A stretch of DNA of 64,000 nt, from positions 29,493 through 93,492 of the forward strand of contig DATKGY010000041.1 of NCBI GenBank assembly GCA_035510535.1. The letters run 5' to 3'. The notes below the pieces were generated by a model. It made no database searches and was not told where the DNA came from. It worked only from the letters and a program-made list of their open reading frames with translations. Positions 1 through 64,000 of the stretch are shown piece after piece. The position numbers and the translations under genes were made by a program. Within the stretch, counting starts at the first letter, position 1, and each line of letters begins with the position of its first letter. This stretch comes from Patescibacteria group bacterium. Its GTDB lineage: Bacteria > Patescibacteriota > Microgenomatia > Levybacterales > UBA12049.

Positions 1-1430
1 CAAATTTTGCCCAATTTTACCATTTTAATCCTTTGGATTTATTCTTCAGATATTTTTCATTTTTAATCTCTTTAATCCTTGGTTTTTCCTCACTATCTCT
101 TGCGAAATTCCTTAAATGGAAAAAGATTACAGTTCTATTGTTTATTTTTTTAATGTATTTTGTCCAAAGTTTTGATTTTTTTGCCTATTACTTATATAGA
201 ATATTTAATTATTATTATAATTCTGCAGGGATTACCCAGTCCCTTGGAAATGCGCTGGATCCTTCAATAGTAATTTCTGCAAGCTTTATCTTTATCGGAT
301 TCGTTCTGTTATTTTCTAAGGGGAATAAATGGTCATTTCTACTCCCGGTTTTAGTTATTGGCGTTATTCCCCAGATAAAGATTTATGCGGGAATTATTTT
401 TTACTTAGGTTTGGCAGCGGTTGCTTTATGGGAGTTGTGCAGGGAAAGGGATACCCATTATTCAAAAATTTTGATTCTCTCCGGTGTCATTTCTGCTCTA
501 GTATATTTACCGCTAAATTATGGAGCAGGAGGACTCATGTTTGCGCCCCTTGTTATATACAAAAATTTCATAGACAGCGCCTGGATATTTAACAATTGGC
601 ACTGGAATGTTAATTTTCCAATCTACGTTCAAGCGCATAATTATATTCATATAGCCTTTTTTTACGCAGTAGCAATAGCGGTCTTTTTAATAACCAGCTT
701 GGGCATTAGAGTCGTAGTTCTTCTTGGAATAAAAAAGGTCTTTAATAAAAAATTTTACAGTCCCCAAAATATATTTTGGTCGGTAGGGATTAGTGGCTCT
801 TTATTAATCCCCAGTTTTTTTATTCAGTCTATTTCGGAATTTTCTATAATCCAATTTTTTTGGGTTGGGTATATTATCCTGTTAGTGCCGACAGCAGCCA
901 TCTTAGGAGAAAAATTGGAAAAGCGGAATAAAATAATTCTAACAGGAGTTTTCCTATTTCTGATAGTCTTATTCTTACCAGATACACTTAGAATAATAAA
1001 TACGTATTCTGGGAGTCCTGGCCGCATTAGTTCAGATATTGTAAGTAAGGCAAATATCATCAGTAACATTCCTCAAAACGAGGGAGTAATCGTTGCGGAC
1101 AGGTTTATGATAAAAGATAAATACCAAGATGTACTTGCAAGCCCGATCGTGTCAGCTTTAAGCGGTCATGCTATATATTACGAGCATGAACTCACGGAAT
1201 TTCAGGGAATAGATAAGATTACTAATCCTAGAAAGGATAATGTAGATAAAATATACCAAAATATGGTAAATTGTAGTAATCCAATTACGGCCGAGCAAAA
1301 CATCATAAATATTATGAGAAAAACTAATAATAAATATCTTTTAATATTGGAGAAAAATAGTTGTACTTCGAAGTTCAGCAAATTGAAAATAGTAAATGAC
1401 GAGGGGACGTCTGTCTTATACAAAATATAA
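1..1430 (+). CDS. Polytopic membrane protein, probably 5'-partial. The annotated start at 33 is TTG and the frame is open back to the window edge.
   Basis: 465-aa ORF with many hydrophobic helices and a C-terminal soluble segment; no upstream in-frame stop before position 3. Confidence 0.5.
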   Translation, partial: NFAQFYHFNPLDLFFRYFSFLISLILGFSSLSLAKFLKWKKITVLLFIFLMYFVQSFDFFAYYLYRIFNYYYNSAGITQSLGNALDPSIVISASFIFIGFVLLFSKGNKWSFLLPVLVIGVIPQIKIYAGIIFYLGLAAVALWELCRERDTHYSKILILSGVISALVYLPLNYGAGGLMFAPLVIYKNFIDSAWIFNNWHWNVNFPIYVQAHNYIHIAFFYAVAIAVFLITSLGIRVVVLLGIKKVFNKKFYSPQNIFWSVGISGSLLIPSFFIQSISEFSIIQFFWVGYIILLVPTAAILGEKLEKRNKIILTGVFLFLIVLFLPDTLRIINTYSGSPGRISSDIVSKANIISNIPQNEGVIVADRFMIKDKYQDVLASPIVSALSGHAIYYEHELTEFQGIDKITNPRKDNVDKIYQNMVNCSNPITAEQNIINIMRKTNNKYLLILEKNSCTSKFSKLKIVNDEGTSVLYKI

Positions 1431-2132
1431 ATGAAATTATCAATTGTCGTTCCGGTATTTAACGAGGAAAAGACAATACTGCAAATCTTAGAAAGACTGA
1501 AAAAAGCCGATATTTCAGTTCCTTACGAAATCATTGTGGTTGATGATGGTTCAACGGATAGTACAAGAGAAAAGTTAAAAACTGTTAGGAATGTAAAAAT
1601 TATTCTCCATAAAAATAATCAGGGCAAAGGGGCCGCGGTAAAGACGGGTATCAAAAATGCGACGGGCGATTATATTTTAATTCAAGATGCAGATTTGGAA
1701 TACAACCCAGATGAAATAAAAGGTTTGTTAAAGCCAATTCTAGAAAATAAAGCAAAGGTTGTCTATGGAACGAGATTAAACAGGGTGCCGCATCTTAAGA
1801 AGGAAGAGGCGAAACACTTATTTATTATCCACTATTTCGGGAATAGATTCTTAAGTCTTGTGACAAGCGCCCTTTACGGTCAGTGGCTAACTGATATGGA
1901 AACCTGTTATAAGTTATTTCCTAAAAAGGCTGTTTCTTCAATTAGGCTTAACGCAAGGGGATTTGAATTTGAACCGGAAGTAACAGCGAAATTATTAAAA
2001 CAAGGATATAAAATAAAAGAGGTTTCAATAACTACAAATCCTAGAGGGTATGATGAAGGCAAAAAATTGAATACTATCAGAGATGGTTCTATTGCTTTAT
2101 GGTCACTCGTAAAATACAGGTTTACAAATTAA
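1431..2132 (+). CDS. GT2 polyprenol-phosphate sugar synthase (DPM1/GtrB-like).
   Basis: N-terminal LSIVVPVFNEE...VVDDGSTDST; DAD/DxD region 'LIQDADLEY'; size typical of the Dpm1 catalytic domain. Confidence 0.85.
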   Translation: MKLSIVVPVFNEEKTILQILERLKKADISVPYEIIVVDDGSTDSTREKLKTVRNVKIILHKNNQGKGAAVKTGIKNATGDYILIQDADLEYNPDEIKGLLKPILENKAKVVYGTRLNRVPHLKKEEAKHLFIIHYFGNRFLSLVTSALYGQWLTDMETCYKLFPKKAVSSIRLNARGFEFEPEVTAKLLKQGYKIKEVSITTNPRGYDEGKKLNTIRDGSIALWSLVKYRFTN

Positions 2133-3760
2133 TTAGAAGAAACATTTATTTAATTCTGCTTTTAATAATTGGGCTGTTTTTTTTATTTCCGCTTTTTCAT
2201 CCGGGATTTTATCTGTCTCATGATGGTTTTGCTCATGTGGCAAGATACGCGGCTTATTTCAAAAGTTACATGGATGGACAATTTCCGGCCAGATGGGCGG
2301 GGGATTTAAATAGCGGTTACGGTACTCCGATTTTTATTTTTTTCTATCCCTTGCCCGGATTTATCGCTACACTTCTGCATCTGGTAGGATTTCATTTTGA
2401 AACAGTGTTCAAAATAATAATGGGCACGAGTTTTATCTTGGCTCCGATTTGTTTGTTCTGGTGGCTAAGAAGACAAGCAAGCGAAGGAATCGCCTTTGCC
2501 GCCTCGCTTATCTATATGATGCTCCCCTATAGATTTTTAGACGCGTATGTTAGGGGAGATGTGGCAGAAATAGCCAGTTTTGTTTTTATCCCGTTGGTTT
2601 TTCTATATATTGACAAAGCTTTAGAGAAAAAAAGAATAAGAGATTTGCTATTTGGCGGGATTTTTTATGCTTTGTTTATTATGACGCATAATGGAATGGC
2701 TATAATATTTTCTCTGGTTTTTCTAACCTACGGCTTAATTTTTGTCAGAAAACGAAAAGAGTTAATTTATCCTTTAGGAATTTTATTACTTGGAATTTGT
2801 CTGTCCGCTTTTTTTACGCTGCCTTTTATATTTGAAACGAAGTATACGATGGCTAAAGTTATTTTGGGTTCATTGTATACGCAAAATTTCATTACTCCTT
2901 GGAACTTATTTTATTCCCAGTGGGGTTTTAATCCTGAGGTCAACGTAAAGGGAGGACTATCTCCTCAAATAGGCATTATCTATTTTATCGCTCCTTTTGT
3001 AAGTTTAGTTTTTTTACTTATGCATAAAATTAAAGAGCAGAGAAAAACTCTTTTTTGGCTGGCGGTTTTTATTCTATCGGTTTTTGTCACAACTTCCTAT
3101 TCGAAGTTTTTATGGGATCATCTTCCATTATTAAACTTGCTTGGTTATCCTTGGAGATTTACGGCTTTGTCAGGCTTTGCCTCATGTATGTTAATTTTTT
3201 ATTGCTTCCTTTTCCTAAAGAACAATAAAATCATCATATTTCTTATTGTTTTAGTTATCTTTATTTTTTCTCTGCCGTTGGTTACCGTCAACAAATATAT
3301 TCCCAGTAAAAGTGACAGTTTTTATCTTGCTTATCCTGGTACCACTGATTATAGTTTGCGGACCGATACTATTTGGACCGCCGGAGAATTTTCAGTCCAC
3401 TCTAAAAAACAAGTTGAAATTATTGCGGGAAAAGGAACGATTTCTGACCTGACGCGGAAATCCAATCTCCACACGTTTAGCGTAAACGCTATAACTTCCA
3501 TGGGAATTCTTGATAATACGGCTTATTTCCCGGGGTGGAAAGTGACAATCGACGGAGAAAAAACTTCCATCCAATTTCAGGACATGGACCACAGAGGTTT
3601 GATGGAGTTTAATGTACCAAGCGGAAAACACAATGTGAGAGTAGAGTTTAAGGAAACCCTGATAAGACTTTTGTCAGACATTGTAAGCGTGGTATCATTA
3701 GTTTTAGTAGCTGCCGTATTGCTCTTAGGAAATAGGCTAAAAAAATATATCCGGAAATGA
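2099..3760 (+). CDS. GT-C-like polytopic membrane protein, family B paralog 1 (HDGxxH N-terminal loop, C-terminal YFPGW motif).
   Basis: 'SHDGFAHVARY...RWAGDLNSGYG' after TM1; about 12 TM helices; C-terminal 'AYFPGWKVTIDG'; paralogous to the ORFs at 14795 and 19919. Confidence 0.6.
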   Translation: MVTRKIQVYKLIRRNIYLILLLIIGLFFLFPLFHPGFYLSHDGFAHVARYAAYFKSYMDGQFPARWAGDLNSGYGTPIFIFFYPLPGFIATLLHLVGFHFETVFKIIMGTSFILAPICLFWWLRRQASEGIAFAASLIYMMLPYRFLDAYVRGDVAEIASFVFIPLVFLYIDKALEKKRIRDLLFGGIFYALFIMTHNGMAIIFSLVFLTYGLIFVRKRKELIYPLGILLLGICLSAFFTLPFIFETKYTMAKVILGSLYTQNFITPWNLFYSQWGFNPEVNVKGGLSPQIGIIYFIAPFVSLVFLLMHKIKEQRKTLFWLAVFILSVFVTTSYSKFLWDHLPLLNLLGYPWRFTALSGFASCMLIFYCFLFLKNNKIIIFLIVLVIFIFSLPLVTVNKYIPSKSDSFYLAYPGTTDYSLRTDTIWTAGEFSVHSKKQVEIIAGKGTISDLTRKSNLHTFSVNAITSMGILDNTAYFPGWKVTIDGEKTSIQFQDMDHRGLMEFNVPSGKHNVRVEFKETLIRLLSDIVSVVSLVLVAAVLLLGNRLKKYIRK

Positions 3761-5454
3761 AAAAAACATATCTTTTTTTAATTTTAATCTTTGCACTTGG
3801 TCTTTTTCTAAGATTCTATAAATTAGGAGAAGTTCCTGTAGGCCTACACACAGATGAAGCATATTTTGGCTATAATGCTTATTCAATTCTAAAGACGGGC
3901 AGAGAAATAACCGGAAATTTTTTACCTCTAAATCTAAAATCATTTTTATTCAGCCCCGCAGGATACTCGTATGCGTCAATTCCATTCATCGTCATTTTTG
4001 GCTTGAGCGCTTTTTCTACCCGTTTTGCTTCTGCGCTGTTTGGTTCTTTGACGATAATCGTGGCTTTTTTCTTGATTCGTCAACTCTTCAAGGTCTTTAA
4101 GAATAAAGAACAGATTGCTTTAGTCGCCGCTTTCTTTTTGGCAATATCTCCTTGGCATATAAACTTGTCCCGCGTTTCTACAGAAAGTGTGCTGGTGGTA
4201 TTTTTTGTGTCACTTGGTGTCCTGTTCTATCTATTTTGGGAAGAGCGTAACCGGTATTATTTTTTGGCTTTAAGTTTATTGGCTTTTGCAGTTAATATCC
4301 TTATTTATCAGGCCGCCCGTAGTTTCCTGCCTTTATTTTTGCCTTTGCTTTTTCTAGTTTTTACGAAGAGGATATTTGTAAAAAGAAATATTTTCCCCAT
4401 TGCCGGTTTTATCTTGTTAATCATTATTCCGGTACTGCTAATTCTTAAATCTCCTGATTTATCAACCAGAATCAGAACGCTTTCTATATTCCAAAATCCC
4501 CAAACGCAATTGGTGTTAAATGAGCAATTAAGGGAGGATGGGGTAATGGGTTTAAACTCATTTGAAGCAAGACTGTTTAACAATAAGCTGGTAGATTATT
4601 CGCTTACTTTTTCCTCCAATTATTTTAAGCATTTCTCCTACGATTTCTTATTCACTGATAACGGTCTGCCCGAAAGATACAGGGTGCCGGGAATGGGGAT
4701 TTTATATCTTTTTGAATTACCTTTAATTGTCTTAGGGATCTGGTACTTATTCAGGCGAAATCAAAAACTTGGACTATTTATAGTCGGGTGGATATTGCTG
4801 GCGCCCGTAGGCAGCGCTTTAACTTTTGATGATGTCCCAAACCTTCAGCGCACTCTAATCGTGTTCCCGGCGCTATCGGTTTTGACGGCGCTAGGCTTTA
4901 TCAATCTACTGAGTATTCTAAAGGTAAACATCAAGAAGGTGCTAATTTTACGCGCCATAACTATTGGTATAGTTTTAATTATTGTATGCAGTTTTTTCTA
5001 TTATCTGCAGGCTTATTACGTACATCAGATAGTTCACCGGCCGTGGTATAGGCAAGAAGGATATCAAAAATTAGTTGGGGAAATCAATAAATATGCCAGA
5101 AACTACCCAAAAGTAATTATTACCAATGCCCAAGTCAATCCGACAATTTTTCTTCTCTTTTATAATCAATACGATCCGGCTAATATTCAAAAAGTTATTC
5201 AATCAAGCCCAGGAGTGGATTATGGCAACACGTCTTTTGCCAAATACCAAATTACCGGCGAAGAGTGTCCGGTAAGGGAAGAAATTTTAACAGACAAAAA
5301 GACGGGGTTAAGCAGTGCTTTTATCACCGGAGAAAAAAGAGTTTTATATGTTGATGACGGAGTATGTAAATTGCCCAACGGTAAAGTAAGAATATTATCC
5401 CAGATTAGACGGTCGGACAATACCTTAGTTTTTCAGTTAGTTACCTTAAAATAG
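3757..5454 (+). CDS. GT39/PMT-like (ArnT-like) polyprenol-P-sugar-dependent membrane glycosyltransferase, tandem paralog 1.
   Basis: 'LRFYKLGEVPVGLHTDEAYFGYNAYSIL' (loop-1 DE motif); polytopic; C-terminal 'IFLLFYNQYDP'; ATGA overlap with the upstream gene. Confidence 0.75.
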   Translation: MKKTYLFLILIFALGLFLRFYKLGEVPVGLHTDEAYFGYNAYSILKTGREITGNFLPLNLKSFLFSPAGYSYASIPFIVIFGLSAFSTRFASALFGSLTIIVAFFLIRQLFKVFKNKEQIALVAAFFLAISPWHINLSRVSTESVLVVFFVSLGVLFYLFWEERNRYYFLALSLLAFAVNILIYQAARSFLPLFLPLLFLVFTKRIFVKRNIFPIAGFILLIIIPVLLILKSPDLSTRIRTLSIFQNPQTQLVLNEQLREDGVMGLNSFEARLFNNKLVDYSLTFSSNYFKHFSYDFLFTDNGLPERYRVPGMGILYLFELPLIVLGIWYLFRRNQKLGLFIVGWILLAPVGSALTFDDVPNLQRTLIVFPALSVLTALGFINLLSILKVNIKKVLILRAITIGIVLIIVCSFFYYLQAYYVHQIVHRPWYRQEGYQKLVGEINKYARNYPKVIITNAQVNPTIFLLFYNQYDPANIQKVIQSSPGVDYGNTSFAKYQITGEECPVREEILTDKKTGLSSAFITGEKRVLYVDDGVCKLPNGKVRILSQIRRSDNTLVFQLVTLK

Positions 5455-5460
5455 TACGTA

Positions 5461-7143
5461 ATGAAGAAATTATTGAATTGGAAATTAGCATTACTTCTGA
5501 TAATCCTGTTGGCGGTTTTTTTAAGGTTCTACCAGTTGGGAAATATTCCCGCCGGCTTTTTAAACGATGAAGCTAACGCCGGATACGATGCTTATTCAAT
5601 ACTGCTTACCGGTAAAGATCAATGGAATAACTTCCTTCCTATCAATAACTTTATTGGTTTTGGTGATTTTCAGCCTCCAGTGAATCGGTATTCACAACTG
5701 CTTCCTATCAAAATTTTCGGGTCCAATGAGTTTTCCGTTAGGTTTATGTCCGCGTTGGCCGGAGTTTTATCTGTCGCCGCTTTATATTTCCTAGTGAAGA
5801 AATTAATTAATTGGAGGGCGGCTTTTTTCTCGGCTTTGCTTCTCGCAATCATGCCATGGGCAGTTGGATTAAATCGAATAGGGCATGAATCTAATCTGGC
5901 CATTTTATTTTTGATTGCCGCGCTTTTTTTCGGCTTGGTGCCAAAATCCGGCAAAAGTTTATTGATTGCTGTCTTTTTCCTCGCATTGTCGATGTATACC
6001 TATTCCGCTTATATTCTTTACGCGCCTTTAGTTTTGGTTGTGGTTCTAGGCGTAAATTACAAAAAGGGGAAAGGATACGGGTATTTACTAAAACCTTTAA
6101 TATTGCTCTTAATTATCATTTCGCCAATTATATTTCAAAAAAATTCTGCTTCGGTCAGATTTTCTCAAGTAGGTTTAACAACTAATGTCAGTAGCGTCGG
6201 TTTAATCAATAATCTTAATGATCAAAGAGGCCAGTGTTTAGCCGCATCCAATCCTTTTATTTGTAAAATAACCGATAACAAAGCGCTTCTTTTCCCCAGC
6301 GTTTTTGTTAAAAATTACTTATCTCATTTTTCCCCTAACTTTTTATACATCAGCGGTACACCGACGCAATTTTCCATTTTGCCCCAACGGGGCTTAGATT
6401 ATCTGTTCAATTTCCTGCCGTTAATCGCGGGAATTATCTTCTTTCTAAAAAATTATAAGCAGCGTAAATTAAGCGGCGCTTTATTCATATTATTTTTACT
6501 TGCTCCAGTACCCGATTCATTTACCAGCGACGGAAACTATACGCGCTCTTCCATGATGCAGCCGTTTATAGCTTTATTCGGCGGGTTAGGGATATATTAT
6601 TGCCTGGATTTCTTAGGAAGAAAAAAATGGTTAGAATATCTATTCACCACTTTAATTTTTCTGGTTATTTCTTTTGCTCTCATTTCCTTTTTTATAATTT
6701 ATAGCACTTACTTTAAAAATAATTATTCTATATATTCCCAATACGGATACAAAGATTTGGTAAAGAAAATCTCCTCGTGCAAAAATGATTACACTAAAAT
6801 CTATATTTCCAGACACCTAAATGATGCTAAGCAATATATCTATTATCTTTTTTATACGAAATATGATCCCCGAAAATATCAAAGTAAAAAAGACGTCAGT
6901 TATAGTGTAGGAGCAGACGGATGGGTATCTGTAGATAGAGTCGAGAACATATATTTTGTGCAGAATCTGCCCACAGTTTCTACGCAATCTGCGGAAACTA
7001 ATTCTGCGGTCCTTTTTATCTCCAACCCAGTCGATTTCCCCAAATCGCTAAAGCCTGTATTTGTCGTAAAAGATAAATTAGGGAATGTAATATTTGAAGC
7101 AGTGAGATCAACGGATTTGCTAGAATATATAAATAGGGAGTAA
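5461..7143 (+). CDS. GT39/PMT-like membrane glycosyltransferase, tandem paralog 2.
   Basis: 'LRFYQLGNIPAGFLNDEANAGYDAYSIL'; C-terminal 'YIYYLFYTKYDP'. Confidence 0.75.
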   Translation: MKKLLNWKLALLLIILLAVFLRFYQLGNIPAGFLNDEANAGYDAYSILLTGKDQWNNFLPINNFIGFGDFQPPVNRYSQLLPIKIFGSNEFSVRFMSALAGVLSVAALYFLVKKLINWRAAFFSALLLAIMPWAVGLNRIGHESNLAILFLIAALFFGLVPKSGKSLLIAVFFLALSMYTYSAYILYAPLVLVVVLGVNYKKGKGYGYLLKPLILLLIIISPIIFQKNSASVRFSQVGLTTNVSSVGLINNLNDQRGQCLAASNPFICKITDNKALLFPSVFVKNYLSHFSPNFLYISGTPTQFSILPQRGLDYLFNFLPLIAGIIFFLKNYKQRKLSGALFILFLLAPVPDSFTSDGNYTRSSMMQPFIALFGGLGIYYCLDFLGRKKWLEYLFTTLIFLVISFALISFFIIYSTYFKNNYSIYSQYGYKDLVKKISSCKNDYTKIYISRHLNDAKQYIYYLFYTKYDPRKYQSKKDVSYSVGADGWVSVDRVENIYFVQNLPTVSTQSAETNSAVLFISNPVDFPKSLKPVFVVKDKLGNVIFEAVRSTDLLEYINRE

Positions 7144-7165
7144 GAAAAATTGTGACTTAAAGAAA

Positions 7166-8794
7166 ATGTTCAAATTTATTAATTACAAATTACTGTTACT
7201 TTTAGTAGTAATAATCGCGGCATTTTTAAGGTTTTATCAATTGGGAAGCAATCCGCCTTCTTTAACTTGGGATGAGGCGGCTTGGGGATACAATGCTTAT
7301 TCAATCGGTATTGACGGGAAAGACGAATTTGGCCGGCTTTTGCCCCACGATTATCTTGAGTCTTTCGGCGATTTTAAACCACCGATGTATGTGTATCTGG
7401 ATGCTATTCCGGTAAAAGCTCTAGGACTAAATGAGTTTGCCACCAGAGTTCCATCCGCTTTATTTGGAGTTTTAACAGTTTTCTTAACTTATTTTCTGGT
7501 TCAAAGAATCTTCTGGAACTCAAAAGATAAACGGAAATACGCGCTTGCGTCAGCGTTTATCTTGGCAATTTCCCCGTGGCACATTATGTTGTCACGGGCC
7601 GCCTTTGAAGCCAATGTGGCAACTTTTTTCCTCGTCTTAGGAATCTGGGGATTTCTGGCGGCAACGCAGGATAAAAAATGGTACCTTTTAATTTCCGCCG
7701 TTTCTTTTGCTCTGTCAATGTACACTTTTAACACGGCAAGAGTCGTTGCTCCGCTTTTGGTAATTATTCTAGTATTGGCATTCAGAAAAAGATTATGGCA
7801 AATAAAAAAAGAAGTATTAATTGCGTTTATCATTGGGTTAGCGGTTTTCTTGCCTACTTTCCGGTTTCTGCTTACTCCGCAAGCGGCCTTGAGATTTCAA
7901 GAGGTCAATATTTTTTCGGATCCAAGCATCGTCAAAACCGCCAATCAGGAAATTGCCAATGACCAAAACGCATTCTGGTCAAAAATAATCCACAACCGAA
8001 GAGTGTTGTATTCTCTGGATTATGTCAAACACTATTTTGATAATTTAAGTCCCAGTTTCCTTTTTATCAAAGGAGATGGTAATCCTAAATTCTCAATTCA
8101 AAGCGTCGGGCAAATGTATCTTTGGGACATTCCGTTTGTCGTCATCGGAATCTTATTCTTAATCAGGAAAAAAGAGGGGCATTGGTGGTTAGTGCCGTTG
8201 TGGCTTTTAATCGGCATAATTCCTGCCGCAACCGCCGAGCAAACGCCGCATGCTTTGAGAATTGAAGCGAGTTTGCCAACGTTTCAAATAATTAGCGCTT
8301 ACGGTTTAATTATATTTCTATCAATGGTTAAGCGTTTTAGGTACGTAGTAGCGGCTGTTTTAATTGGCTTACTGTTGATAAATCTAGCATATTTTTGTCA
8401 CGATTATTTTGCCCATTATCCATCTGAGTTTTCCGGCGAGTGGCAATATGGCTACAAACAATCAATAGATTACGTGAAATCCGTAGAGAAAAATTATGAT
8501 TACGTCCAAGTTACCAGCGAACTGGGAAGGCCTTATATCTACTATCTTTTTTACACCAAAACGTTGCCATCCGATTACCGGAAAACTGCTGTCATTCAGC
8601 GGGACGCGTTTGGGTTTGTCACGGTTACGGGTTTTGGCAAATATCGATTTCCCGTTAATTATAATTATAGTTTGAGCAAAACAAAAAAAGTGCTTTACGT
8701 TAATACGCCTTATATCTTACCCAAAAACATTAAGATCCTTAAAACATTTTATTTATTAAACGGACAACCGGTTTTGGTTGCATATACGATATGA
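7166..8794 (+). CDS. GT39/PMT-like membrane glycosyltransferase, tandem paralog 3.
   Basis: 'LRFYQLGSNPPSLTWDEAAWGYNAYSIG'; C-terminal 'YIYYLFYTKTLP'. Confidence 0.75.
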   Translation: MFKFINYKLLLLLVVIIAAFLRFYQLGSNPPSLTWDEAAWGYNAYSIGIDGKDEFGRLLPHDYLESFGDFKPPMYVYLDAIPVKALGLNEFATRVPSALFGVLTVFLTYFLVQRIFWNSKDKRKYALASAFILAISPWHIMLSRAAFEANVATFFLVLGIWGFLAATQDKKWYLLISAVSFALSMYTFNTARVVAPLLVIILVLAFRKRLWQIKKEVLIAFIIGLAVFLPTFRFLLTPQAALRFQEVNIFSDPSIVKTANQEIANDQNAFWSKIIHNRRVLYSLDYVKHYFDNLSPSFLFIKGDGNPKFSIQSVGQMYLWDIPFVVIGILFLIRKKEGHWWLVPLWLLIGIIPAATAEQTPHALRIEASLPTFQIISAYGLIIFLSMVKRFRYVVAAVLIGLLLINLAYFCHDYFAHYPSEFSGEWQYGYKQSIDYVKSVEKNYDYVQVTSELGRPYIYYLFYTKTLPSDYRKTAVIQRDAFGFVTVTGFGKYRFPVNYNYSLSKTKKVLYVNTPYILPKNIKILKTFYLLNGQPVLVAYTI

Positions 8795-10458
8795 ATAAGA
8801 AATTAGTTTTAATAATACTGATGGGAATAATAATTTTGGCAGCCGGATTAAGGCTTTGGCAGCTTGGCAATATTCCGCCTTCGCCTGACTGGGACGAGGT
8901 GGCGTTGGGATATGATGCCTATTCGATTAGTCATACGGGGCGTGATGAATTTGGAAAGTTCCTGCCGGTAGTTCTTCGTTCATTTGACGATTACAAACCA
9001 GCTTTATATGCCTATCTTGCGGTTCCGGCGGTGGTAACTTTCGGTTTGAGTGTTTTTGCAGTTAGACTTCCTTCGGCCGTTTCCGGAATAATTTCGGTGA
9101 TTGCCGTTTTCTTTTTAATTCGGGAGCTTTTCCGGAATTATCGGTACAAAGATTGGTTAGCTTTGACTGCAAGTTTCATGCTGGCAATTTCTCCCTGGTC
9201 TTTGCAATTCTCCAGAGTTGGGTTTGAAGCAAATGTCGGGGATTGCCTAAATCTTTTAGCAGCTTTATTTTTCATCAAGGGCATAAACAACAGACGGTGG
9301 TTCTTATTTTTGTCGGCGCTTTTTGCCGGACTGAGTATTTATGTTTATCAAAGCGAAAAAGTCTTTACGCCACTTTTCATTCTTTTGTTGGCCGTAATTT
9401 ATTGGAGGGAATTATTCAAAATCCCTAAAAAATATTTGTTTGCGGTAATAGTTTTTGGTTTAATCATCGTGACGCCGATGCTTACTTATATAGTTACCAA
9501 CCGGGCAGCACTTTTAAGAGTAACGGGGACGAGCATTTTTTCCTACCAGACGGAGCTTTTAAAAACGGATACGCAGAAACTGCAACAGGATAAGAGTAAT
9601 AATGATAAATCGGGTTTGGTTTTGGACAACCGAAGAATTGTCTATACCGTAACCACAGTTTCCGGCTATATTTCACATTTTGACCCGAATTGGTTGTTTA
9701 TCTCAGGGGATATTGATAGACATCACGCGCCGGGAATGGGGATTTTGTATCTTTTCGAGTTGCCGCTGATACTTTTAGGGATATACGCGCTTTTATTTGG
9801 TGAATTTGACAAAAAAACAAAATTAATTATTTTTGGCTGGTTACTGCTTGCTCCGGTTCCTGCCTCCATCACAACCGGAGTCCCGCATGCGGTCAGAACG
9901 CTTAACTTTTTACCGACTTGGCAAATCTTGTCGGCGTTGGGGTTAGTTTCGGGATATTTGCTGCTTTCTAAAATGAGATTCCAAGTATCAAAGGTTAAGC
10001 TGTGGTATCTGCTTGCCCCTGTGTTTCTGGTATTTGCGCTGTTTAATATCAGTTACTATCTTAACCAGTATTTTGTCCAACTTAATTATTACGATTCCGC
10101 TTTTTGGCAATACGGTTACAAACAGGCGGTTGACGAAGTCAAACTTTTGCAAAAAAATTACAAAACAATCCTGATTTCCGATAACGCGCCGTTGGATAAA
10201 TCCTATATGTTTTTCCTGTTCTATCTTCAATATCCGCCACAGCTATATCAGCAAGTTGGTGAGAATAGCTCGGGAAGTTTTGTTTCCCATCATTCTTTCG
10301 GAAAATACACCTTTAGGCCAATTGATTGGAACAAAGATTCAAAACTCAAAGATGCTTTGATAATCGGTAGCCCGAAGGAGATTCCCCAAGGCGTGGGAAC
10401 AATTAAAACAATAAATAATCTAGATGGGACGCCGGCGATAAAAATTGTTGGAACATGA
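8791..10458 (+). CDS. GT39/PMT-like membrane glycosyltransferase, tandem paralog 4.
   Basis: 'LRLWQLGNIPPSPDWDEVALGYDAYSIS'; C-terminal 'YMFFLFYLQYPP'; ATGA overlap upstream. Confidence 0.75.
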   Translation: MNKKLVLIILMGIIILAAGLRLWQLGNIPPSPDWDEVALGYDAYSISHTGRDEFGKFLPVVLRSFDDYKPALYAYLAVPAVVTFGLSVFAVRLPSAVSGIISVIAVFFLIRELFRNYRYKDWLALTASFMLAISPWSLQFSRVGFEANVGDCLNLLAALFFIKGINNRRWFLFLSALFAGLSIYVYQSEKVFTPLFILLLAVIYWRELFKIPKKYLFAVIVFGLIIVTPMLTYIVTNRAALLRVTGTSIFSYQTELLKTDTQKLQQDKSNNDKSGLVLDNRRIVYTVTTVSGYISHFDPNWLFISGDIDRHHAPGMGILYLFELPLILLGIYALLFGEFDKKTKLIIFGWLLLAPVPASITTGVPHAVRTLNFLPTWQILSALGLVSGYLLLSKMRFQVSKVKLWYLLAPVFLVFALFNISYYLNQYFVQLNYYDSAFWQYGYKQAVDEVKLLQKNYKTILISDNAPLDKSYMFFLFYLQYPPQLYQQVGENSSGSFVSHHSFGKYTFRPIDWNKDSKLKDALIIGSPKEIPQGVGTIKTINNLDGTPAIKIVGT

Positions 10459-11990
10459 AGATAAGAATTAAAACTCAAAAATCAAAACTCAAAAATCTTC
10501 TCAGGATATATATCTTTAGTCCTATCTCATACGCTTTGCTTGCAATTATTTTGGTAGGTTCCTTTTTAAGATTGCAGGGAGTTTTTACCAATTCATTTGC
10601 TTTTACCTACGACGTTGGCAGAGATATGTTGGCGCTTTCAAATATTGTCCACTTTCATAGAATTCCTCTCATCGGAGCAACAACCGGATTGCCCGGAATC
10701 TTCTATGGTCCATGGTGGTATTATTTCTTGACCCCGTTTTTTATTCTATTTTCGGGAAATCCCCAAGGGATAGCCTTGACGATGTCATCAATAGGCATTT
10801 TGACTATAGCGATTGGTTTTGTCTTGGGAAAAAGATTGGGAGGAAATCTTTTAGGCTTAATTCTTGCCGCAGTAATTAGTGTTTCTTCCGTAATGGTTTC
10901 CTTGTCCGCTCAAATCTGGAACCCGAATATTTCGCCAATGTTTGTCATGCTAGGGTTATTGGTTCTAGAGAAGCTGCATAAAGAAGTTAAAAAAGACAAG
11001 CCAAAATATTATTTGCTACTTGGACTTCTTTTGGCTTTTGTGATTGACCTTGAAATAGTTTTTGGTCTTTTATTGGCGTTGGGGATTATCTTTTCAGTAT
11101 TAATTATTAATAGAAGCAGAATAAGCTTAAAAGATATTGTTTTTTTTGCTTTTGGCGGATTAATTATTCTTGCCCCAAGAATAATTTTTGAATTAAGACA
11201 CCAGTTTTTAATGACAAAGTCCTTCTTAGGATTGCTTGGGAAAACAGGAGTGCATCAGTCCGGTACGCTTTTGAGTCTTCTTGGTAATCGGTTGGGAGCG
11301 CTCTCGGATCAGTTCAATGGAACAATTGGTGCAAGTAATGAATTCGCCGGTTTGATTATCCTGCTGTTTATAATATTTTCTATAGCAGTCTTTTATAAAA
11401 AATCTGCAGAAGAGATAAAGAATTTGATTAAAACTTCCGTAACCGTAATCTTGATTTTTTTATTGGGAACAGTTTTCTTTAGTCATGATATTTGGCCGCA
11501 TTATTTGGTTGGCCTACCGGTTTTTTACCTTTTACTTTTTGCAATTGCCGTTTATTTATTGGCGAAAAATGTTTCGATAAAATTGGCGGTTTTAATAGCG
11601 CTAATAGTATTTCTTGCTAATCTAAATCCTTATTCTCAAATCCAAAATCTTAGTAAACCTTTGTGGGAAGGGGACGCATCCGTTTACCGTAACCAAGTTG
11701 CCGTTATTGATTATGTCTATAAACAAGCCGCCGGAAAGTCTTTTAAGTATGTTGTTTACACGCCGCCGGTCTATGATTACACCTATCAATATCTTTTTAA
11801 CTGGTATGGCCCTAAAAATTATCATTATTCACCGTCAAGTCAATCACATCTGGCATATTTTATTCTTGAGCCGGATTACCAAGATTCCGCAAGGCTAAGC
11901 AATTGGTTAAAACAGAGGGAAGCAGATGGGCTAATAATCAGGTCGCAAGAAGTAAAGGGCGGAATTATTGTCCAGACAAGAATACATTAA
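10455..11990 (+). CDS. GT-C-like polytopic membrane protein, family C paralog 1 (GRD...GP(W/L)YYY motif).
   Basis: 'TYDVGRDMLALSNIVHFHRIPLIGATTGLPGIFYGPWWYYFL'; C-terminal 'YTYQYLFNWYGPKNY'; paralogous to the ORFs at 13306 and 11994. Confidence 0.55.
   Translation: MKIRIKTQKSKLKNLLRIYIFSPISYALLAIILVGSFLRLQGVFTNSFAFTYDVGRDMLALSNIVHFHRIPLIGATTGLPGIFYGPWWYYFLTPFFILFSGNPQGIALTMSSIGILTIAIGFVLGKRLGGNLLGLILAAVISVSSVMVSLSAQIWNPNISPMFVMLGLLVLEKLHKEVKKDKPKYYLLLGLLLAFVIDLEIVFGLLLALGIIFSVLIINRSRISLKDIVFFAFGGLIILAPRIIFELRHQFLMTKSFLGLLGKTGVHQSGTLLSLLGNRLGALSDQFNGTIGASNEFAGLIILLFIIFSIAVFYKKSAEEIKNLIKTSVTVILIFLLGTVFFSHDIWPHYLVGLPVFYLLLFAIAVYLLAKNVSIKLAVLIALIVFLANLNPYSQIQNLSKPLWEGDASVYRNQVAVIDYVYKQAAGKSFKYVVYTPPVYDYTYQYLFNWYGPKNYHYSPSSQSHLAYFILEPDYQDSARLSNWLKQREADGLIIRSQEVKGGIIVQTRIH
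10470..10497. repeat. 14-nt unit (two heptamers, AAAACTC AAAAATC) x2 at the 5' end of the GT-C gene at 10455.
   Basis: aaaactcaaaaatcaaaactcaaaaatc; encodes KTQKSKLKNL. Confidence 0.8.
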
Positions 11991-11993
11991 TTT

Positions 11994-13295
11994 ATGAAAA
12001 GAACGCAAACATATTGGAAATCACTTTTTAGAAAGAAATATTTACTTTTAGTTTTTGGGATTTTCCTATTTGAATTATTTTTAAGAACTTATAATTTAGG
12101 TTTTAAAGATCCTTTCGGATTTGATCAGGTTGATAATGCCTGGGCTGCTAAAAATATTATCATCAATCATTGGTATCCTTTGGTGGGAATGGTGGCAAAG
12201 ACAGACAGCGGAATTTTTATCGGCCCGGCATACTATTATTTCGCCGCCTTTTTCTATTGGATATATAATTTAAATCCCATTGCTTCCGAAGCGATAGCCG
12301 TTGTCAGTGCAGTTTTTACTTTTTGGACAATATTCTATGTAGTTAAGAAACTATTTTGCGTGGAAATAGCAATTATTGCGCTACTTATTAATACTTTCTG
12401 TTTTAATACGATTCTTTTCGACGGGATACAATGGCCGGTACAATTACTTCCCGCGGTCTCTTTAATAATTTTTTATCTACTTTATAGAGTAATCCTAGGT
12501 GATGTCAAAAAATTAATTCCCTTGGCAATTGCGATCGGGGTTGCTTTAAACTTACATTTTACGGCGATATTTTTTCCAATCATTGTAATACTAACTTTAC
12601 CATTATTCCCCCGGACAAAAGAAACGCTCAAGTACATTTTAATTTCTTTTCCTTGTTTTTTTGTTTGGTTGATTCCCAACTTAGCGTCGTTCTTACTGAA
12701 TAAGACTTCTGCCTCAGCCGGTGGAGGATATCTTACAACTTATTTTTTAGGCTTTCATCTTAGAAGAATGCTGCAGTTAACCGGCGACGCCATAATTCAA
12801 TTTGATCCATACTTGCTTTTGGCTAAGATTAAGCCCCTAAAAGTAATTATCTTACCTGTTTTCATGTTGGTTTATTTATTCAAATCATTTAATTCAGCTG
12901 GAAGGAAATTTGTTTATTTGGTTTTATTATGGTTCTTAATCCCATGGCTGGTATTTACAACTTATGGCGGGGAAATAAGTGATTACTATTTTATTATTAG
13001 CCGATTTGTGGCGCTGATAATACTTTCTTACTTCATTTACTTAGTTTGGAACACTAAAAATATACTCGCGAAACTATTTGTCGTTTTATTTTTGATAATT
13101 TATTGTGCGTACGGATTCATTACCTTTCTTCCCTATAAAGACGAAGGCAGTTTATATAAGCATGAACAAGCGGCAAAACAGGTAGTCGACAGCGGAAGAA
13201 GAATAGAATTCCAAGTGGGTGTACCCGAGTCTTATTTATATTATTATTACATGAGGCAAAAGGGGATAGCGGTATATATATCAAAATATAGATAG
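11994..13295 (+). CDS. GT-C-like polytopic membrane protein, divergent member of family C.
   Basis: 'FDQVDNAWAAKNIIINHWYPLVGMVAKTDSGIFIGPAYYYF' aligns with the GRD...GPxYYY loop of the ORFs at 10455 and 13306. Confidence 0.5.
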   Translation: MKRTQTYWKSLFRKKYLLLVFGIFLFELFLRTYNLGFKDPFGFDQVDNAWAAKNIIINHWYPLVGMVAKTDSGIFIGPAYYYFAAFFYWIYNLNPIASEAIAVVSAVFTFWTIFYVVKKLFCVEIAIIALLINTFCFNTILFDGIQWPVQLLPAVSLIIFYLLYRVILGDVKKLIPLAIAIGVALNLHFTAIFFPIIVILTLPLFPRTKETLKYILISFPCFFVWLIPNLASFLLNKTSASAGGGYLTTYFLGFHLRRMLQLTGDAIIQFDPYLLLAKIKPLKVIILPVFMLVYLFKSFNSAGRKFVYLVLLWFLIPWLVFTTYGGEISDYYFIISRFVALIILSYFIYLVWNTKNILAKLFVVLFLIIYCAYGFITFLPYKDEGSLYKHEQAAKQVVDSGRRIEFQVGVPESYLYYYYMRQKGIAVYISKYR

Positions 13296-13305
13296 AATTT
13301 AACAA

Positions 13306-14805
13306 ATGAAAAAATATCTAGTTGCTTTAAACAATTTTAAGTATCGAAACCCATTATGCTTATGTATTCTTTTTGTCATCGGATTTTTGCTGAGAATTTA
13401 TTTGATTGGCCAGAATTTATTTTTCGGACCGGAGCAGGGAAGAGACATGCTGGTGGTTAAAAGTATTGTCATAGATCATAAACTCGTGCTAATCGGCCCA
13501 ACGACTGCAGTTGAAGGCATTTACCACGGTCCCTTATATTATTACCTTTCCACAATCCCCTTCTTTTTTAGCAAAGGTAATCCCCTTTTTATAGCCTTAT
13601 TTTTTATTTTCCTTAACGCTTTATCCGTATTCTTAGTGTATCTGGTCGGGAAAGAATTGTTTTCCAGAAAAATAGGGTTAATCGCGTCTTTATTTTTTAC
13701 ATTTTCTTTCGGCGCGGTGGTAATGGCGAGATGGTTGTCTCATCCTCCGCTAATTATTCCAGTCTGCTGTTTGTTTTTTCTGTTTTTAGCCAAGTTTATA
13801 AAGGGAAATAATAAATATTTAATTCCAACGGCTATTATTTATGGAGTCGCGACGCAAACGGAATTTTCCAACCTGATAATTTTTACTTTCATTACTTTTT
13901 TTGCGGTGGTTGTTTTTAGGAAAAGATTTCTTGAACAAAAAATAATCAGTTTACTTATTGCGCTTGCTTTGGTGATTTTGCTACCTATATTCAATTTTGT
14001 TCTTTTTGATTTAAGACATAACTTTTTAATTACCAGAAGTCTAATAAAATCTCAGGCGCACAGACCGCAATTTGTAGGTTATTTTTTGCATACCCTAACT
14101 GGCTCAATCTGGCAGTTTATGCAAGTTTTTTCCGATGTGGTTAGTCCGTTGCATTTGTTAGTTGCCGCGGTTATTTTTATCGCCGCCTTTTTTGCGCTGA
14201 TTAAATTAAGAGATAAATATAAAACCGGAACGGCATTGATGTTAATCTGGTTGTTTTCTCCTTTTGTCGCCTTTATTCTTCTTCGCTATAACCCTTTGTA
14301 TCATTATTTTACCGCTTCCATTATTGCAATTATCATCTTGATTGTCGTTCTTGTAGATTATCTCTCATCTCTCAAAAGAGGAGTTGGTTTAATTGCGATA
14401 GGCATATTGGTCGCGTTTAATTTATGGTCACTGCATGCTTATTTGCCTAATAATCTCAATGTATTTTTTCAATCCACTCAGCCCGATTTGAAATATAAAG
14501 ACCAGCAAGCAGTTATACAAAGAATATACAAAGAGGCTAACGGGACACCCTTTTATTATCAGGCTTATACCATTCCTTACTGGATGCAGGATGGGTGGCA
14601 ATATCTTTTCTGGTATTACGGTAAACAGTATGGATATCTTCCCAAGCAAACGAATAAGGGTTTGTTGTTTGTTATAATTCAGGATGACCCAAGCACTAAG
14701 CTTTATCAAACCAATTGGCTTAGGGACACGGTTAGCAAATGGGGAATAGAAGAGAATGAATTTAAATACGGGATATTAACCGTAGAGAAAAGATATGTTC
14801 AATAA
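13306..14805 (+). CDS. GT-C-like polytopic membrane protein, family C paralog.
   Basis: 'FGPEQGRDMLVVKSIVIDHKLVLIGPTTAVEGIYHGPLYYYL'; C-terminal 'WQYLFWYYGKQYGY'. Confidence 0.55.
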   Translation: MKKYLVALNNFKYRNPLCLCILFVIGFLLRIYLIGQNLFFGPEQGRDMLVVKSIVIDHKLVLIGPTTAVEGIYHGPLYYYLSTIPFFFSKGNPLFIALFFIFLNALSVFLVYLVGKELFSRKIGLIASLFFTFSFGAVVMARWLSHPPLIIPVCCLFFLFLAKFIKGNNKYLIPTAIIYGVATQTEFSNLIIFTFITFFAVVVFRKRFLEQKIISLLIALALVILLPIFNFVLFDLRHNFLITRSLIKSQAHRPQFVGYFLHTLTGSIWQFMQVFSDVVSPLHLLVAAVIFIAAFFALIKLRDKYKTGTALMLIWLFSPFVAFILLRYNPLYHYFTASIIAIIILIVVLVDYLSSLKRGVGLIAIGILVAFNLWSLHAYLPNNLNVFFQSTQPDLKYKDQQAVIQRIYKEANGTPFYYQAYTIPYWMQDGWQYLFWYYGKQYGYLPKQTNKGLLFVIIQDDPSTKLYQTNWLRDTVSKWGIEENEFKYGILTVEKRYVQ

Positions 14806-16450
14806 TTTTAAGAAAAAAAATAATTTACTTTTTGTCTTAGTCACGGTTTTTTTATTGCTAGTTCCGATTGTTTCCTTAGCGCATAGCGGTTTGCCGATAA
14901 CGCATGACGGACAGGACCATGTCGCAAGAATCGCCAATTTTTATCAAAATCTTTTGGAAGGTAATTTAATTCCCAGATGGGCTGCCAATCTTAACTGGGG
15001 ATACGGCCACCCGATTTTGGAATTTTTATATCCCCTGCCTTCTTATTTCGCTTCTTTCTTTCATCTGGTTGGTTTTTCTTTGGTTGACGCGACAAAAATT
15101 GTTTATGGTTTGGGGATGGTTTTGTCGTTGTCTTTTATGTTTTTATGGCTTAAGCAATTTTTGGGCAAAGAGCCGGCGCTTCTGGGAGCCTTTTTGTACA
15201 CTTATGCCCCTTATAGATTCGTTGATCTTTATGTTAGAGGAGATATCGGCGAAAATTTGGCTTTTGCTTTTGTACCCCTGATTTTATATTTTATTTTCAA
15301 GCTTTATAAAAAGCCTAAGCTAATATATTCATTGCTGGGTGCTTTGTCTTTAGCGCTTTTGATACTCTCGCATAATGCGATTGCTCTTATAACCGTACCG
15401 TTTATTTTATTTTACGCTATATACCTTATTTGGTTGTCCAAATTCAATAAATCATTAATCATTAATCTTTCATCCTTAATCATTTTCGGTTTTGCCCTGT
15501 CGGCCTTTTTCTGGGCGCCGGCATTGTTAGAGGGTAAATACACACTTCGCAATATCGTTACAAAAGGCACGTATGTAAATAGTTTTGTTAGTTTTAAAGC
15601 TTTGATTTACGGGCCATGGAGCTATGGCGGGAGCGGTGAATTTACTGTTCAATTAGGTATTATTCAATGGCTGGGTTTAATTCTGTCCCCGGTTTTGGCT
15701 ATTCTCTTTTGGTTTAAAAAAGATAAAAGATACCTACTTGTTTTAGCATGTCTTCTGTATACTTTGTTAGCGATATTTTTAATGCTACCGATATCAAATT
15801 TTCTTTGGACAAAAATAATGCTTTTGCAAAACTTCCAATTTCCATGGCGTTTTTTGGCTATTACGGTTCTTTCAACCTCAATATTGGCGGCTTTGCTAAT
15901 TTATAAACTTCCCAAGAAGTTACAGCTTGTCACGGTATTAATTTTAATCGCAGTAGTTTTGTTTATAAGTAAAGATTATCTAAAGGCCAAAGATTATTTG
16001 TATAAACCGGCAGGTTTTTATACAGGAATATATAATGGTACAACCGATACCGGTGAAAGTTCACCTATCTGGTCAGTACGGTTCATGGAGCATGCACCAA
16101 AAGCGCATTTGGAGATGCTTGACGGAAAAGCCACTATTAAGGGAATAAAAAGAACTTCTACGGATCATCTCTATACGGTTAATGTCGCAAAGAGGACTTT
16201 ATTTGAAGAAAACACCCTTTATTTCCCGGGCTGGCAGATAAAAGTCAATAACGTTCCGGTTAGCATTGAATTTCAGGACATGCAATATCGGGGAACGATG
16301 TTATTTATCTTAGATAAAGGAAATTATGTCGTCGAAGCAAAATATTCGGAGACAAAATTACGGTTAATTTGCGACTTAGTATCTTTAATCAGTTTAATAT
16401 CTCTGGCCGGATTATTTGGCTTCGGGTTTGTAAAGACAAAGCTTTCTTAG
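14795..16450 (+). CDS. GT-C-like polytopic membrane protein, family B paralog 2.
   Basis: 'LAHSGLPITHDGQDHVARI...RWAANLNWGYG'; C-terminal 'LYFPGWQIKVNN...FQDM'. Confidence 0.6.
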   Translation: MFNNFKKKNNLLFVLVTVFLLLVPIVSLAHSGLPITHDGQDHVARIANFYQNLLEGNLIPRWAANLNWGYGHPILEFLYPLPSYFASFFHLVGFSLVDATKIVYGLGMVLSLSFMFLWLKQFLGKEPALLGAFLYTYAPYRFVDLYVRGDIGENLAFAFVPLILYFIFKLYKKPKLIYSLLGALSLALLILSHNAIALITVPFILFYAIYLIWLSKFNKSLIINLSSLIIFGFALSAFFWAPALLEGKYTLRNIVTKGTYVNSFVSFKALIYGPWSYGGSGEFTVQLGIIQWLGLILSPVLAILFWFKKDKRYLLVLACLLYTLLAIFLMLPISNFLWTKIMLLQNFQFPWRFLAITVLSTSILAALLIYKLPKKLQLVTVLILIAVVLFISKDYLKAKDYLYKPAGFYTGIYNGTTDTGESSPIWSVRFMEHAPKAHLEMLDGKATIKGIKRTSTDHLYTVNVAKRTLFEENTLYFPGWQIKVNNVPVSIEFQDMQYRGTMLFILDKGNYVVEAKYSETKLRLICDLVSLISLISLAGLFGFGFVKTKLS

Positions 16451-16463
16451 TATCATATTATCT

Positions 16464-17327
16464 ATGAAACAAACACTTTCCGTAGTGCTGGCGACTTACA
16501 ATGAAGGTAAAAACTTAGCTGCATGTCTAGATAGCGTTAAAGGGTTAGCGGATGAAATAATAATCGTTGACGGAACTTCTTCGGATAATACCGTTAAGAT
16601 CGCCAAAGGTTACGGCGCGAAAGTTCTAGTCAAAGATAATCCGCAAATGTTTCACATCAATAAGCAAAAAGCTATAGATATGGCAACGGGTGATTGGATC
16701 TTGCAATTGGATGCGGACGAACGGGTTAGCCCCAAACTCACAGCAGAAATAAAAAAATTTATAAATATGAATGATGCTGAGAGAGAAGAATATCAAAAAA
16801 ATATCCCAAACCGCGAACTATTTGAACGTCATCAGAAATTAATAAAAGAAAGGGATGGTCAGGTCGGTAAGTCAAGCGGGCCATATGTGGCCTTTTTTAT
16901 GCCTAGAGCAAATTACTTCTTAGGAAGATTTCTAAAATCGGGAGGAGTATATCCAGATGGAGTTATAAGACTATTTAAAAAAGGTAAAGCTTATTTACCT
17001 TGTAAAGATGTTCATGAGCAATTAGTGGTCGACGGGAGAGTTGGCTGGATGCAAAATGATCTTCTGCATTATGATTCGCCAACATTTAAAAAGTATATTG
17101 CCAGAAACAGGAGGTATACGGCTTTTATTGCAACTCAGTATAAAGATCAAAAGTTATCTAAAGATCCGATAACTTTCATAAAGTACGTTCTTATCTTACC
17201 TATCCATTGGTTTTTGCTGACATTTTTTAGACACAAAGGGTTTAAGGACTCGTGGCAAGGGTTTGTGTTTTCACTTTTCTCCGCTTTACGATTCCCTATT
17301 TCGTATATAATATATCTAACGTTATGA
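16464..17327 (+). CDS. GT2 glycosyltransferase with a C-terminal membrane anchor.
   Basis: 'LSVVLATYNEGKNL...IIVDGTSSDNT', 'QLDADE'; hydrophobic C-terminus. Confidence 0.8.
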   Translation: MKQTLSVVLATYNEGKNLAACLDSVKGLADEIIIVDGTSSDNTVKIAKGYGAKVLVKDNPQMFHINKQKAIDMATGDWILQLDADERVSPKLTAEIKKFINMNDAEREEYQKNIPNRELFERHQKLIKERDGQVGKSSGPYVAFFMPRANYFLGRFLKSGGVYPDGVIRLFKKGKAYLPCKDVHEQLVVDGRVGWMQNDLLHYDSPTFKKYIARNRRYTAFIATQYKDQKLSKDPITFIKYVLILPIHWFLLTFFRHKGFKDSWQGFVFSLFSALRFPISYIIYLTL

Positions 17328-18289
17328 AGATTTTAGTTACAGGCGGCGCGGGATACATCGGAAGCTTCATGATAAAGCGTCTTTTGGAGCAAGGCGACGA
17401 GGTGGTAGTGGCGGATAGTTTGGAGAGAGGACATAAGGAAGTAGTTGATCAAAGGGCTAAGCTAATGGTTGGTAATTTGCTTGATAAATCTTTCGTACAG
17501 GAGGTTTTCAGGGATAGATTTCACGCGGTTATTCACTTTGCGGGATTTATTTCAATGGGTGAGTCAATGGAGAATCCTTATTTATATTTTCAAAATAACG
17601 TCTTTAGCTCTCTTAACATTTTGGAACAAATGTCGCAAACCGGTGCTAATAATTTTATATTTTCTTCATCCGCGGGCGTTTATGGAAACCCCGAACAAAT
17701 TCCCATTCCGGAAAGTAGCGTAACAGCGCCAACCAATCCATATGGAGAGAGTAAATTAATGGTCGAGAAGCTTATGGGTTGGTATGGAAAAACCAAAAAA
17801 CTTAATACCGTCGCGTTAAGATATTTTAATGCTGCCGGCGCCTCATTAGATGGCTTAATGGGAGAAGAGCACCTGCCGGAGAGCCACATCATTCCCAAGA
17901 TCATAGAAGCTTTATTGGAAAACAAACCCTTTAATCTTTTTGGCAACGATTATAAAACTAAGGATGGGACTTGCGTTAGGGATTATATACATGTTTTAGA
18001 TTTGGTGGAGGCGCATATCTTGGCGATTAATAAAATACGCACGATGCCTGGTAATTATGTCTATAACGTCGGAACCGGAGCGGGCTTTTCGAATAAGGAG
18101 ATTATAGGAATGGTAGAAAAAGTCTCTGGACAGAAAGTAAATATTCAAAACTCCCCAAGGCGTCCCGGCGACGCGGATGAATTAATTGCTGACCCAACAA
18201 AAATAAAATCAGAATTGGGTTTTAGTCCAAAGTATTCCGACCGTGAGACAATTATTAAAACCGCATGGCAATGGCACAGTAAAAAATGA
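17324..18289 (+). CDS. galE: UDP-glucose 4-epimerase (GalE-type extended SDR).
   Basis: 'MKILVTGGAGYIGSF', 'YGESKLMVE' (YxxxK), GalE-like length. Real start is the ATG at 17324 (ATGA overlap), not the ORF-track start at 17252. Confidence 0.8.
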   Translation: MKILVTGGAGYIGSFMIKRLLEQGDEVVVADSLERGHKEVVDQRAKLMVGNLLDKSFVQEVFRDRFHAVIHFAGFISMGESMENPYLYFQNNVFSSLNILEQMSQTGANNFIFSSSAGVYGNPEQIPIPESSVTAPTNPYGESKLMVEKLMGWYGKTKKLNTVALRYFNAAGASLDGLMGEEHLPESHIIPKIIEALLENKPFNLFGNDYKTKDGTCVRDYIHVLDLVEAHILAINKIRTMPGNYVYNVGTGAGFSNKEIIGMVEKVSGQKVNIQNSPRRPGDADELIADPTKIKSELGFSPKYSDRETIIKTAWQWHSKK

Positions 18290-18813
18290 TAAGAAAAGTT
18301 AAACTTTTTACCTTCCTTATATCAATTTTGTTCTTGTCTGCTCTGCCTTCTTATGCTTCATCAACATACGTCTTGCCATATCCTTCGACCATGCCGGGAA
18401 GCATTTTTTATAAAATTCATTTGGTTGAAGAAACAGTTTTAAGGTATTGGTATTTCGGCGACTTTGGGCAATTTACTTATAATCTTAAAGAATCTGATAA
18501 ATATCTCGTTGAAGCAAAAACACTTTTTGAATATAATCAATATCTGCTAGGCTACGAAGCTTTAAAAAAGTCAGACGTATATTTCAGCAAGACGCTTCCT
18601 TATCTTTTAAAGGCTCAGAAACAAGGTAAGGACATTTCGGCAAATCGGGATTTACTTTCTCAGGCTGCCTTAAAACATAAAGAGGTTTTATTGACGGTAA
18701 AGCAAGAAGTTCCGCCGGTTTTTAATTGGACTCCGGAAAAATCAGCTTTAACCGTACTTAATCTTAAAGCGGCGATAGACGCCTCAATAGCAATAAGAGA
18801 TAAATACCTATGA
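18286..18813 (+). CDS. Small secreted protein of unknown function. Signal peptide followed by an S/T/P-rich segment.
   Basis: 'MIRKVKLFTFLISILFLSALPSYA|SSTYVLPYPSTMPGS'; no TM beyond the signal peptide. Confidence 0.5.
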   Translation: MIRKVKLFTFLISILFLSALPSYASSTYVLPYPSTMPGSIFYKIHLVEETVLRYWYFGDFGQFTYNLKESDKYLVEAKTLFEYNQYLLGYEALKKSDVYFSKTLPYLLKAQKQGKDISANRDLLSQAALKHKEVLLTVKQEVPPVFNWTPEKSALTVLNLKAAIDASIAIRDKYL

Positions 18814-19946
18814 AAAAAATGTTTCTTGGAGTTTACTCAATCTTTTTAGTTTGCTTAGCTATTTTTTCCTATGCTTTTGTCGACCCCAATCTTTTATTTT
18901 TAAGAAAACTCTATACCGGTTTATATGCGACTAACCGGCCTTTTGTAACTTTGGCTTTCATTTTTTTAGTCCTTATTTTTTTTGGATTTTATACTTTATT
19001 CTTATATTGGTTTAGGCAAAAAGTTTTCGGAAATAACGAGTTTAAGTTTATCTTAATAAGCACCGTAGTTTTTCTATTTTTAGCATATCCGGCGATGGTT
19101 TCATACGATATTTTCAATTACGTCGCTACGGCAAAAGCACTGTTTTTTTATCATGAAAATCCGTACATCATTATGCCGATACAATTCTTGCACGATCCTC
19201 TACTATTGTTTATGCAGGCAGCCAATAAAACCGCGCTATACGGACCTTTTTGGATATTTTTGACCGGAATTCCATATTTGTCGGGATTTGGAAATTTCGC
19301 AGTAACTCTTTTTGCTTTTAAGCTTTTTAATACTATTTTTTATTTGGCGTCAATAGCTCTTCTCTATAAAATGTCGAAAAATATTTACTATCTTTCATTT
19401 TTCGCCTTCAACCCCCTGGTTATTTTTGAAACTTTGGTAAGTAGTCATAACGATATTGTGATGATGTTTTTTGCCATTCTTACAATTTACTTCCTAAAGA
19501 ATAAAAAACTGATATTGTCAATTATTTTAATTATTCTCTCGATATTAATTAAATATTCAACCGTATTTTTGCTCCCCGTTATTTTATACGCAATGTTTTA
19601 TCAATTAAGGAATAAAAAACTAGAGTGGGAGAAAATTTTTCTCTGGTTTTCAATTTCGATGCTTGTGATCTTTCTCTTGTCACAAATACGCGAAGAGATA
19701 TATCCCTGGTACGCGATTTGGTTTTTGATTTTCCTTCCTTTTATTCGAAATAAATTAATTAAATATATTTACTTAAGCTTTTCTTTCGGACTCTTATTTA
19801 GATATGTGCCATTTATGCTATTAGGAACTTATTTTGGTACTACTCCTCTAATCAAAAATTTTATGACTTTTATTCCGGTGGGAGTAACGATTTTATTTCT
19901 AGCTCTTAAAAAATTTATATGGCAAAAATCTTCAAACCGATTTTAA
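18810..19946 (+). CDS. Polytopic membrane protein, possibly a small GT-C/mannosyltransferase-like protein.
   Basis: About 10 hydrophobic helices; sits inside the GT-C array; no soluble catalytic motif recognised. Confidence 0.4.
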   Translation: MKKMFLGVYSIFLVCLAIFSYAFVDPNLLFLRKLYTGLYATNRPFVTLAFIFLVLIFFGFYTLFLYWFRQKVFGNNEFKFILISTVVFLFLAYPAMVSYDIFNYVATAKALFFYHENPYIIMPIQFLHDPLLLFMQAANKTALYGPFWIFLTGIPYLSGFGNFAVTLFAFKLFNTIFYLASIALLYKMSKNIYYLSFFAFNPLVIFETLVSSHNDIVMMFFAILTIYFLKNKKLILSIILIILSILIKYSTVFLLPVILYAMFYQLRNKKLEWEKIFLWFSISMLVIFLLSQIREEIYPWYAIWFLIFLPFIRNKLIKYIYLSFSFGLLFRYVPFMLLGTYFGTTPLIKNFMTFIPVGVTILFLALKKFIWQKSSNRF

Positions 19947-21565
19947 TAGTTTTAATTTTCGCATTCATTGCAGGCTTTGCGCTTTTGCATTCCGGGCTTC
20001 CTCCAACGCATGACGGGGAATACCATGTCATAAGATTTATAGAATTTGATAGGGCCTTAAGGGGCGGAAATTTATATCCGAGGTGGGCAGCCGATTTAAA
20101 TTACGGCTATGGTATTCCTTTGTTTAATTATGTCTATCCCTTACCGAATTATTTTTCTTCTTTTCTCCATTTTTTCGGAATAAGCTTTATTGACGCGTTT
20201 AAATTAAACATGTTTACCGCAATACTTTTGGCAGGTTTATTTTTCTATCTATGGACAAAGTCATTCTTTAACGAAAAGGGGGCGCTGGTGGGTTCTGTGT
20301 TCTATCTTTTTTCTCCCTATATGTTTGTCGATACTTACATAAGGGGTTCAGTCGGTGAAGTTTGGGCATTGGCACTTTTTCCGGCATTTTTGTGGGCGGT
20401 TATGGAGTTTATCTATAAGGACAAAAAGATATTCTTACCGGTTTCGGTTGTTTTTTTAGCGCTAATAATTTTTTCTCACAATATTTTAGCTTTAATGTTT
20501 TTTTCTTTTGCCTTTTTATATTCATTACTACTCGTTTATTTATCGAAAAACCCCAAAGCCAATTTTATAAAATGCTTATTTCTATTCGGGCTGGGTCTTG
20601 GTTTGTCGGCAATCTTCTGGCTTCCGGCAATTCTTGAAACAAAATACACAGTAGGTCTGCAAATATTTGATTATAAAAGCAACTTTGTTGATCTCTATCA
20701 ATTGATTGCTCCATCATGGGGATCCGGATTCTATGGAGGGGGACTAGCTAATCAAATGTCTGTTCAAATAGGAATCGCAAACCTTCTGGTGATATTCATA
20801 AGCATTGCAGTTTTTATTAATCTTTTTAGAAAAAAGGATTTCAGAGCAAAGCTTTTAGGATTTTTTCTCGCTTCATTATTTATTGTAATATTTTTGATGT
20901 TAAGGATGTCATTGCCAATATGGGAAAACTTTCCTTTGATGAATTATTTCCAGTTTCCATGGAGATTTTTAAGCCTAACAATTCTGTTTTGCTCGTTTTT
21001 GGCAGCAGGAATTTTTTCCGTAGTTAAACAAAAATTGTTCTTCATAGCAATGCTTTTTCTGCCCATCGTTCTTACTCTTGGCTACATACATCCTGCATAT
21101 TATATGGATAGGATGGATAGCTATTATGCGACAAGACCGAATTTTATTGACGGTACCAACAGTATCGGAAATTCCTTTAATACTCTTTGGTTTAATGCAA
21201 AATCAGTGAGAATTACCGCAAAAATAGAAGATAATAAAAATGTAGCTATAAATAAATCGGCTATTAAGCCCTCAAATTATAAATTTGAAATCATAGTTTC
21301 AAAACCATCAATTTTAACTTTAAATACAGCATACTTTCCCGGTTGGGAAGCGAAAATTGACGGTAAAGCAATTCTGCTTCAAAAAAATAGCGAGGGGCTT
21401 ATTGCGTTTTCCGTGCCTGAGGGAAAACATTCTCTGGAAGTTAATTTTGGCGATACTGCAATCAGATTAATTGCAACACTAATTTCGCTAATTTCGTTTG
21501 TGGCTCTAGTTACGCTATTGATAAAAACATGGTATATTAGAAACAAGCATGAAGATAGCAATTGA
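19919..21565 (+). CDS. GT-C-like polytopic membrane protein, family B paralog 3.
   Basis: 'LLHSGLPPTHDGEYHVIRF...RWAADLNYGYG'; C-terminal 'AYFPGWEAKIDG'. Confidence 0.6.
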   Translation: MAKIFKPILIVLIFAFIAGFALLHSGLPPTHDGEYHVIRFIEFDRALRGGNLYPRWAADLNYGYGIPLFNYVYPLPNYFSSFLHFFGISFIDAFKLNMFTAILLAGLFFYLWTKSFFNEKGALVGSVFYLFSPYMFVDTYIRGSVGEVWALALFPAFLWAVMEFIYKDKKIFLPVSVVFLALIIFSHNILALMFFSFAFLYSLLLVYLSKNPKANFIKCLFLFGLGLGLSAIFWLPAILETKYTVGLQIFDYKSNFVDLYQLIAPSWGSGFYGGGLANQMSVQIGIANLLVIFISIAVFINLFRKKDFRAKLLGFFLASLFIVIFLMLRMSLPIWENFPLMNYFQFPWRFLSLTILFCSFLAAGIFSVVKQKLFFIAMLFLPIVLTLGYIHPAYYMDRMDSYYATRPNFIDGTNSIGNSFNTLWFNAKSVRITAKIEDNKNVAINKSAIKPSNYKFEIIVSKPSILTLNTAYFPGWEAKIDGKAILLQKNSEGLIAFSVPEGKHSLEVNFGDTAIRLIATLISLISFVALVTLLIKTWYIRNKHEDSN

Positions 21566-22592
21566 TATTTCGCCGTTTCAAACTGGGCATAGGGTAAGAG
21601 GCGTCGGGTTTTACTTGGAGAATCTTAGAAATACTCTTCTGAAATATTTTCCCGACAACAACTATGTTTTTTTTCAAAGGGGCGAGAAGTTGCCAAAAGA
21701 TGTCCAGATAGTTCATTTTCCTTATTTTGAGCCATTTTTTTTAGCATTACCCATCTACAGAAAGTTTAAAACCGTCGTTACTGTTCATGATTTAACACCA
21801 ATAGTTTTTCCGGAGGCTTTTCCAAGAGGTATAAAAGGGGAAATTAAATGGCAGATGCAGAGATTTGCTTTAAAGCGGGCGGACGCCATCTTAACAGATT
21901 CAAAGTTTTCAAAAAAGGATATTCAGAAATATGTCGGAGTTCGGGAGAATAAAATTCACGTAGTTTATCTCGCCGCTGGTGAACAGTTCAAGCAATTAAA
22001 AACTGGGAATTGGGTCTCAGAAGTTAAGAAGCGATATGATTTGCCAGACAGGTTTTTACTATACGTTGGGGATGTGACGTGGAACAAGAATCTGCCGAGA
22101 TTAATAGACGCTGTCAAAAAGGTTAAAATACCATTAGTAATGGTTGGTAAAAGTTTAGTTTCCGAAGATTACGATAAAAATAATCCTTGGAACGCGGATC
22201 TAAACAGAGTAAATGAGTTGGCCAGTGGAGATAAAAACATCATTAGATTGGGCTTCGTTTCGCAGGAAGAATTAGTACAGCTTTACAATTTAGCAACGGT
22301 TTTTGTGATGTCTTCTCTGTATGAAGGTTTTGGCTTGCCAATTTTGGAAGCGATGGCTTGCGGCTGTCCGGTTATAACCAGTAAAGAGGGTTCAATCCCG
22401 GAAGTGGCCGGAAACTCCGCGTTTTATGTCGACGCTTACGATATGGGAAGTGTAGCGTCAGGAATTAGAAAAGTTTTTGACGATCAAAAATTGCAAGAAG
22501 AATTATCGAAAAAAGGTTTGGAAAGAGTAAAAAGTTTTTCCTGGAAAGAAGTGGCTCGTGAAACCTTAAGTGTCTACGAAAGCATCATCTGA
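21549..22592 (+). CDS. GT4 (GT-B fold) glycosyltransferase.
   Basis: 'EGFGLPILEAMACGCPVITS' E-X7-E region; N-terminal 'MKIAIDISPF'. Confidence 0.85.
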   Translation: MKIAIDISPFQTGHRVRGVGFYLENLRNTLLKYFPDNNYVFFQRGEKLPKDVQIVHFPYFEPFFLALPIYRKFKTVVTVHDLTPIVFPEAFPRGIKGEIKWQMQRFALKRADAILTDSKFSKKDIQKYVGVRENKIHVVYLAAGEQFKQLKTGNWVSEVKKRYDLPDRFLLYVGDVTWNKNLPRLIDAVKKVKIPLVMVGKSLVSEDYDKNNPWNADLNRVNELASGDKNIIRLGFVSQEELVQLYNLATVFVMSSLYEGFGLPILEAMACGCPVITSKEGSIPEVAGNSAFYVDAYDMGSVASGIRKVFDDQKLQEELSKKGLERVKSFSWKEVARETLSVYESII

Positions 22593-23914
22593 TGAAAGAT
22601 CTTTTTTTAAAAACTGGGAAAAAACTGATTAGTCACGAACTGATTAGCGGAAGTTTTTACGTTTTTATTGGAGGAATGATTGCTAATGGTTTTGCATTTC
22701 TTTTGAATCTCTTCTTAGCCAGAAGTCTTTCATATTCAGATTATGCTATTTTTGCCTCGCTATTATCCGTAATTACGCTAGCCTCTATTCCGGCGGGATC
22801 AATTAATACAGTCATTGTAAAATTCGCTACCAATCTTTTTGTAAAAAATGAAAATGATAGGCTAAAAACTCTATACATGTTATTTTTCAAATTCGTTTTG
22901 GGATTGTCTATATTTATTATATTCTTGTTTGCTATATTTTCTGTGCCGCTAATGAATTATCTTCATATGGATAATGTCTGGTATGTAATTATTACAGGAT
23001 TTGTAATCTCATCCTTCTATTTGAGCACATTAAATGGCGCTTTTCTACAAAGTTTACTTAAATTTAAGTTTATATCCCTTTTGAATATCTTAGGGAGCTC
23101 TATAAAATTAATTGTTGGTGTACTTTTAGTATTTTTAGGATATAGAGCCTTTGGAGGGCTAGGCGCTATATTTTCTATGACGTTCGGGATGTTTCTGATA
23201 GCTTACTTACCACTGGTAAAAATTCTTAAACAAAAATCTTCAAACAAAAGCATAGCTTTAAATACCAAGCAAATGCTTACTTACGCTGTCCCTACGTTTA
23301 TTACGGTTCTATTTCTGACCTCTTTTACCTCAATGGACGTAATATTAGTTAAGCATTTTTTTAATTCCCACGATGCTGGATTCTATGCTGGTCTTTCTCT
23401 AATCGGAAAAGTAATTTTCTACTTTACAGCTCCAATACCGATGGTAATGTTTCCCTTGTTGGTCAAGAGGCATGCAACGGGCGTAAATTTTAATAATTTA
23501 TTTTACCTTGCTCTTCTTTTGGTCGTACTTCCTTCAGTTGCTATTACCGCTTTTTATTTTGTTTTCCCAAATTTTGTCATAAATCTTTTTCTAGGAGGAA
23601 GAGAATATCTTTCTGTTGCAAAGTATCTTGGGATATTCGGCGTATATCTGACTGTTTTTAGTTTGGTTAACGTATGTGTCAGTTTTTTCCTCTCATTAAA
23701 TAAAACAAACGTATCAGCGCTAGTTGTTTTTGCGGCAATTACTCAAATAATTCTTATTTACATCTTCCACACCAATTTTTACCAAATAATAGGAGTCTCT
23801 ATGTTGATTTCAGTTTCACTTTTTATAGCATTGCTTTTTATATTCTTTAAAAATTACGGGAACACAAAGCATCTAAAGGAAACTATCACGTTTTTGAATA
23901 CCACAGGAGTTTAG
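22592..23914 (+). CDS. Oligosaccharide flippase (Wzx/MOP superfamily) membrane protein.
   Basis: 440 aa, about 12-14 TM helices; typical polysaccharide-biosynthesis-protein architecture and locus context. Confidence 0.6.
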   Translation: MKDLFLKTGKKLISHELISGSFYVFIGGMIANGFAFLLNLFLARSLSYSDYAIFASLLSVITLASIPAGSINTVIVKFATNLFVKNENDRLKTLYMLFFKFVLGLSIFIIFLFAIFSVPLMNYLHMDNVWYVIITGFVISSFYLSTLNGAFLQSLLKFKFISLLNILGSSIKLIVGVLLVFLGYRAFGGLGAIFSMTFGMFLIAYLPLVKILKQKSSNKSIALNTKQMLTYAVPTFITVLFLTSFTSMDVILVKHFFNSHDAGFYAGLSLIGKVIFYFTAPIPMVMFPLLVKRHATGVNFNNLFYLALLLVVLPSVAITAFYFVFPNFVINLFLGGREYLSVAKYLGIFGVYLTVFSLVNVCVSFFLSLNKTNVSALVVFAAITQIILIYIFHTNFYQIIGVSMLISVSLFIALLFIFFKNYGNTKHLKETITFLNTTGV

Positions 23915-23953
23915 TCTTGTGCTATACTTGTGCATAAGAATTCATAAATTCCA

Positions 23954-24703
23954 ATGGGAAGAGTAAAATTTTTATCACTCATAATCCCTGCTTTTAGACA
24001 AGAAAAAACGATTGCACAAGATTTAAAAAATCTTCAGAAAGCATTGTCGGTTTTACCTCTTAAGTATGAAATTATTGTCGTCGTGGATGGAGGTGGAGAT
24101 GGCACTTTCAGAAACGCGAAGAACGTAAGAGGTAAAGAAATCGTTGTAGTAGGATACGATAGAAATATCGGTAAGGGCTTTGCGATTAAGAATGGAGTAG
24201 AAAAAGCAAAAGGAGATGTAATTGGCTTTATCGATGCAGGCATGGATTTAGACCCAACGGAAATTTCAATAATGTTAGATATTATGAGTTGGAATAAGGC
24301 AGATATAGTTATCGGAAGCAAGCTTCATCCCGAATCAAAAGTTAGTTATCCTTGCTGGAGGAAAATATTATCTTGGGGATATAGAACCCTCACTCATTTA
24401 ATGTTTGGGTTTAGCGTAAGGGATACGCAAGTTGGTCTAAAAATCTTCAAGCGAAAAGTTGCTAAAGATGTGTTTCCTCATATAATCGTAAAGAGATTTG
24501 CTTTTGACGTAGAAGTTTTAGCTGTTGCCCAGAAATTAGGTTACACGAGGATTTACGAGGCGCCTGTAAAGCTTAACTTCAACGGAGCAAATGCTATTAC
24601 TTCCACGAGTTTTTGGAAAGTAATACTCTCCATGCTTTGGGATACCGTTGCTGTGTTTTACAGATTAAAAATTCTTCACTATTATGATAGAATAAAAAAA
24701 TAA
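23954..24703 (+). CDS. GT2 glycosyltransferase (DPM1-like).
   Basis: 'LSLIIPAFRQEKTI...IIVVVDGGGDGT', 'IDAGMD'. Confidence 0.8.
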   Translation: MGRVKFLSLIIPAFRQEKTIAQDLKNLQKALSVLPLKYEIIVVVDGGGDGTFRNAKNVRGKEIVVVGYDRNIGKGFAIKNGVEKAKGDVIGFIDAGMDLDPTEISIMLDIMSWNKADIVIGSKLHPESKVSYPCWRKILSWGYRTLTHLMFGFSVRDTQVGLKIFKRKVAKDVFPHIIVKRFAFDVEVLAVAQKLGYTRIYEAPVKLNFNGANAITSTSFWKVILSMLWDTVAVFYRLKILHYYDRIKK

Positions 24704-24705
24704 TT

Positions 24706-25740
24706 ATGAAAAAAAGCATTCTTATTATAGGTGGGGCAGGTTTTATAGGAATTAATTCCGCTGCTTACTATTTATCGAAAGGTTACGGAGTTATTATTTT
24801 TGACAATTTTTCAAGAAGGGGAAGTAAGAGTAATATAGCGTGGTTTAAGAAGGAGTATGGCATAAGGAGCATAAGAGTTATAAAAGGTGACGTAAGATAT
24901 GATTCAAGTAAACTTCAAAGATTAGTAAAAGGCGTAAATATCGTTCTCCATCTTGCAGCACAAGTAGCAGTAACGACATCAGTAGAAAATCCAAGAGAAG
25001 ATTTCGAAATTAACGCAGGTGGTACTTTCAATGTTCTTGAAGCTTTAAGAAAGTCAGGAAATAATCCGGTTTTAATCTACAGCTCTACGAACAAAGTTTA
25101 TGGAGGCTTAGAAGATCTAAAAATTGTCGAACAAAAAACAAGATATGCTTTTAAAAATTTACCTCTTGGGGTATCGGAAGCCAGAGCTACAGATTTTCAT
25201 TCTCCTTATGGTTGCAGCAAGGGAACAGCAGATCAATACGTAAGAGATTATTCAAGAATTTATGGACTTAATACAATCGTCTTTAGGCAATCCTGCATTT
25301 ATGGTCCACATCAATTCGGCATTGAGGACCAAGGTTGGGTCGCTTGGTTTATTATAGCTCTAACAAAGGGTAAAACAATTTCAATTTATGGCAACGGTAA
25401 ACAAGTACGAGATTTATTGTTCGTAGAAGATTTGGTTAGGGCTTATGATTTGGCGGCAAAAAATATAAAAATTACCAAAGGACAAATCTATAATGTTGGC
25501 GGAGGAGCAAAAAATACAATTTCCATATGGTTTGATTTTAAGCCAATTCTAGAAAAACTTTTTGGAAGAAAAATAGAACCTAAGTTTTCAGATTGGCGTC
25601 CAGGAGACCAGCCAATATATGTATCGGACATAAGAAAGGCTAAGAAAGATTTTGGATGGGAGCCTAAAATTAATGTTGAAACGGGAATAAAAAAACTTCA
25701 TGACTGGGTTTCTTCAAATAAGGAGTTATTCAACGTTTAA
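24706..25740 (+). CDS. Extended-SDR nucleotide-sugar epimerase, resembling CDP-paratose 2-epimerase (tyvelose epimerase).
   Basis: 'ILIIGGAGFIG', 'DNFSRRGS', 'SSTNKVYG', 'DFHSPYGCSKGTADQY', 'DQGWVAWF', 'GNGKQVRD'. These match motifs I recall from the RfbE/tyvelose epimerase family. Confidence 0.6.
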   Translation: MKKSILIIGGAGFIGINSAAYYLSKGYGVIIFDNFSRRGSKSNIAWFKKEYGIRSIRVIKGDVRYDSSKLQRLVKGVNIVLHLAAQVAVTTSVENPREDFEINAGGTFNVLEALRKSGNNPVLIYSSTNKVYGGLEDLKIVEQKTRYAFKNLPLGVSEARATDFHSPYGCSKGTADQYVRDYSRIYGLNTIVFRQSCIYGPHQFGIEDQGWVAWFIIALTKGKTISIYGNGKQVRDLLFVEDLVRAYDLAAKNIKITKGQIYNVGGGAKNTISIWFDFKPILEKLFGRKIEPKFSDWRPGDQPIYVSDIRKAKKDFGWEPKINVETGIKKLHDWVSSNKELFNV

Positions 25741-26849
25741 TGGAAATTCTTATTCTAAATTGGAAAGATGTCAAAAATCCTCAAGTTGGCGGAGCTGAAG
25801 TAATTGCGTTTGAATTTGCCAAACGTCTCGTAAAAGAAGGCCACGAGCTCACATTTTTTTCCAGATCTTTCCCTAATTGCCTAAAAGAAGAAATGATGGA
25901 CGGAGTTAAAATAATAAGGAAAGGAAATAGATTAAGCGTTTACCTGGAAGCTTTTATATATTATAGAAGTCTTAAAAAAAAGCCCGATAGAGTAATCGAC
26001 ATGATTAATACTATATGTTGGCAGACGCCTCTCTATGTGCCAAAAAAAAATAGATTTGCATACGTTAATCAATTAGCAAGAGAAGTTTTTTTCTTTGAAC
26101 TGCCAAAACCAATATCATATGTAGCTTATCTTTTAGAAAAAATCCAATACCTAACTTATAAAAATACTCACTTTTTATGCTATTCAAATAGTACGAGTAA
26201 GGACTTGCAAAAATTGGGGATTAGCGAAAGAAATATAAGCATATTTCCGATGGGACTTGATCATCAAAGATATAAAGCGGGCGGAGCAAAAACAAAATAC
26301 CCTTTATTTATATACGTAGGAAGACTGGTTAAGATGAAAAGGGTAGATTTATGCATAAGAGCCTTTAAGAATGTTTCCAAAAAATATAAACATGCAAAAA
26401 TGGCAATCATAGGAAATGGCTCCGATGAGAAAAGATTACTTGCCATAGAGGAAAAGCTTAAACTGTCTAAAAACGTCACTTTTGTAAATAAGAATAACTT
26501 CTTTCTTAAAAAAAATAGATTAGATGTAAAGATTAAAATGATGCAAAAAGCTTGGTGCCTACTTCTTCCTTCAGTTAAGGAAGGATGGGGAATGGTAGTC
26601 ACGGAAGCTGCTGCTTGTGGAACGCCGTCTATAGTTAGTGACGTAACAGGACTTAGAGATTCGGTAGTAAAGAATAAGACGGGATTAATTCTGTCAAAAG
26701 AACCATCGATAAAGGAACTTTCAGAATCAATGATTAGGATAGTTGAAGACAATAGCTTAAGGGATAAAATATCGAAAGAGGCCGTCTCTTGGGCTAAAAA
26801 ATTTAGCTGGGATAAAAGCTATAAGGAATTCAAAGAAATAATTACTTAA
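25740..26849 (+). CDS. GT4 glycosyltransferase.
   Basis: 'KEGWGMVVTEAAACGTPSIVSD'. Confidence 0.85.
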   Translation: MEILILNWKDVKNPQVGGAEVIAFEFAKRLVKEGHELTFFSRSFPNCLKEEMMDGVKIIRKGNRLSVYLEAFIYYRSLKKKPDRVIDMINTICWQTPLYVPKKNRFAYVNQLAREVFFFELPKPISYVAYLLEKIQYLTYKNTHFLCYSNSTSKDLQKLGISERNISIFPMGLDHQRYKAGGAKTKYPLFIYVGRLVKMKRVDLCIRAFKNVSKKYKHAKMAIIGNGSDEKRLLAIEEKLKLSKNVTFVNKNNFFLKKNRLDVKIKMMQKAWCLLLPSVKEGWGMVVTEAAACGTPSIVSDVTGLRDSVVKNKTGLILSKEPSIKELSESMIRIVEDNSLRDKISKEAVSWAKKFSWDKSYKEFKEIIT

Positions 26850-28178
26850 GTGATAAAAAATAAAAATGCTATTCTTAGTTTCAAATTTGTAAGCTTAGCA
26901 TTCGTGCTTATCCTAGGATTCTATCTAAGGTATGATAATCTTTACACTTGGCCGCGCCTTGGCGCAACATTTGACGAGTACGCGTGGACTTGGCTTGGAA
27001 TAAATTTAATTCAGAATCACGTTCCAATGTCTTGGTCCCGTCATCCACAGTATATTTATCGGCAGTCAATTGTTTATCAAAAAACCCCTTTTGTTATAGT
27101 CAAACCGTATCTTGAGCACCCACCGCTTTTTGGATTAGTAGTTGGTTCATTTGCCTTGATTAGTGGTGCGAAGGACATGTATCACGTTAACTTACAAAAT
27201 ATTCGGGGGTTAGCTCTAATATTAGGGGTTTTAAGTATTTTTATGGTTTATGTTTTGGCGGCGGAGGTCTATGGTTTTAGAATTGGCCTTTTGTCGTCAT
27301 TTTTATATGCAATTACGCCGACAATTGTTGTTGGTTCAAGAATTGTTGAAAACGAAAATTTCTTTATCCCATTTTTTCTGCTGGCATTATTTTTTATGTC
27401 TAAATTTATTAAAACAAAAAATCCCTGGTTTAGAAATATTGCGGCTGTGATTTGCGGACTATTAACTTTGGCGAAAGTCCCGTGGATTGCGGGAGCTTTG
27501 GCAATCGTATTAGTACTTTTCTATCTTAAGAAATATAAAGATTCGCTCAAATTTTTGGCAATTGTCTTGCCCATTTTTCTTATCTATTTTGCATACGGGT
27601 ATTATTGGGATTGGAATATATTCTTAGGACTTTGGGGGTTACAATTACAAAGGTTCGACATTACTTTTAATAGTTTTTTTGCTCTTTTTACTTCCCCTTA
27701 TTTGGTGGATAGGTTTATGGTTGACGGTTGGATATATTTTGGCTGGTTCGCGGTCTTTTTGCTTTTGGTTAAGGACATCAAGAAAAATATTTTCGTTATT
27801 TTACCGTTTTTAGCCTATCTCGCAGTTTTTATTTTCGTAATTCCTAACGAACCTTCTCATGGTTGGTACAGATATCCTTTTTATCCATTTTTGACAATTT
27901 CAACCGCGCTTTTCCTAAAAGAATATTTTAATAAGAATTACTTATTGACCTTTTTATTCTTAATATTTACCGGACTTTCAATGCTTCAGCTCAGCTGGGC
28001 TCAAAGTTTAGGATTTTCTTTTCTTGTTTTCAGATTCTTTTTGATTTTGTTTGGCATATCGGCGCTACCATTATTTATTCCTAAAACCAAAAAGCTTTCA
28101 TACTTTACCTCATACGTTTCTTTAGTTATAATCTTTTTCTTAAGCATGTGGTCAATCAAAAATTATAATGAGCAGTAA
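26850..28178 (+). CDS. Small GT39/PMT-like membrane glycosyltransferase, probably with a GTG start.
   Basis: 'LRYDNLYTWPRLGATFDEYAWTWLGINL' (DE motif); polytopic. Confidence 0.6.
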   Translation: MIKNKNAILSFKFVSLAFVLILGFYLRYDNLYTWPRLGATFDEYAWTWLGINLIQNHVPMSWSRHPQYIYRQSIVYQKTPFVIVKPYLEHPPLFGLVVGSFALISGAKDMYHVNLQNIRGLALILGVLSIFMVYVLAAEVYGFRIGLLSSFLYAITPTIVVGSRIVENENFFIPFFLLALFFMSKFIKTKNPWFRNIAAVICGLLTLAKVPWIAGALAIVLVLFYLKKYKDSLKFLAIVLPIFLIYFAYGYYWDWNIFLGLWGLQLQRFDITFNSFFALFTSPYLVDRFMVDGWIYFGWFAVFLLLVKDIKKNIFVILPFLAYLAVFIFVIPNEPSHGWYRYPFYPFLTISTALFLKEYFNKNYLLTFLFLIFTGLSMLQLSWAQSLGFSFLVFRFFLILFGISALPLFIPKTKKLSYFTSYVSLVIIFFLSMWSIKNYNEQ

Positions 28179-28184
28179 TGAAAT

Positions 28185-28877
28185 ATGAAATTTGATAAAT
28201 ATTATTTAAAGAATAAAACCTTTATAACTTTTACCGATATGAGAATAGGTAAAATTATAAAAATAATTATAGATATTTCTCCAAATAGTATTCTAGACGT
28301 TGGGTGTGGCTCGGGATACTTATTAACTAATTTACATAGCAAACTTTCATCCACCAAACTTTATGGAATAGATATCTATCCCAATAAAAAATTGAATAAG
28401 GAAATCATTTACAAACAAGCTGATATAACAGAAGGATTACCTTTTAAATCTAAAGTTTTCGAATGTGTTGTTCTAGGCGAAGTGATTGAGCACGTTCCCA
28501 ATCCGGATTTTCTATTAAGAGAGATAAATAGAGTTTTAAAAAAAGATGGGATATTAATAATATCTACTCCAAATCTTGTCTCCTGGGCAAATAGAGTATT
28601 AGTTTTATTAGGAGTTCAACCTTTATTTACCGAGACGAGTAACGAAGTAAACTTGGGAAGAAAACTCGCAATATTAGGACAGGGCGCGAAGGTTCAGGGA
28701 CACCTGAAGATTTTTACAAGCGATTCTCTGACGGAAATTCTAGAAAGGGAGAAATTTAAGATTATCAATAAACATGGAGTTACCTTTTTCTTTCCTTTCC
28801 CGATATCGCTATTGGATAAATTTTTTACAAAATTTATTACACTTTCATCTGGTTTACTATATGTTGTTAAAAAATAA
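28185..28877 (+). CDS. Class I SAM-dependent methyltransferase.
   Basis: 'ILDVGCGSGY' motif I; 'VVLGEVIEHV'. Confidence 0.8.
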   Translation: MKFDKYYLKNKTFITFTDMRIGKIIKIIIDISPNSILDVGCGSGYLLTNLHSKLSSTKLYGIDIYPNKKLNKEIIYKQADITEGLPFKSKVFECVVLGEVIEHVPNPDFLLREINRVLKKDGILIISTPNLVSWANRVLVLLGVQPLFTETSNEVNLGRKLAILGQGAKVQGHLKIFTSDSLTEILEREKFKIINKHGVTFFFPFPISLLDKFFTKFITLSSGLLYVVKK

Positions 28878-29715
28878 AAAATCTGCAAAAGTAGAAAATC
28901 TAGTATCTGTTATTATCCCGACAAAAAACTCCGAAAAAGTTTTAAGTAGGTGCTTACAAAGCATCAAAAATCAATCGTACAAAAATATAGAAATTATTAT
29001 TATTGATAATAATTCCATTGATAAAACAAAATTAATTGCCAGCAAATTTACAACTCAGGTTTTTAACAAAGGGCCCGAGCGAAGCGCGCAGAGGAACTTC
29101 GGAGTAAGTAAAGCCAAGGGTGAATACTTGTTGTTTATTGACAGCGATATGGTATTGTCAAGAAATGTTGTTGGAGACTGCGTACTTTTAAGTCAGAAGT
29201 CAGAAGTCAGAAGTCGGAAGCCAGGAGGAATTGTAATTCCTGAAGAATCTTTTGGAGAAGGGTTTTGGGCTAGTTGCAAAGCCCTTGAGAGAAGCTTTTA
29301 TCTTAAAGTGAAGTGGATAGAGGCTCCAAGATTTTTCTCCAAAAGTGTGTTTATGGAGCTCAAGGGTTTTGATGAAAAATTAATCAGTGGTGAAGATTGG
29401 GATTTAGGCCAAAAAGCAAAAGCAAAATACAAAGTTTTAAGAATAAGCAGTTTTATTAAACACGACGAAGGAAATCTCTCTCTTGTGCAATTACTTAAGA
29501 AAAAAATGTATTATGGCAAACAAATTACAAATTATTCTTCGAAAGAAGAAAACAATAAAGATTGGAAGAGACAATCGAGTATAGCTAAGAGATATGAACT
29601 ATTTTTTTCAAATCCTCAAAAATTATTCTCTAATCCCATGATCGGCATCGGAATGTTGTTTATGAAAACTTGCGAATTTGCAGTCGTGGGGCTAGGATAT
29701 CTCTTAAAAGAATGA
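28861..29715 (+). CDS. GT2 glycosyltransferase. The start is probably the internal ATG at 28861.
   Basis: 'VSVIIPTKNSEKVL...IIIIDNNSIDKT', 'IDSDM'; contains the in-frame heptamer repeat at 29191-29222. Confidence 0.75.
   Translation: MLLKNKKSAKVENLVSVIIPTKNSEKVLSRCLQSIKNQSYKNIEIIIIDNNSIDKTKLIASKFTTQVFNKGPERSAQRNFGVSKAKGEYLLFIDSDMVLSRNVVGDCVLLSQKSEVRSRKPGGIVIPEESFGEGFWASCKALERSFYLKVKWIEAPRFFSKSVFMELKGFDEKLISGEDWDLGQKAKAKYKVLRISSFIKHDEGNLSLVQLLKKKMYYGKQITNYSSKEENNKDWKRQSSIAKRYELFFSNPQKLFSNPMIGIGMLFMKTCEFAVVGLGYLLKE
29191..29222. repeat. (AGTCAGA)x3 (+1 degenerate) heptanucleotide tandem repeat inside the GT2 at 28861.
   Basis: agtcagaagtcagaagtcagaagtcggaagcc; encodes SQKSEVRSRKP. Confidence 0.9.
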
Positions 29716-30407
29716 AAAATATTTTAAACGAAAAGCCAAGCGAAAAATTAACAGGCAGATTGGAATTCTCAACAAAATTTGTAGACAACAAAGACATACA
29801 GGGAAAGAAAGTATTAGATATAGGTTGTGGTTTCGGATGGTTTGAATTAAGTACGCTTAAGAAAGGAGTTAAAGAGATAGCTGGTGTTGAAATAAGTGCG
29901 TTAGATTTAAAACCTGCTAAGGAGAATATTAAAGATAAGCGTGCGATATTTAAAATAGGGGGAGCCTTAAAAATTCCTTTTAAGGATAATTATTTTGATG
30001 CTGTAGTAGCGTGGGAAGTGATAGAGCATATTCCAAAAGATACAGAAAACAAAATGTTTAAAGAGGTTAAAAGAGTTTTGAAAAAAAACGGTATATTTTA
30101 TTTATCTACTCCGTATGATTCTTTGCGCTCAAAATATCTGGATCCTGCCTATTGGTTGATAGGACATCGGCATTATTCAAGGGAAAAACTGATTAAGCTG
30201 GGAAAGGGAAATAATTTTAAAATTCGCGAAATACAAATAAAAGGGAGAATTTGGAGTCTAATCAGCTTATTGGATTTGTATATAGCAAAATGGATTTTTC
30301 GAAGACAACCTTTCTTCGAAGAGGAGATATCACGGAAGGTAGATGAAGAATACCGTATGGACGAAAATAGTTTTATGGGAATATTTGTTAAATATGAAAA
30401 AAAATAA
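29712..30407 (+). CDS. Class I SAM-dependent methyltransferase.
   Basis: 'VLDIGCGFGW', 'VVAWEVIEHI'; ATGA overlap with the upstream GT2. Confidence 0.8.
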   Translation: MKNILNEKPSEKLTGRLEFSTKFVDNKDIQGKKVLDIGCGFGWFELSTLKKGVKEIAGVEISALDLKPAKENIKDKRAIFKIGGALKIPFKDNYFDAVVAWEVIEHIPKDTENKMFKEVKRVLKKNGIFYLSTPYDSLRSKYLDPAYWLIGHRHYSREKLIKLGKGNNFKIREIQIKGRIWSLISLLDLYIAKWIFRRQPFFEEEISRKVDEEYRMDENSFMGIFVKYEKK

Positions 30408-31515
30408 ATCCCTTTTTAGATATAAAAATATTTTTCTTCAATCAAGTCTTCAATTTTGCGGAAACATCGAAGAATATTTTGTAAGTCATACAGAAAAATT
30501 AGTTATATTTATTGTTATGCCAAGAGTTAAGAATAAAGGCAATGTCATAAGGCAATACAACTACGGGAAATTGATGGAGGAAAAGCCTTTTAGTCTCTCT
30601 GAGAATATTTTTTTATACTATCTGGGTTGGTATATTCAGTATTTTAAAGTACTTAATAAGTACTATTCAAAAAAGGAACCCTTCTTTGCCATCGTATTTC
30701 ATCCGATATTCTTTTTTGGAATGAGTACTCAAAAACTATGGAGAAGTGTAAATTTTGTTTATTGGGTAGGAGATTATTTCCCGAACACTAGCAAGGTGAT
30801 TATAATGTTTGAAAAGCTTAAAAAATTTTACCATGGCCAAGGGACTTATGCCTGTTACATAAGCGATGCAATTAACGAAATAATGAACGGAAAGATTTTA
30901 GAAAGCGATAATCGTAAGACTGTAATGTGGGGAGTTAAACCCAAGTCAATTACAAGAACTTTTGATAGAAATAATTTTAACATACTATTTGTAGGTTTAA
31001 TAAAAGAGTCTCAGGGGTTGGAGTTTTTTTATGATTTTTTAAAGGAAAATAAAGAATATAAGTTAAAAATAATTGGTGTTTGCGAAAAAAAATTATACAC
31101 AAAATATATGAGTATAATTAAAAGATATGATATTAGCGATCGAGTGTATTTCCCGAATAAATTTTTCTCAGACAAAGAACTAAATGAGATTTCCGAAGAG
31201 TGTCAAATAGGGATAGCACTGTATGATGCTAATAAATCTAGTGTCACATACTATGCGGATCCTGGGAAGGTAAAGGCTTATGCGGAGCTTGGTTTACCGA
31301 TTATTATGTCCAATATTCCAAGCGTAGCTCCTTATATTCGAAAATTTAATGCTGGAGAAATAGTAGACAGAAATGAAATCTCACTTCGTAACGCTCTTAA
31401 AAAGATAAGGGACAATTATCAAAAGTATATAGACGGCGTTAACAAGTTCAATCGGTATTTCTATTTCGAAGATTATTACAAAAGAAGATTTAAATTTTTA
31501 GAAAAAGTGGCGTGA
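30394..31515 (+). CDS. Putative GT-B glycosyltransferase (GT4-like C-terminal domain).
   Basis: C-terminal 'YADPGKVKAYAELGLPIIMSNIPSVAPYI...AGEIVD' resembles the GT4 donor-binding domain; the N-terminal half has no recognisable motif. Confidence 0.45.
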   Translation: MKKNKSLFRYKNIFLQSSLQFCGNIEEYFVSHTEKLVIFIVMPRVKNKGNVIRQYNYGKLMEEKPFSLSENIFLYYLGWYIQYFKVLNKYYSKKEPFFAIVFHPIFFFGMSTQKLWRSVNFVYWVGDYFPNTSKVIIMFEKLKKFYHGQGTYACYISDAINEIMNGKILESDNRKTVMWGVKPKSITRTFDRNNFNILFVGLIKESQGLEFFYDFLKENKEYKLKIIGVCEKKLYTKYMSIIKRYDISDRVYFPNKFFSDKELNEISEECQIGIALYDANKSSVTYYADPGKVKAYAELGLPIIMSNIPSVAPYIRKFNAGEIVDRNEISLRNALKKIRDNYQKYIDGVNKFNRYFYFEDYYKRRFKFLEKVA

Positions 31516-31528
31516 CCCAAGGAGATTT

Positions 31529-31972
31529 TTATTTTTTGTTGCGCTTTGGTCTTCCTGCAGAGCCTGTAGGGTGTATTGTTCGATACTTTTTCATTATGGA
31601 TGGTGATACGCGAAAAGTGTCAGACTCATAATCATTTCCGCCTCTTTTTCCTTCCGAAAAGGTAATAAATTGATTATCTTCAATAATTTCAAGCGCATGT
31701 ACCTCATTTGGACCAGTTGTTACCATTTCGCCTTCGTGAATAACGACGCTTTTTACTTTACTATTGTCCTCGTCAAGTTTTCGATAGTAATACCTAAGAC
31801 TTCCCCTCGTCATATATATGTGCTGAGTAGTATATCTATGATAGTGATCTCCGCGAAACGCACCCTTTTTTGAATTCATCACCGCTACGTGATCAATGCG
31901 ATGATTATAAAATATATCCGAGATATTTCCCCGATTATCCTTGGTTGCAATTTTTATTTTTGTTTTTATCAT
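31529..31972 (-). CDS. Cupin-fold protein, possibly a sugar 3,4-ketoisomerase (FdtA/WxcM-like).
   Basis: 147 aa; His-rich 'FRGDHYHRYTTQHIY'; last gene of the minus-strand GDP-sugar operon. Confidence 0.45.
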   Translation of the reverse strand: MIKTKIKIATKDNRGNISDIFYNHRIDHVAVMNSKKGAFRGDHYHRYTTQHIYMTRGSLRYYYRKLDEDNSKVKSVVIHEGEMVTTGPNEVHALEIIEDNQFITFSEGKRGGNDYESDTFRVSPSIMKKYRTIHPTGSAGRPKRNKK

Positions 31973-33195
31973 AGTAGCTCTTTTTCTCCTGGAACTATAA
32001 ATTCTATTGTATCATTTATTTTCCTTATTTTTTCAGTTAAATATTTACCGATATTCCAAGCGGTTATTAAGGCAACATCGATGTTTTCAGCTTGAAGACT
32101 GGTATCATTCTTGATTGGAATAAGAGATCCGGGGGTATATTTGCCGATTTTGTATTTTGAGGCGTCGGTGACAAATTCGATGACAGTGCTATCGAGTCTA
32201 TAAAAGTTAAGAAGAGTATTGCTTCGTGCCCCGGCTCCGATCGCGGCTATTTTTTTACCCTTTTTCTTGAGTGCATAAACTTTTGCTAAGACATCATTTT
32301 TATCTTTAATTATTTTTGCCATAAAAGCAGCGTATGTTTTTGGATTAAATATCTTTGCATTTTCTTCGGCTTTGATAGATTTTCTGACGAGAGCGGCGTT
32401 GTAGGCAGAAACATTGGGCGTAGAAATAATCCTTAGTGATCCACCATGATAATTTACATTCTCAACGTGAACTATATACAGCCCGTATCTTTTAAGCATG
32501 GTGTCTGCCGAGCGTACGCTAAATGTTGAAATATGTTCATGAAATATCATATCAAATAAATATTTTTCAACTGTATCCTTTAGAGATGGTACTTCAAAAA
32601 TAAAATAGCCATCATTTTTAAGACCTGACTTTATTCCCAACATTGCCTCTTTTAAGTTCTCGATATGATTAACTACATTATTTCCCATGATTATTTTTGC
32701 CATTCCCTTCTTCTTTACGGCAGCTGCGATTGTATCTTTTCCGACGAATCCTTCTATTGAATCAACACCAATTTTCCTTGCTTCACGAATCATGATAGGG
32801 GAAGGGTCAATTCCGGTAACTCTGATTCCTTTCTTCTTAAAATGCGAAAGTAAATGTCCGTCATTTGATCCAAATTCTATAACGTGATCAGTTGATTCCA
32901 CATGTGTATATTTACTTACAGAATCGAAGAATTCAAGCCAATGTTTTTTTGCCGCATCTGAATTAAAGGACGTATAGCTGTAGTTACTTTCGACATATCT
33001 TTCATCTCCCGGTGTAAAATATTCATTTTGTAAGTGCCCGCAATTTTTACATAATAAGCAATTAAGCGGATATGTATTAAGGGGAAGAAGTAATTGTTCT
33101 TTCTTGAGGAATGTATCCGCTAATGGGTGAAAGCCTAATTTAATAACTCTTTTTAAATTTGAGTTATCGCAGACAATGCATTTTTTAGCTAACAT
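31969..33195 (-). CDS. Nucleotide-sugar C-methyltransferase (N-terminal zinc ribbon, class I MTase, C-methyltransferase C-domain).
   Basis: 'CIVCDNSN...CKNCGHLQ' Cys4 ribbon, then 'VIEFGSNDGHLL' SAM motif; architecture of TylC3/NovU-type sugar C-MTases. Confidence 0.7.
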   Translation of the reverse strand: MLAKKCIVCDNSNLKRVIKLGFHPLADTFLKKEQLLLPLNTYPLNCLLCKNCGHLQNEYFTPGDERYVESNYSYTSFNSDAAKKHWLEFFDSVSKYTHVESTDHVIEFGSNDGHLLSHFKKKGIRVTGIDPSPIMIREARKIGVDSIEGFVGKDTIAAAVKKKGMAKIIMGNNVVNHIENLKEAMLGIKSGLKNDGYFIFEVPSLKDTVEKYLFDMIFHEHISTFSVRSADTMLKRYGLYIVHVENVNYHGGSLRIISTPNVSAYNAALVRKSIKAEENAKIFNPKTYAAFMAKIIKDKNDVLAKVYALKKKGKKIAAIGAGARSNTLLNFYRLDSTVIEFVTDASKYKIGKYTPGSLIPIKNDTSLQAENIDVALITAWNIGKYLTEKIRKINDTIEFIVPGEKELL

Positions 33196-33201
33196 AAGTA
33201 A

Positions 33202-33993
33202 TTAAGATATGGGCATTATATGGTTTTTCAAGAAACTTTTCAAATACTCGGAAGATGTTTTCAGAGAATAAATTTTATTTAGTTTTGAGACATCTGTTTC
33301 GTAGGTTTGTGTTTTTCCGTCTTTAGGGAAATTTATTTGCTTCTTTATGTATTGGTTTAATTCCTTAAATAAAACAGTACCAATTCCGCCTACGTTAAAT
33401 ATTTCCCTCGTGATGTTTCTATCAATTAGAAAATAAATAATTTGAGCAAGCTCTTTCGTTGTTATCATTTGGAAAGCAGATTCCTTGGATATAAATAAAT
33501 GTGAGTCATTCAAGATGTCATACACCGGTCCCTTTTTTAAGTTAACTCCGAGCATCATGGGACAGCGTAGGATTATGTAACTTTTTATGAAATTTCTCAC
33601 GATACATTCGCTCAAAAACTTATGGAATCCATAAGGGGCAAGTTTTTCAAAATTTATTGGTTCTTTCTCTGAAGTAAATTTTTCGCTTGTATGATCTTCG
33701 TAAACATCGCTTGACGATATATACATATATGTTTTGCATGGAAAATCCAAAAGAGTCTTGTATACAGAAATTGTGGATGCTTCGAAATCGCCAAGGACAT
33801 TATCGTTTGCCCAAACTTTGTTACTATTTCCATTTGCATTAATAACAACGTCAAATTTTTGGTTTCTATGCTCCTCATAGCTCTCTCGGTCTATTTCGAC
33901 GATTGCTTGAAAATGTGGCTTCAGATATCGGACTAAGTCCGATCCTACCATGCCGTGGCTTCCTATGATTGCTAATCTTTTTGAGTTTTTCAA
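33202..33993 (-). CDS. Short SDR NAD(P)-dependent sugar reductase or epimerase (RmlD/Rmd-like).
   Basis: 'RLAIIGSHGMVGSDL' Rossmann motif; 263 aa. Confidence 0.6.
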   Translation of the reverse strand: MKNSKRLAIIGSHGMVGSDLVRYLKPHFQAIVEIDRESYEEHRNQKFDVVINANGNSNKVWANDNVLGDFEASTISVYKTLLDFPCKTYMYISSSDVYEDHTSEKFTSEKEPINFEKLAPYGFHKFLSECIVRNFIKSYIILRCPMMLGVNLKKGPVYDILNDSHLFISKESAFQMITTKELAQIIYFLIDRNITREIFNVGGIGTVLFKELNQYIKKQINFPKDGKTQTYETDVSKLNKIYSLKTSSEYLKSFLKNHIMPIS

Positions 33994-33999
33994 TTGAAT

Positions 34000-34380
34000 T
34001 TAAAGCAAAATTTTATCTTCGATAAACGGCCCGTTTTTAATTTCTATAATTTCGCTATCTTTTAGTATGTGGACTCCATGTCCTCCATTCATAAATATTA
34101 TAGTTTCACCAGCTGAAAGATATATAGACTTGAAATACTTTTTCTTCGGTGTATAAAAATCAATTTTTATTTTCCCCTTTATGACTACTAAACATTCCTG
34201 AAGTTTTTCCGTAATGCGTCTCTTTGGAACGTGAATGTGTGCCTTTGTGCATTCACCCGATGAGCGCTTGTGTGTTACAAGCTGTAGCGGTTCATTAGGA
34301 TCCGTAAGAGATATTACGCCATTTTTGAGTTTCTTAATTCGGATGGCGATTACAGTATTGTTAGATATTATCTTTTCCAC
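34000..34380 (-). CDS. Small cupin-fold protein, possibly a sugar epimerase/isomerase.
   Basis: 126 aa beta-rich; 'HIHVPKR...GGHGVHIL' His cluster. Confidence 0.4.
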   Translation of the reverse strand: MEKIISNNTVIAIRIKKLKNGVISLTDPNEPLQLVTHKRSSGECTKAHIHVPKRRITEKLQECLVVIKGKIKIDFYTPKKKYFKSIYLSAGETIIFMNGGHGVHILKDSEIIEIKNGPFIEDKILL

Positions 34381-34383
34381 TTT

Positions 34384-35463
34384 TTAATAGAATCGGTGTC
34401 TGGTTACTATTTTATGTCCCAGCCCTGTCTCTTTTTTAACCTGATCGTAATCATGCTTAATCATAATTTCAACTAACTCCTGAAAATTAACTTTTGGTTT
34501 CCATCCCAGAAGTTTTCTCGCCTTAGAAGAGTCACCAAGCAGATAGTCTACCTCAGAAGGACGAAAGTGAACGGGATCTATTCCAATAATTATTTTTCCC
34601 GTTTTTCGATCGATGCCTTTTTCTTTTAAACCTTTTCCCCTCCATTGTAAGTCATAGTCTAGGTGCTTTGCGACGTTCTCAACAAATTCGCGAACGGTGT
34701 GTGTTTGACCGGTTGCCAATACGAAATCATCGGCACTTTTATAATTTAAAATTTTATAAATTCCTTCAACGTAATCTTTGGAGTAACCCCAGTCTCTCTT
34801 GGCATTTAGATTTCCAAGCATTAAAACGTCTTGCAATCCCAGTTTTATACGCGATAATCCCAGCGTCACTTTTCTTGTTACAAATGTAATACCTCGTCTT
34901 GGCGATTCGTGATTAAAGAGGATGCCGTTTGCCGCGAATATATTGTAACTTTTTCGATAGATCCGCGTAGTATGAAACGCAAATACTTTTGACAAAGCGT
35001 ATGGTGATTGTGGATTAAACGGTGTTTTCTCATTTTGGAAGGTTTTTTTCTCCACGTCGCCGAACATCTCGGAAGATCCCGCCTGGTAGAATTTGATAGG
35101 AGCTTTAATTTGACGAATAGCTTCCAAAATGCGTAAAGCGCCCAGTCCCGTAATATCTACGGTATATTCAGGCATGGAAAAGCTTACGCCCACATGACTC
35201 AGAGCGCCAAGATTATAGATTTCATCGGGTTCAGCCTTTTCAATTAGCGCGGCGATGTTGGAGCTATCAGATAAATCTCCATAAGCAGTCTGAAAGTTGG
35301 GGAATTTGGCATTGTTAATTAGATGGTCTATGCGATATGTATTAGGGTAGCTGGTATGCCTTTGCAGACCGAATACTTTATAACCTTTTTCAAGCAGAAG
35401 CTCTGCTAAGTATGAACCGTCTTGTCCGGTAATTCCAGTAATTAATGCTCGCTTCCTTGCCAT
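34384..35463 (-). CDS. gmd: GDP-mannose 4,6-dehydratase.
   Basis: 'ALITGITGQDGSYLAELLLEKGY', 'YALSKVFA' (YxxxK), 'NHESPRRG' - textbook Gmd signatures. Confidence 0.9.
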   Translation of the reverse strand: MARKRALITGITGQDGSYLAELLLEKGYKVFGLQRHTSYPNTYRIDHLINNAKFPNFQTAYGDLSDSSNIAALIEKAEPDEIYNLGALSHVGVSFSMPEYTVDITGLGALRILEAIRQIKAPIKFYQAGSSEMFGDVEKKTFQNEKTPFNPQSPYALSKVFAFHTTRIYRKSYNIFAANGILFNHESPRRGITFVTRKVTLGLSRIKLGLQDVLMLGNLNAKRDWGYSKDYVEGIYKILNYKSADDFVLATGQTHTVREFVENVAKHLDYDLQWRGKGLKEKGIDRKTGKIIIGIDPVHFRPSEVDYLLGDSSKARKLLGWKPKVNFQELVEIMIKHDYDQVKKETGLGHKIVTRHRFY

Positions 35464-35644
35464 TTTGCAAATATAGCACGTTTTTTAAAAAAAAGAAATA
35501 CTTCAGTGATAAATTTAAAAATTTGCAAGAATCATACACAAAAAATTACCGGCAGCCGAAAAGGTTTAATTTTTTTAAAAAATATAGTATTTACGCAATA
35601 AAATGTTATATAATATGCTATTGAATAAATATTTTTAATACTTT

Positions 35645-36436
35645 ATGAATCCTTTACGCCTCATACTTAACATTTTTCCTGAAGGGTATATAAAATCTAT
35701 CATAAAAAATATTTTAAGCTATTCCATTAACGTGATGCCCGGTCCCGTTGACTTGGTTACGGTAAATGGAATAAGCATAAAAATGCACAAGGATAATGTT
35801 TTTAACAATAGGCGTCTTGTAAAGGAAGTGAGCGGTTACAATACATATTATTCTCTACGAAAAGGAGATATTGTCATTGATGCAGGAGCATACACAGGGC
35901 TATATACAGTATATGCGGCCAAAAAAGTGGGCTCAAAAGGAAAAGTCATCGCCTATGAACCGGATCCATACACCATGATGATGCTAAAAAAGAATATCAA
36001 ACTAAACCAGCTTTCCAATGTCACCTTAGTTAGGAAAGGATTATTTGATAAGAATGATTCTGTACCCTTCGATATTCAATCAGTCGGCTCAAATATTGTT
36101 ACCATAAACACAGCATTTCATAATAGAAAAACCATTAATAAGGTCAATGTTGCACCCCTTGACGAAGAAGTTGTTAGGCTTAGGCTTAATACAGTCGACT
36201 TTATAAAAATGGATATTGAAGGAGCGGAAATCGAAGCGATGAAAGGCGCACGTACAACGATTAAAAAAAATAAAAACATTAGCCTTGCGATTGCAAGCTA
36301 CCATGTCGTAAATGGAAGAAAGACATACATATTCTTGGAAAAATTCTTCAAGAAATTAAATATGAATACAAAAACAGAGCTAAATGGACAATTGACAACT
36401 TATTCCAGCTACAAAAAATTGGCCAGGGGGAATTAA
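35645..36436 (+). CDS. FkbM-family methyltransferase.
   Basis: 'VIDAGAYTGLYTV', 'DFIKMDIEGAE'. Confidence 0.75.
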   Translation: MNPLRLILNIFPEGYIKSIIKNILSYSINVMPGPVDLVTVNGISIKMHKDNVFNNRRLVKEVSGYNTYYSLRKGDIVIDAGAYTGLYTVYAAKKVGSKGKVIAYEPDPYTMMMLKKNIKLNQLSNVTLVRKGLFDKNDSVPFDIQSVGSNIVTINTAFHNRKTINKVNVAPLDEEVVRLRLNTVDFIKMDIEGAEIEAMKGARTTIKKNKNISLAIASYHVVNGRKTYIFLEKFFKKLNMNTKTELNGQLTTYSSYKKLARGN

Positions 36437-36588
36437 TAGTCGGGCGTCACCAAGGAATGAAAGAATTAGAGGGAGTATCCACAGAATTTTTAGAAGTATA
36501 AATAACTATTTTAGTTTCTCTTTAATTTATCTTTTGCTGTTGCTTAAGAAATTCGAAGGAAAAATATAAGTTTTTGGAAAATATTTAG

Positions 36589-36616
36589 CCTTGACTAAAC
36601 ACACTAATATGATATA
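36589..36616 (+). promoter_or_regulatory. Sigma70-like promoter (TTGACT-N16-TATACT) upstream of the GT2 at 36647.
   Basis: 'ccTTGACTaaacacactaatatgaTATACTtt' read directly in the sequence. Confidence 0.45.
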
Positions 36617-36646
36617 CTTTATCATCAACATTGCTTTTATTTATCT

Positions 36647-37654
36647 ATGATAAAAAAAAATGAAAAATTTATTTCCCCCGTTTCTATTGTAATAATTCAA
36701 AGAAACTCTTCGTCCACAATTCTCTACGCGCTGGAGGGGATTAGAAAACAAGATTATCCAATAAGAGAAATAATCATAGTCGATAACCATTCAACCGATG
36801 ATTCTTTGAGCAAGATAAAAAACTTTTCCGTAAACAATAAAGCGTTACAGATTAGAATTTTAACGAAAAATTCAGACACAGGAGTTAGTAATAGCTATAA
36901 CATGGGAGTTAAAGTCGCTAAGTCTAATTACGTTATTGTCATGCACGCAGATGGAGTTTTACCTGCGAGAAGAGAGATTAGCATCATGATGAAGCCAGTT
37001 CTTGAGGAAAAAAATGTTTCCGCATGTACGCCATTCATACTGATGCCCAGAAGCGTTTGGAATAAGTATAATTTTTGGGAGAAATGTCTGTTTTGCCCGG
37101 CGCTAAGTAGAGATCAGAGAAGTTTTACCGGTAAATTTAATTACGTCAATAAAAAGTTATTCTTGGAAGCAGGGGGTTTTGATGAAAAAAATTTCAATGC
37201 CGATATAGGAGGGGAAGATGTAGATCTTGCAATTAAATTAAAAAAATTAGGTAAAGTAGTTGAAACCAATGCGAGGGTAATCCATCTTCATTATTTAGGC
37301 CAAAATTATTCAATTATAAATTGGATAAGCAATAGAAAACTGTTTGCCAGATCTTATGGGAAAATAATAAGGATGCATAAATTAAATTTACCCTTAGGTG
37401 CGTTGTTAGTATTGCTGGTTAAGCCATTCTTGGCTTTTTTTTCATTGATTATATTTATTTTCCCTTATAATTTTCTGCCCATTATCGCATTTGCATTAAT
37501 ATACATGAAAGAGATGTATACAACTAAAAAAACACTTACTGATCCCCGTATACTTCTGTTGCCTTTTGTCTCGATAGCGCTTATATATTACGAAACTTTT
37601 TGGATGGTTGAAGAATTTCTTTTACCGGTAAAGAAATGGAAAGGACTTAAGTGA
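36647..37654 (+). CDS. GT2 glycosyltransferase with C-terminal TM helices.
   Basis: 'VSIVIIQRNSSS...IIIVDNHSTDDS'; 'GGEDVD'. Confidence 0.8.
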   Translation: MIKKNEKFISPVSIVIIQRNSSSTILYALEGIRKQDYPIREIIIVDNHSTDDSLSKIKNFSVNNKALQIRILTKNSDTGVSNSYNMGVKVAKSNYVIVMHADGVLPARREISIMMKPVLEEKNVSACTPFILMPRSVWNKYNFWEKCLFCPALSRDQRSFTGKFNYVNKKLFLEAGGFDEKNFNADIGGEDVDLAIKLKKLGKVVETNARVIHLHYLGQNYSIINWISNRKLFARSYGKIIRMHKLNLPLGALLVLLVKPFLAFFSLIIFIFPYNFLPIIAFALIYMKEMYTTKKTLTDPRILLLPFVSIALIYYETFWMVEEFLLPVKKWKGLK

Positions 37655-38427
37655 AAACTGTAATTTTGTGCGGGGGGATAGGATACAGACTTAAAGAGGA
37701 AACAGAATTTAAACCAAAACCAATGGTGCAAATTGGCGGCAAGCCAATACTGTGGCACATTATGAAAATTTATGCCCATTACGGGTTTAATGATTTTATC
37801 ATAGCGTTAGGATACAAAGGTGATTATATAAAGCAATACTTTCTTAATGAAAAAAATATGGTTTATGATTTTAGCCTAAACACTTTAAGCGGTAAAACAA
37901 AAATCATAAGAAATGATACCAAGTCGGAAGATTTTAAGATAACGTTTGTGAATACGGGGGAAGAAACACTGCCAGGAGAAAGAATATTGAGGATAAAAGA
38001 TTATATTCCCAAAAAAGATAAAAATTTCATGGTGACTTATGGTGATGGTCTGTCGGATATTAACATTAAAGCGCTAGTGAAATTTCACAATAGACAAAAT
38101 ACGATAGGGACAATCACAGGAGTTCATCCTAGAAGTAAATACGGCCTTTTAAAATTGGGTGAAAATAATATTGTAGAGAATTTTACGGAAAAACCGATTC
38201 TAAAAGAGAGAACCAACGGAGGATTCATGATCTTCAAACGGGATTTTTTTAGTTATTTAAAACCAGGAGAATTTGAGCATAACGCGCTACAGCGGCTAGT
38301 TAAGAAAAAACAACTCTCGGTGTTTATACATGATGGGTTTTGGCATTCAATGGATACATATCCGGACGTGGATAGTCTAAATAAACTGTGGGGCGAAAAT
38401 CCAGCATGGAAAGTGTGGAAGCGGTGA
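37651..38427 (+). CDS. rfbF: Glucose-1-phosphate cytidylyltransferase, with a GTG start.
   Basis: 'KTVILCGGIGYRLKEETEFKPKPMVQIGGKPILWHIMKIY' is near-identical in pattern to the RfbF N-terminus; 258 aa. Confidence 0.85.
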   Translation: MKTVILCGGIGYRLKEETEFKPKPMVQIGGKPILWHIMKIYAHYGFNDFIIALGYKGDYIKQYFLNEKNMVYDFSLNTLSGKTKIIRNDTKSEDFKITFVNTGEETLPGERILRIKDYIPKKDKNFMVTYGDGLSDINIKALVKFHNRQNTIGTITGVHPRSKYGLLKLGENNIVENFTEKPILKERTNGGFMIFKRDFFSYLKPGEFEHNALQRLVKKKQLSVFIHDGFWHSMDTYPDVDSLNKLWGENPAWKVWKR

Positions 38428-39530
38428 TAGTGCTTAAAAGCGACATAGAAAAAAAAGACATTGCCTATATTCATTCGAAAGCTAAAGAAGAGTTTGAAGT
38501 ATTGGGTGGGAATTCGGTTCTTCTAACAGGAGCAAACGGTTTCTTAGGATTTTATCTCGTTAAATCCATTCTTGCGTGGAACGATAGTAATCCAAACAAA
38601 AAAATAAAACTTTATGCGTTAAGTACCTTTAAAAAGGGCATGCCCAAATGGCTAAAGGAAATAAAAGGTAGAAAAGACTTAGTTGTTCTAAGAAAAGACA
38701 TCGGAGAATACAAACTTCCCTTAGGTATTGCATTTGATTATATAATCCATGGTGCTTCATTCGCGTCTCCGACCTTCTACAGACAAGATCCAATTGGTAC
38801 AATCAATGCCAATATTTTGGGTCTTTACAACGTGTTGAATTATATGGTTCAAAGAAGAAAGAAAAGCAGAGCAGTTTCCGGTTTATTATTCTTCTCGTCC
38901 AGCGAAGTATATGGAGATCCCACTGAAGGAAATATCCCAACCCCCGAAACCTATCGAGGAAATGTGTCATGCACCGGACCAAGAGCATGTTACGATGAGT
39001 CGAAAAGATTTGGGGAAACCCTTTGCATAAATCACGTTAAAGCATACGGTCTCCCAATAAGATCTGCCCGGCCTTGCAATAATTATGGTCCCGGTATGAA
39101 AATTACAGACGGAAGGGTAATTGCTGATTTCTCAAAAGATATTCTGGAGAATGAAGATATTGTCATGTTTTCAGACGGTAGTCCATCTAGAGCCTTTTGC
39201 TATGTTGCCGATGGGATTGTCGGATATTTAAAAGTACTCATAAAAGGAAGGGATGGGGAAGCATACAATATTGGTGTTGCTGGGCCCGAAGTATCAATGC
39301 TTAATTTAGCTAAAAAAATAGTTAAGATTGGGAAAGATAATTTTCATTATTCAGGAAAGATAGTAACTAAGAAGAATAAAGATAATGATTATTTAATAGA
39401 TAACCCTAGCCGCCGCTGTCCAATGATCGATAAGGCAAGGAAGGAATTAGGATATGCTCCGCAAATTTCCATAGACGAAGGTTTAGAAAGAGTATTGCGT
39501 TGGTATCACGATATTTATTACAGAGCTTAA
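38406..39530 (+). CDS. Extended SDR, UDP-glucuronate decarboxylase-like (UXS/ArnA C-terminal type).
   Basis: 'VLLTGANGFLG', catalytic 'YDESKRFGE' (UXS 'YDEGKR'-like), 'FSSSEVYG'. Start could be 38388 or 38406. Confidence 0.55.
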   Translation: MESVEAVIVLKSDIEKKDIAYIHSKAKEEFEVLGGNSVLLTGANGFLGFYLVKSILAWNDSNPNKKIKLYALSTFKKGMPKWLKEIKGRKDLVVLRKDIGEYKLPLGIAFDYIIHGASFASPTFYRQDPIGTINANILGLYNVLNYMVQRRKKSRAVSGLLFFSSSEVYGDPTEGNIPTPETYRGNVSCTGPRACYDESKRFGETLCINHVKAYGLPIRSARPCNNYGPGMKITDGRVIADFSKDILENEDIVMFSDGSPSRAFCYVADGIVGYLKVLIKGRDGEAYNIGVAGPEVSMLNLAKKIVKIGKDNFHYSGKIVTKKNKDNDYLIDNPSRRCPMIDKARKELGYAPQISIDEGLERVLRWYHDIYYRA

Positions 39531-39533
39531 AGT

Positions 39534-40886
39534 ATGAAAATAACCATTGTCGGGACAGGTTACGTGGGGCTAGTAACAGGAGTATCCTTAGCAAGGTTAG
39601 GACACAGAGTGATTTGCATTGGGAGAGACAAGAAAAAAATACTTAGTATCAATAGTGGTAAGTCACCTTTTTTTGAGCCGGGGCTAGACGTGCTGCTTAA
39701 AAAACTTGTGGGAAGAGGTTTAATTATCGCAACGAATAATCTTGAGGAAAGCGTAATGTCTAGCGACTTCACAATTTTAGCAGTCGGTACTCCAACATTG
39801 AAAGACAAAATAGACTTGTCGGAAATAGAAGAAGCATCAAAGCAAGTCGGAAACGCCTTGAAAAGCATTACGAAATATCACGTTGTTACTACGAAATCAA
39901 CGGTTATTCCCGGGACTACAGAATCGATTATTAAGCCTCTGCTTGAAAAATATTCCAATAAAATTGCCGGTAAAGATTTTGGTCTTTGTATGAACCCCGA
40001 ATTCTTAAGAGAAGGAAATGCGGTAGAAGATGCCACGAATCCCGACAGGATTGTAATTGGGCAATATGATAAAAAAAGCGGTCAACAGTTTGCGAAGATT
40101 TACAGCAAAGTTTCTTGCCCCAAAATTTTTACCAACCTAGCGACGGCAGAAATGACTAAGTACGCGAATAATGCGCTACTCGCGACACTTATAAGTTTTT
40201 CAAACGAAATTGCCAGAATATCCGAGGAAACAAAAGGGGTAGATATTCTTGATGTTTGGAAAGGTGTTCATTTAGATTCAAGATTAACTCCGAGGATAAA
40301 TAATAAACTTATTAGACCAGGAATTTTAAACTATATATTCTCCGGTTGCGGATATGGCGGAAGTTGCTTTCCGAAAGATACGAAAGCGTTAGCTGCATAC
40401 GCAAAAGAGATTGGTGTTAAGACAGAGCTCATTAATAGTGTTATAAATATTAATCGTACCCAACCGGCTCGAATGGTTTTGCTCTTAAAGCAAGCCTTAG
40501 GGAGCTTGAAGAATAAAAAAATTGCTGTTTTAGGATTAACATTTAAACCAAACACGAACGATCTAAGAGAGTCTCCGTCCATTTGGGCTATAAAATTACT
40601 ACTTGAAGAAGGGGCGGTAGTTGTTTGTCACGATCCCATAATTAATTCCAGCAGGATGGAATTAGAACATATGAATATTACGCTTACAAAAACAATCGAG
40701 GGAGTACTAAAAAACGCGGATGGAGTACTCCTGATGACTGCCTGGAACGAATATAAAAAACTTACGCCCGGTATCTTCAAAAAACACATGAGAAACGGCA
40801 TTGTTATTGATGGAAGGAGAATATTTAATAAAGCTCTTTTTTTAAATTCCGGGGTCATCTATAAGGCAATAGGTTATAATGGGTAA
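39534..40886 (+). CDS. ugd: UDP-glucose 6-dehydrogenase family nucleotide-sugar dehydrogenase.
   Basis: 'MKITIVGTGYVGLVTG', catalytic 'GCGYGGSCFPKD', 'NPEFLREG'. Confidence 0.85.
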   Translation: MKITIVGTGYVGLVTGVSLARLGHRVICIGRDKKKILSINSGKSPFFEPGLDVLLKKLVGRGLIIATNNLEESVMSSDFTILAVGTPTLKDKIDLSEIEEASKQVGNALKSITKYHVVTTKSTVIPGTTESIIKPLLEKYSNKIAGKDFGLCMNPEFLREGNAVEDATNPDRIVIGQYDKKSGQQFAKIYSKVSCPKIFTNLATAEMTKYANNALLATLISFSNEIARISEETKGVDILDVWKGVHLDSRLTPRINNKLIRPGILNYIFSGCGYGGSCFPKDTKALAAYAKEIGVKTELINSVININRTQPARMVLLLKQALGSLKNKKIAVLGLTFKPNTNDLRESPSIWAIKLLLEEGAVVVCHDPIINSSRMELEHMNITLTKTIEGVLKNADGVLLMTAWNEYKKLTPGIFKKHMRNGIVIDGRRIFNKALFLNSGVIYKAIGYNG

Positions 40887-40943
40887 GTAAAACGTTATAT
40901 AATAAGCTTATCTGGCGGTAAAAGCTTATAAAAGCTGTATATT

Positions 40944-41765
40944 ATGGACTATGAAGAGTTAAAACAACTTAAGCTACGGGTGAAAAAGCATCGAAGAACA
41001 ATTCTCTCAATGATTGTGCCTGTTCGCGCTTCCCACATCGGCTCATCCCTGTCAATAATCGATGTAATATTTTATCTATACTCGAAAGTCTTGCATGTAA
41101 ATCCAAAAAATCCGAACCTTGCTAATCGCGATCGCTTTATTTTAAGTAAAGGTTGGGGAGCGTCAGCGCTGTACTCCGTGCTGGCGGAAAAAGGTTTTTT
41201 CAAAAAATCATTACTTAAAACCTACCTTCATGATGGGAGTAAGCTAAATGGAACTACCACAAGAAACGGCACGCCGGGAATTGAAGCAACGACGGGTTCA
41301 GCGGGACATGGTTTACCTATAGGAGTAGGTATGGCGTTAGCCGGAAAATTGCAAAAAAAATCTTTTCGCGTGTTTGTAGTTTTAGGCGATGGAGAGTGCG
41401 CGGAGGGTTCTGTTTGGGAAGCAGCTTTGCAGGCAGGACAATATAAATTAGACAACCTAATTGTTATTGTTGATTATAATAAATTGCAGGGTTTCGGAAG
41501 AGTAAAGGATATTCTAGATTTTGAGCCTTTTGCTAAAAAATGGGAGGCATTTAAGTGGTCGGTTAAAGAAATCAACGGTCATGATTTTAATGAAATAGCG
41601 AAAGTATTTTCCAGATTACCCTTCGAGGAAAATAAGCCCAGCGTCATAATTGCTAACACCATAAAAGGCAAAGGCGTATCGATTTTTGAAGACAAAGGAG
41701 AATGGCACTACAAAACACCCAACCTAGAGGAAGTGGCTATTGCGCTAAGGGAGCTATCGGAATGA
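40944..41765 (+). CDS. Transketolase, N-terminal (TPP-binding) subunit.
   Basis: 'GHIGSSLS', 'GSAGHGLPIGVGMALA', 'GDGECAEGSVWEA'. Confidence 0.8.
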   Translation: MDYEELKQLKLRVKKHRRTILSMIVPVRASHIGSSLSIIDVIFYLYSKVLHVNPKNPNLANRDRFILSKGWGASALYSVLAEKGFFKKSLLKTYLHDGSKLNGTTTRNGTPGIEATTGSAGHGLPIGVGMALAGKLQKKSFRVFVVLGDGECAEGSVWEAALQAGQYKLDNLIVIVDYNKLQGFGRVKDILDFEPFAKKWEAFKWSVKEINGHDFNEIAKVFSRLPFEENKPSVIIANTIKGKGVSIFEDKGEWHYKTPNLEEVAIALRELSE

Positions 41766-42691
41766 GGACAGCCTTTTTAAACGAAATTACCAATTTGATG
41801 CGTAAGCATAAAGATATAATCGTTATTACGGCGGATATGGGATTTTCCGTATTCGAGGGTTTACAAAAAGAATTCCCCAATCGTTTTATGAATACGGGTA
41901 TTACTGAGCAAAGCTCAATAGGGATTGCTACGGGACTAGCATTATCAGGATATACCGTTTACTTTTATGCCCAAGCGCAATTTGCAACCATGAGATGTTT
42001 TGAACAAGTCAGACTGGATGTTGCATTTCATAATCTTAACGTAAAAATTATAGGCGTTGCGTCGGGATTTAGCACGAATCAATTAGGAGTGAGTCATTAT
42101 GCTATTGAAGATGTCGCGCTTATGAGATTATTACCAAACATGACCGTTCTTACACCTGGGGATCCATATGAATCTAGCGAGTTAACGCGCCTGTCTTATG
42201 AAACAGCAGGACCAGTCTATATAAGGATTAATAAAAGCGGTACGCCACTAGTGCATAATAATAAGAAACCGGCAATAGTCATTGGTAAAGGTCTTAAAAT
42301 TCGTGCTGGGAAAGGTTGCAGTCTTCTTGTGTCGGGTAGTTTGCTGCCTGTTGCTGTTGCAGCGGCCGATATGCTTTCAGAACAAGGTATACAGACATCT
42401 GTTATTTCTTTTCACACAGTTAAGCCTTTAGATAAAGCCTTGATTCTTCAGGAGGCAAGGTTCACGAAAAACATCTTTACTCTTGAGGACCATTTTATTA
42501 CAGGGGGATTTGGTAGCGCAGTCGCAGAAGTTTTAGCGGAAGCAAATAGTACAGCGAGATTTTTACGATTAGGAGTCCCTGATAGATTTACTAGCGTGGT
42601 AGGTTCTCAAGAATATCTTTTAGCAGAAAATGGACTTTCTAAAGAGGAAATAGTAAAAACTATTGTCCAGCATCTGAAGCATAAATTATGA
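41762..42691 (+). CDS. Transketolase, C-terminal (pyrimidine-binding) subunit.
   Basis: 'ITEQSSIGIATGLALSG', 'HYAIEDVALMRLLPNMTVLTPGDP'; ATGA overlap with the N-subunit. Confidence 0.8.
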   Translation: MRTAFLNEITNLMRKHKDIIVITADMGFSVFEGLQKEFPNRFMNTGITEQSSIGIATGLALSGYTVYFYAQAQFATMRCFEQVRLDVAFHNLNVKIIGVASGFSTNQLGVSHYAIEDVALMRLLPNMTVLTPGDPYESSELTRLSYETAGPVYIRINKSGTPLVHNNKKPAIVIGKGLKIRAGKGCSLLVSGSLLPVAVAAADMLSEQGIQTSVISFHTVKPLDKALILQEARFTKNIFTLEDHFITGGFGSAVAEVLAEANSTARFLRLGVPDRFTSVVGSQEYLLAENGLSKEEIVKTIVQHLKHKL

Positions 42692-43233
42692 TTTTTGTAA
42701 AAACTCAAATAGATGGATTATGCGTAGTTGAGTTGGAGCCAAAAAGAGACATGAGAGGATTTAATGCCCGCATTTTTAGTAAAGACCTCTTTAAGGAGCA
42801 ATCACTCGCTTTTTCAATAGTTCAAACGAACCAAGTGTTTTCTTTACGAAAAGGTACTATCCGGGGAATTCATATGCAGAAGAACCCAAAATCAGAAGAT
42901 AAACTTGTTCAATGCATACGAGGATCAATTTTTGATGTTGCAATAGATTTACGCAAAGAATCAAAGACTTATGGGCAAACGTTTAGCAAAATTTTAAGTT
43001 GGACGAACAAAGAAATGGTATTTATTCCAAAAGGAGTTGCGCATGGCTTTCAATCGTTGCAGGATAATAGCGTCATTCAATATTCTGTTTCCCAATACTA
43101 CTCTCCCAAATATGAAACCGGTATCCGTTGGAATGACCCCTTTTTTCACATAGATTGGCCCATTGAAAAAGTTATTGTATCAGAGAAAGATTCCGCATGG
43201 CCAGATTATATTTCATATCAAAAAGGGAAATAG
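42688..43233 (+). CDS. dTDP-4-dehydrorhamnose 3,5-epimerase-like cupin (RmlC family NDP-sugar epimerase).
   Basis: 'KTQIDGLCVVELEPKRDMRGFNARIFSKDLF', 'QTNQVFSLRKGTIRGIHMQ', 'FIPKGVAHGF'. Confidence 0.75.
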   Translation: MIFVKTQIDGLCVVELEPKRDMRGFNARIFSKDLFKEQSLAFSIVQTNQVFSLRKGTIRGIHMQKNPKSEDKLVQCIRGSIFDVAIDLRKESKTYGQTFSKILSWTNKEMVFIPKGVAHGFQSLQDNSVIQYSVSQYYSPKYETGIRWNDPFFHIDWPIEKVIVSEKDSAWPDYISYQKGK

Positions 43234-43264
43234 AATTTCCTAGACAAGCTAAGATTAAGACCAA

Positions 43265-45403
43265 ATGAAAAAAACATTCAAATACATTCTCTCATTGGCT
43301 ATTATTGCACTCTTAACTTACTCAAGATGGTTTTCGTTTAATATTTTCACAAATGGAGACTGGCTCTTTATCTTCTCCAATTCTCTTGCCAAGTCTTCTT
43401 ATATTTATTCATGGTTCTCATTAGCGGATCTTGGTTCGGTCAATATTATTCTTTGGAGATTTATATTTAGCTTGTCGGAAAGTTTTATTGCCAATCTTGG
43501 TTACTCATTAAATGTATCGGAAAAAATTTTATTTTTTTGGCCCACAATTATTTTCGCAAACCTTTTTGGATATTTGTTGTTTAAGAAAATACTTAAATCG
43601 AATATAGCATCTTTTATTGCTACGATAGTTTTTAATTACAATACCTACTATTTAGTAATAGGTAGCGGATTTTTAATCTACGCAGCGACGCCTTGGCTAC
43701 TGCTGTCTCTTTTAATATTTATGAAAGCTTTAGAAGCAGAAAAAAAATATTTATTTGTATTTTCAGGCCTAACTCTTTTCGTAGCGGGTTCATATGATTT
43801 TAGAATTGCATATATGGGGGTGTTACTTTTATTTGCTTATTCCCTGTACCAAATATTTTTTATTGAAAAGCTTAAGCCATCGGTGAAGGCTTTAAAGAAC
43901 TTGTTTCGTTCCTTTATTACATTTCTTATTTTTGGATTATTAAATGTCTACTGGATTCTGCCGATGCTTAAACTCGGTTCTCTAACGAGCAATATAATTC
44001 TTGGCAGAGGGCTTTTTGGTAGCCAGTTTCTAAACGTTTTATATGCCATAACGCTATTTCATCCTTTCTGGACCGGAACAAAATCGGCGTGGTTTACGAT
44101 AGAACCTATTGCGGTTTATTTCTGGTTAATTCCAATCTTTGCTTTTTTGGGGCTTTGGTTAAACAGACAAAATAAATACGTTTTATTTTTTGGAATCATT
44201 GCATTAGTAGGTATATTTTTAACGAAACAGGAAGCCGATCCGTTTCCCGGTATTTATCCATGGCTTTATACGCACTTAATAGGTTTTAACGCTTTTAGGG
44301 AAGCAAGCAAGTTTTATTTTTTAATTGCCTTAGGCTACGCAGTTTTAGTCGGTGGATTTATTTCGTATATATTTGAGAATTTCAAGAATGTGAGAATTTA
44401 TTTTAAATATGCGCTTGTAATATTTATAGCTGGCTTATTTCTGTGGAACATAAAACCTTTTCTGACGGGTGAAATAGGAGGAATTTTTGTCCCCAGAATC
44501 ATTCCCAGCGATTATCTTATTGTTAAAAATTTTGTTTTAAAAGACAAAGAATATTATAGAACTTTTTGGATTCCCAGCATGTCAACGTGGAGCATATACA
44601 CGACAGATCATCCTTTGATAAACATGACGCTTGCTCTTTCGGAATACAGTTATTGGAGCAATTCGTTTAGAAGTACATCAGCTAGTACGTATACTCCTGC
44701 CGAATTAATGACAATGGCGTTAAAACTTAAGAATTCGGGTAATGTATTAGATATCTCTTCCGTGAAGTATGTTTTTGTTCCAACAAGGGACATAGCAAAC
44801 GACGAAGATTTTTTTGTTTTTTATGGAAAATCAAGACAGTATTATATTGATCAGCTAAACAAATTAGTATACCTTAAGAAAATAAATATTGGCACAAAAG
44901 ATGTTGTTGTCTACGAAAATAAAAATTACAAGCCCCATATATATACGACAGTAGAAAAAGAAACTATTTCAAGAAATGTTGGATATAAAACCATAAATTA
45001 TGAGTTTATAAACCCAACGGAATACACGTTTTCAGTTAAAAACGCTTCTTCTCCTTTCTATCTTAATTTTTCCGAAGGCTATAATCCGCAATGGAATTTA
45101 AGGGTAGGAAGTTTTAGCTGGATAGAAGTGTTGGTAAAGGGCAACTATTTTATTGATGATAAGTACCACTTACAAAATGACGCTAATTTAAATTCTTACT
45201 ATATAAATCCTAATACTATTTGTAAAATACAAAGCTGCAAAATAAATAAAGACGGGAGCTATGATATTTCGGGAACTTTATATTTCAAACCTCAAAGCTA
45301 TGCGTATTTAGGTTTAGTCATTAGCGGTGGTGTTTTGATTTCCGTTCTCTGCTTTCTACTCGTTGTTTTCAGCAAAATTCTATATGAAAGAAAAATTAAA
45401 TAA
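43265..45403 (+). CDS. Large (712 aa) polytopic membrane protein of unknown function, possibly GT-C-like, with a large extracytoplasmic C-terminal domain and a terminal TM helix.
   Basis: Hydrophobicity pattern only. Confidence 0.4.
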   Translation: MKKTFKYILSLAIIALLTYSRWFSFNIFTNGDWLFIFSNSLAKSSYIYSWFSLADLGSVNIILWRFIFSLSESFIANLGYSLNVSEKILFFWPTIIFANLFGYLLFKKILKSNIASFIATIVFNYNTYYLVIGSGFLIYAATPWLLLSLLIFMKALEAEKKYLFVFSGLTLFVAGSYDFRIAYMGVLLLFAYSLYQIFFIEKLKPSVKALKNLFRSFITFLIFGLLNVYWILPMLKLGSLTSNIILGRGLFGSQFLNVLYAITLFHPFWTGTKSAWFTIEPIAVYFWLIPIFAFLGLWLNRQNKYVLFFGIIALVGIFLTKQEADPFPGIYPWLYTHLIGFNAFREASKFYFLIALGYAVLVGGFISYIFENFKNVRIYFKYALVIFIAGLFLWNIKPFLTGEIGGIFVPRIIPSDYLIVKNFVLKDKEYYRTFWIPSMSTWSIYTTDHPLINMTLALSEYSYWSNSFRSTSASTYTPAELMTMALKLKNSGNVLDISSVKYVFVPTRDIANDEDFFVFYGKSRQYYIDQLNKLVYLKKINIGTKDVVVYENKNYKPHIYTTVEKETISRNVGYKTINYEFINPTEYTFSVKNASSPFYLNFSEGYNPQWNLRVGSFSWIEVLVKGNYFIDDKYHLQNDANLNSYYINPNTICKIQSCKINKDGSYDISGTLYFKPQSYAYLGLVISGGVLISVLCFLLVVFSKILYERKIK

Positions 45404-46502
45404 ACGACAAGCTTTTTCGTTAAGAAGTAAATACATCAAATTTGTAATAATTCCCTTATTCTTATTATCGATTTGGATTGGACTCACCTCTTTATATATA
45501 CTACGTTTAGATACTGCATTCTCTCTCCTTTCTTATAATTTGCCGGAAACTGTTTTTACACATTTGCCTCAGGGTAAGTTAGAAAAAGGTGGTTTTGTTT
45601 CCGGTGAGTTTAAGGCCAGGGATAATAACCTCGGTATTCTTTCTTTGCGTTTTCAGACTTTTTTTAGACCGGCCTATGATGACGAAGATCTCCTACTGTT
45701 TCAGATTAAGCAAAAAGATTCTAAGGATTGGTATTACGAAACTATTTACCGCGATGGAACTATTTATGACGTTCCCTTTTTCCCATTCGGTTTTCCAATA
45801 ATTGCCGATTCTAAGAATAAAACGTACGAATTCAAATTAACCTCCCTAAGAGGAAACGACAACAACTCTGTAGCTCTAAGCACAAGATGGCAGAGTATCG
45901 CGGCCAAATACAAATTCACTAAAAGTGAACTTCTGCAAAATAAATTGGAACTATTTGACTTCTCAATTAAGAAATTCGCTAATTCTTTAGGAACTATAGA
46001 TGTTTTATTCTCTTCTTTTGTCTACTTACTACCTTTACTTTTCTACCTAATGCTTTTATCTCCGCCAGGAAGATACATAATGAGAAGATATTTAGAAGAG
46101 CCAACAAAATTTATATGGGAGAAATTGTCTAAGTTTGGCGGATTAAAGCCATTAGGCTTTTTGCCTTCTTCTCATGATCCTTCTCAGCAAACTGTAAGTA
46201 TTTCTTTTGATATGATCTTGCTCGGAGCTGCCTTAGCAGATGGACTTTATTTACAGCTCGGCAATGATTTTGTTTATCTTTTGGTTCCTACTCTTTGGGT
46301 TTTAATTCAGGGATACTTTGGGTTTACTAGTAGGAAAACTTTTCTTGTAGGAATTGCTTTATTGTTATTTTCTCCTATTTTTCTACAGTTTAATCTAGGG
46401 CAAATTGCCGAAAAGATGGGAGTATGGGCTTTTTTGTTTTTAGTGGCAGGAACGATCCAGCTGGTGTGGGAAGTTAAGCAGGAAAAAGTTTCCACAAATT
46501 AG
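45384..46502 (+). CDS. Membrane-anchored hypothetical protein.
   Basis: N-terminal TM 'FVIIPLFLLSIWIGLTSLYIL'; central soluble domain; C-terminal TMs. Confidence 0.4.
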   Translation: MKEKLNKRQAFSLRSKYIKFVIIPLFLLSIWIGLTSLYILRLDTAFSLLSYNLPETVFTHLPQGKLEKGGFVSGEFKARDNNLGILSLRFQTFFRPAYDDEDLLLFQIKQKDSKDWYYETIYRDGTIYDVPFFPFGFPIIADSKNKTYEFKLTSLRGNDNNSVALSTRWQSIAAKYKFTKSELLQNKLELFDFSIKKFANSLGTIDVLFSSFVYLLPLLFYLMLLSPPGRYIMRRYLEEPTKFIWEKLSKFGGLKPLGFLPSSHDPSQQTVSISFDMILLGAALADGLYLQLGNDFVYLLVPTLWVLIQGYFGFTSRKTFLVGIALLLFSPIFLQFNLGQIAEKMGVWAFLFLVAGTIQLVWEVKQEKVSTN

Positions 46503-46535
46503 ACTGCAGAGCTAATAAATGATAAAATAAAAACT

Positions 46536-47474
46536 ATGATTTCCGCAGTTGTGCCCGCATTTAACGAGGAAGAAAGTTTTAGTGAGCTTTATGGGGAATT
46601 AACAAAGGTTTTACCTGCGCTCGACAACAACTACGAAATTATATTTATTGACGATGGATCAACGGATAACTCTTTGGATGTTCTTAAAAAAATTGCAGCA
46701 AAAGATAAAAAGGTAAGAATTTTTTCTTTCAGGAAGCATAGAGGTAAGGCAGATGCCTTAATAGCCGGTTTTAGGGTGGCCAAAGGTGATTATATCTTCA
46801 CTATGGATTCAGACTTGGAAGATAAGCCCTCGGAGATGCTAAAGCTCTATAAAAAAATAAAAGAGGGGAATGACGTGGTCGTAGGCTGGAGGAAGAACAG
46901 AAAGCATTCGCTAAGTAGAGTAATTTCTTCAAGATTTTCAAATTTCGTAATAAGTTTATTGTGGGGATTTAAGCTTCATGATCATAATTGTGGCTTAAAG
47001 GTGTTTACAAAAGATGCGGCAAAGTCTCTGCGCCTTTATGGCGGTCTGTATCGATTTATGCTGCTATTGGTTTATCTAAAAGGATTTAAGGTAGCAGAAG
47101 TAGAGATTGTTCACCAAAACAGGAAGTATGGAAAATCGAAATATGGATTTTTTAGGTTATGGAGAGATGTGCCGGATGCGCTAACGATTTTTTTCCTTAC
47201 TAAGTTTGGGGAAAGGCCACTTCATTTTTTTGGATTTATTGGTGGAATAGTTTCCGCAATCGGACTGATTATTCTCACATATTTAGCTGTTCTTCATTTT
47301 CAAGGAGAAAAGATAGGCAACAGGCCACTTCTGACTTATGGGGTACTCTTTGTTGTCGCTGGATTCCAGATTTTATTTACAGGGTTTTTAGCTGATCTTA
47401 TTTTACATATCTCACAAAAGGGCAATCATGAGAATGAAGTACCTGCTGAAATGTTTAAATATAAAACCGAATGA
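46536..47474 (+). CDS. GT2 polyprenol-phosphate glycosyltransferase (GtrB/ArnC-like) with two C-terminal TM helices.
   Basis: 'ISAVVPAFNEEESF...IIFIDDGSTDNS', 'MDSDLED'; C-terminal helices. Confidence 0.85.
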   Translation: MISAVVPAFNEEESFSELYGELTKVLPALDNNYEIIFIDDGSTDNSLDVLKKIAAKDKKVRIFSFRKHRGKADALIAGFRVAKGDYIFTMDSDLEDKPSEMLKLYKKIKEGNDVVVGWRKNRKHSLSRVISSRFSNFVISLLWGFKLHDHNCGLKVFTKDAAKSLRLYGGLYRFMLLLVYLKGFKVAEVEIVHQNRKYGKSKYGFFRLWRDVPDALTIFFLTKFGERPLHFFGFIGGIVSAIGLIILTYLAVLHFQGEKIGNRPLLTYGVLFVVAGFQILFTGFLADLILHISQKGNHENEVPAEMFKYKTE

Positions 47475-48043
47475 AGATAGGCATTGATATTTCTCAATTG
47501 GCGTATCCGGAAACGGGAGTGGCGAATTATTTAGAAAATCTTGTTGAAAATTTAGTTCAAGTAGATTCGGAGAACGAGTATATACTTTTTTACTCCTCGT
47601 TAAGAAAAAATTTTCAATTTTCAATTTTCAATTTTCAATCAAATCCAAATGTTTCAATTAAACAATTTAGGATACCGCCGACGGCTTTAGATATTCTTTG
47701 GAACAAGTTACATATTCTTCCGATAGAAAATTTTATTGGCGAGGTCGATATTTTTATCACTTCCGACTGGACAGAGCCGCCCGCCAAAAAAGCCAAGAAA
47801 GCAACGATTCTTTACGATCTCATGATTTACAAATATCCCGAAGAATCTCACCACCAGACCCAGTTCAATCCTCTTAAAATGATTATCTCTCCGAACGTTG
47901 TTGAAGTTCAAAAGCGAAAATTACAATGGGTAAAGAAAGAGTCGCAAAGAATTTTGTGTATTTCTGAAGCTACAAAAAGAGATGCACAGGAGATTTTGGG
48001 AATTCCTCAAAGCAAGCTAGCGGTAATTTACCCGGGCTTCTAG
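47471..48043 (+). pseudogene. Truncated GT4 glycosyltransferase: N-terminal Rossmann domain only (190 aa), ending where the C-domain should begin.
   Basis: 'MKIGIDISQLAYPETGVANYLENL' is paralogous to the N-termini of the GT4s at 21549, 49062 and 62221. The ORF stops at 'AVIYPGF', with no donor-binding half. Confidence 0.55.
47611..47638. repeat. (TTTTCAA)x4 heptanucleotide tandem repeat inside the GT4 fragment.
   Basis: ttttcaattttcaattttcaattttcaa; encodes NFQFSIFNFQ. Confidence 0.9.
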
Positions 48044-48046
48044 ACA

Positions 48047-48085
48047 TATCTGGAAATATTTGGTAATATCTGGAAGTATATGGAA
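48047..48085. promoter_or_regulatory. Two tandem ~19-nt direct repeats (ATATCTGGAARTATWTGG) overlapping the fic start codon. Candidate operator or insertion junction.
   Basis: atatctggaaatatttggta / atatctggaagtatatggaa read directly. Confidence 0.4.
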
Positions 48086-49057
48086 ATTCCTCTAAAGTAT
48101 GAGTTGACAAAGATAATGGTCGATTTGATCTCCAAAATCGAGGCAAAAAGAGCAATTATTGAAAACACTCCGGTTTCGGAAAGCTTAACAAAAACACTGC
48201 GAAGACAGTCTCTTCTTAAAAGTTCTTTATTTTCCGCCAAAATTGAAGGTAATAAGCTTAATTTAGCAGATTTGAAGCGTGTAGATAAGTTTAACCCTGA
48301 TTACGAGCAAAGAATTGAAGTGGAAAATATTTTAGCGGCGTTATCTTTTGTAAACAGCGCTCCGCATAAAAATATTAGCCTTGATTATATCTTAAATCTG
48401 CACGCAATAGTCATGAAGCGTTTGCGAAGCGATTTGGGAAGAATACGCAATGAGCCGAGCGCAATATTTAATGAATCAGGATTTCCTGTCTATATTCCGC
48501 CTCCGCCATCCGAGCTCGGTGGTTTGCTTGATAGGCTCGTTGCATATCTTAGCGTTAAGACAAATGAAAATGTCTTTATCAAAGCTTCCCTTGCGCATCT
48601 CTCTTTTGAGAAAATCCATCCTTTTATTGACGGTAATGGTAGAGTGGGAAGACTTTTGTTCCACGCAGTCACCATAAAAGAAGATTACCCTTTTAAAGGG
48701 CTGCTTTCAATAGAAGAGTTATTGAATGAAAGAAAAGCCGAATATTATGAATATTTGGATCGAAGCGATGCGACTTCATTTATAGAGTTCATGTTGGAAA
48801 TTATCAATGAACAGCTTGAAAAGGTGCTTGATGAGATTAATAATAAACAGGAAACCTCGGAAGATTTGCTTTTGCCCCGCAGAAAAGAGATATTAGATTT
48901 AATAAGGGATCATCGGGTCATGACGTTAGATGCCGTAAGAAGGCGTTTTTTAAGGGTTTCACCAAGAATGATAAGGTACGATTTGAAAAAACTGGAGGAA
49001 CAAGGGTTTATAATTAAACTTGGAGCTACCAGAGGAGCGATGTATAAGCTAAAATAA
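48080..49057 (+). CDS. fic: Class II Fic (AMPylase-type) protein with a C-terminal winged-helix HTH domain.
   Basis: Fic motif 'HPFIDGNGRVGRLL'; N-terminal inhibitory motif 'SAKIEGN' ((S/T)xxxE(G/N)); C-terminal DeoR-like 'LIRDHRVMTLDAVRRRF...RYDLKKLEEQGFI'. Confidence 0.85.
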   Translation: MEIPLKYELTKIMVDLISKIEAKRAIIENTPVSESLTKTLRRQSLLKSSLFSAKIEGNKLNLADLKRVDKFNPDYEQRIEVENILAALSFVNSAPHKNISLDYILNLHAIVMKRLRSDLGRIRNEPSAIFNESGFPVYIPPPPSELGGLLDRLVAYLSVKTNENVFIKASLAHLSFEKIHPFIDGNGRVGRLLFHAVTIKEDYPFKGLLSIEELLNERKAEYYEYLDRSDATSFIEFMLEIINEQLEKVLDEINNKQETSEDLLLPRRKEILDLIRDHRVMTLDAVRRRFLRVSPRMIRYDLKKLEEQGFIIKLGATRGAMYKLK

Positions 49058-49061
49058 AAAT

Positions 49062-50183
49062 ATGATTATCGGAATTGACGGAAATGAGGCTAATATCGAA
49101 AATAAAGTCGGCATCGGCGAATATGCTTACGAACTTATTTGTCAATTTTATCAGACTGTTTCGGAAAGAAAAGATCTTAAATTCAGAATTTATCTTAAAG
49201 ACAAGCCGCATCTAGACATGCCGGTGCCAACCGAAAATTGGCAGTATCAGATTGTCGGACCGAAAAAATTCTGGACGCAAATCGGTCTTCCCTTAAAACT
49301 TTTTATGGAAACGAAAAAGCCCGATGTATTTTTCAGCCCCAGCCACTACGCGCCCAGGTTTAGCCCTGTTCCAACCGCGATTTCGATTATGGACCTTTCC
49401 TACATTCACTTTCCCGAGCTTTTTACCAAACACGATTTGTATCAGCTTGTAAATTGGACCAAATATTCCGCCAAAAACGCCCGGAAAATATTCACGATTA
49501 GCAATTTCAGCCGGAATGATATAATAAAAACATATAAGAAAAATCTGGAAGACGTAATTACGACATATTTAGGAATCAAAGGAATTGAGAACTTAAGCAT
49601 CAAAACTCAAAATATGAATGATTTAAACAAGAAATTCGGAATTACAAAACCTTACATTTTATTCGTCGGGACGCTCCAGCCCCGAAAAAATATCGTTAAA
49701 TTGATTGAGGCTTTCTCGCTACTTAAAAATAAAGATACCGAGCTGGTAATTGTAGGGAAAAAAGGTTGGTTGTTTGAGGAGATTCTAGCAGCTCCCGAAA
49801 AATTTGGAGTTACAGAAAGAGTTAAATTTTTGGATTTTGTCGAAAACGAAGACTTACCAGGCTTATATAAAAACGCGCTGTGCTTTGTTTTGCCAAGTCT
49901 CTACGAGGGTTTTGGATTACCGGTTCTGGAAGCAATGAAATTTGGCTGCCCGACAGTTATCAGCGATACTTCCAGTCTGCCGGAGGTCGGCGGAGACGCG
50001 GCTTTATATTTTGATCCGCAAAGCGTGGATGACATTGCAAAAAAGCTTGAAACGGTAATCTCTGACGAAAAATTGCGAACCGAAATGATAAAAAAAGGTT
50101 ATAATCAAGCAAGGAAGTTTTCTTGGGAAAAAACAGCCAAAGAAACCTTGAAAGTTTTGGAGGAACTAGGAAATGCAAGATAA
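49062..50183 (+). CDS. GT4 glycosyltransferase.
   Basis: 'EGFGLPVLEAMKFGCPTVISD'; 'ILFVGTLQPRKN'. Confidence 0.85.
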   Translation: MIIGIDGNEANIENKVGIGEYAYELICQFYQTVSERKDLKFRIYLKDKPHLDMPVPTENWQYQIVGPKKFWTQIGLPLKLFMETKKPDVFFSPSHYAPRFSPVPTAISIMDLSYIHFPELFTKHDLYQLVNWTKYSAKNARKIFTISNFSRNDIIKTYKKNLEDVITTYLGIKGIENLSIKTQNMNDLNKKFGITKPYILFVGTLQPRKNIVKLIEAFSLLKNKDTELVIVGKKGWLFEEILAAPEKFGVTERVKFLDFVENEDLPGLYKNALCFVLPSLYEGFGLPVLEAMKFGCPTVISDTSSLPEVGGDAALYFDPQSVDDIAKKLETVISDEKLRTEMIKKGYNQARKFSWEKTAKETLKVLEELGNAR

Positions 50184-50778
50184 AACAGGAAGAGTATTAT
50201 CAACACCGGAAATAATTAGAAAAATTATCATAAGAATAAGAACAATTTTTTGGGAGTTAATTTGCTGGAAGTTGGCAATTACGGGATATATTCCTTCGCA
50301 TTATTTAAGAAGATTTGTTTACCGGTTTTGGGGAATAAAAATCGGTAAGGGTTCAACTATTCACATGGGAGCGCACTTTTATTATCCCCCAAATATCTCA
50401 ATCGGACAGGACTCAATAATCGGCGAAAGGGTAGTTTTGGACGGAAGAGCGAAACTGACGATTGGTAATCACGTTGACATTGCCTCGGAAGTGATGATTT
50501 ATAACGCGCAACATGACGTAAGCGTAGAGCATTTTGCGGCGGTTGAAAATATTTCCCCAGAACCGGTAACGATCGAAGATTATGTTTTTATCGGACCAAG
50601 GGCAATAATTCTTCCCGGCGTCACTATTCACAAAGGTGCAGTGGTTGGAGCGGGTGCGGTGGTTACGAAAGACGTTGAGGAGTTTAAAATTGTCGGCGGT
50701 GTGCCGGCCAAAGAAATCGGCGAAAGGCAAAACAGAAATCCCAACTATAAACTTGGCCGGGCCGCATGGTTTAGGTAA
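50173..50778 (+). CDS. Hexapeptide-repeat (LbH) sugar O-acetyltransferase (WcaF/MAT-like).
   Basis: Repeated [LIV]GxxxxI hexads 'IGERVVLDG...IGNHVDIASEVMIYN...IGPRAIILPGVTIHKGAVVGAGAVV'. Confidence 0.8.
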   Translation: MQDKTGRVLSTPEIIRKIIIRIRTIFWELICWKLAITGYIPSHYLRRFVYRFWGIKIGKGSTIHMGAHFYYPPNISIGQDSIIGERVVLDGRAKLTIGNHVDIASEVMIYNAQHDVSVEHFAAVENISPEPVTIEDYVFIGPRAIILPGVTIHKGAVVGAGAVVTKDVEEFKIVGGVPAKEIGERQNRNPNYKLGRAAWFR

Positions 50779-50795
50779 CTTACAACGATTAGCTT

Positions 50796-51668
50796 ATGGA
50801 TTTGTCGATAATCATTTTGAGCTTTAACACCAAAGATACAACGATTAATTGCCTAAAGTCTATTGTCGACCAGTATCAAAGCGAATTAAAAAATAATCAA
50901 TTTGAAATAGTCCTCGTTGATAATAATTCATCGGACGACACCTTAGAAGCGGTCAGAAAACTTAACGTCCAGAACCTAAAGATAGCCGAAAGCAAAGAAA
51001 ACTTAGGATTTTCCAAGGGCTGTAATTTAGGCGCCAAAAGCTCAAAAGGAGAGTTTCTTTTATTCCTAAACTCGGATACGGAAATTAAAGATCAAGGGTT
51101 TACAAAGATGGTTGATTACCTCCGGAAAAATGAAAAGGTCGGCATTTTGGGCGGGGCGCTTCGTAACGAAGATGGGACCAGCCAACTATCAGTGGGGAAA
51201 TTTTACAATCTGTTTAATCTTTTTATTGCAATGGTTGGGCTAGAAAGACTTGGATTTTTACGGGAAAGCCCACATAAAATTAAGCAAGTAGATTGGGTAA
51301 GCGGGGCCAGCTTAATGATTAGTAAAAAATTATTTGAAAAAATTGGGGGATTTGAAAAAGAGCTGTTTATGTACGCCGAAGATATGGAGCTTTGTTATCG
51401 GGCCAAAAAGAAGGGTTTTCTAACTTATTTTTATCCGGAGGTAACGCTTTTCCATAAAGAAAGGGGCAGCAGCAACCGGACTTTTGCAATACTAAATATC
51501 TATAAAGGGATTTTGTTTTTTTACAAAAAATATAAACCCGATTGGCAGTTTAAAATTGCCAAGCTGATACTTTTCTCAAAAGCATCAGCGCTTGCAAGTT
51601 TAGGTAAAATTATGAATAATAGATACTTAAGGGAAACATATTCGCAAGCCCTAAAAATAAAACTATGA
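50796..51668 (+). CDS. GT2 glycosyltransferase.
   Basis: 'LSIIILSFNTKDTT...IVLVDNNSSDDT', 'NSDTE'; paralog of the GT2 at 58692. Confidence 0.8.
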   Translation: MDLSIIILSFNTKDTTINCLKSIVDQYQSELKNNQFEIVLVDNNSSDDTLEAVRKLNVQNLKIAESKENLGFSKGCNLGAKSSKGEFLLFLNSDTEIKDQGFTKMVDYLRKNEKVGILGGALRNEDGTSQLSVGKFYNLFNLFIAMVGLERLGFLRESPHKIKQVDWVSGASLMISKKLFEKIGGFEKELFMYAEDMELCYRAKKKGFLTYFYPEVTLFHKERGSSNRTFAILNIYKGILFFYKKYKPDWQFKIAKLILFSKASALASLGKIMNNRYLRETYSQALKIKL

Positions 51669-54600
51669 AAAAGATTTTTACGTGGATTTGGGAAAATATT
51701 TTATTCCTTGAAACATTACTGCTGCTTATTTTTATTCCGCTTTATCCTAAACTTCCCCTGATTAATGTTAGAAATACCTGGGTTTATGTCAGGGCGGACG
51801 ATTTCGTAGTTCTTTTTGTCTTATTATCCTGGCTGGTTTTGCTGTTCCGGAAAAAAATATCCCTCAAAACACCTCTGACGATCCCAATACTTATTTTCTG
51901 GATTATCGGCGCGGTGGCGACAACGCACGGAGTGCTATTGATTTTTCCAACCCTGGCTAACGTTTTTCCAAACGTGGCATTTTTAAGTCTCTTGCGTCAT
52001 ATCGAGTACATGAGCTTATTCTTTGTCGCCTACCAGGGGATGAAGGATAAAAGATTATTGCCGGTTGTGATAGGCGTTGTGACTATTACGCTCCTTGGTG
52101 TAATCGGCTACGGTTTTGGGCAAAGATATCTTGAGTTTCCCGCCTTTTTAACAATGAATGAGCAGTTTGCTAAAGGCGCGCCAATAATACTGTCTCAGTT
52201 ATCCAGGATTCCGTCCACTTTTGCGGGGCAATACGATTTGGCCGCATATCTTGTTTTGGTAATTCCGATTTTGGCCAGTCTTTTCTTTGGTTTTAAAAAT
52301 TGGCTAATCAAGCTTTCACTTTTGGCAACATCTGCCTTGGGTTTTGTCCTTTTACTGATGACGGTATCCAGAATATCTTTTTTTGCTCTTTTAGCGGCTC
52401 TTTTTATCATCTTATTCTTCCAGAAGAAGAAAATTATTTTATTTGCGGTACCAATAATAGCGCTTCTGGCAGTTTTAGTTATTAGTTTTCAGCCGACCCT
52501 TTTAAATCGCTTCCAAAGCACAGTTAAGGAGACAGATGTCTTAGTGGATGCCAAGACGGGAGATTCAATCGGCAATCTTCAATATGTTCCGGCAGCATAT
52601 TTTAAAGATAAAATTATCCTGCGGAAAGCAGTTAAAGACAGGGAAGAGCTAATAAACGCCATTACAACGGAAAACGGAACAAACGGAGCATCCTCCTCGG
52701 CAATAATACCTTTTAAACTGCTTCCGCCCGAAGTTCCGCTGGTTTTATCCGCCAACACCTCCACCGGAGAAAATCTTCCTTCAGGCACCGGTTACATTAA
52801 TCTTGCTTTGTCTCCCGTGGTAGAGAAGTTGGACAGCTTTTATTACGAACTTCCGCCCGAAGTTAAAGCGTCTTTTTCCGCCCAGGTGCTGGTGCTTAAC
52901 GGAGATTTTGTCGTTAAGAGGGCGGCCGCGTACGATCTTTCTTTTACGACCCGGTTTCAAGGGGAATGGCCCAACGCTCTTTTGGCTTTTCAGCGCAATA
53001 TCTTAGTTGGTAGCGGTTATGGGTCGGTGAGTTTGGCCGTTGACAATAATTATTTCAGGATGCTAGCCGAAACCGGTCTTTTGGGTTTTATCTCCTTTTT
53101 GATGATATTTTTATCTTTAGGTATCTATATTGGGAAGATATTTCCGGATATTGAATCAAAACTGGCTAAAAGTTTCATTTTGGGTTTCGCCGCAGGCGTT
53201 GTCGGACTGGCTCTTAACGCGACGTTAATAGACGTTTTTGAGGCTTCTAAGGTTGCTTATACCCTATGGCTTTTGTGCGGAGTAGTTTTTGGCGTGTTGG
53301 TTTTATATCAAAAGACCGCCTTTAATCTTTTGACCGAATTAAAAAAAGTCGCTACTTCAGCTTACGCCGTCATTACTTACCTTCTATTTTTCAGTATAGT
53401 TTTGTTTTTCCCATCACTAGGGAACTTTTTTATCGGAGACGATTTCACCTGGTTTCGCTGGGCCGCGGACCATCCCCGCAATAGTTCTCTTATCAGTATT
53501 TTAGCAAGCTATTTTACAGATGCCAACGGATTTTTCTACAGGCCGGGTACCAAAATCTATTTCTTCCTGATGTATTCAAACTTCTGGCTTAATCAGGTTG
53601 TTTATCACGCCGTGTCAATCTGCTTGCATTTTATCGTGGCCGCGCTCTTTTTCCTGCTGGCCAAAAAAGTCCTCAAAAACAATTTACTGGCGGTTTTGGC
53701 GGCTTTTCTTTTCCTACTGATGAGCGGACCCGTAGAGGCAATTTATTGGATTTCCGCGACGGGGTTTTTGTTTACCTCTGTTTTTGCGCTTGCGAGTCTC
53801 TTATTCTTTATTTGGTGGGATGAAAAAAGAAAAGTTATTTATTATCTGGCGTCGTTAGTTTCTTTATCTTTAGGACTTCTTTTCCACGAGATGGGAGTAA
53901 TAATTCCGCTTTTAATTGTCGCCTATGGTTTTAAAGAGGATATGTCGTGGTCTTTCCTGAAAAAGATTGTCAGAAGAGTGGATTATCTCTTGCTGTTTGT
54001 TCCGATTCTAGCTTATCTCTTACTGCGTTTGCTGGCTCACAGTCATTGGACAGGAGGGGATTACAATTATGATTTATTAAAGTTACCCTTCAATTTTGTC
54101 GGCAACGCTTTGGGCTACATTTCTCTTATTTTAGTTGGTCAAGTATCTCTGCCTTTCTACGAAGTAATTAGAAATATTCTAAAGGAAAATATCCTATTAG
54201 CAATAATCTTAACGGTTTTAGGAATTGTGGCTTTAGTTTTTGCCAGTAGAAAACTTCCTAGAATCTTTGAGAAGAAAGAAAGAGGCATCATTGTTTTTGG
54301 ATTCCTGTTTTTCATTATTTCCCTACTGCCGTTTTTGGGTTTGGGTAATATCACCTCAAGATATAGCTATCTGGCGTCTCTTGGTTTAATCCTGATTTTT
54401 GTAGTCGTCATTAAAAAAATATTTGATTATTTGCTAACTAACGGAAAAGAAATTGCTTTTACGGCGATGGCGGTTTTCGTATTGGTTTTTTCTCTTTTCC
54501 ATATTATCCAGTTGCAGCAAGCGTATTTTGACTGGAGCGGTGCGGGCGTGAAAGTGCAAAACTTTTTTGTATCGATAGACGATTTATATAAAGCGTCTTG

Positions 54601-54841
54601 GGGAAATGCTCCGGTTAATTTGCATTTTGTTAACGTACCGATAAAGTACGGTGATGCCTGGGTTTTCCCTGTCGGGCTTAACGACGCTGTTTGGTTTGCT
54701 TTTAAAAATGATCAAACAAAGGTGTCTATTCATAACGATTTGCAATCTACCTTGCAACAAGTTCAATCTTCTCCCACCACTAGCATTTTGCAATTTAACG
54801 ACGATGGCAGTGTTTCGGAAATAAACAACTATCCAAAATAA
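51665..54841 (+). CDS. 1058-aa fusion: an O-antigen ligase/polymerase-like (Wzy_C) polytopic domain followed by a second GT-C-like polytopic domain.
   Basis: Wzy_C signature 'GSGYGSVSLAVDNNYFRMLAETGLLGFISFLMIF' around residues 440-480; more than 20 predicted TM helices; C-terminal half begins 'FIGDDFTWFRWAADHP'. Confidence 0.6.
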   Translation: MKKIFTWIWENILFLETLLLLIFIPLYPKLPLINVRNTWVYVRADDFVVLFVLLSWLVLLFRKKISLKTPLTIPILIFWIIGAVATTHGVLLIFPTLANVFPNVAFLSLLRHIEYMSLFFVAYQGMKDKRLLPVVIGVVTITLLGVIGYGFGQRYLEFPAFLTMNEQFAKGAPIILSQLSRIPSTFAGQYDLAAYLVLVIPILASLFFGFKNWLIKLSLLATSALGFVLLLMTVSRISFFALLAALFIILFFQKKKIILFAVPIIALLAVLVISFQPTLLNRFQSTVKETDVLVDAKTGDSIGNLQYVPAAYFKDKIILRKAVKDREELINAITTENGTNGASSSAIIPFKLLPPEVPLVLSANTSTGENLPSGTGYINLALSPVVEKLDSFYYELPPEVKASFSAQVLVLNGDFVVKRAAAYDLSFTTRFQGEWPNALLAFQRNILVGSGYGSVSLAVDNNYFRMLAETGLLGFISFLMIFLSLGIYIGKIFPDIESKLAKSFILGFAAGVVGLALNATLIDVFEASKVAYTLWLLCGVVFGVLVLYQKTAFNLLTELKKVATSAYAVITYLLFFSIVLFFPSLGNFFIGDDFTWFRWAADHPRNSSLISILASYFTDANGFFYRPGTKIYFFLMYSNFWLNQVVYHAVSICLHFIVAALFFLLAKKVLKNNLLAVLAAFLFLLMSGPVEAIYWISATGFLFTSVFALASLLFFIWWDEKRKVIYYLASLVSLSLGLLFHEMGVIIPLLIVAYGFKEDMSWSFLKKIVRRVDYLLLFVPILAYLLLRLLAHSHWTGGDYNYDLLKLPFNFVGNALGYISLILVGQVSLPFYEVIRNILKENILLAIILTVLGIVALVFASRKLPRIFEKKERGIIVFGFLFFIISLLPFLGLGNITSRYSYLASLGLILIFVVVIKKIFDYLLTNGKEIAFTAMAVFVLVFSLFHIIQLQQAYFDWSGAGVKVQNFFVSIDDLYKASWGNAPVNLHFVNVPIKYGDAWVFPVGLNDAVWFAFKNDQTKVSIHNDLQSTLQQVQSSPTTSILQFNDDGSVSEINNYPK

Positions 54842-54955
54842 GCATAGGGAATGATAAGAACTAGAAAAAGTTCCATGTCCGAGTCCAGCCTTCGGAGTTG
54901 TGTAGCCTCAAATATATAGTGAGTAACATGGTGGGGTAAATGATATAATTGGTTA

Positions 54956-55285
54956 ATGAACTGGAATATTTTATTATTCGAAACACAAAGAGGCGAAAAA
55001 CCAGTTGAGGAGTTTATAATTTCAAAATCTCCGCAGGCTAAAGCAAAAATTGCGCATCTGATTAATCTCCTTGAAATTCATGGAAATATTTTAGGCATGC
55101 CACATAGCAAGCAACTGACGAAAGGTCTATATGAGTTAAGAATTAGAGGTAAAGAAGAAATACGCATTTTATACTGCTTTAAAGAGAAAGATGTTTATTT
55201 GCTTCATGGATTTAAAAAACAAACCCAAAAGACGCCTAGTAAGGAAATAGCTATAGCTTTAAAGCGAATAAGACTATTGACATAA
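54956..55285 (+). CDS. Type II toxin, RelE/ParE superfamily (HigB/Gp49-like).
   Basis: 109 aa; 'LYELRIRGKEEIRILYCFKEKDVYLLHGFKKQTQKTP' is typical of Gp49/HigB-like toxins; followed by an XRE HTH gene. Confidence 0.7.
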   Translation: MNWNILLFETQRGEKPVEEFIISKSPQAKAKIAHLINLLEIHGNILGMPHSKQLTKGLYELRIRGKEEIRILYCFKEKDVYLLHGFKKQTQKTPSKEIAIALKRIRLLT

Positions 55286-55305
55286 TATAACATATATGTT
55301 ATATT
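55284..55305. promoter_or_regulatory. 22-bp perfect palindrome between the toxin and antitoxin genes (candidate operator).
   Basis: aatataacata|tatgttatatt read directly; revcomp-identical. Confidence 0.5.
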
Positions 55306-55311
55306 CATATT

Positions 55312-55584
55312 ATGAAAGACTGGAAGACATTTAAAAAAGAACTATTAAAGGATAAGGAGGTTGCAAAAGAATATAACAAGCTTGCTCCACGTTATGCTAT
55401 CATCTCTCAATTAATTGCTGCGAGACAGAAAGCTGGATTTACTCAAAAGGAACTTGCAAATAAACTAGGTACTAAGCAATCTGCTATTGCTAGACTTGAA
55501 GCTGGTAATACTAATCCATCCATAGGTTTTTTAGAGAAAATAGCCTCAGCCATGAGCACAACTCTTACTATTCAACTTCAATAA
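55312..55584 (+). CDS. XRE-family HTH antitoxin (HigA-like).
   Basis: 'FTQKELANKLGTKQSAIARLEAGNTNPSIGFLEKIA' is a canonical HTH_XRE. Confidence 0.75.
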   Translation: MKDWKTFKKELLKDKEVAKEYNKLAPRYAIISQLIAARQKAGFTQKELANKLGTKQSAIARLEAGNTNPSIGFLEKIASAMSTTLTIQLQ

Positions 55585-55603
55585 AATTAGCAAAACAGGT
55601 TTG

Positions 55604-55609
55604 TATAAT
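55604..55609 (+). promoter_or_regulatory. Perfect TATAAT -10 hexamer, preceded by TG, at the 5' edge of a ~320-nt structured leader.
   Basis: 'ggtttgTATAATc'; no good -35 found. Confidence 0.25.
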
Positions 55610-55933
55610 CTCTTTTAGAGAAAGGTATACTGAAAACGAAGAGCCAGTGAAAACAGGTTTCGGGATAGTATTCGTACTATGCTCACCGTTAGAGCAACTG
55701 GTCTTCAAAGGTAAGTAAAAAGCGATCTATTATGGAGCAGAGATTCCCGTCACTGAGCTGGAGAGCGAAGGGACGGGCGTGAATGCCTGGACAAGCGAAG
55801 TTTGAGTTATAAGAGTACCACGTTAGCGAGCTAAAGCGAATGGACGTGGGTATCCATTATATTATCGTTATGAAGGTTTCTTGCAGAATAGTTGGTGGAA
55901 TTGATAATACCCCGATAATGAACTAAAATAACA

Positions 55934-57379
55934 TTGATGAATAAACTGAAGTTTGGTTTATTGGTTGGTATCCTAATCCTCGGTTTTGCCGTCAGACTTT
56001 ACAAATTTAACAGTCCGATTGCCGACTGGCATAGTTGGCGTCAGGCCGATACGTCTTCTGTCTCGCGTAATTTTGTCAGTACTGGATTTGATCTTTTGCA
56101 TCCGCGGTTTGACGATTTGTCCAATGTCCCTTCGAATAAATACGATAACCCCCAAGGATACAGATTTGTCGAGTTTCCAGTCTATAACGTGATGCAGGCC
56201 GGTCTATTCATAATGTTAGGGCACATAACCATTGAACAATGGGGGAGAATGGTGACCATATTTTGCTCTTTATTTTCAGCAGTATTTTTGTATTTAATAG
56301 TTAAGAAACGGGAAGGTTTTTTAACCGGCTTGCTGGCCGCTTTTTTCTTCGTGTTTTTGCCTTTTAACATTTATTATTCGCGGACGATATTGCCTGATCC
56401 TTTAATGGCGACTTTTATTTTGGGGGCAATTTACTATTTTGATTTATGGCTTACCGCAAAATCAAAACTTCAATTGCTGCTATTTTTTGTTTTGACCTGT
56501 ATTTTTTCCGCGGGCGCGTTTTTAATCAAACCTTTTGCGGGGTTCTTTATGCTGCCGATGCTTTATTTGGCTTTTGAAAAATACGGCTTCAATTTAATCA
56601 AAAAATGGCAATTGTGGCTTTTGGCGATTGTAGCTCTTTTACCTTTTGGAGCGTGGAGATTATGGATGCAGCAATATCCGGCCGGTATTCCGCAAAGCTG
56701 GTGGCTTTTTAACGGTAGTAATATCCGTTTTAAGGGCGCGTTTTTTCAATGGCTATTTGCGCAAAGAATTGGTGAAATGATCTTAGGCTACTGGGGATTG
56801 GTTCTTTTCGGTTTGGGGCTGATTTTTGTCAAAAAGAAGAACTACCTATTTTTCGTCTCCTTTTTGGTAGCATCGCTTCTTTATCTATTCGTGGTTGCTA
56901 CTGGCAACGTTCAGCATGATTATTACCAAATCCCGATTATCCCTTCACTGGCAATATTCTTGGGAATCGGCAGCGCTTTTCTCATTAATCCGGCTAAGGA
57001 AATAATCAGCCGCTACAAAACTGTTCCAATTTTAATTATTGCAGTTTTATTTATGTTTGCTTTTAGCTGGTTCGCGGTGAGAGCCTTCTACGACATTGAT
57101 AATCCGGCAATTATTGTGGCCGGTGCCGCTGTGGACAAGCTGACGCCGAAAAATGCCAAAGTAATCGCCAATTATAACGGGGACACATCGTTTCTCTACC
57201 AAACAAAAAGAAAAGGATGGGCCAGTTTTGAAAAGGGATTACCACAAATGGTTCAGATGGGCGCGGATTATTTAGCGCTTATTAATCCAACTCCCGCCGA
57301 TATCCATTTAGGTACGCTGTATAAAATAATTGCTCAAACACCGCAATACATAATTTTTGACTTAAGACAAAAACCATGA
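55934..57379 (+). CDS. GT-C polytopic membrane glycosyltransferase (ArnT/PMT-like).
   Basis: 'VRLYKFNSPIADWHSWRQADTSSVSRNF' loop 1 after TM1; about 12 TMs; C-terminal 'FLYQTKRKGW'. Confidence 0.55.
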   Translation: MMNKLKFGLLVGILILGFAVRLYKFNSPIADWHSWRQADTSSVSRNFVSTGFDLLHPRFDDLSNVPSNKYDNPQGYRFVEFPVYNVMQAGLFIMLGHITIEQWGRMVTIFCSLFSAVFLYLIVKKREGFLTGLLAAFFFVFLPFNIYYSRTILPDPLMATFILGAIYYFDLWLTAKSKLQLLLFFVLTCIFSAGAFLIKPFAGFFMLPMLYLAFEKYGFNLIKKWQLWLLAIVALLPFGAWRLWMQQYPAGIPQSWWLFNGSNIRFKGAFFQWLFAQRIGEMILGYWGLVLFGLGLIFVKKKNYLFFVSFLVASLLYLFVVATGNVQHDYYQIPIIPSLAIFLGIGSAFLINPAKEIISRYKTVPILIIAVLFMFAFSWFAVRAFYDIDNPAIIVAGAAVDKLTPKNAKVIANYNGDTSFLYQTKRKGWASFEKGLPQMVQMGADYLALINPTPADIHLGTLYKIIAQTPQYIIFDLRQKP

Positions 57380-57380
57380 T

Positions 57381-57497
57381 CCCGTTAAAGACCGATTAAA
57401 CGATATCTAAAATGTTAAGCTTAAAAAATATCGATATAATAAATAACAACAGAAAGGATTTACGCAAGCGTTATGAACGCTCGCTGTCTTTAACGGG
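57381..57497. repeat. 117-bp intergenic element bounded by a perfect 12-bp inverted repeat (CCCGTTAAAGAC ... GTCTTTAACGGG).
   Basis: IR arms at 57381-57392 and 57486-57497, ending exactly at the ATG of the downstream GT4. Confidence 0.6.
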
Positions 57498-58688
57498 ATG
57501 AAAATCTTAATGGTCTCTTCATATCTACCTTTTCCACTTAAATCGGGTGGAGAAATCAGGCTTTACAATTTGATGAAAAACCTGGCCGAAAAACACGAGA
57601 TTACTTTAATTTGCGAAAAAAGGGATTATCAAACTGAAAGCGATGTTGAAGAAGTCAGGAAGATCTGTAAAAAACTCATTACAGTAACACGCAAAAAACA
57701 ATGGAGCACCGCTAATATTCTTAAAACCGGACTATCAATGGACCCATTTCTAATTATCGGTCACACCAGCGAGGAGATGAAGCTGGCGATAAGAGACGAG
57801 CTGGTAAGGGAAAAATACGATTTAATCCACGTTGAAACTTTTTACGTCTATCAAAACCTGCCGAAAGTTTCCATTCCGGTTATTTTAGTTGAGCATAACG
57901 TTGAATATTTGGCTTATCAAAGATATGTCAAGTTGGCCAACCCATTCTTAAAATTATTTTTCTATGTTGACGTAATGAAATTAAGGAAAAAAGAAGAACA
58001 GGCTTGGAGAAAAGTTGATAAGTTGATTGCAGTTTCCAATACGGAGAGAAGACTGATGAAAAGGGCAGACATCACCGTTATTGCAAACGGAGTTGATCTA
58101 AATAATTTTCAGTTCAGAAGTTCCCAAAATCTTCCGGAAGAAAAAAGAATCCTTTTTATCGGAGATTTCAAATGGTTCCAAAATGTTGACGCGGCGGAAA
58201 TAATCTTAAAGCACATTTGGCCAAGAATCAGTCAGAAATTGGCAGAAACCAAAAACCGGGCCGATATTAAGTTATGGATTATCGGCCGTAATATTCCGGA
58301 AAAAATAAAAAGTCTGGCGGCTTCGAAAAATATCATTTTGGAAGAAGACAGTAAGAAGGAAACGGCGGAGATTTTCCGCAAAGCCTATTTACTTTTGGCG
58401 CCGATCAGGGCGGGCGGGGGAACAAGTTATAAGATTTTGGAAGCGATGGCGTCAGGAGTCCCCGTGGTGACGACCAATTTGGGACTGGAGGGATTGGAGG
58501 CGAAAAATAATATTCACGCTTTGGCGTCCGAAAAAGAAGACGAGTTGGCGGAGCTGGCTTTAGTTTTAATTCAAGACCATAGTGTGTACCGAAAATTAAC
58601 ATTGAATGCCCGGAAATTAGTTGAAGAAAAATATGACTGGCGGGTAATTGCTCAAAAGCTAGACGAAGTTTACATGTCCTGTTTTTAA
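57498..58688 (+). CDS. GT4 glycosyltransferase.
   Basis: 'GGGTSYKILEAMASGVPVVTT'. Confidence 0.85.
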   Translation: MKILMVSSYLPFPLKSGGEIRLYNLMKNLAEKHEITLICEKRDYQTESDVEEVRKICKKLITVTRKKQWSTANILKTGLSMDPFLIIGHTSEEMKLAIRDELVREKYDLIHVETFYVYQNLPKVSIPVILVEHNVEYLAYQRYVKLANPFLKLFFYVDVMKLRKKEEQAWRKVDKLIAVSNTERRLMKRADITVIANGVDLNNFQFRSSQNLPEEKRILFIGDFKWFQNVDAAEIILKHIWPRISQKLAETKNRADIKLWIIGRNIPEKIKSLAASKNIILEEDSKKETAEIFRKAYLLLAPIRAGGGTSYKILEAMASGVPVVTTNLGLEGLEAKNNIHALASEKEDELAELALVLIQDHSVYRKLTLNARKLVEEKYDWRVIAQKLDEVYMSCF

Positions 58689-58691
58689 AAT

Positions 58692-59585
58692 ATGGATTTA
58701 TCAATTATTATTGTTTCCTACAATACTAAAGAGTTCTTAAAGGGTTGTATTGAGTCCATTTACAAAACCACCAAAAATCTTAAGTTTGAAATAATCGTGG
58801 TTGACAATGCTTCCACGGACGATTCGGTCCGTGCAATTTCCAATCTCCAATTTCCAATTTCCAATAAAGATTCACTAAAAATTATTCAAAATAGAGAGAA
58901 TTTGGGATTTTCCAAAGCCAATAATTTGGGAGTAAAAAAAGCTCAAGGAAGATATCTTTTGTTCTTAAATCCAGATGTTGAAGTTCACGCAGAAACTTTA
59001 GAGGGAATGGTTAAGTTTATGGACGAACACGAAGATGCGGGTGCGGCGACTTGTAAATTAATAATGCCAAACGGGCAAATTGATGATGCGTCTCACCGCG
59101 GCTTTCCGACTCCCTGGAATTCTTTCTCACATTTTTCAGGCCTTTCAAAAATTCTCGGTAAAACAAAATTATTCGGCGGATATACTTTGGGGTTCAAAGA
59201 TTTTGCCAAAACTCATGAAATAGACGCTTTGGCCGGCGCATTTATGCTGGTGAGAAGAAAAGCGGGGGAACAAGCTGGTTGGTGGGATGAAGATTATTTT
59301 TTCTACGGAGAGGATATAGATTTTTGTTATATGCTAAAACAAAAAGGCTGGAAGATTTATTACATACCGCAGTTCACAGTTTTACATTACAAAGGAGTTT
59401 CTCATGGGCTTAAAAAAGTTTCCAGAAATATTACCACCGCCAGTAAAGAAACCAAACAGCGAACCACCAAAGCGCGCTTTAGAGCAATGCGGCTTTTCTA
59501 CAAAAAACATTATGAACAAAAATATCCGTGGTTCATCACCCGCTTGGTATACTTTGGTATCTTCCTAAAGCAACTTGCTTCTTAG
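58692..59585 (+). CDS. GT2 glycosyltransferase.
   Basis: 'LSIIIVSYNTKEF...IIVVDNASTDDS', 'NPDVE'; contains an in-frame (TTTCCAA)-like x4 repeat at 58837-58864. Confidence 0.8.
   Translation: MDLSIIIVSYNTKEFLKGCIESIYKTTKNLKFEIIVVDNASTDDSVRAISNLQFPISNKDSLKIIQNRENLGFSKANNLGVKKAQGRYLLFLNPDVEVHAETLEGMVKFMDEHEDAGAATCKLIMPNGQIDDASHRGFPTPWNSFSHFSGLSKILGKTKLFGGYTLGFKDFAKTHEIDALAGAFMLVRRKAGEQAGWWDEDYFFYGEDIDFCYMLKQKGWKIYYIPQFTVLHYKGVSHGLKKVSRNITTASKETKQRTTKARFRAMRLFYKKHYEQKYPWFITRLVYFGIFLKQLAS
58837..58864. repeat. (TTTCCAA)-like x4 heptanucleotide tandem repeat inside the GT2 at 58692.
   Basis: tttccaatctccaatttccaatttccaa; encodes ISNLQFPISN; absent from the paralog at 50796. Confidence 0.85.
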
Positions 59586-59657
59586 GTATTATTCCTCCGC
59601 GATTACAACTTGAGCTCAACCCATTCTAAGAAGCTAGGCATTTTTGCATTTTGTCAA

Positions 59658-60620
59658 TTATTTATTCCCTTCAATTGTTTTCGCTAGTTGTGCCGCTATA
59701 AAAGCCCTTCCATCTTTATTCATGTGCTCATTAACATAACTTTCTTCTTTCCAAATAAAATTCTTTGAAGGCAAGGACGTTGATAAATCTAAAACTAGAG
59801 ATTGATGTTGTTTTAATTGGGATACAATTGTATTGGCATTTTCTTTTACCTGAGTTAGAAAACGTTTGCCAAAATATTTTTCACCTGTTTGATAATCAAT
59901 GGGCGTAATATAAAAAATTACTTTGGTTTTAGTATTTCGATACCGATCTGCGATATTAAGCAAATTGTTTAATTTACTATTATCTGCGTTTACGGAAGCC
60001 AGATAATTCATCTGAAACATCAATTTAAATCTTGTATTAAGAGATGCATTTTTTAGTTTATTCTCATAATCTCCTCCACTACCGACTACTGTATTGCCGT
60101 CAAATTCGGTTGAAAGATAATAAATATTTTCATACAACTTATTACCATCGGGAATAGCCAGATTAGTTGTAAAAGTTAGAAAAGGACTAAGCGGGGTATT
60201 GTAAAAATCCAGATATAACATTTCGTCTATAAATTGAGGACCTCCTAAATCCCAACCTATAGAGAATGACCGAAGGTTAATAGGGATAATAATATAGGAA
60301 GGGTAATAATTTTGCTTAACCATGTAATTTGTGTAAGCATCATACATGCCGGCTTGATATCCATCATGACAAACCATGCCTATGCCTTTATTAAGCAAAT
60401 TGCTTAACATTGTTTGAATGGAACGATTGTCCGCTTCATATTTGCTCCACCATGTCGTAGTGCTGTCTCCAAAAAAAATGATGTTTGTTTCATTTTGCTG
60501 ATAGGTTTTTAAACTTTCTACCGCTTGAGGAGGCTGATAGGGAAAATATGATAATACAAATTTTTGCAAAATTAAAATCAAGAAAATAAAAATAGTTAAT
60601 TTAATAACAAAAGTTTTCAT
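59658..60620 (-). CDS. Secreted or membrane-anchored partner protein of the MBOAT (AlgJ/AlgX/DltD-like, possibly SGNH-fold).
   Basis: N-terminal signal anchor; immediately downstream of, and overlapping, the MBOAT gene; 'FFGDSTT' near the N-terminus resembles an SGNH block I (GDS). Confidence 0.45.
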   Translation of the reverse strand: MKTFVIKLTIFIFLILILQKFVLSYFPYQPPQAVESLKTYQQNETNIIFFGDSTTTWWSKYEADNRSIQTMLSNLLNKGIGMVCHDGYQAGMYDAYTNYMVKQNYYPSYIIIPINLRSFSIGWDLGGPQFIDEMLYLDFYNTPLSPFLTFTTNLAIPDGNKLYENIYYLSTEFDGNTVVGSGGDYENKLKNASLNTRFKLMFQMNYLASVNADNSKLNNLLNIADRYRNTKTKVIFYITPIDYQTGEKYFGKRFLTQVKENANTIVSQLKQHQSLVLDLSTSLPSKNFIWKEESYVNEHMNKDGRAFIAAQLAKTIEGNK

Positions 60621-62101
60621 TAAAATTTAAAATAGATAAATGGCACCGGATTTACCGGACTAAAATTCACAATTGCTAAAGCAAGAATTAGATAGATTCC
60701 AAGACGGACAGGAAATGGAAAAGAAGGGTATAATTTCCGCCTCTCCAATAATTGTAATATTTCCATTAACACTACTGCGCCAAAAACAATGCCAATTTGC
60801 GGCAAGGTTAATCCAACGCCGTGATGCTGATCGAATAACATGTAGAATAAATCGTAAGTGTTTTTCTGAAGCGCCAAATTAAATAGACCTAAAAGCCCTG
60901 TGGTTGCATGAGATAAAATATATAACCCGTCGGAAATCGTCGCGGCCCGGAAAAATATCCAGGCGATGCAAACCAATACAAACGTTACCCCTATTTTAAA
61001 AAGGTTAATAAAAAATAACAGTAGCTTACTTGAAATAACTACTTTTAATGGAAGTTTATATTGAGAAACCAAAAGATTTATTACCATATAAAAACCATGA
61101 ATTAATCCCCAAACGACATAAGTCCAATTTGCGCCATGCCATAGGCCCGTTACGAAAAATACAATCAAGATGTTTCGAATATTTATTAATTCCCCTTTCC
61201 TGCTTCCTCCTAACGGGATATAAATGTAGTCCCTAAACCAAGAATACAATGTTATATGCCACCGGCGCCAAAAGTCTCGGATTGACGTTGCCAGATATGG
61301 AGCATTAAAATTTTCAGGAAGATTAAATCCCATTACTCTTGCCGCTCCTATCGCAATGTCGCTATAGCCTGAAAAATCGCAATACACCTGAAACGCAAAA
61401 GCAACTGTTGCTAAAATTAACGGGAAACCGATGTAACTATGAGGACTACCATAAACCTGATTCACCATAATTGCCAGTCTATCTGCAATCACCAGTTTCT
61501 TAAAGAAACCCAAAAGCATTCTCCTTAAGCCCTCAGAGACATTGTTTTCATCAAATTTATGATTGACATAAAATTGCGGAATCAGATGAGCTGCCCTTTC
61601 TATCGGTCCGGCAACCAGTTGCGGATAAAACATGACAAACAAAGCGTATTTTCCCAAATGTTTTTCCGGTTTTTGCTTACGTTTATAAACATCTATTACA
61701 TAGCCTAAGCTTTGAAATGTGTGAAAAGATAAGCCAATTGGCAAAATTAAATTCAGTAGCTGCGGAGAATAATTCCAATGAATAAGACTGGCGAGCTGTT
61801 GAACATTAATTTGGAAAAAATTAGAATATTTAAAAAAGAAAAGAATCCCGATATTTGACAAAATACTTATCAACAGAAGAAACTTTCGTTTTTTCCCTTT
61901 TAGTTTGCTGAGAAAAATACCGGCTGTATAGTCAACGATGATTAAGTAAAAAAGTATAAATATATAGACGGGAATAAAAACCAGATAGAAGATGCAACTT
62001 GCTATTAACAGCACTAACCATTTCCATCTGAATGAAGCTAAATAATATAAAATCGTGACGATGGGAAAGAAGATGAGAAAGGATATTGAATTAAATAACA
62101 T
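60620..62101 (-). CDS. MBOAT-family membrane O-acyltransferase (AlgI/DltB-like).
   Basis: 'FWRRWHITLYSWFRDYIYIPLGGSR' with the invariant His; second His in 'GLWHGANWTYVVWG'. Confidence 0.85.
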   Translation of the reverse strand: MLFNSISFLIFFPIVTILYYLASFRWKWLVLLIASCIFYLVFIPVYIFILFYLIIVDYTAGIFLSKLKGKKRKFLLLISILSNIGILFFFKYSNFFQINVQQLASLIHWNYSPQLLNLILPIGLSFHTFQSLGYVIDVYKRKQKPEKHLGKYALFVMFYPQLVAGPIERAAHLIPQFYVNHKFDENNVSEGLRRMLLGFFKKLVIADRLAIMVNQVYGSPHSYIGFPLILATVAFAFQVYCDFSGYSDIAIGAARVMGFNLPENFNAPYLATSIRDFWRRWHITLYSWFRDYIYIPLGGSRKGELINIRNILIVFFVTGLWHGANWTYVVWGLIHGFYMVINLLVSQYKLPLKVVISSKLLLFFINLFKIGVTFVLVCIAWIFFRAATISDGLYILSHATTGLLGLFNLALQKNTYDLFYMLFDQHHGVGLTLPQIGIVFGAVVLMEILQLLERRKLYPSFPFPVRLGIYLILALAIVNFSPVNPVPFIYFKF

Positions 62102-62220
62102 TAATAAATTCTAATATCCAAATAATAACTTTTTTCTAATTAAAAATAAAGCACTTTTTCAATTGTTTAGGATTGAAGTTGGGATTTGTTAAGCACGTGA
62201 ACATTAGCTATAATCCTAAT

Positions 62221-63324
62221 ATGAGGATTGGAATTGATTGCCGTTTATGGGAACAAACCGGCGTTGGCAGGTACACCAGGAACATTGTCTTAAATCTTCA
62301 GGCAATTGACAAGAAAAATCAGTATGTTTTGTTCGTTAGGCCTGATGATTCAGAAATGATTAAGAAACAAATAGCTAATAGTAAATGGAAGATAGTAAAT
62401 GTGAACATTAAATGGCATTCGGTTGCGGAACAGTTAAGATTCCCCTCGTTAATCAAGCAACAGAAATTGGATTTAATGCACTTTCCTTATTTTTCCGTTC
62501 CTATTTTTTACAATCGGCCTTATGTTGTAACAATTCACGATTTAATTATCAATCATTTTTCAACCGGAAAAGCCTCAACGCTTATTTACCCGGTATACTT
62601 AGCCAAAAGAGAAGCTTATAAATTTATAATTAGGCAAGCGGCCAGAAACGCTAGGAAAATTATTGCTCCATCCAATGCGACTAAACAGGAAATAATGGAC
62701 CATTTAAAAATTAGCGAGAATAAGATTGACGTTATCTGCGAGGCATCAGAGCTTAGTAGCCAACAATCAGCAGTTGGTAGCCAGAAGTATGGAAAATACT
62801 TTCTCTACGTTGGCAATGCCTATCCGCATAAAAACTTAGAGCGGCTAATCCAGGCTTTCAAAAAAATAGTGAATGAACATCAAGATCTAAAATTAATTTT
62901 GGTTGGGCAGAAAGATTATTTTTACCAGCGTCTGGAGAAAGAATATCAGTCGGATAACATAATTTTTTACGGGAAAGCCGGCGATAAAGAGTTGGTCAGT
63001 TTGTATACAAACGCAGTTGCTTTAGTAGCGCCGTCTTTGATGGAGGGGTTTGGATTACCGGTTTTGGAAGCAATGTCTCTAAGATGTTTAGTGGTGGCAT
63101 CGGATATCCCGGCGTTTAGAGAAATAGCCGGAGAAAATGCGCTTTATTTTAATCCTCAGGATCTAGCCGATATTCATGCGAAGTTGAAGAATGTTTTGGA
63201 GAATGGAGAAAAATACAAGGAAGAAAAATTGGAAAAAGCTTTTAACAAATCACAACAATTTTCCTGGAGAAAAGCTGCCGAACAAACCCTTAATATTTAT
63301 GAAAGTTGCGTTGGTATACGATAG
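62221..63324 (+). CDS. GT4 glycosyltransferase (start at internal ATG 62221).
   Basis: 'MRIGIDCRLWEQTGVGRY...'; 'EGFGLPVLEAMSLRCLVVASD'. Confidence 0.8.
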   Translation: MRIGIDCRLWEQTGVGRYTRNIVLNLQAIDKKNQYVLFVRPDDSEMIKKQIANSKWKIVNVNIKWHSVAEQLRFPSLIKQQKLDLMHFPYFSVPIFYNRPYVVTIHDLIINHFSTGKASTLIYPVYLAKREAYKFIIRQAARNARKIIAPSNATKQEIMDHLKISENKIDVICEASELSSQQSAVGSQKYGKYFLYVGNAYPHKNLERLIQAFKKIVNEHQDLKLILVGQKDYFYQRLEKEYQSDNIIFYGKAGDKELVSLYTNAVALVAPSLMEGFGLPVLEAMSLRCLVVASDIPAFREIAGENALYFNPQDLADIHAKLKNVLENGEKYKEEKLEKAFNKSQQFSWRKAAEQTLNIYESCVGIR

Positions 63325-64000
63325 AGTGAACAAATGGGGAGGGGCGGAAAGAGTTTTACTGGCGCTCCACAAAATATTTCCGCAGGCGCCTTTATTCACT
63401 TCGGTCTATAACAAAGAAAAAGCTCCTTGGGCCAAAGTTTTTAAAATCCAGACTTCTTTTTTGCAAAACTTCCCCAAAGCCCAAACTTCGCATGAACTTT
63501 ATGCTTCCTTAATGCCGCTGGCTTTTGAAAGCTTCAATTTTGATGATTACGATCTGGTAATTTCCGTTACCAGCGAAGCGGCCAAAGGAATTGTTACAAA
63601 ACCAAAGACTTTGCATATTTGTTATTGTTTAACCCCGACCAGATATTTATGGAGTGGTTATAATGATTATTTCAAAAGTCCACTATTCAGATTGCTGTCA
63701 AAACCCGCTGTTTCGTATTTAAGAAGTTGGGATAAAATTGCTGCTCAAAGGCCGGATGAATATATAGCGATCTCAACAGAAGTTCAGAAGCGAATCAAGC
63801 GTTATTACAATAGAGAGTCAGAGATTATTTATCCACCTTCAGAAATGGCAAATAGCATCCGTTCGACAGGCTCAGGACAAGAATGGCAAATGGCAAATGG
63901 TGAAGAAAATGGAGATTATTTTTTAGTTGTTTCAAGGCTCACAAATTTTTACAAGAGGGTGGATCTTGCAATTAAAGCTTGTAACGAGCTAGAGTTGCCT
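63299..64000 (+). CDS. GT4 glycosyltransferase, 3'-partial (runs off the window end). It is not in the ORF track because no stop falls inside the window.
   Basis: ATG at 63299, open to 64000: 'MKVALVYDRVNKWGGAERVLLALHKIFPQAPLFTSVYNKE...' is a typical GT4 N-domain; overlaps the upstream GT4 by 26 nt. Confidence 0.65.
   Translation, partial: MKVALVYDRVNKWGGAERVLLALHKIFPQAPLFTSVYNKEKAPWAKVFKIQTSFLQNFPKAQTSHELYASLMPLAFESFNFDDYDLVISVTSEAAKGIVTKPKTLHICYCLTPTRYLWSGYNDYFKSPLFRLLSKPAVSYLRSWDKIAAQRPDEYIAISTEVQKRIKRYYNRESEIIYPPSEMANSIRSTGSGQEWQMANGEENGDYFLVVSRLTNFYKRVDLAIKACNELELP

Follow-up and report, generated by a model that had tools for sequence, protein, structure and literature searches.

Anciently diverged, predicted membrane sugar-transferases of two families in a gene cluster common to Microgenomates

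Genes of the locus

The window analysed here, a stretch of 64,000 nucleotides, carries a co-directional operon (33-31515) that contains the six genes of families B and C. All six open reading frames were confirmed on the plus strand at their predicted starts; their lengths (553, 551 and 548 aa for B1, B2 and B3, and 511, 433 and 499 aa for C1, C2 and C3, from an ORF check) equal those of the public gene calls for the same genome, and every product is polytopic, as had been predicted, with 9-11 hydrophobic segments. Other genes are named by their start positions. The start of B1 lies within the upstream GT2 gene 1431, an overlap of 34 nt, and the GT2 gene 16464 begins 13 nt after B2. The principal features are:

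1431: 1431..2132, + strand, GT2 of 233 aa with no TM helix, upstream of B1
B1: 2099..3760, + strand, GT-C membrane glycosyltransferase of the PTPS_related family (predicted)
Family A: 3757..10458, + strand, four PMT/PMT_2 ('GT39') genes (3757, 5461, 7166 and 8791) between B1 and family C
C1: 10455..11990, + strand, PMT_2-type GT-C
C2: 11994..13295, + strand, divergent, shorter member of family C
C3: 13306..14805, + strand, PMT_2-type GT-C
B2: 14795..16450, + strand, GT-C, PTPS_related/PMT_2
16464: 16464..17327, + strand, GT2 of 287 aa, conserved partner of B2
18286: 18286..18813, + strand, 175 aa, one N-terminal hydrophobic segment (TM or signal), weak DUF5667 match
18810: 18810..19946, + strand, 378 aa, 7 TM, MptA/B- or GT87-like GT-C directly upstream of B3
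B3: 19919..21565, + strand, GT-C with ~11 TM helices
22592: 22592..23914, + strand, Wzx-type flippase candidate, 440 aa, 13 hydrophobic segments
23954: 23954..24703, + strand, GT2 of 249 aa with no TM helix, in the conserved core

Gene 22592 matches Polysacc_synt (E 1.9e-12) and Polysacc_synt_3 (E 3.3e-10), and 18286 lies in the conserved core between an epimerase gene and the MptA/B-like gene 18810. The cluster also includes GT4s, MBOAT, epimerases, dehydratases and many nucleotide-sugar genes, together with 51665, a fusion of a weakly Wzy_C/O-antigen-ligase-like half and a GT-C half. Neither a GtrA-type small flippase nor an initiating phosphoglycosyltransferase was found in the 64-kb window. 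The distal island contains genes of mobile type (Fic, a Gp49/HTH pair and a truncated GT4).

Families B and C and the candidate donor synthases

The family B proteins resemble one another far beyond chance, with pairwise BLASTP identities of 32-35 % over ~520-540 residues (E 6e-68 to 7e-89; 33 % for B1 and B2 and 32 % for B1 and B3, both over the full length). An N-terminal loop of the form H(S/P)G(L/F)..(S/T)HDG..HV.R...G(N/Q)(L/F).(P/A)RWA..LN.GYG and a C-terminal YFPGW motif are present in B1, B2 and B3, in line with the original prediction. Of the HDGxxH motif, the Asp alone is kept across the wider family, including divergent B-like proteins. Among 36 B sequences, B1-B3 included, the residues D32, R39, R55, K95, D138, R142, E147, H187, E240 and R349 are invariant.

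Profile searches bore out the proposed assignment to GT-C through matches to PTPS_related, YfhO and PMT_2, and the B and C genes are members of known enzyme families. PF10131 (PTPS_related), listed as 'function unknown' (PMC7801869), matches B1-B3 with E 5e-9 to 3e-15 (B1, 2.4e-13; B2, 4.6e-9), all over the gathering score; B2 also matches PF13231 (PMT_2; E 7.7e-6) and B3 the C-terminus of the Pfam YfhO model. PTPS_related and PMT_2 belong to clan CL0111 (PMC7801869), and YfhO is treated as a GT-C (PMC8035078). Residues 442-510 of B3 form a beta-sandwich, predicted to be extracytoplasmic, that is followed by a C-terminal TM helix; it resembles the accessory beta-sandwiches of glycoside hydrolases, models for PgfM1 and PgfM2 match this C-terminus, and a parallel exists in other GT-Cs with carbohydrate-binding C-terminal domains (PMC8035078, PMC11127046).

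The coherence of family C, judged from sequence, is weaker than that of family B. C1 and C3 share 26 % identity from end to end (E 1e-28), C2 and C3 share 30 % within the N-terminal ~170 residues only (E 4e-14), and C2 matches C1 with E 7e-5. The motif attributed to all three proteins (GRDML ... LIGxTT ... GPxYYY) holds for C1 and C3; C2 instead reads DQVDNAWA ... LVGMVAK ... GIFIGPAYYY, its 'DNAW' loop-1 variant recurring among C2 orthologs, and it ends ~65 residues short, without the C-terminal portion of the soluble domain. C3 has a small, strongly conserved C-terminal alpha/beta domain at residues ~397-498. Within the family, E43 and D47 show almost no variation. C1 (E 1.3e-7) and C3 match PF13231 above threshold, C2 scores 19.4 bits, under the PMT_2 cut-off of 26.1 bits, and no family C protein matches the PMT model PF02366. 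Family C had been set apart from the GT39 genes, a separation that is not clear: NCBI names C3 a 'glycosyltransferase family 39 protein'. A profile-profile match of family C to family A, spanning the N-terminal ~200 columns only, aligns the 'DE' motif of family A with the 'EQ' position of family C. The family A proteins are 31-35 % identical to each other and match PF13231 with E 3e-11 to 5e-17, A3 also matching PF02366.

AF2 models with pLDDT 86 and 91 also speak for a GT-C identity. Transporter-like folds, also considered, do not occur among the strong structural hits: MFS-type Foldseek hits had probability <0.15 and TM-score ~0.1, and no permease Pfam match appeared in the profile results for families B and C. 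The count of at least 13 GT-Cs in 64 kb holds and is one too low, since 18810, which has a precomputed PF26314 (MptA_B_family) match and an NCBIfam match to alpha-(1->6)-mannopyranosyltransferase A (E 1.3e-6, under cut-off), is a further GT-C and brings the total to at least 14.

Four DPM1/GtrB-like synthases had been predicted to feed these enzymes, and three stand. Among solved structures, 1431 is closest to the Pyrococcus furiosus Dol-P-Man synthase 5mlz, with similarity across the entire catalytic domain (E 2e-17); ArnC and GtrB come next, and the NCBIfam models for AglJ, PpgS and Dol-P-hexose transferase all match below their cut-offs. For 23954 the best is again 5mlz (residues 7-207, E 1.3e-11), then GtrB, with a full-length NCBIfam PpgS match below cut-off. 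We regard 1431 as a DPM-synthase-like, and 23954 as a DPM-synthase/PpgS-like, candidate polyprenyl-phosphate sugar synthase. The similarity of 46536 to ArnC and GtrB extends along the entire protein, which carries two C-terminal TM helices. The fourth, 16464, is a generic GT2 only: it matches GT2 models over the N-terminal ~100 aa, has two weak C-terminal hydrophobic segments (236-254 and 267-285), and finds its best solved relatives in GmaR and SunS, the DPM synthase reaching just E 4.5e-4. GmaR and SunS act on protein or peptide acceptors.

Conservation across Microgenomates

In a comparison of 79 loci, drawn from Levy-, Gottesman-, Roizman- and Woesebacteria, the arrangement recurred in other CPR genomes, a collinear core being kept across several candidate phyla. 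Most of the loci show B2, GT2, (epimerase), small protein, MptA/B-like gene, B3, GT4, Wzx and GT2 in this order, and B2, B3, 18810, 18286 and 16464 each keep their collinear place in 54-67 of the 79. B2 orthologs (41-67 % identity) are the best match in 54 loci, then comes an ortholog of 16464 (64 loci overall); orthologs of 18810 occur in 63, of 18286 in 60, of 22592 in 48 and of 23954 in 46. C1 orthologs are the best match in 30 loci, and C2 orthologs (35-57 % identity) are found in 12. For family A the figures are 24 for A3 and 46 for A4, with almost none for A1 and A2. B1 orthologs share 78-41 % identity, and in two other Levybacteria loci they lie directly upstream of a PMT/PMT_2 array.

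In a neighbour-joining tree the B proteins form three clades of 17, 54 and 72 members, with B1 in a separate clade and the B2 type in that of 54. The two trios are not a local expansion. Their members are paralogs of ancient origin, and each has orthologs of its own in a locus conserved across Microgenomates.

Proposed function, known systems and alternatives

On balance, we slightly favour the view that the family B and C proteins are GT-C glycosyltransferases that act extracytoplasmically, within a conserved surface-glycan locus, in the stepwise building or decorating of a glycopolymer or lipoglycan. From homology, fold, conserved motifs and a gene order that is itself conserved, all of them observed, we infer the donor type, topology, stepwise action and nature of the acceptor. 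The pairing of lipid-linked sugar synthases with GT-Cs, as originally read, is supported for 1431, 23954 and 46536. The cytoplasmic GT2s 1431 and 23954, elsewhere 46536 and possibly 16464, would use nucleotide sugars to charge polyprenyl phosphate with monosaccharides, the epimerases and dehydratases of the cluster providing sugar diversity; a flippase, for which the Wzx-like 22592 is the sole candidate in the window, would carry the lipid-linked sugars across the membrane to its outer face; and each GT-C (B1-B3, C1-C3, the four of family A, 18810 and 26850) would transfer a sugar to the acceptor through an acidic residue of the first outside loop (Asp32 in 'THDG' of B3; Glu43/Asp47 in 'PEQGRD' of C3). 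These loop-1 residues, like the other residues invariant in family B, are active-site candidates, and the Lys/Arg residues before TM1 would, by the positive-inside rule, place the loop on the outside.

The closest known systems include the multi-component (three-component) transmembrane glycosylation systems of Firmicutes, CsbB/GtcA/YfhO, GtlA/GtlB and GacI-J-K-L, for which GT-A/GT-C adjacency is a signature (PMC8035078), and the protein-glycosylation systems Pgf and GtrB/PgtC2 (PMC12041528). Here too a GT2 adjoins a GT-C of YfhO/PTPS_related or PMT_2 type (1431-B1 and B2-16464), a Wzx-type flippase (like GacK) and an epimerase (like PgfE) are in the cluster, and the beta-sandwich and final TM helix of B3 recall the C-terminus of YfhO and PgfM1. 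However, the B proteins have ~550 aa against 750-950 aa, and their match to the YfhO model is confined to its last ~80 positions; at least ten GT-Cs share one operon in place of one per system; a GtrA-type flippase is missing from the window; 16464, the GT2 most tightly linked to B2, is unlike CsbB/GtrB in sequence; and the host is a CPR bacterium for which no LTA/WTA-type acceptor polymer is known.

Serial GT-C enzymes, as in mycobacterial lipomannan/arabinan synthesis, offer a second parallel: in the Corynebacterineae, PimE, MptA/B/C, EmbA/B/C and AftA-D use decaprenyl-phosphate sugars to make lipomannan, LAM and arabinogalactan. As in those pathways, many distinct GT-Cs would each add one residue on the outside from a polyprenyl-phosphate monosaccharide, and an MptA/B-like gene, 18810, is part of the conserved core; but sequence identity is 9-15 % in structural alignments, the genes here are packed in one collinear operon, and genes of the phosphatidylinositol or arabinose (DPA) pathways did not turn up. 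With the bacterial and eukaryotic protein O-mannosyltransferases (PMT; GT39) and ArnT (GT83), family C shares the PMT_2 match, an acidic loop-1 motif and the NCBI name GT39, yet it differs from PMT in having no PF02366 match, from family A/PMT in reading 'EQGRD' for the 'DE' motif, and from PMT/ArnT in its distinct, highly conserved ~100-aa C-terminal alpha/beta domain. GT136-type three-component systems, which add pentofuranose side chains, are similar by description (a lipid-linked monosaccharide synthase, a flippase, a GT-C with a C-terminal carbohydrate-binding module and auxiliary epimerases), but depend on a polyprenyl-phosphoribose synthase and on a MATE flippase (PMC11127046), neither of which was seen here.

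Since YfhO-type and PMT-type enzymes can glycosylate proteins rather than polymers (PMC12041528), our choice of a glycopolymer acceptor is drawn from gene context only. Protein O-glycosylation, in which sugars would pass from GT2 via flippase and GT-C to Ser/Thr in proteins that are secreted or anchored in the membrane (for example pilins, S-layer proteins or disordered tails rich in Ser/Thr), as modelled on actinobacterial PMT enzymes and streptococcal PgfS/PgfM1 and GtrB/PgtC2, is a possible but distinctly less probable reading. It draws on the PMT (PF02366) and PMT_2 matches of family A, the PMT_2 matches of family C, the kinship of 16464 with the glycosyltransferases GmaR and SunS, the pili and periodic surface layer of CPR cells (PMC7906910), and the resemblance of the B3 C-terminus to PgfM1 and PgfM2, YfhO-type GT-Cs of which PgfM1 has been shown to glycosylate Ser/Thr-rich regions (PMC12041528). 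Every PgfM or PMT match, however, is partial or under curated cut-offs, the neighbouring genes are typical of polysaccharide loci (Wzx, GT4s, the weak Wzy_C-like match, MBOAT and sugar-nucleotide enzymes), and the window holds no candidate acceptor: none of its unannotated ORFs encodes a Ser/Thr-rich protein, the maximum S+T content being 40 % in one 30-aa stretch of 43265. At least ten distinct GT-Cs are present, and we know of no protein O-glycosylation pathway that uses ten or more.

It is unlikely that the GT-Cs make up a variable toolbox modelled on the gtr clusters of Salmonella and Shigella, in which largely interchangeable side-chain enzymes, bound to no obligatory stepwise pathway, are gained and lost and thereby alter a surface antigen or receptor, serving the evasion of phages or the recognition of a host. 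The copy number of A- and C-type genes does vary (1 to 6 A, B and C genes per ~21 kb), positional orthologs of A1, A2 and C3 are few in the fetched loci, C3-like and 1431-like genes take different positions in Gottesmanbacteria-type loci, and the distal island has its Fic, Gp49/HTH and truncated GT4 genes; yet the B2-to-B3 core is collinear in several candidate phyla, and the low identity of the paralogs (32-35 %) and their deep, separate clades indicate that distinct functions have been kept over a long time rather than turned over rapidly. That the proteins have the GT-C fold and no catalytic role, serving as scaffolds, lipid-carrier recyclers or transporters, seems to us very improbable. 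The non-catalytic PIG-U and GAB1 share the fold and appear among the matches, and C2 is shortened, below the Pfam threshold and altered in its GRD motif; against this, the loop-1 acidic residue and many other charged residues are invariant in the B paralogs and nearly so in family C, and neither strong structural hits nor Pfam matches point to a transporter or permease.

We retain the view that these are extracytoplasmic transferases of a surface-glycan pathway, in which each paralog would form a different linkage, use a different sugar or modify a different acceptor position. The paralogs are old, fixed in position and keep their charged residues, so that different, non-redundant steps are most likely. 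On this sequence evidence, the six genes appear to encode anciently diverged membrane sugar-transferases in a cluster common to the ultra-small (CPR) Microgenomates.

The six membrane proteins and their relation to GT-C glycosyltransferases

The genes from 33 to 31515 form a single long co-directional run, in which they are tightly packed or overlap. The original prediction had placed here two trios of GT-C-like proteins, families B and C, and all six ORFs are present with the starts and lengths claimed for them, each encoding a polytopic protein:

2099, + strand: B1, 553 aa
10455, + strand: C1, 511 aa
11994, + strand: C2, 433 aa
13306, + strand: C3, 499 aa
14795, + strand: B2, 551 aa
19919, + strand: B3, 548 aa

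Pairs of B proteins are 32–35 % identical end to end (BLASTP, E 6e-68 to 7e-89), and the N-terminal loop motif and C-terminal YFPGW motif quoted for this family occur in B1, B2 and B3 alike. In the second trio the relationship is looser: C1 and C3 are related along their entire length (BLASTP, 26 % identity, E 1e-28), but the similarity of C2 to C3 is restricted to the N-terminal ~170 residues (BLASTP, E 4e-14), the end of the C-terminal domain is missing from C2, and the quoted motif is altered, with VDNAW in place of GRDML. Both trios are thereby confirmed, with C2 as a divergent member of family C.

All three B proteins match the Pfam family PTPS_related (PF10131) at 35.7–56.3 bits (gathering cut-off 26.4), and B2 additionally matches PMT_2. 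C1 and C3 match PMT_2 (PF13231) at 32.5 and 39 bits; C2, which is tied to the family by its homology to C3, scores 19.4 bits, below the cut-off of 26.1. PTPS_related, tabulated as 'function unknown', and PMT_2 are both members of Pfam clan CL0111 (PMC7801869), and YfhO has been treated as a GT-C (PMC8035078). Profile searches with the B and C alignments against PDB sequences gave no match at E ≤ 1, so that solved GT-Cs are linked to the two families by fold comparison only. Structure models were built for B3 and C3 from alignments of 36 and 39 homologues, respectively. In the B3 model (pLDDT 85.8, pTM 0.88) the membrane core is helical and is joined by a beta-sandwich (residues 442–510), which resembles accessory domains of carbohydrate enzymes, and by a final C-terminal TM helix; the membrane core of the C3 model (pLDDT 91.2, pTM 0.89) extends to about residue 380, with a small alpha/beta domain after it. 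In both models the polytopic core adopts the GT-C fold, and the profile matches and predicted folds together place families B and C in the GT-C superfamily, as had been claimed. A transporter or permease identity is ruled out by the same profile and fold matches.

The B proteins are not full members of the YfhO family (PF09586): B3 matches model positions 743–824 only (~80 of about 835), B1 and B2 do not match at all, and, at ~550 aa, the B proteins differ from the full-length YfhO genes (750–804 aa) that occur as separate genes in related loci. Family C is not a member of PMT (PF02366), to which it shows no match at E ≤ 1, and matches only the broader PMT_2 model; loop 1 of PMT/GT39 proteins carries Asp-Glu (DE), whereas family C has PEQGRD and, in C2, DQVDN. 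The label 'family 39' (GT39) that NCBI gives to family C probably rests on the broader PMT_2-type similarity.

An alignment of 36 B-family sequences, including B1–B3, contains 46 invariant columns, among them (B3 numbering) H31, D32, G33, H36, R39, R55, K95, D138, R142, E147, H187, E240, P347-W348-R349 and F473-P474-G475-W476. The motif HD[GA] is present in 116 of 131 B-type ORFs from other genomes; some of the exceptions stem from mis-called starts or a truncated ORF, or are longer YfhO-like proteins with another N-terminal motif, and others still carry the Asp (TNDG, THDL, VHDD, TDDG and IHDN). Both His and Asp of the HDGxxH loop had been proposed as catalytic or metal-binding. Since the variants retain Asp, it is this residue, and not the flanking His, that is universally kept. 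Family C has two nearly invariant acidic residues, E43 and D47, and a strikingly conserved C-terminal domain, and a profile–profile alignment sets the 'EQ' of this family against the 'DE' of family A, the four PMT/PMT_2 genes (A1–A4) located between B1 and family C. The catalytic acid of known GT-Cs lies in the first outside loop after TM1. Lys/Arg residues ahead of TM1 suggest, by the positive-inside rule, that loop 1 of the B proteins faces outward, and the position of D32 (B) and E43/D47 (C) after TM1 fits that of a candidate GT-C catalytic acid.

Further GT-C genes, candidate lipid-sugar synthases and neighbouring genes

At least 14 GT-C genes can be counted in the 64 kb, one more than the minimum of 13 predicted: the three B genes, the four A genes, the three C genes, 26850 and 55934 (both PMT_2/PMT matches), the C-terminal half of 51665, and 18810, which is the extra one. 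Several other proteins of the window are as follows:

33-1430, + strand: 465 aa, 8 hydrophobic segments, C-terminal part soluble, upstream of the GT2 gene 1431
18286-18813, + strand: 175 aa, one N-terminal hydrophobic segment, weak DUF5667 match, part of the conserved core
18810-19946, + strand: 378 aa, 7-TM, directly upstream of B3, a further GT-C absent from the original prediction
43265-45403, + strand: 712 aa, no significant Pfam match
51665-54841, + strand: 1058 aa, ~20 TM, apparent fusion

The 18810 product has a precomputed MptA_B_family match and a below-cut-off NCBIfam match to alpha-1,6-mannosyltransferase A. In 51665, the N-terminal half weakly matches Wzy_C/O-antigen ligase (E 3e-4), and residues 616–1001 align with the C profile over 354 columns (hhalign, 90.8 % probability, E 1e-6). 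The architecture of 43265 is like that of B/YfhO proteins, with a membrane bundle at the N-terminus, then a large domain outside that contains GYNPQW, and a C-terminal TM helix, and its hhalign probability against family B is 30 % only; similar unannotated genes of 658–663 aa are found in the arrays of two related loci (L084 and L085). The 33-1430 product is without a family match, and neither this ORF nor 45363 gave a meaningful match when tested by hhalign as a further GT-C; counterparts of 33-1430, 26 % identical, occupy the same position in loci L067 and L083. The small 18286 product may play an accessory role like that of GacJ.

Three of the four GT2 genes predicted to encode DPM1/GtrB-like lipid-sugar synthases (1431, 23954 and 46536) are supported as such, and candidate polyprenyl-phosphate sugar synthases are encoded together with the GT-Cs. 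Over its whole length the 46536 product aligns with ArnC (E 4e-38) and GtrB, and it carries two TM helices at the C-terminus; 1431 and 23954 are closest to the Pyrococcus furiosus Dol-P-Man synthase (5mlz) across the catalytic domain, and also resemble PpgS and AglJ. The fourth, 16464, is a generic GT2 only, with an N-terminal match, GmaR and SunS as best solved relatives and an E value of 4.5e-4 to DPMS. NCBIfam scores of all the GT2s fall below the equivalog cut-offs. The DPMS-like gene 1431 is followed by B1, B2 by 16464 (which is not specifically GtrB-like) and B3 by a GT4 gene. From the neighbouring DPMS/ArnC-like GT2 genes we infer a polyprenyl-(pyro)phosphate donor for the B and C proteins. 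The sole flippase candidate in the window is the Wzx-like Polysacc_synt protein encoded at 22592; neither a GtrA-like small 4-TM ORF nor an initiating phosphoglycosyltransferase was found in the 64-kb window.

Three further segments of the window are as follows:

31529-43233, both strands: dense block of sugar-nucleotide modification genes, with GDP-mannose 4,6-dehydratase, a C-methyltransferase with a Zn-binding domain, FkbM methyltransferase, dTDP-4-dehydrorhamnose 3,5-epimerase, UDP-glucose/GDP-mannose dehydrogenase, nucleotidyl transferase and a split transketolase pair (40944, 41702)
47471-49057, + strand: 190-aa ORF (47471) with the N-terminal half of a GT4 only, possibly a truncated gene, directly followed by a Fic/DOC protein with a DeoR-type HTH (48080)
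54956-55584, + strand: Gp49-like (HigB-type) and HTH_3 pair resembling a toxin–antitoxin module

The first block suggests unusual methylated or branched deoxy-sugars, and the other two segments are non-glycan genes inserted in the distal island.

Ancient paralogs in a conserved locus

The closest orthologues of B3, C3 and B1, from Levybacteria and other Patescibacteria among the named organisms, are 78, 87 and 78 % identical, respectively, whereas the paralogs within the genome share only ~33 %. With each species represented by one genome, 536 encoded relatives were recovered, and the best 79 loci were analysed by classifying every ORF against the genes of the window. These loci derive from Levy-, Gottesman-, Roizman- and Woesebacteria, together with MAGs bearing placeholder names; many of the MAG records (e.g. 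L006, L012 and L014) are titled 'uncultured Gammaproteobacteria bacterium', which looks like placeholder or mislabelled taxonomy. A collinear core order emerged.

Core gene order, with occurrence in the best 79 loci
A3: 24/79
A4: 46/79
C1 or C2 (optional): C1 30/79, C2 12/79
B2: 54/79
GT2 16464: 64/79
Epimerase: 41/79
Small protein 18286: 60/79
MptA/B-like 18810: 63/79
B3: 67/79
GT4 21549: 57/79
1431-like GT2: optional
Wzx 22592: 48/79
GT2 23954: 46/79
GT4 25740: 42/79
PMT_2 26850 (optional): 15/79

In a neighbour-joining tree, 143 B proteins fall into groups of 17 (B1-type), 54 (B2-type) and 72 (B3-type). Recent local expansion is ruled out by the deep clade and conserved position of every B paralog. 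B1 orthologues lie directly upstream of a PMT/PMT_2 array in two other Levybacteria loci, as in the present one; further upstream, these loci carry YfhO genes of full length as well as GT2s and a further MptA/B-like gene. In the 41 loci that span 19 kb or more, A, B and C genes together number a median of 5 and a maximum of 6 per ~21 kb; the equivalent span around B3 in the window, with 6, equals this maximum, and such closeness to the related loci indicates a trait of the clade and not a peculiarity of this genome. In Gottesmanbacteria-type loci (L050, L051, L061, L062 and others) a C3-like gene is found between the 18810 and B3 orthologues, and a 1431-like GT2 after the GT4, which indicates that accessory GT-C and GT2 genes have changed position in a core whose order is otherwise fixed.

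Family B is also large: from 1.84 billion proteins its profile retrieves 22,039 cluster representatives with E ≤ 1e-3, of which 6,348 have E ≤ 1e-30. Six proteins of 1093–3329 aa (P0365, P0371, P0459, P0361, P0363 and P0364) contain 2–5 separate B-family matches each. They may be true tandem-gene fusions or merged gene calls, and are consistent with tandem arrays elsewhere.

Proposed function and wider meaning

We favour, with moderate confidence, a function in which GT2 enzymes would charge polyprenyl phosphate with sugars, a flippase (the candidate being the Wzx-like 22592) would present these lipid-linked sugars at the outer side of the membrane, and the GT-Cs would move them, in distinct steps, onto a surface glycopolymer or lipoglycan outside the membrane; what we infer here are the donor, the topology, the sequence of the steps and the acceptor. 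The paralogs are old, fixed in position and retain all of the invariant charged residues, which suggests that the steps are distinct and non-redundant, much as serial GT-Cs act in mycobacterial lipomannan and arabinan synthesis. The main alternative is protein O-glycosylation, which we regard as less likely. Ser/Thr-rich regions are the targets of the YfhO-type enzymes PgtC2 and PgfM1 (PMC12041528), and family A resembles PMT, yet no Ser/Thr-rich ORF that could serve as protein acceptor was found in the window, and the surrounding genes, namely GT4s, the Wzx-like flippase, 51665 with its weakly Wzy_C/O-antigen-ligase-like N-terminal half and its GT-C half, an MBOAT gene and many sugar-nucleotide enzymes, would favour a glycopolymer or lipoglycan.

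The gene pattern has parallels in known systems. Multi-component transmembrane glycosylation systems likewise have GT-A beside GT-C, with a flippase and epimerases (PMC8035078), and the same gene pattern is seen in related three-component systems (PMC11127046). Compared with the known GT-A/flippase/GT-C systems, the present locus has more GT-Cs per operon, the compact B proteins, the uncharacterized GT2 16464 and a CPR host. The feature originally described is real and its interpretation essentially right. The proteins belong to known families and are already so labelled in public annotation, and the finding is therefore solid, not surprising. In the literature on GT-Cs and the cell envelope of CPR/Patescibacteria/Microgenomates we found no description of such arrays, and PF10131 turned up solely as a table entry; such an absence is itself no proof.

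CPR bacteria have very small genomes and attach to host cells via their surface, and to our knowledge almost nothing is known of the chemistry of that surface. At least 14 GT-C genes in 64 kb, and a core that several candidate phyla have retained, imply that strong selection acts on an elaborate surface glycoconjugate. The locus provides the first genomic context for PF10131 and supplies experimental targets in the three orthologous B sub-types, the invariant Asp and the conserved GT2 partners. It is tempting to speculate further, and only tentatively, that Microgenomates build a major undescribed envelope glycopolymer or lipoglycan almost wholly on the outer face, via a phylum-wide collinear line of 5–14 distinct GT-Cs fed by polyprenyl-phosphate sugars. 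Among these GT-Cs would be a compact PTPS_related/mini-YfhO family (~550 aa, HDG motif) in three anciently separated sub-types, and a PMT_2 sub-family marked by a conserved C-terminal domain of its own. If this were true, the assembly line would be the CPR equivalent of LM/LAM/arabinan synthesis in mycobacteria and might play a central part in the episymbiotic cell surface.

Follow-up and report, generated by a model that had tools for sequence, protein, structure and literature searches.

A tandem array of GT-C-type membrane glycosyltransferase paralogs conserved across Levybacteria

Why would a bacterium with a genome of ∼1 Mb keep four similar membrane glycosyltransferase genes side by side? 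The question arises from a 64,000-nt stretch of a Patescibacteria/Levybacteria metagenome contig (DATKGY010000041.1; hereafter, the window), in which a reading made from the sequence alone had described four head-to-tail ORFs at 3757-10458 of the forward strand as GT39/PMT-like enzymes. These coordinates proved exact, and the four products (P1–P4) are 542–565 aa long. The genes are already annotated generically in public databases, all four under the NCBI name ‘glycosyltransferase family 39 protein’. Patescibacteria (CPR) are abundant, nearly all uncultured and apparently live attached to other microbes; hence much of their biology turns on surface chemistry.

Table 1. Positions of P1–P4, their predicted functional elements and neighbouring genes of the glycan island in the window
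Feature	Positions	Strand	Remarks
GT2, 233 aa, candidate polyprenyl-phosphate-sugar synthase for lipid-linked donor	1431..2132	+	Best solved relatives: Dol-P-Man synthase (full length), ArnC, GtrB
PTPS_related (YfhO-like) GT-C protein, 553 aa	2099..3760	+	4-nt overlap with P1 start
P1, GT-C (PMT_2) paralog, 565 aa	3757..5454	+	HUD09763.1
P1 Asp33-Glu34 codons, predicted catalytic dyad	3853..3858	+	Extracytoplasmic loop 1
P2, GT-C (PMT_2) paralog, 560 aa	5461..7143	+	HUD09764.1
P2 Asp36-Glu37 codons, predicted dyad	5566..5571	+	
P3, GT-C paralog, 542 aa	7166..8794	+	HUD09765.1; PMT_2 and PMT matches
P3 Asp36-Glu37 codons, predicted dyad	7271..7276	+	Invariant in 86/86 aligned family members
P3 C-terminal extracytoplasmic alpha/beta domain (predicted), residues 422-542	8429..8791	+	No Pfam family
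P4, GT-C (PMT_2) paralog, 555 aa	8791..10458	+	HUD09766.1
P4 Asp35-Glu36 codons, predicted dyad	8893..8898	+	
PMT_2 protein, 511 aa, second subfamily (C/D/E)	10455..11990	+	4-nt overlap with P4 stop
C/D/E subfamily member, 433 aa	11994..13295	+	PMT_2 below gathering score; homologous to 13306-14805 (E 3e-14)
PMT_2 protein, 499 aa, C/D/E subfamily	13306..14805	+	
PTPS_related GT-C protein, 551 aa	14795..16450	+	Ortholog downstream of P4 in 34/53 related loci
PTPS_related/YfhO GT-C protein, 548 aa, third such paralog	19919..21565	+	
Wzx-type (Polysacc_synt) flippase, 440 aa, candidate lipid-linked sugar exporter	22592..23914	+	
GT2, 249 aa, second Dpm1/GtrB-like candidate polyprenyl-phosphate-sugar synthase	23954..24703	+	
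442-aa protein	26850..28178	+	PMT_2 and PMT matches
PMT_2 protein, 481 aa	55934..57379	+	Far end of glycan island

In pairwise BLASTP comparisons P1–P4 behave as full-length paralogs, 31–35% identical over nearly their whole length, and since the E-values range from 3e-43 to 4e-106 this relatedness is far beyond chance. No frameshifts or truncations were seen in the four ORFs. Consecutive genes are spaced by +6 nt (P1–P2), +22 nt (P2–P3) and −4 nt (P3–P4, ATGA), matching the 0–22 bp gaps or ATGA overlap described earlier. Such tight spacing fits co-transcription, which we infer from it; promoter and terminator scans returned sites no more common than in shuffled sequence and neither backed nor broke the operon idea.

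The motifs LR(F/L)(Y/W)xLG and DE(A/V)xxGY(N/D)AYSI are common to all four proteins, and the loop variants reported before (HTDEAYFGYN, LNDEANAGYD, TWDEAAWGYN and DWDEVALGYD) were read correctly. The Asp-Glu dyad, as the earlier reading had proposed, comes directly after TM1 in the predicted first extracytoplasmic loop of an N-in protein, a placement with which the positive-inside pattern agrees. The second outside loop carries the Arg-x3-Glu pair of the family (R144 and E148). The AlphaFold model of P3, built from an alignment of 86 sequences (pLDDT 94.7), has a GT-C fold with 11 TM helices and the N-terminus inside; the DE loop and a C-terminal alpha/beta domain of ∼120 aa face the exterior. 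The expected fold and side of the dyad are thus borne out by the model, as is the anticipated architecture of TM1, about 10 more helices and a C-terminal soluble domain. An AF2 model from 14 close orthologs reached pLDDT 66 (under 50 in the DE loop) and was discarded in favour of the one from 86 sequences.

The C-terminal domain was said to end in a Y-rich motif. This is not the case: the motifs in question (WQYGYK and PYIYYLFY) lie at the start and in the middle of the domain, 75–130 residues before its end. Pfam searches at E ≤ 1 with the C-terminal domains of all four proteins gave nothing meaningful. The P3 domain is family-specific: among 1.84 billion representatives it has 557 clusters, and in every full-length protein listed it forms the C-terminus of a chain of ∼530–600 aa. 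It is presumably an acceptor-binding module. One characterized GT-C enzyme of a three-component system carries a C-terminal carbohydrate-binding module (PMC11127046).

To which branch of the GT-C enzymes do P1–P4 belong? All four match PMT_2 (PF13231) with scores of 44.4, 63.1, 57.3 and 45.3 bits for P1 to P4, above the gathering cutoff of 26.1, so the profile match foreseen by the sequence-only reading was found. Its more specific GT39/PMT identity was not supported. The PMT profile (PF02366) matched P3 (48 bits versus a cutoff of 22.7) and none of P1, P2 and P4 at E ≤ 0.01; precomputed PF02366 matches exist for many P1 orthologs. PMT_4TMC (PF16192) matched none of the four, whereas PMTs are defined by the two domains together (PMC12331936). 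The profile of the P1–P4 family found a single match among PDB sequences, ArnT (5ezm), at E 6e-4 to 2e-3 and with 12% identity across just ∼165 residues; no yeast PMT chain was retrieved. In NCBIfam, the only matches were to Agl23 and archaeal STT3, all sub-threshold: TIGR03663 (Agl23 subfamily) scored 42.6–47.9 bits for P1–P3 against a cutoff of 126.25 and did not match P4.

A less likely reading is that P1–P4 are true protein O-glycosyltransferases of the GT39/PMT type, each modifying Ser/Thr of different secreted or surface proteins (e.g. pilins or S-layer proteins) in the manner of the eukaryotic Pmt1/2/4 subfamilies or TMTC1-4. Compared with GT39 PMTs (yeast Pmt1-Pmt2 and Pmt4, M. tuberculosis PMT), however, P1–P4 are without PMT_4TMC and MIR domains, three of the four miss PF02366, and all have an extra C-terminal soluble domain foreign to PMTs. 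The locus, too, is of polysaccharide type: besides Wzx and a Wzy_C-like protein it encodes numerous GT2 and GT4 enzymes. The name ‘glycosyltransferase family 39’ is here a generic PMT_2-derived label and should not be taken as evidence for protein O-mannosylation.

ArnT (CAZy GT83; PDB 5ezm/5f15), the undecaprenyl-phosphate-L-Ara4N:lipid A transferase, is the best match in both structure searches as well as the sole PDB sequence match. A shared KPP motif opens the aligned segment, the combination of a TM core with a C-terminal external domain resembles ArnT, and JGI names several orthologs ‘Ara4N transferase-like’. P1–P4 could therefore be imagined as GT83-type enzymes that modify a lipid of the membrane or a polymer anchored by one (e.g. 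a lipoteichoic-acid-like glycolipid) and so change surface charge or antimicrobial-peptide resistance. We consider this improbable. The sequence match amounts to 12% identity at E ∼1e-3, and structurally ArnT, STT3B, Pmt4 and ALG12 are equidistant from the P3 model, no single characterized GT-C enzyme being nearer. ArnT has 13 TM helices, compared with 11 in the P3 model, and its C-terminal domain has no detectable sequence relation to the family-specific one. Its acceptor is expected to be missing from the organism, as Patescibacteria are not known to carry lipid A/LPS, and Pfam scans of the window revealed no ArnA/B/D-type (Ara4N pathway) genes. Finally, ArnT is encoded by one gene; a single lipid modification would hardly call for 4–9 conserved paralogs.

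The number four is not the natural unit of this locus. Both genes flanking P1–P4 encode GT-C proteins, and because each overlaps its neighbour (P1 or P4) the interval first described is an arbitrary piece of a longer array. The window contains at least 12 demonstrable GT-C genes (nine of PMT_2 type and three of PTPS_related/YfhO type) within a surface-glycan island of ∼64 kb, perhaps 5% of the genome. P1–P4 form one segment of a run of ∼23 co-directional genes that abut or overlap. Other membrane proteins were compared with the family profile by hhalign. The results for 18810-19946, 43265-45403, a 647-aa upstream protein and 2099-3760 were uninformative (probabilities 0.2–3.4%), and for the C-terminal half of 51665-54841 the match was weak (E 7e-4, probability 26%); hence these proteins, 2099-3760 apart, count as possible GT-C enzymes outside the demonstrated set. 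Neither Rfam nor tRNA scans found anything in the window.

Four such genes in tandem had been called unusual for bacteria. Among Levybacteria, a group of ultra-small bacteria, such arrays are the norm: across 80 related species the median is nine GT-C-like genes per 21.6-kb neighbourhood. In the open-access literature we found no account of expanded GT-C or GT39 families, be it for Levybacteria or for CPR. P4 directly follows P3 in 70 of the 75 loci scored for this pair, mostly with the identical 4-nt ATGA overlap. P3 is the most conserved member (55–86% identity across Levybacteria) and forms a sister group with P4. P1 and P2 are variable accessory members: of 58 related loci, 17 have a P1 ortholog upstream of P3, and P2 is the rarest orthogroup (9 of 58).

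Identity is 51–60% within the P1–P4 orthogroups versus 29–36% between them. Judged by these values, the duplications are ancient and the tandem paralogs have been kept as separate orthogroups. The earlier alternative of duplication in situ or assembly from different sources is answered by neither in a recent form: recent in-situ duplication is ruled out since paralogs are ∼30% identical while orthologs reach 51–60%, and recent assembly from foreign sources since all four orthogroups are native to one lineage and occur in the same order. Because the paralogs are old and separately conserved, the suggestion of distinct specificities fits better than one of gene dosage. That P1–P4 are redundant or decaying duplicates (dosage copies or pseudo-enzymes) without functional differentiation is hardly credible. 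Simple amplification could in principle yield tandem paralogs of one family, and most related species do without P1 and P2; but recent amplification should have left near-identical copies, the intact paralogs have drifted apart while their orthogroups were held across many species, and every universally conserved position, including the D/E dyad, R144 and E148, is retained in all four.

P1–P4 are thus probably four anciently diverged and separately conserved members of a single Levybacteria subfamily of GT-C (ArnT/PMT_2-type) enzymes that use polyprenyl-phosphate sugars, differ in specificity and decorate a surface glycoconjugate. The donor we infer from the neighbouring Dpm1/GtrB/ArnC-like GT2 genes. 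Cytoplasmic GT2 enzymes of the same gene string would charge polyprenyl phosphate with a sugar. Once this had been flipped across the membrane in its lipid-linked form, each paralog would transfer it, with inversion, to its own position or acceptor on a glycoconjugate of the cell surface, which could be a wall polysaccharide or a glycoprotein. P3 and P4, the conserved core, may act as a heteromer like EmbA-EmbB or Pmt1-Pmt2, as conserved adjacency, translational overlap and analogy suggest. P1 and P2 would be lineage-variable accessories diversifying the glycan, and the whole ∼23-gene run, with its 12 or more GT-C enzymes, may constitute an extracytoplasmic assembly that builds or decorates glycan.

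In its logic, such an array has its nearest precedent in the mycobacterial embC-embA-embB and Aft/Mpt GT-C set (arabinogalactan and LAM; PDB 7bvf and others). There, tandem paralogous GT-C genes form one transcription unit; outside the membrane, every enzyme uses a polyprenyl-phosphate sugar to make a linkage of its own, and EmbA and EmbB pair as a heterodimer (according to the PDB entry title). Three-component systems (GtrA/GtrB/GtrC, CsbB/GtcA/YfhO, the GT136 system and streptococcal GtrB-PgtC2) combine a GT2 polyprenyl-phosphate-sugar synthase, a flippase and a GT-C enzyme, and GT-C enzymes are known to glucosylate Ser/Thr-rich surface proteins (PMC12041528); the Dpm1/GtrB-like GT2 and YfhO/PTPS_related genes beside P1–P4 recall this arrangement. 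Those systems, however, pair one GT2 with one GT-C, in contrast to the GT-C multiplicity observed here, and the 64-kb window yielded no small flippase of the GtrA type.

The conserved P3–P4 pair with variable accessories points to a heavily elaborated, diversifying surface glycan. A bolder and doubtful extension would have the small Levybacteria genomes build a complex surface glycan largely extracellularly, from polyprenyl-phosphate monosaccharides, with 12 or more conserved GT-C enzymes, P3–P4 as an obligate heteromeric core and P1, P2 and others swapped to give serotype-like diversity. If true, Levybacteria would run an extracytoplasmic assembly line resembling mycobacterial arabinan synthesis or the lumenal ALG pathway, and the glycan diversity would govern host attachment or phage susceptibility. 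Expression work or glycomics could start from P3–P4, their invariant D-E and R-x3-E pairs and the C-terminal domain peculiar to the family. Residues specific to individual orthogroups occur at 11 positions, a small signal.

The four head-to-tail ORFs P1-P4 lie on the + strand where the sequence-only reading had placed them (see table), and NCBI names all four products (HUD09763.1-HUD09766.1) 'glycosyltransferase family 39 protein [Patescibacteria group bacterium]'. Spacing at P1/P2, P2/P3 and P3/P4 is +6, +22 and -4 nt. By BLASTP the proteins are full-length paralogs (31-35% identity over ~480-556 aligned residues, E 3e-43 to 4e-106). Alignment recovered the described motifs in 4/4 proteins, LR(F/L)(Y/W)xLG at the end of TM1 and DE(A/V)xxGY(N/D)AYSI 8-10 residues further on, as well as the four quoted variants of the first loop. 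A Tyr-rich motif had been taken for the end of the C-terminal domain; WQYGYK and PYIYYLFY in fact open that domain.

Genes and ORFs considered in the text (window coordinates unless a locus is named)
Feature	Coordinates	Strand	Length (aa)	Remark
P1	3757-5454	+	565	HUD09763.1
P2	5461-7143	+	560	HUD09764.1
P3	7166-8794	+	542	HUD09765.1
P4	8791-10458	+	555	HUD09766.1
PTPS_related/YfhO-type GT-C genes	2099-3760, 14795-16450, 19919-21565			mutual identity 32-35%
Second PMT_2 subfamily	10455-11990, 11994-13295, 13306-14805
Further PMT_2 proteins	26850-28178, 55934-57379
Small GT2 proteins	1431-2132, 23954-24703
Polytopic proteins without Pfam family	43265-45403		712
	18810-19946		378
	2322-4265 (locus L001)		647
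Polysacc_synt_C ORF	31529-31972	-	147
Transketolase, two ORFs	40944-42691		273, 329	N-terminal, C-terminal
GT4 N-terminal domain only	47471-48043		190
Fic/DOC + DeoR-HTH protein	48080-49057
Complete GT4 gene	49062-50183
Wzy_C-like polytopic protein	51665-54841		1058
Small ORFs	54956-55285	+	109
	55312-55584	+	90
MBOAT partner	59658-60620	-	320
MBOAT O-acyltransferase	60620-62101	-

P1-P4 are predicted to work like GT-C enzymes and fall within the broad family PMT_2. Each of them scores above the gathering cutoff of Pfam PMT_2 (44-63 bits vs 26.1); P3 alone also reaches Pfam PMT, with no match at E<=0.01 for P1, P2 or P4. A first AlphaFold run of P3 with 14 close orthologs produced a poor model, and the final model, built from an 86-sequence alignment covering all paralog groups, had pLDDT 94.7 and pTM 0.93. 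Its best PDB match in Foldseek was ArnT (E 6e-9), with AglB/STT3 and Pmt4 next. Because of these matches we regard the predicted GT-C fold of the P family (P1-P4 with their orthologs and close paralogs) as secure; the feature is genuine and had been correctly assigned to its fold superfamily. The Foldseek comparison with PDB did not choose among GT83, GT39 and GT66. The sole solved relative detectable by sequence is ArnT, matched weakly (E 6e-4 to 2e-3). GT83/ArnT membership was not established: the similarity is marginal and Pfam scans of the window showed no lipid A or Ara4N context, which also speaks against an ArnT-like role with a lipid as acceptor, a reading we consider highly improbable. 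GT39/PMT membership was not established either, as all four lack PMT_4TMC, which is one of the two modules that define PMTs; the same absence makes it rather doubtful that P1-P4 are true PMT-like enzymes of protein O-glycosylation. Membership in the Agl23 subfamily was ruled out.

The helices of the P3 model and hydropathy give 11 TM helices, with the N-terminus in and the C-terminus out. Clusters of K/R (KDKRK, DKK, RKRLWQIKK, RKK, KRFR) flank the short loops placed on the cytoplasmic side, and loop 1 of P3 is acidic, which argues that the invariant DE dyad (D36-E37 in P3) lies on the outer face of the membrane; a cytoplasmic dyad, an outcome that would have contradicted the sequence-only reading, is not what model and hydropathy predict. 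The catalytic acid of GT-C enzymes sits on the outer membrane face.

Across the P1-P4 orthogroups 47 positions are conserved, 27 extracytoplasmic, 20 in the membrane and none cytoplasmic. They include D36-E37 (loop 1), R144 and E148 (loop 2), R243 (large loop 4) and R365 (loop 5). PMTs and OSTs likewise carry a second conserved acidic residue on loop 2, described for MtPMT as D176 (PMC12331936), with which the R144/E148 pair can be compared. Since all four proteins keep the universally conserved residues, all look catalytically competent. Another 11 positions are conserved within each orthogroup and differ between groups; 8 of them are extracytoplasmic, located in loops 3-5 or in the C-terminal domain. 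Divergent substrate recognition gains modest support from this pattern. That P1-P4 are redundant copies is very unlikely. The 121-aa C-terminal domain found no family in a Pfam search. Of 1.84 billion cluster representatives searched, only 557 clusters match it, and among the full-length proteins listed, which are ~530-600 aa long, it is C-terminal; this distribution marks it as a signature of the P subfamily. By analogy with the GT136 founder, whose C-terminal module binds carbohydrate (PMC11127046), it would be the likeliest acceptor-binding element.

The array is larger than the four genes first recognized. Genes on either side of P1-P4, both GT-C, overlap it by 4 nt each, and 12 GT-C genes are demonstrable in the 64-kb window; for four more large polytopic proteins hhalign profile alignment did not confirm GT-C status. 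Between 33 and 31515 some 23 genes share one strand, spaced -34 to +39 nt apart. Remaining genes of the window serve sugar-nucleotide and glycan biosynthesis: many more GT2 and GT4 genes, a Wzx-type flippase, GDP-mannose dehydratase, UDP-glucose dehydrogenase, RmlC, epimerases, methyltransferases and an MBOAT. Two small GT2 proteins are nearest to Dol-P-Man synthase, ArnC and GtrB, enzymes that synthesize the polyprenyl-phosphate sugars which GT-C enzymes use as donors. The window belongs to a 95.5-kb metagenome contig; immediately 5' of the window, this contig encodes one more YfhO protein, a GT2 protein and a membrane protein of 647 aa.

Orthologs of P3 (55-86% identity) occur in Candidatus Levybacteria genomes. 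We compared 80 species-representative loci, with ORFs classified against the proteins of the window. A P4 ortholog directly follows P3 in 70/75 loci, most commonly with the same 4-nt overlap. Among the 53 loci with at least 9 kb of downstream sequence, P4 is present in 52, the PTPS_related gene at 14795 in 34, and the genes at 11994 and 10455 in 23 and 20; upstream, P1 and P2 were found in 17/58 and 9/58 loci. Median counts per 21.6-kb neighbourhood are 3 P-family, 5 PMT_2-like and 9 GT-C-like genes, and four consecutive P-family genes occur in 11/45 loci. The array is less exceptional within its own lineage than had been assumed. In about 20 Levybacteria species a further P4-like paralog (35-42% identical to P4) lies 3' of the P4 ortholog, in most of these loci directly behind it; this paralog makes up a separate cluster with 18 members and is absent from the window. 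Therefore the accessory set varies from one species to another on either flank of the P3-P4 core.

Clustering of 245 P-family sequences gave orthogroups P3 (n=81), P4 (n=73), P1 (n=21) and P2 (n=11) plus at least 15 smaller ones, with P3 and P4 as sister groups. Identity is 51-60% within orthogroups vs 29-36% between them, so the duplications are older than the radiation of these species; the copies have been kept in tandem. On the choice between duplication in situ and assembly from different sources, the answer is old tandem paralogs, and both recent in-situ copying and a recent mosaic origin are rejected.

Homology, fold, orientation, conservation and synteny are what the analysis shows; beyond them we infer a mechanism in which GT2 enzymes would put sugars on polyprenyl phosphate, the lipid-linked sugars would be flipped across the membrane, and P1-P4 with the other GT-C enzymes would pass them, with inversion, to distinct positions of a surface glycoconjugate. 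In this general form, with the acceptor left open, the scheme is somewhat favoured. P3-P4 would be the conserved core, perhaps heteromeric (EmbA-EmbB and Pmt1-Pmt2 are precedents of paired GT-C paralogs), and P1 and P2 variable decorators. In arrangement, though not in sequence, the array comes closest to the tandem GT-C paralogs of mycobacteria, the embCAB/Aft set. Public databases already list the genes, with a generic name, and the class of enzymes is a familiar one; in the open-access literature searched we found no description of an ordered GT-C array that extends across the lineage around a conserved core of P3 and P4.

Many species-representative genomes with this clearly Levybacteria-type locus (L006, L007, L014, L015 and ~30 others) bear the record title 'uncultured Gammaproteobacteria bacterium'; 'Candidatus Limnocylindrales' and 'Candidatus Paceibacterota' each head one record. 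The taxonomy in such titles seems to be a placeholder or an error.

Several other features of the window were observed. In layout the 712-aa polytopic protein resembles the products of the nearby YfhO/PTPS_related genes, with several TM helices in its N-terminal part, a C-terminal part that is soluble, and one TM helix at the very end; orthologs of the 378-aa protein stand beside the array in many Levybacteria loci. The 1058-aa protein matches Wzy_C (O-antigen ligase/polymerase) weakly in its N-terminal half and the P-family first-loop region weakly in its C-terminal half (FFIGDDFTW vs the DE motif; E 7e-4 and 26% probability in hhalign) and may be a ligase/polymerase-GT-C fusion; in two related loci, L055 and L066, an ortholog with 46-49% identity is found no more than 10 kb from P3. 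The Polysacc_synt_C ORF matches only this C-terminal domain of polysaccharide-biosynthesis flippases, sits at the switch of gene orientation and is probably a truncated remnant. Transketolase is encoded by two ORFs with a 64-nt overlap, neighboured by sugar-nucleotide enzymes, not by central-metabolism genes. The Fic/DOC + DeoR-HTH gene, between the partial and the complete GT4 genes, may have been inserted there, splitting a glycosyltransferase gene or pushing it aside. Two small ORFs fill the 1.1 kb that separate two glycan genes, and the second ORF has an XRE-type helix-turn-helix sequence (QKELANKLG...). By eye they look like a putative toxin-antitoxin pair of type II (HigB/RelE-like + HigA-like) that was inserted into the island. 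The MBOAT gene overlaps by 1 nt a partner with a faint GDSL/SGNH match, and the pair resembles AlgI/AlgJ or PatA/PatB, a candidate for glycan O-acetylation.

What the first reader, a model, noticed from the sequence alone, without database searches (positions are those of the whole stretch)
29191..29222. In-frame heptanucleotide tandem repeats inside several glycosyltransferase genes: candidate slipped-strand phase-variation switches
At least four GT genes contain 3-4 tandem copies of a 7-nt unit. (AGTCAGA)x3+1 is in the GT2 at 28861 (29191-29222). (TTTTCAA)x4 is in the GT4 fragment at 47471 (47611-47638). (TTTCCAA/TCTCCAA)x4 is in the GT2 at 58692 (58837-58864). (AAAACTC AAAAATC)x2 is at the 5' end of the GT-C gene at 10455 (10470-10497). 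A shorter (AATGGCA)x2.5 sits in the partial GT4 at ~63870. Because 7 is not a multiple of 3, gain or loss of a single unit frameshifts the gene. The present copy numbers keep each ORF in frame. The TTTTCAA and TTTCCAA units in two unrelated GTs are near-identical, and the repeat in 58692 falls in a loop that is absent from its paralog at 50796, so it looks inserted. Slipped-strand contingency loci typically sit in surface-glycan genes like these.
Basis: partly seen in the sequence, partly recalled or inferred. Interest (0 to 1): 0.6.

Follow-up and report, generated by a model that had tools for sequence, protein, structure and literature searches.

The report
Conserved in-frame 7-base repeats in glycosyltransferases
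Short runs of a 7-base unit really do sit in frame inside several sugar-transferase genes of this uncultured Patescibacteria genome. The same kind of run is common, old and actively kept periodic in related genomes, but I found no sign that it works as an on/off switch.

Summary
Period-7 arrays of about 4.4-5 units lie in frame in GT2, GT4 and GT-C genes of the window, far above chance (5 perfect arrays of at least 2.5 units vs 0.06 in shuffles).

The arrays are not special to this window. In 2.1 Mb of related low-GC Patescibacteria loci, period 7 is the dominant tandem-repeat class (73 arrays vs 0.8 in shuffles). Arrays cluster at about 31 nt and are enriched in GT4/GT2 genes (94 of 113 vs 65 expected), at a few variable loops.

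They are old. Orthologues whose synonymous sites are saturated carry arrays at the same codons and with the same length. Either the unit is identical, or the units have changed in concert. In 120 orthologues of the short GT4, the loop tripeptide recurs 7 residues later.

This argues for ongoing slippage turnover. The switch reading itself is not supported:
- Copy number is identical in all 5-8 independent assemblies per array.
- None of 19 predicted ±1/2/3-unit alleles exists in a 15-billion-protein collection.
- 0 of 94 GT arrays in relatives is out of frame, whereas 66% of genomes are OFF for the known heptanucleotide switch neuO.

Verdict: these are hypermutable heptanucleotide microsatellites under frame-preserving selection. 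Low-frequency phase variation is neither shown nor excluded.

The parts
29190..29224 (+). Heptanucleotide array (AAGTCAG)x3.7 perfect, followed by AAGTCGG and AAGCCAG. It encodes SQKSEVRSRKP in the GT2 gene.
   Evidence: Orthologues L032 and L035 (69% aa identity) have five degenerate copies of the same unit at the same codons. The AlphaFold model places it at the C-terminal end of helix 103-116 plus loop 117-120, where local pLDDT is 76 against 93-96 nearby.
28861..29715 (+). GT2 glycosyltransferase (284 aa) that carries the array just after the DSD (DxD) motif.
   Evidence: Pfam PF00535. Homologues and loop alignment. Gene called with this start in public assemblies.
47609..47639 (+). Perfect (AATTTTC)x4.4 array, 31 nt, encoding NFQFSIFNFQ at codons 47-57.
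   Evidence: It is identical over a 36-nt run in orthologue L131 and has 1 mismatch in L130, although third-codon-position identity elsewhere is 0.41-0.45.
47471..48043 (+). Short GT4 protein with the N-domain only (190 aa). It is a conserved family, not a fragment.
   Evidence: Pfam PF13439. 2117 homologues of 177-198 aa. NCBI HUD09802.1, locus tag VMR77_03300.
58834..58865 (+). (CAATTTC)x4.6 array (TTTCCAA/TCTCCAA), encoding ISNLQFPISN.
   Evidence: Homologues in other lineages carry ISNFQFPISNF or different heptamer units in the same loop.
58692..59585 (+). GT2 glycosyltransferase (297 aa) with the array between DNASTD and NLGFSKANN.
   Evidence: Pfam. Homologues.
10466..10497 (+). (AATCAAA/ACTCAAA) array with period 14 (2x7), 2.3 copies, at codons 4-14 of a GT-C gene.
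10455..11990 (+). GT-C (PMT_2) membrane glycosyltransferase.
   Evidence: Pfam PF13231.
15450..15484 (+). A perfect run of 3 or more units would create an in-frame TAA.
14795..16450 (+). GT-C (PTPS_related/PMT_2) membrane glycosyltransferase.
   Evidence: Pfam.
63882..63900 (+). (AATGGCA)x2.7 short array in the inter-domain linker of a GT4 gene that starts near 63299 and runs off the window. A diverged copy, AATGGCAAATAGCA, lies at 63845-63858.
   Evidence: The position (codon ~194) matches the main GT4 hot spot seen in relatives.

Best explanation
The arrays are slipped-strand microsatellites with a 7-nt unit. This class is strongly over-produced in low-GC Patescibacteria (Microgenomates/Levybacteria-like) genomes.

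Inside genes they survive only where two conditions hold. The total length must keep the reading frame; typically this is about 31 nt, which equals a 10-nt seed plus 3 units, or 7 codons. The encoded 7-residue-periodic peptide must also fall in a tolerant loop. In practice these loops are the segment after DxD or after DNxSxD in GT2, the beta2-beta3 loop and the inter-domain linker in GT4, and N-terminal tails or loops in GT-C.

Once established, an array persists at the same codon for very long times. Continuing unit gain and loss keeps it periodic, so changes in the unit spread to all copies (concerted evolution). Selection holds the length and frame.

Shown here: the arrays exist; period 7 is in excess; arrays are in frame; arrays are enriched in GT genes and at hot spots; arrays are conserved at orthologous sites with co-varying units; consensus copy number does not vary.

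Inferred: the turnover runs through slippage. The arrays can therefore in principle throw off frameshifted (OFF) variants at low frequency, but they are not maintained as switches with a sizeable OFF fraction.
For: Window excess of period 7:
- At least 2.5 perfect copies: 5 vs 0.06 in shuffles.

Lineage-wide pattern:
- TRF on 2.14 Mb of relatives gives period 7 = 73 arrays against 0.8 in local dinucleotide shuffles. Period 14 gives 49 vs 17, and period 8 gives 16 vs 1.6.
- Density of period-7 plus period-14 arrays is 11.2 per 100 kb at GC <0.36, 5.4 at GC 0.36-0.42 and 1.1 above 0.42.

Frame and length:
- 109-113 of 127 arrays are read through by an ORF. The rest are intergenic, and none is an evident split GT gene.
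- Lengths peak at 31-32 nt. The perfect-run histogram has a secondary spike at exactly 31 nt.

GT enrichment and hot spots:
- 94 of 113 arrays in ORFs fall in GT ORFs vs 65.1 expected; 0 of 20000 permutations reached this.
- Pfam cross-check: GT4 in 39 of 89 array-bearing ORFs vs 18 of 100 controls.
- 27 of 61 GT4 arrays sit at one profile position, and 14 of 22 GT2 arrays at one position.

Age and concerted evolution:
- The six short-GT4 orthologues have gene DNA identity 0.65-0.73 and third-position identity 0.41-0.53. All have heptamer-periodic DNA at codons 46-57. Three share a perfect or near-perfect (AATTTTC)4.4; the others have AATTTCY, AGTATCS or AAAGTTM.
- In 120 orthologues the loop tripeptide recurs at offset 7. 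63 sequences match at 2-3 of 3 positions. At offsets 6, 8 and 9 almost none match. Eight different tripeptides occur among the perfect matches.
- The GT2@28861 array is shared by orthologues at 69% identity.
- The GT2@58692 loop carries different units in different lineages.

Unit diversity:
- 40 distinct units occur among 69 coding arrays. 68% are stop-free in all three frames vs 43% expected.

Literature:
Against: - The sharp preference for GT4/GT2 genes, and the retention of perfect arrays over saturating divergence, are also what second-order selection for mutability (true contingency loci) would produce.
- Intergenic arrays also cluster near 4-4.5 units (n=18). The frame constraint alone does not explain this.
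- Three Logan k=31 contigs stop inside or at the arrays, although a single-allele graph has no branch there. This hints at hidden length heterogeneity in reads.
- The reason why 7 nt is favoured is not established.
Confidence: 0.55

Rival explanations
1. True contingency loci. The arrays are kept by selection for mutability and switch individual glycosyltransferases OFF and ON by ±1-unit slippage at low frequency. This would diversify the surface glycan of an episymbiotic bacterium, for example against phage or for host attachment.
For: - The unit is not a multiple of 3, and the arrays sit in accessory glycan genes.
- GT enrichment, 94 vs 65 expected.
- Perfect arrays conserved while synonymous sites are saturated, and units co-varying within arrays. 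Homogenisation by ±1 steps must pass through OFF intermediates.
- Loop-length differences such as +6 nt between genes about 89% identical (column identity; P0150 and P0397 share one cluster of at least 90% protein identity) look like a heptamer gain plus a compensating 1-nt change.
- The head of Logan contig L020 is exactly what an allele of at least 5.4 units predicts.
- Precedent: neuO heptanucleotide switching (PMC13001214).
Against: - Copy number is identical in every independent assembly.
- None of 19 predicted alleles is in 15 billion proteins.
- 0 of 94 GT arrays is out of frame. This gives a 95% upper bound of about 3% OFF, against 65.6% OFF and 3-53 repeats among 64 neuO genomes.
- Lengths are invariant in clusters of at least 90% identity.
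- Only 4-5 units are present, which is at the low end for appreciable slippage rates.
- Arrays also occur in essential genes such as LeuRS and L13, where switching cannot be useful.
Confidence: 0.27
2. Protein-level function. The 7-residue-periodic peptides (NFQFSIF, ISNFQFP, SQKSEVR and others) are selected as structural or membrane-interacting loop elements, and the DNA periodicity is a by-product.
For: - Loop length is strongly conserved in the short GT4 family.
- The peptides are often aromatic or amphipathic.
- neuO repeats modulate enzyme activity, according to the literature cited.
Against: - The peptides differ completely between orthologues (NFQFSIFNFQ, SIEYPVSSIQL, KVKSSKVKVQG), while only the periodicity is kept.
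- Synonymous third positions inside the arrays are conserved or co-vary. Protein-level selection does not explain this.
Confidence: 0.07
3. A sequence-specific DNA or RNA element, such as a binding site, recoding signal or small mobile repeat like the cyanobacterial STRR, TAACTGA or GGGAATC heptamers.
For: - Heptamer repeat families with proposed regulatory roles exist (PMC4692102, PMC4679880).
- Some units recur (AATTTTC, AATTTCC, AAATTTC).
Against: - 40 different units occur among 69 coding arrays.
- 86% of arrays are intragenic.
- Units change between orthologues.
- No terminal or flanking signature was seen.
Confidence: 0.04
4. AT-rich compositional noise or assembly artefact.
For: The two-copy 14-nt repeats in T-rich membrane-protein codons (13597-15732) are near chance level.
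Against: - Arrays of 4 or more units: 0 expected in shuffles that preserve local composition.
- The sequence is identical in independent assemblies made by different assemblers.
Confidence: 0.01

Closest known systems
neuO (E. coli K1 capsule O-acetyltransferase) 5'-AAGACTC heptanucleotide VNTR
   Same: A 7-nt unit lies inside the coding sequence of a surface-glycan-modifying enzyme. The gene is full length only when the unit count fits the frame. Three units encode a 7-residue peptide repeat.
   Different: neuO has 3-53 repeats, and 65.6% of 64 complete genomes are OFF (PMC13001214). Here arrays have 4.4-5 units, copy number is fixed between strains and even species, and 0 of 94 are OFF. No switching has been measured here.
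SSR contingency loci in LOS/capsule glycosyltransferases of Haemophilus, Neisseria and Campylobacter (tetranucleotide or homopolymer tracts)
   Same: Intragenic SSRs, not a multiple of 3, concentrated in glycan-biosynthesis genes. Perfect tracts are maintained.
   Different: The unit length differs. Those tracts are long, polymorphic between isolates and often OFF. These arrays are short, monomorphic and always ON at consensus level. The comparison rests on my own knowledge plus PMC2651432 and PMC6321876, which were only listed and not read.
[quoted passage not shown] 2007, as cited in PMC4692102)
   Same: Period 7 is specifically over-represented relative to neighbouring periods. A slippage bias tied to the polymerase footprint was proposed.
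   Different: The studied cases (Xanthomonas GGGAATC, Nostoc GGGGAYT, cyanobacterial STRR, Beggiatoa TAACTGA) are mainly intergenic and use one or a few unit sequences. Here arrays are 86% intragenic, in frame and of about 40 different A/T-rich units. They are tied to particular loops of GT families in Patescibacteria.
hmw1A/hmw2A 7-bp promoter repeats of H. influenzae
   Same: A heptanucleotide tandem repeat affects a surface factor.
   Different: Those repeats are in the promoter and tune transcription in a graded way, with many copies (PMC8262952, listed and not read). Here the arrays are in coding sequence.

Membership tests
SSR-mediated phase-variable (contingency) locus | Tandem simple-sequence repeat inside an ORF or promoter, with a unit not divisible by 3 | tested here: met
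   Six period-7 arrays inside GT ORFs.
SSR-mediated phase-variable (contingency) locus | Copy number differs between strains or assemblies of the same species | tested here: not met
   Array lengths are identical in all independent assemblies: 6 for 47609, 8 for 29190 and 5 for 58834, counting the window. The 58834 set was retrieved by exact protein match, so it is uninformative. 19 predicted ±1/2/3-unit alleles are absent from the protein collection. These are consensus sequences of one population only.
SSR-mediated phase-variable (contingency) locus | Both in-frame (ON) and out-of-frame (OFF) alleles are found among genomes | tested here: not met
   0 of 94 arrays in GT ORFs of 160 related loci disrupt the gene. 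The 14 arrays outside ORFs are intergenic. The neuO benchmark is 65.6% OFF.
SSR-mediated phase-variable (contingency) locus | Tract long enough for high slippage rates | tested here: inconclusive
   The arrays have 4.4-5 units (31-35 nt). No rate data exist for heptamers of this length. neuO alleles go down to 3 units.
SSR-mediated phase-variable (contingency) locus | Within-population length heterogeneity or a measured switching rate | not testable with these tools
   No reads are available. The only indirect hint is that k=31 Logan contigs break at the arrays.
Heptameric SSR over-representation (Mrazek-type) | Period-7 arrays in excess over neighbouring periods and over shuffled sequence | tested here: met
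   Period 7 gives 73 arrays vs 0.8 in shuffles; period 8 gives 16 vs 1.6; period 6 gives 2 vs 0.6. In the window, 5 vs 0.06.
Cyanobacterial STRR / Xanthomonas GGGAATC-type heptamer families | One or a few conserved unit sequences, predominantly intergenic, with many copies per array | tested here: not met
   40 distinct units among 69 coding arrays. 86% lie inside ORFs. Arrays have about 4.5 units.
neuO-type in-frame heptad-encoding VNTR | Three units equal one 7-residue peptide repeat, and the ORF is intact only at frame-compatible copy numbers | tested here: met
   Simulated ±1 and ±2 alleles truncate the proteins, while ±3 alleles keep them intact. 7-residue periodicity is seen in 120 orthologues.

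The most novel reading that the evidence does not exclude
Low-GC Patescibacteria (Levybacteria-like) carry a conserved 'phasome'. In this reading, dozens of glycosyltransferase genes per genome hold heptanucleotide microsatellites that second-order selection maintains at fixed orthologous codons. The arrays would switch genes OFF and ON at low frequency and so diversify the cell-surface glycan of these episymbionts. The concerted evolution of units would be the footprint of countless OFF/ON cycles.
Probability: 0.25. Interest if true: 0.8.

Novelty: new variant of a known kind. Interest (0 to 1): 0.55.

Why it matters
Patescibacteria are tiny and mostly uncultured, live attached to other cells, and devote large gene clusters to surface glycans. 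This window alone holds about 30 glycosyltransferase genes.

The finding would matter in two ways. If the heptamer arrays are mutable, they would give these organisms a built-in way to vary their surface, and the idea can be tested directly with existing read sets. Even if they are never used as switches, the pattern is unusually clean for a bacterial coding microsatellite. The array stays at one codon across a whole family. Its unit changes in concert, while its length stays fixed. That makes it a useful system for studying slippage bias (why 7 nt?) and for gene-calling and assembly pitfalls in these genomes.

I found no report of this for Patescibacteria in three full-text searches.

Tried and rejected
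- Compared the GT-C array at 15450 with the GT-C gene in L032. The two genes are only 27% identical and are not orthologues, so the comparison is uninformative.
- First reasoned that the end of Logan contig L007 matched a +1-unit allele exactly. The k=31 graph simulation showed that the predicted break lies 4 nt earlier. For L009 and L011 the predicted tail is R30, not the observed R25. Only the head of L020 matches exactly. I kept this as an unexplained lead, not as evidence.
I used protein alignments instead.
- The control Pfam scan of 140 ORFs exceeded the residue limit and was repeated with 100 ORFs.
- The simple 'at least 60 codons on both sides' test for intact ORFs misclassified arrays near 5' ends. 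I replaced it with a start-to-stop ORF test.
- Asked whether TTTTCAA and TTTCCAA mark one shared element. TTYYCAATTYYCAA occurs only at these two arrays in the window, and the units are otherwise diverse. Rejected.
- Three literature searches covering Patescibacteria or the candidate phyla radiation together with tandem repeats, SSRs or phase variation found nothing relevant.
- The window's species is not among the GTDB representative genomes recovered (best hit 63% identity). A genome-wide count in this very genome, including housekeeping regions, could therefore not be made.
Full report
WHAT IS THERE

The window is a 64-kb glycan-biosynthesis cluster with about 36% GC. It belongs to an uncultured Patescibacteria (CPR) bacterium. 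Its proteins are deposited as 'MAG TPA: Patescibacteria group bacterium', locus tags VMR77_. The nearest named relatives are Levybacteria. The same sequence occurs in several ENA, JGI and Logan metagenome assemblies.

Pfam and local profile searches show about 13 GT-C, 8 GT2 and 8 GT4 genes. With them are sugar-nucleotide enzymes, methyltransferases, flippases, an MBOAT protein and a Fic/DOC gene.

Tandem Repeats Finder and direct reading confirm period-7 arrays at these positions:
- 29190-29224: AAGTCAG, 5.0 units, 89% matches.
- 47609-47639: AATTTTC, 4.4 units, perfect.
- 58834-58865: CAATTTC, 4.6 units.
- 10466-10497: period 14, i.e. two diverged heptamers, 2.3 copies.
- 63882-63900: AATGGCA, 2.7 units.

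All are read through in frame. Simulated alleles with ±1 or ±2 units truncate each protein, and ±3 units keep it intact.

MORE THAN CHANCE

Perfect period-7 repeats of at least 2 copies number 18 in the window. 100 dinucleotide-preserving shuffles give 6.3 on average (maximum 12). Repeats of at least 2.5 copies number 5 against 0.06. Periods 8 and 9 give 1 each. The 14-15-nt two-copy repeats, several of them in T-rich GT-C codons, are close to chance. The arrays of 4 or more units are not.

NOT A PECULIARITY OF THIS WINDOW

I fetched 160 loci (2.14 Mb) around homologues of two array-bearing GT2 genes, from species-representative genomes and from metagenomes. TRF (score at least 40, non-redundant) gives these counts:

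| Period | Arrays observed | Mean in local dinucleotide shuffles |
|---|---|---|
| 6 | 2 | 0.6 |
| 7 | 73 | 0.8 |
| 8 | 16 | 1.6 |
| 9 | 19 | 4.4 |
| 10 | 17 | 8.4 |
| 11 | 20 | 13.0 |
| 12 | 46 | 17.2 |
| 14 | 49 | 17.0 |

Density of period-7 plus period-14 arrays falls with GC content: 11.2 per 100 kb below 36% GC, 5.4 at 36-42% and 1.1 above 42%. The window has 7.8 per 100 kb, which is typical for its group.

Heptameric SSRs are already known to be over-represented in many bacteria, with a proposed link to the polymerase footprint (PMC4692102). The known detailed cases are intergenic and use single unit sequences.

ANATOMY ACROSS 127 ARRAYS

- Location: 109-113 arrays lie within ORFs that read through them, and 14-18 are intergenic.
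- Length: coding arrays peak sharply at 31-32 nt (41 of 109 at about 4.5 units), with a small group at 46-58 nt.
- Perfect runs: counts decay from 14 nt to 21-27 nt and then show a separate spike at exactly 31 nt. 31 nt equals 10 nt plus three units, that is, seven codons.
- Units: 40 different units occur among 69 coding period-7 arrays. On the coding strand they are A/T-rich (A 46%, T 32%, C 14%, G 8%). They are enriched for units without stop triplets in any frame (68% vs 43% expected). This diversity argues against a sequence-specific element.

GT ENRICHMENT

I classified all 2112 ORFs of the loci with local iterative profiles. I then permuted array positions within each locus. 94 of the 113 arrays in ORFs fall in GT ORFs, against 65.1 ± 4.8 expected (0 of 20000 permutations reached this). 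By class: GT4 61 vs 30.2, GT2 22 vs 16.5, GT-C 11 vs 18.5, all other genes 19 vs 47.8.

Pfam gives the same picture. GT4 domains occur in 39 of 89 array-bearing ORFs and in 18 of 100 length-weighted control ORFs.

Arrays are not confined to GTs. A few lie in LeuRS, EF-G-like, ribosomal protein L13 and MraW ORFs.

Within the families the arrays pile up at a few profile positions. 27 of 61 GT4 arrays are in the inter-domain linker and 13 in the beta2-beta3 loop. 14 of 22 GT2 arrays are in the loop after DNxSxD.

An AlphaFold model of the GT2 at 28861 (mean pLDDT 87) puts its array at the C-terminal end of a helix and the following loop. That segment is the least confident block (pLDDT 76) of the N-terminal catalytic half of the model.

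Within the window alone, 6 of 6 arrays in GT genes is only marginal, because about 58% of the window is GT sequence (p about 0.04).

THE ARRAYS ARE OLD AND EVOLVE IN CONCERT

1. GT2 at 28861. Two orthologues at 69% amino-acid identity (L032, L035) have a loop of the same length made of five degenerate copies of the same unit:
   - window: AAGTCAG x3, AAGTCGG, AAGCCAG
   - L035: ATGTCAG, AAATCAG, AAGTCAG, AAATCAG, GAGTTGG
   - L032: AAATCAT, AAGTCAG, AAGTCAT, AGATCAG, AAAATCG

2. The '47471 fragment'. This is a complete member of a large family of about 190-aa proteins with only the GT4 N-domain (2117 homologues). It normally sits directly upstream of a full GT4.
   - Six orthologues with DNA in hand are 65-73% identical, and third-position identity is 0.41-0.53, so synonymous sites are saturated.
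   - All six nevertheless have heptamer-periodic DNA at codons 46-57 with essentially the same length; one orthologue has a single extra codon.
   - The window and L131 share an identical 36-nt run. L130 has one mismatch.
   - L117 has AATTTCC/AATTTCT, L127 has AGTATCG/AGTATCC and L126 has AAAGTTA/AAAGTTC.

3. Periodicity in 120 orthologous proteins. I compared the loop tripeptide with the one 7 residues downstream. It matches at 3 of 3 positions in 31 sequences and at 2 of 3 in 32. At offsets 6, 8 and 9 almost all sequences score 0. The perfectly matching tripeptides are of eight kinds: NFQ, KLK, DLG, NFK, NLK, DLR, KIQ and NIK.

4. GT2 at 58692. Homologues carry heptamer-periodic DNA with other units in the same loop: AATCTTA x5.3 in L130, CATAATA x4.4 in L170, and CAATTWC x5 in L199. 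Some encode ISNFQFPISNF, which is what (AATTTCC)n translates to. Homologues with the standard short loop show no period-7 signal.

5. Two genes about 89% identical in DNA column identity (P0150 and P0397) have totally different loop sequences, with a 6-nt length difference.

Periodicity that is kept while the unit changes, and perfect arrays retained where synonymous sites are saturated, are the signature of continuing unit gain and loss with selection on total length. With homogenisation, every base of the unit serves as codon position 1, 2 and 3 in different copies. The consensus therefore has no silent sites, which would explain its slow change in some lineages. That last step is my inference.

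TESTS OF THE SWITCH INTERPRETATION

(a) Strain level. Neighbour-gene look-ups returned independent assemblies of the same population. The 47609 array has 31 nt in all 6 (counting the window), and the 29190 array is identical in all 8. The 58834 array is also identical in its 5 assemblies, but that set was retrieved by exact match to the array-bearing protein, so it is uninformative.

(b) Predicted alleles. I built the proteins expected from -3 to +3 units at four arrays. None of the 19 is present among about 15 billion predicted proteins, while the reference allele is.

(c) Close relatives. In six clusters of at least 90% identity in the short GT4 family, every complete member of a cluster has the same length (187 x9, 191 x7, 190 x3 in each of three clusters, 177 x2; the sixth cluster also holds one 134-aa partial sequence). 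Loop sequences are almost invariant.

(d) ON/OFF census. None of the 94 arrays in GT ORFs of the related loci is out of frame. The six 'short' GT4 ORFs are all members of the conserved short family. The arrays outside ORFs lie between complete genes. 0 of 94 gives a 95% upper bound of about 3% OFF.

(e) Benchmark. For the known heptanucleotide switch neuO, 64 complete genomes show 3-53 repeats and 65.6% are OFF (PMC13001214).

At the level of consensus sequences, these arrays therefore do not behave like an established contingency locus.

AN UNEXPLAINED HINT

Logan (k=31) contigs from three runs end inside or right at the arrays. L009 and L011 end at the same base of the 47609 array. L020 begins in that array. 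L007 ends 4 nt past the perfect run at 29190. Multi-k assemblies cross all of them.

A simulated k=31 graph of the reference allele alone has no branch at these sites. The head of L020 is exactly what an allele of at least 5.4 units predicts. The other ends are 1-5 nt off any simple unit-mixture prediction. This suggests some heterogeneity in the reads but does not show it.

MECHANISM AND RIVALS

Best-supported reading (confidence about 0.55): these are slippage microsatellites of a unit length that these genomes over-produce. They are filtered by reading frame and by loop tolerance, they persist, and turnover keeps them homogeneous. They could throw off frameshift variants, but they are not kept as switches with a visible OFF fraction.

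Main rival (about 0.27): they are true low-frequency contingency loci. GT enrichment, conservation of perfect tracts, homogenisation that would pass through OFF intermediates, and compensated-looking length differences (+6, +9 and +15 nt relative to short-loop homologues) all fit this. The negative population data and the presence of arrays in essential genes speak against it.

Minor rivals:
- Protein-level selection for the peptides is unlikely, because only the periodicity is conserved, not the sequence.
- A sequence-specific DNA or RNA element is unlikely, given 40 different units.
- Compositional noise is excluded for arrays of 4 or more units.

COMPARISON AND NOVELTY

The arrays work like neuO-type coding heptanucleotide VNTRs in their frame arithmetic. 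They belong to the known phenomenon of heptamer SSR excess. They fail the two defining population features of phase-variable loci that could be tested here.

What appears new:
- the lineage (Patescibacteria);
- the intragenic, frame-quantised form at about 31 nt;
- the concentration in particular loops of GT4 and GT2 families;
- the family-wide conservation with concerted unit evolution.

Three full-text searches found no report of this for Patescibacteria. I therefore file it as a new variant of a known kind, of moderate interest. It would be of high interest if read-level data reveal switching.

Noticed in passing
window 48046-48087 and 48080-49057: A Fic/DOC plus HTH gene sits between the short GT4 and its partner GT4. 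Orthologous loci (L131, L130, L117) have no gene there. A 10/20-nt direct repeat (ATATCTGGAA ATATTTGGTA ATATCTGGAA GTATATGGAA) lies immediately upstream and overlaps the start codon; it may be an operator. A Fic gene also follows the GT2@58692 orthologue in L197 (3722-4603) and L198.
   Followed up: partly
window 47471-48043; L131:947-1486, L130:1049-1579, L117:1184-1717, L127:507-1037, L126:922-1455: A large conserved family (2117 homologues) of about 177-198-aa proteins consists of only the GT4 N-terminal domain. Members normally lie directly upstream of a full-length GT4, so this may be a split or two-component GT-B enzyme. Function unknown.
   Followed up: partly
L009 (end), L011 (end), L020 (start), L007 (end): Logan k=31 contigs from SRR8693975, SRR7549125 and SRR6960558 break in or at the heptamer arrays. 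A single-allele k=31 graph has no branch there. Only the head of L020 fits a longer-allele model exactly.
   Followed up: partly
window 2099-16450, 19919-21565, 26850-28178, 51665-54841, 55934-57379: Up to 13 GT-C-type (PMT_2 / PTPS_related) membrane glycosyltransferase paralogues occur in one 64-kb window, nine of them in an unbroken row. The 1058-aa ORF 51665-54841 has no Pfam hit but matches the local GT-C profile.
   Followed up: no
L038:1700-1809 and L038:19248-19299: Long intergenic heptamer arrays, (AAGTCAA)x7.6, occur twice in one locus. At the first site the array is followed directly by its inverted counterpart (AACTTTT)x7.7, which would form a long hairpin.
   Followed up: no
L070:6237-6266: An intergenic (AGGGGTT)x4.3 array, G-rich and telomere- or G-quadruplex-like, in a low-GC CPR contig. 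It resembles the GGGGAYT/GGGAATC class described for Nostoc and Xanthomonas.
   Followed up: no
L199:1056-1949 vs L197:2679-3560: Two GT2 genes about 89% identical in DNA column identity differ completely in the array loop: (CAATTWC)x5 vs degenerate sequence, with a 6-nt length difference. This may be a heptamer gain plus a compensating 1-nt change.
   Followed up: partly
window 43265-45403, 45363-46502, 33-1430, 18286-19946: Several sizeable ORFs inside the glycan cluster (712, 379, 465, 175 and 378 aa) have no Pfam match.
   Followed up: no
L072:20218-20255: The cultured Patescibacterium Minisyncoccus archaeiphilus PMX.108 carries a (TTTATTA)x6.0 array inside an ORF. This offers an experimental handle on slippage rates.
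   Followed up: no
window 63845-63858 and 63882-63900: A diverged second copy of the AATGGCA repeat (AATGGCAAATAGCA) lies 24 nt upstream of the (AATGGCA)x2.7 array in the same GT4 linker. This suggests an older, interrupted array.
   Followed up: no
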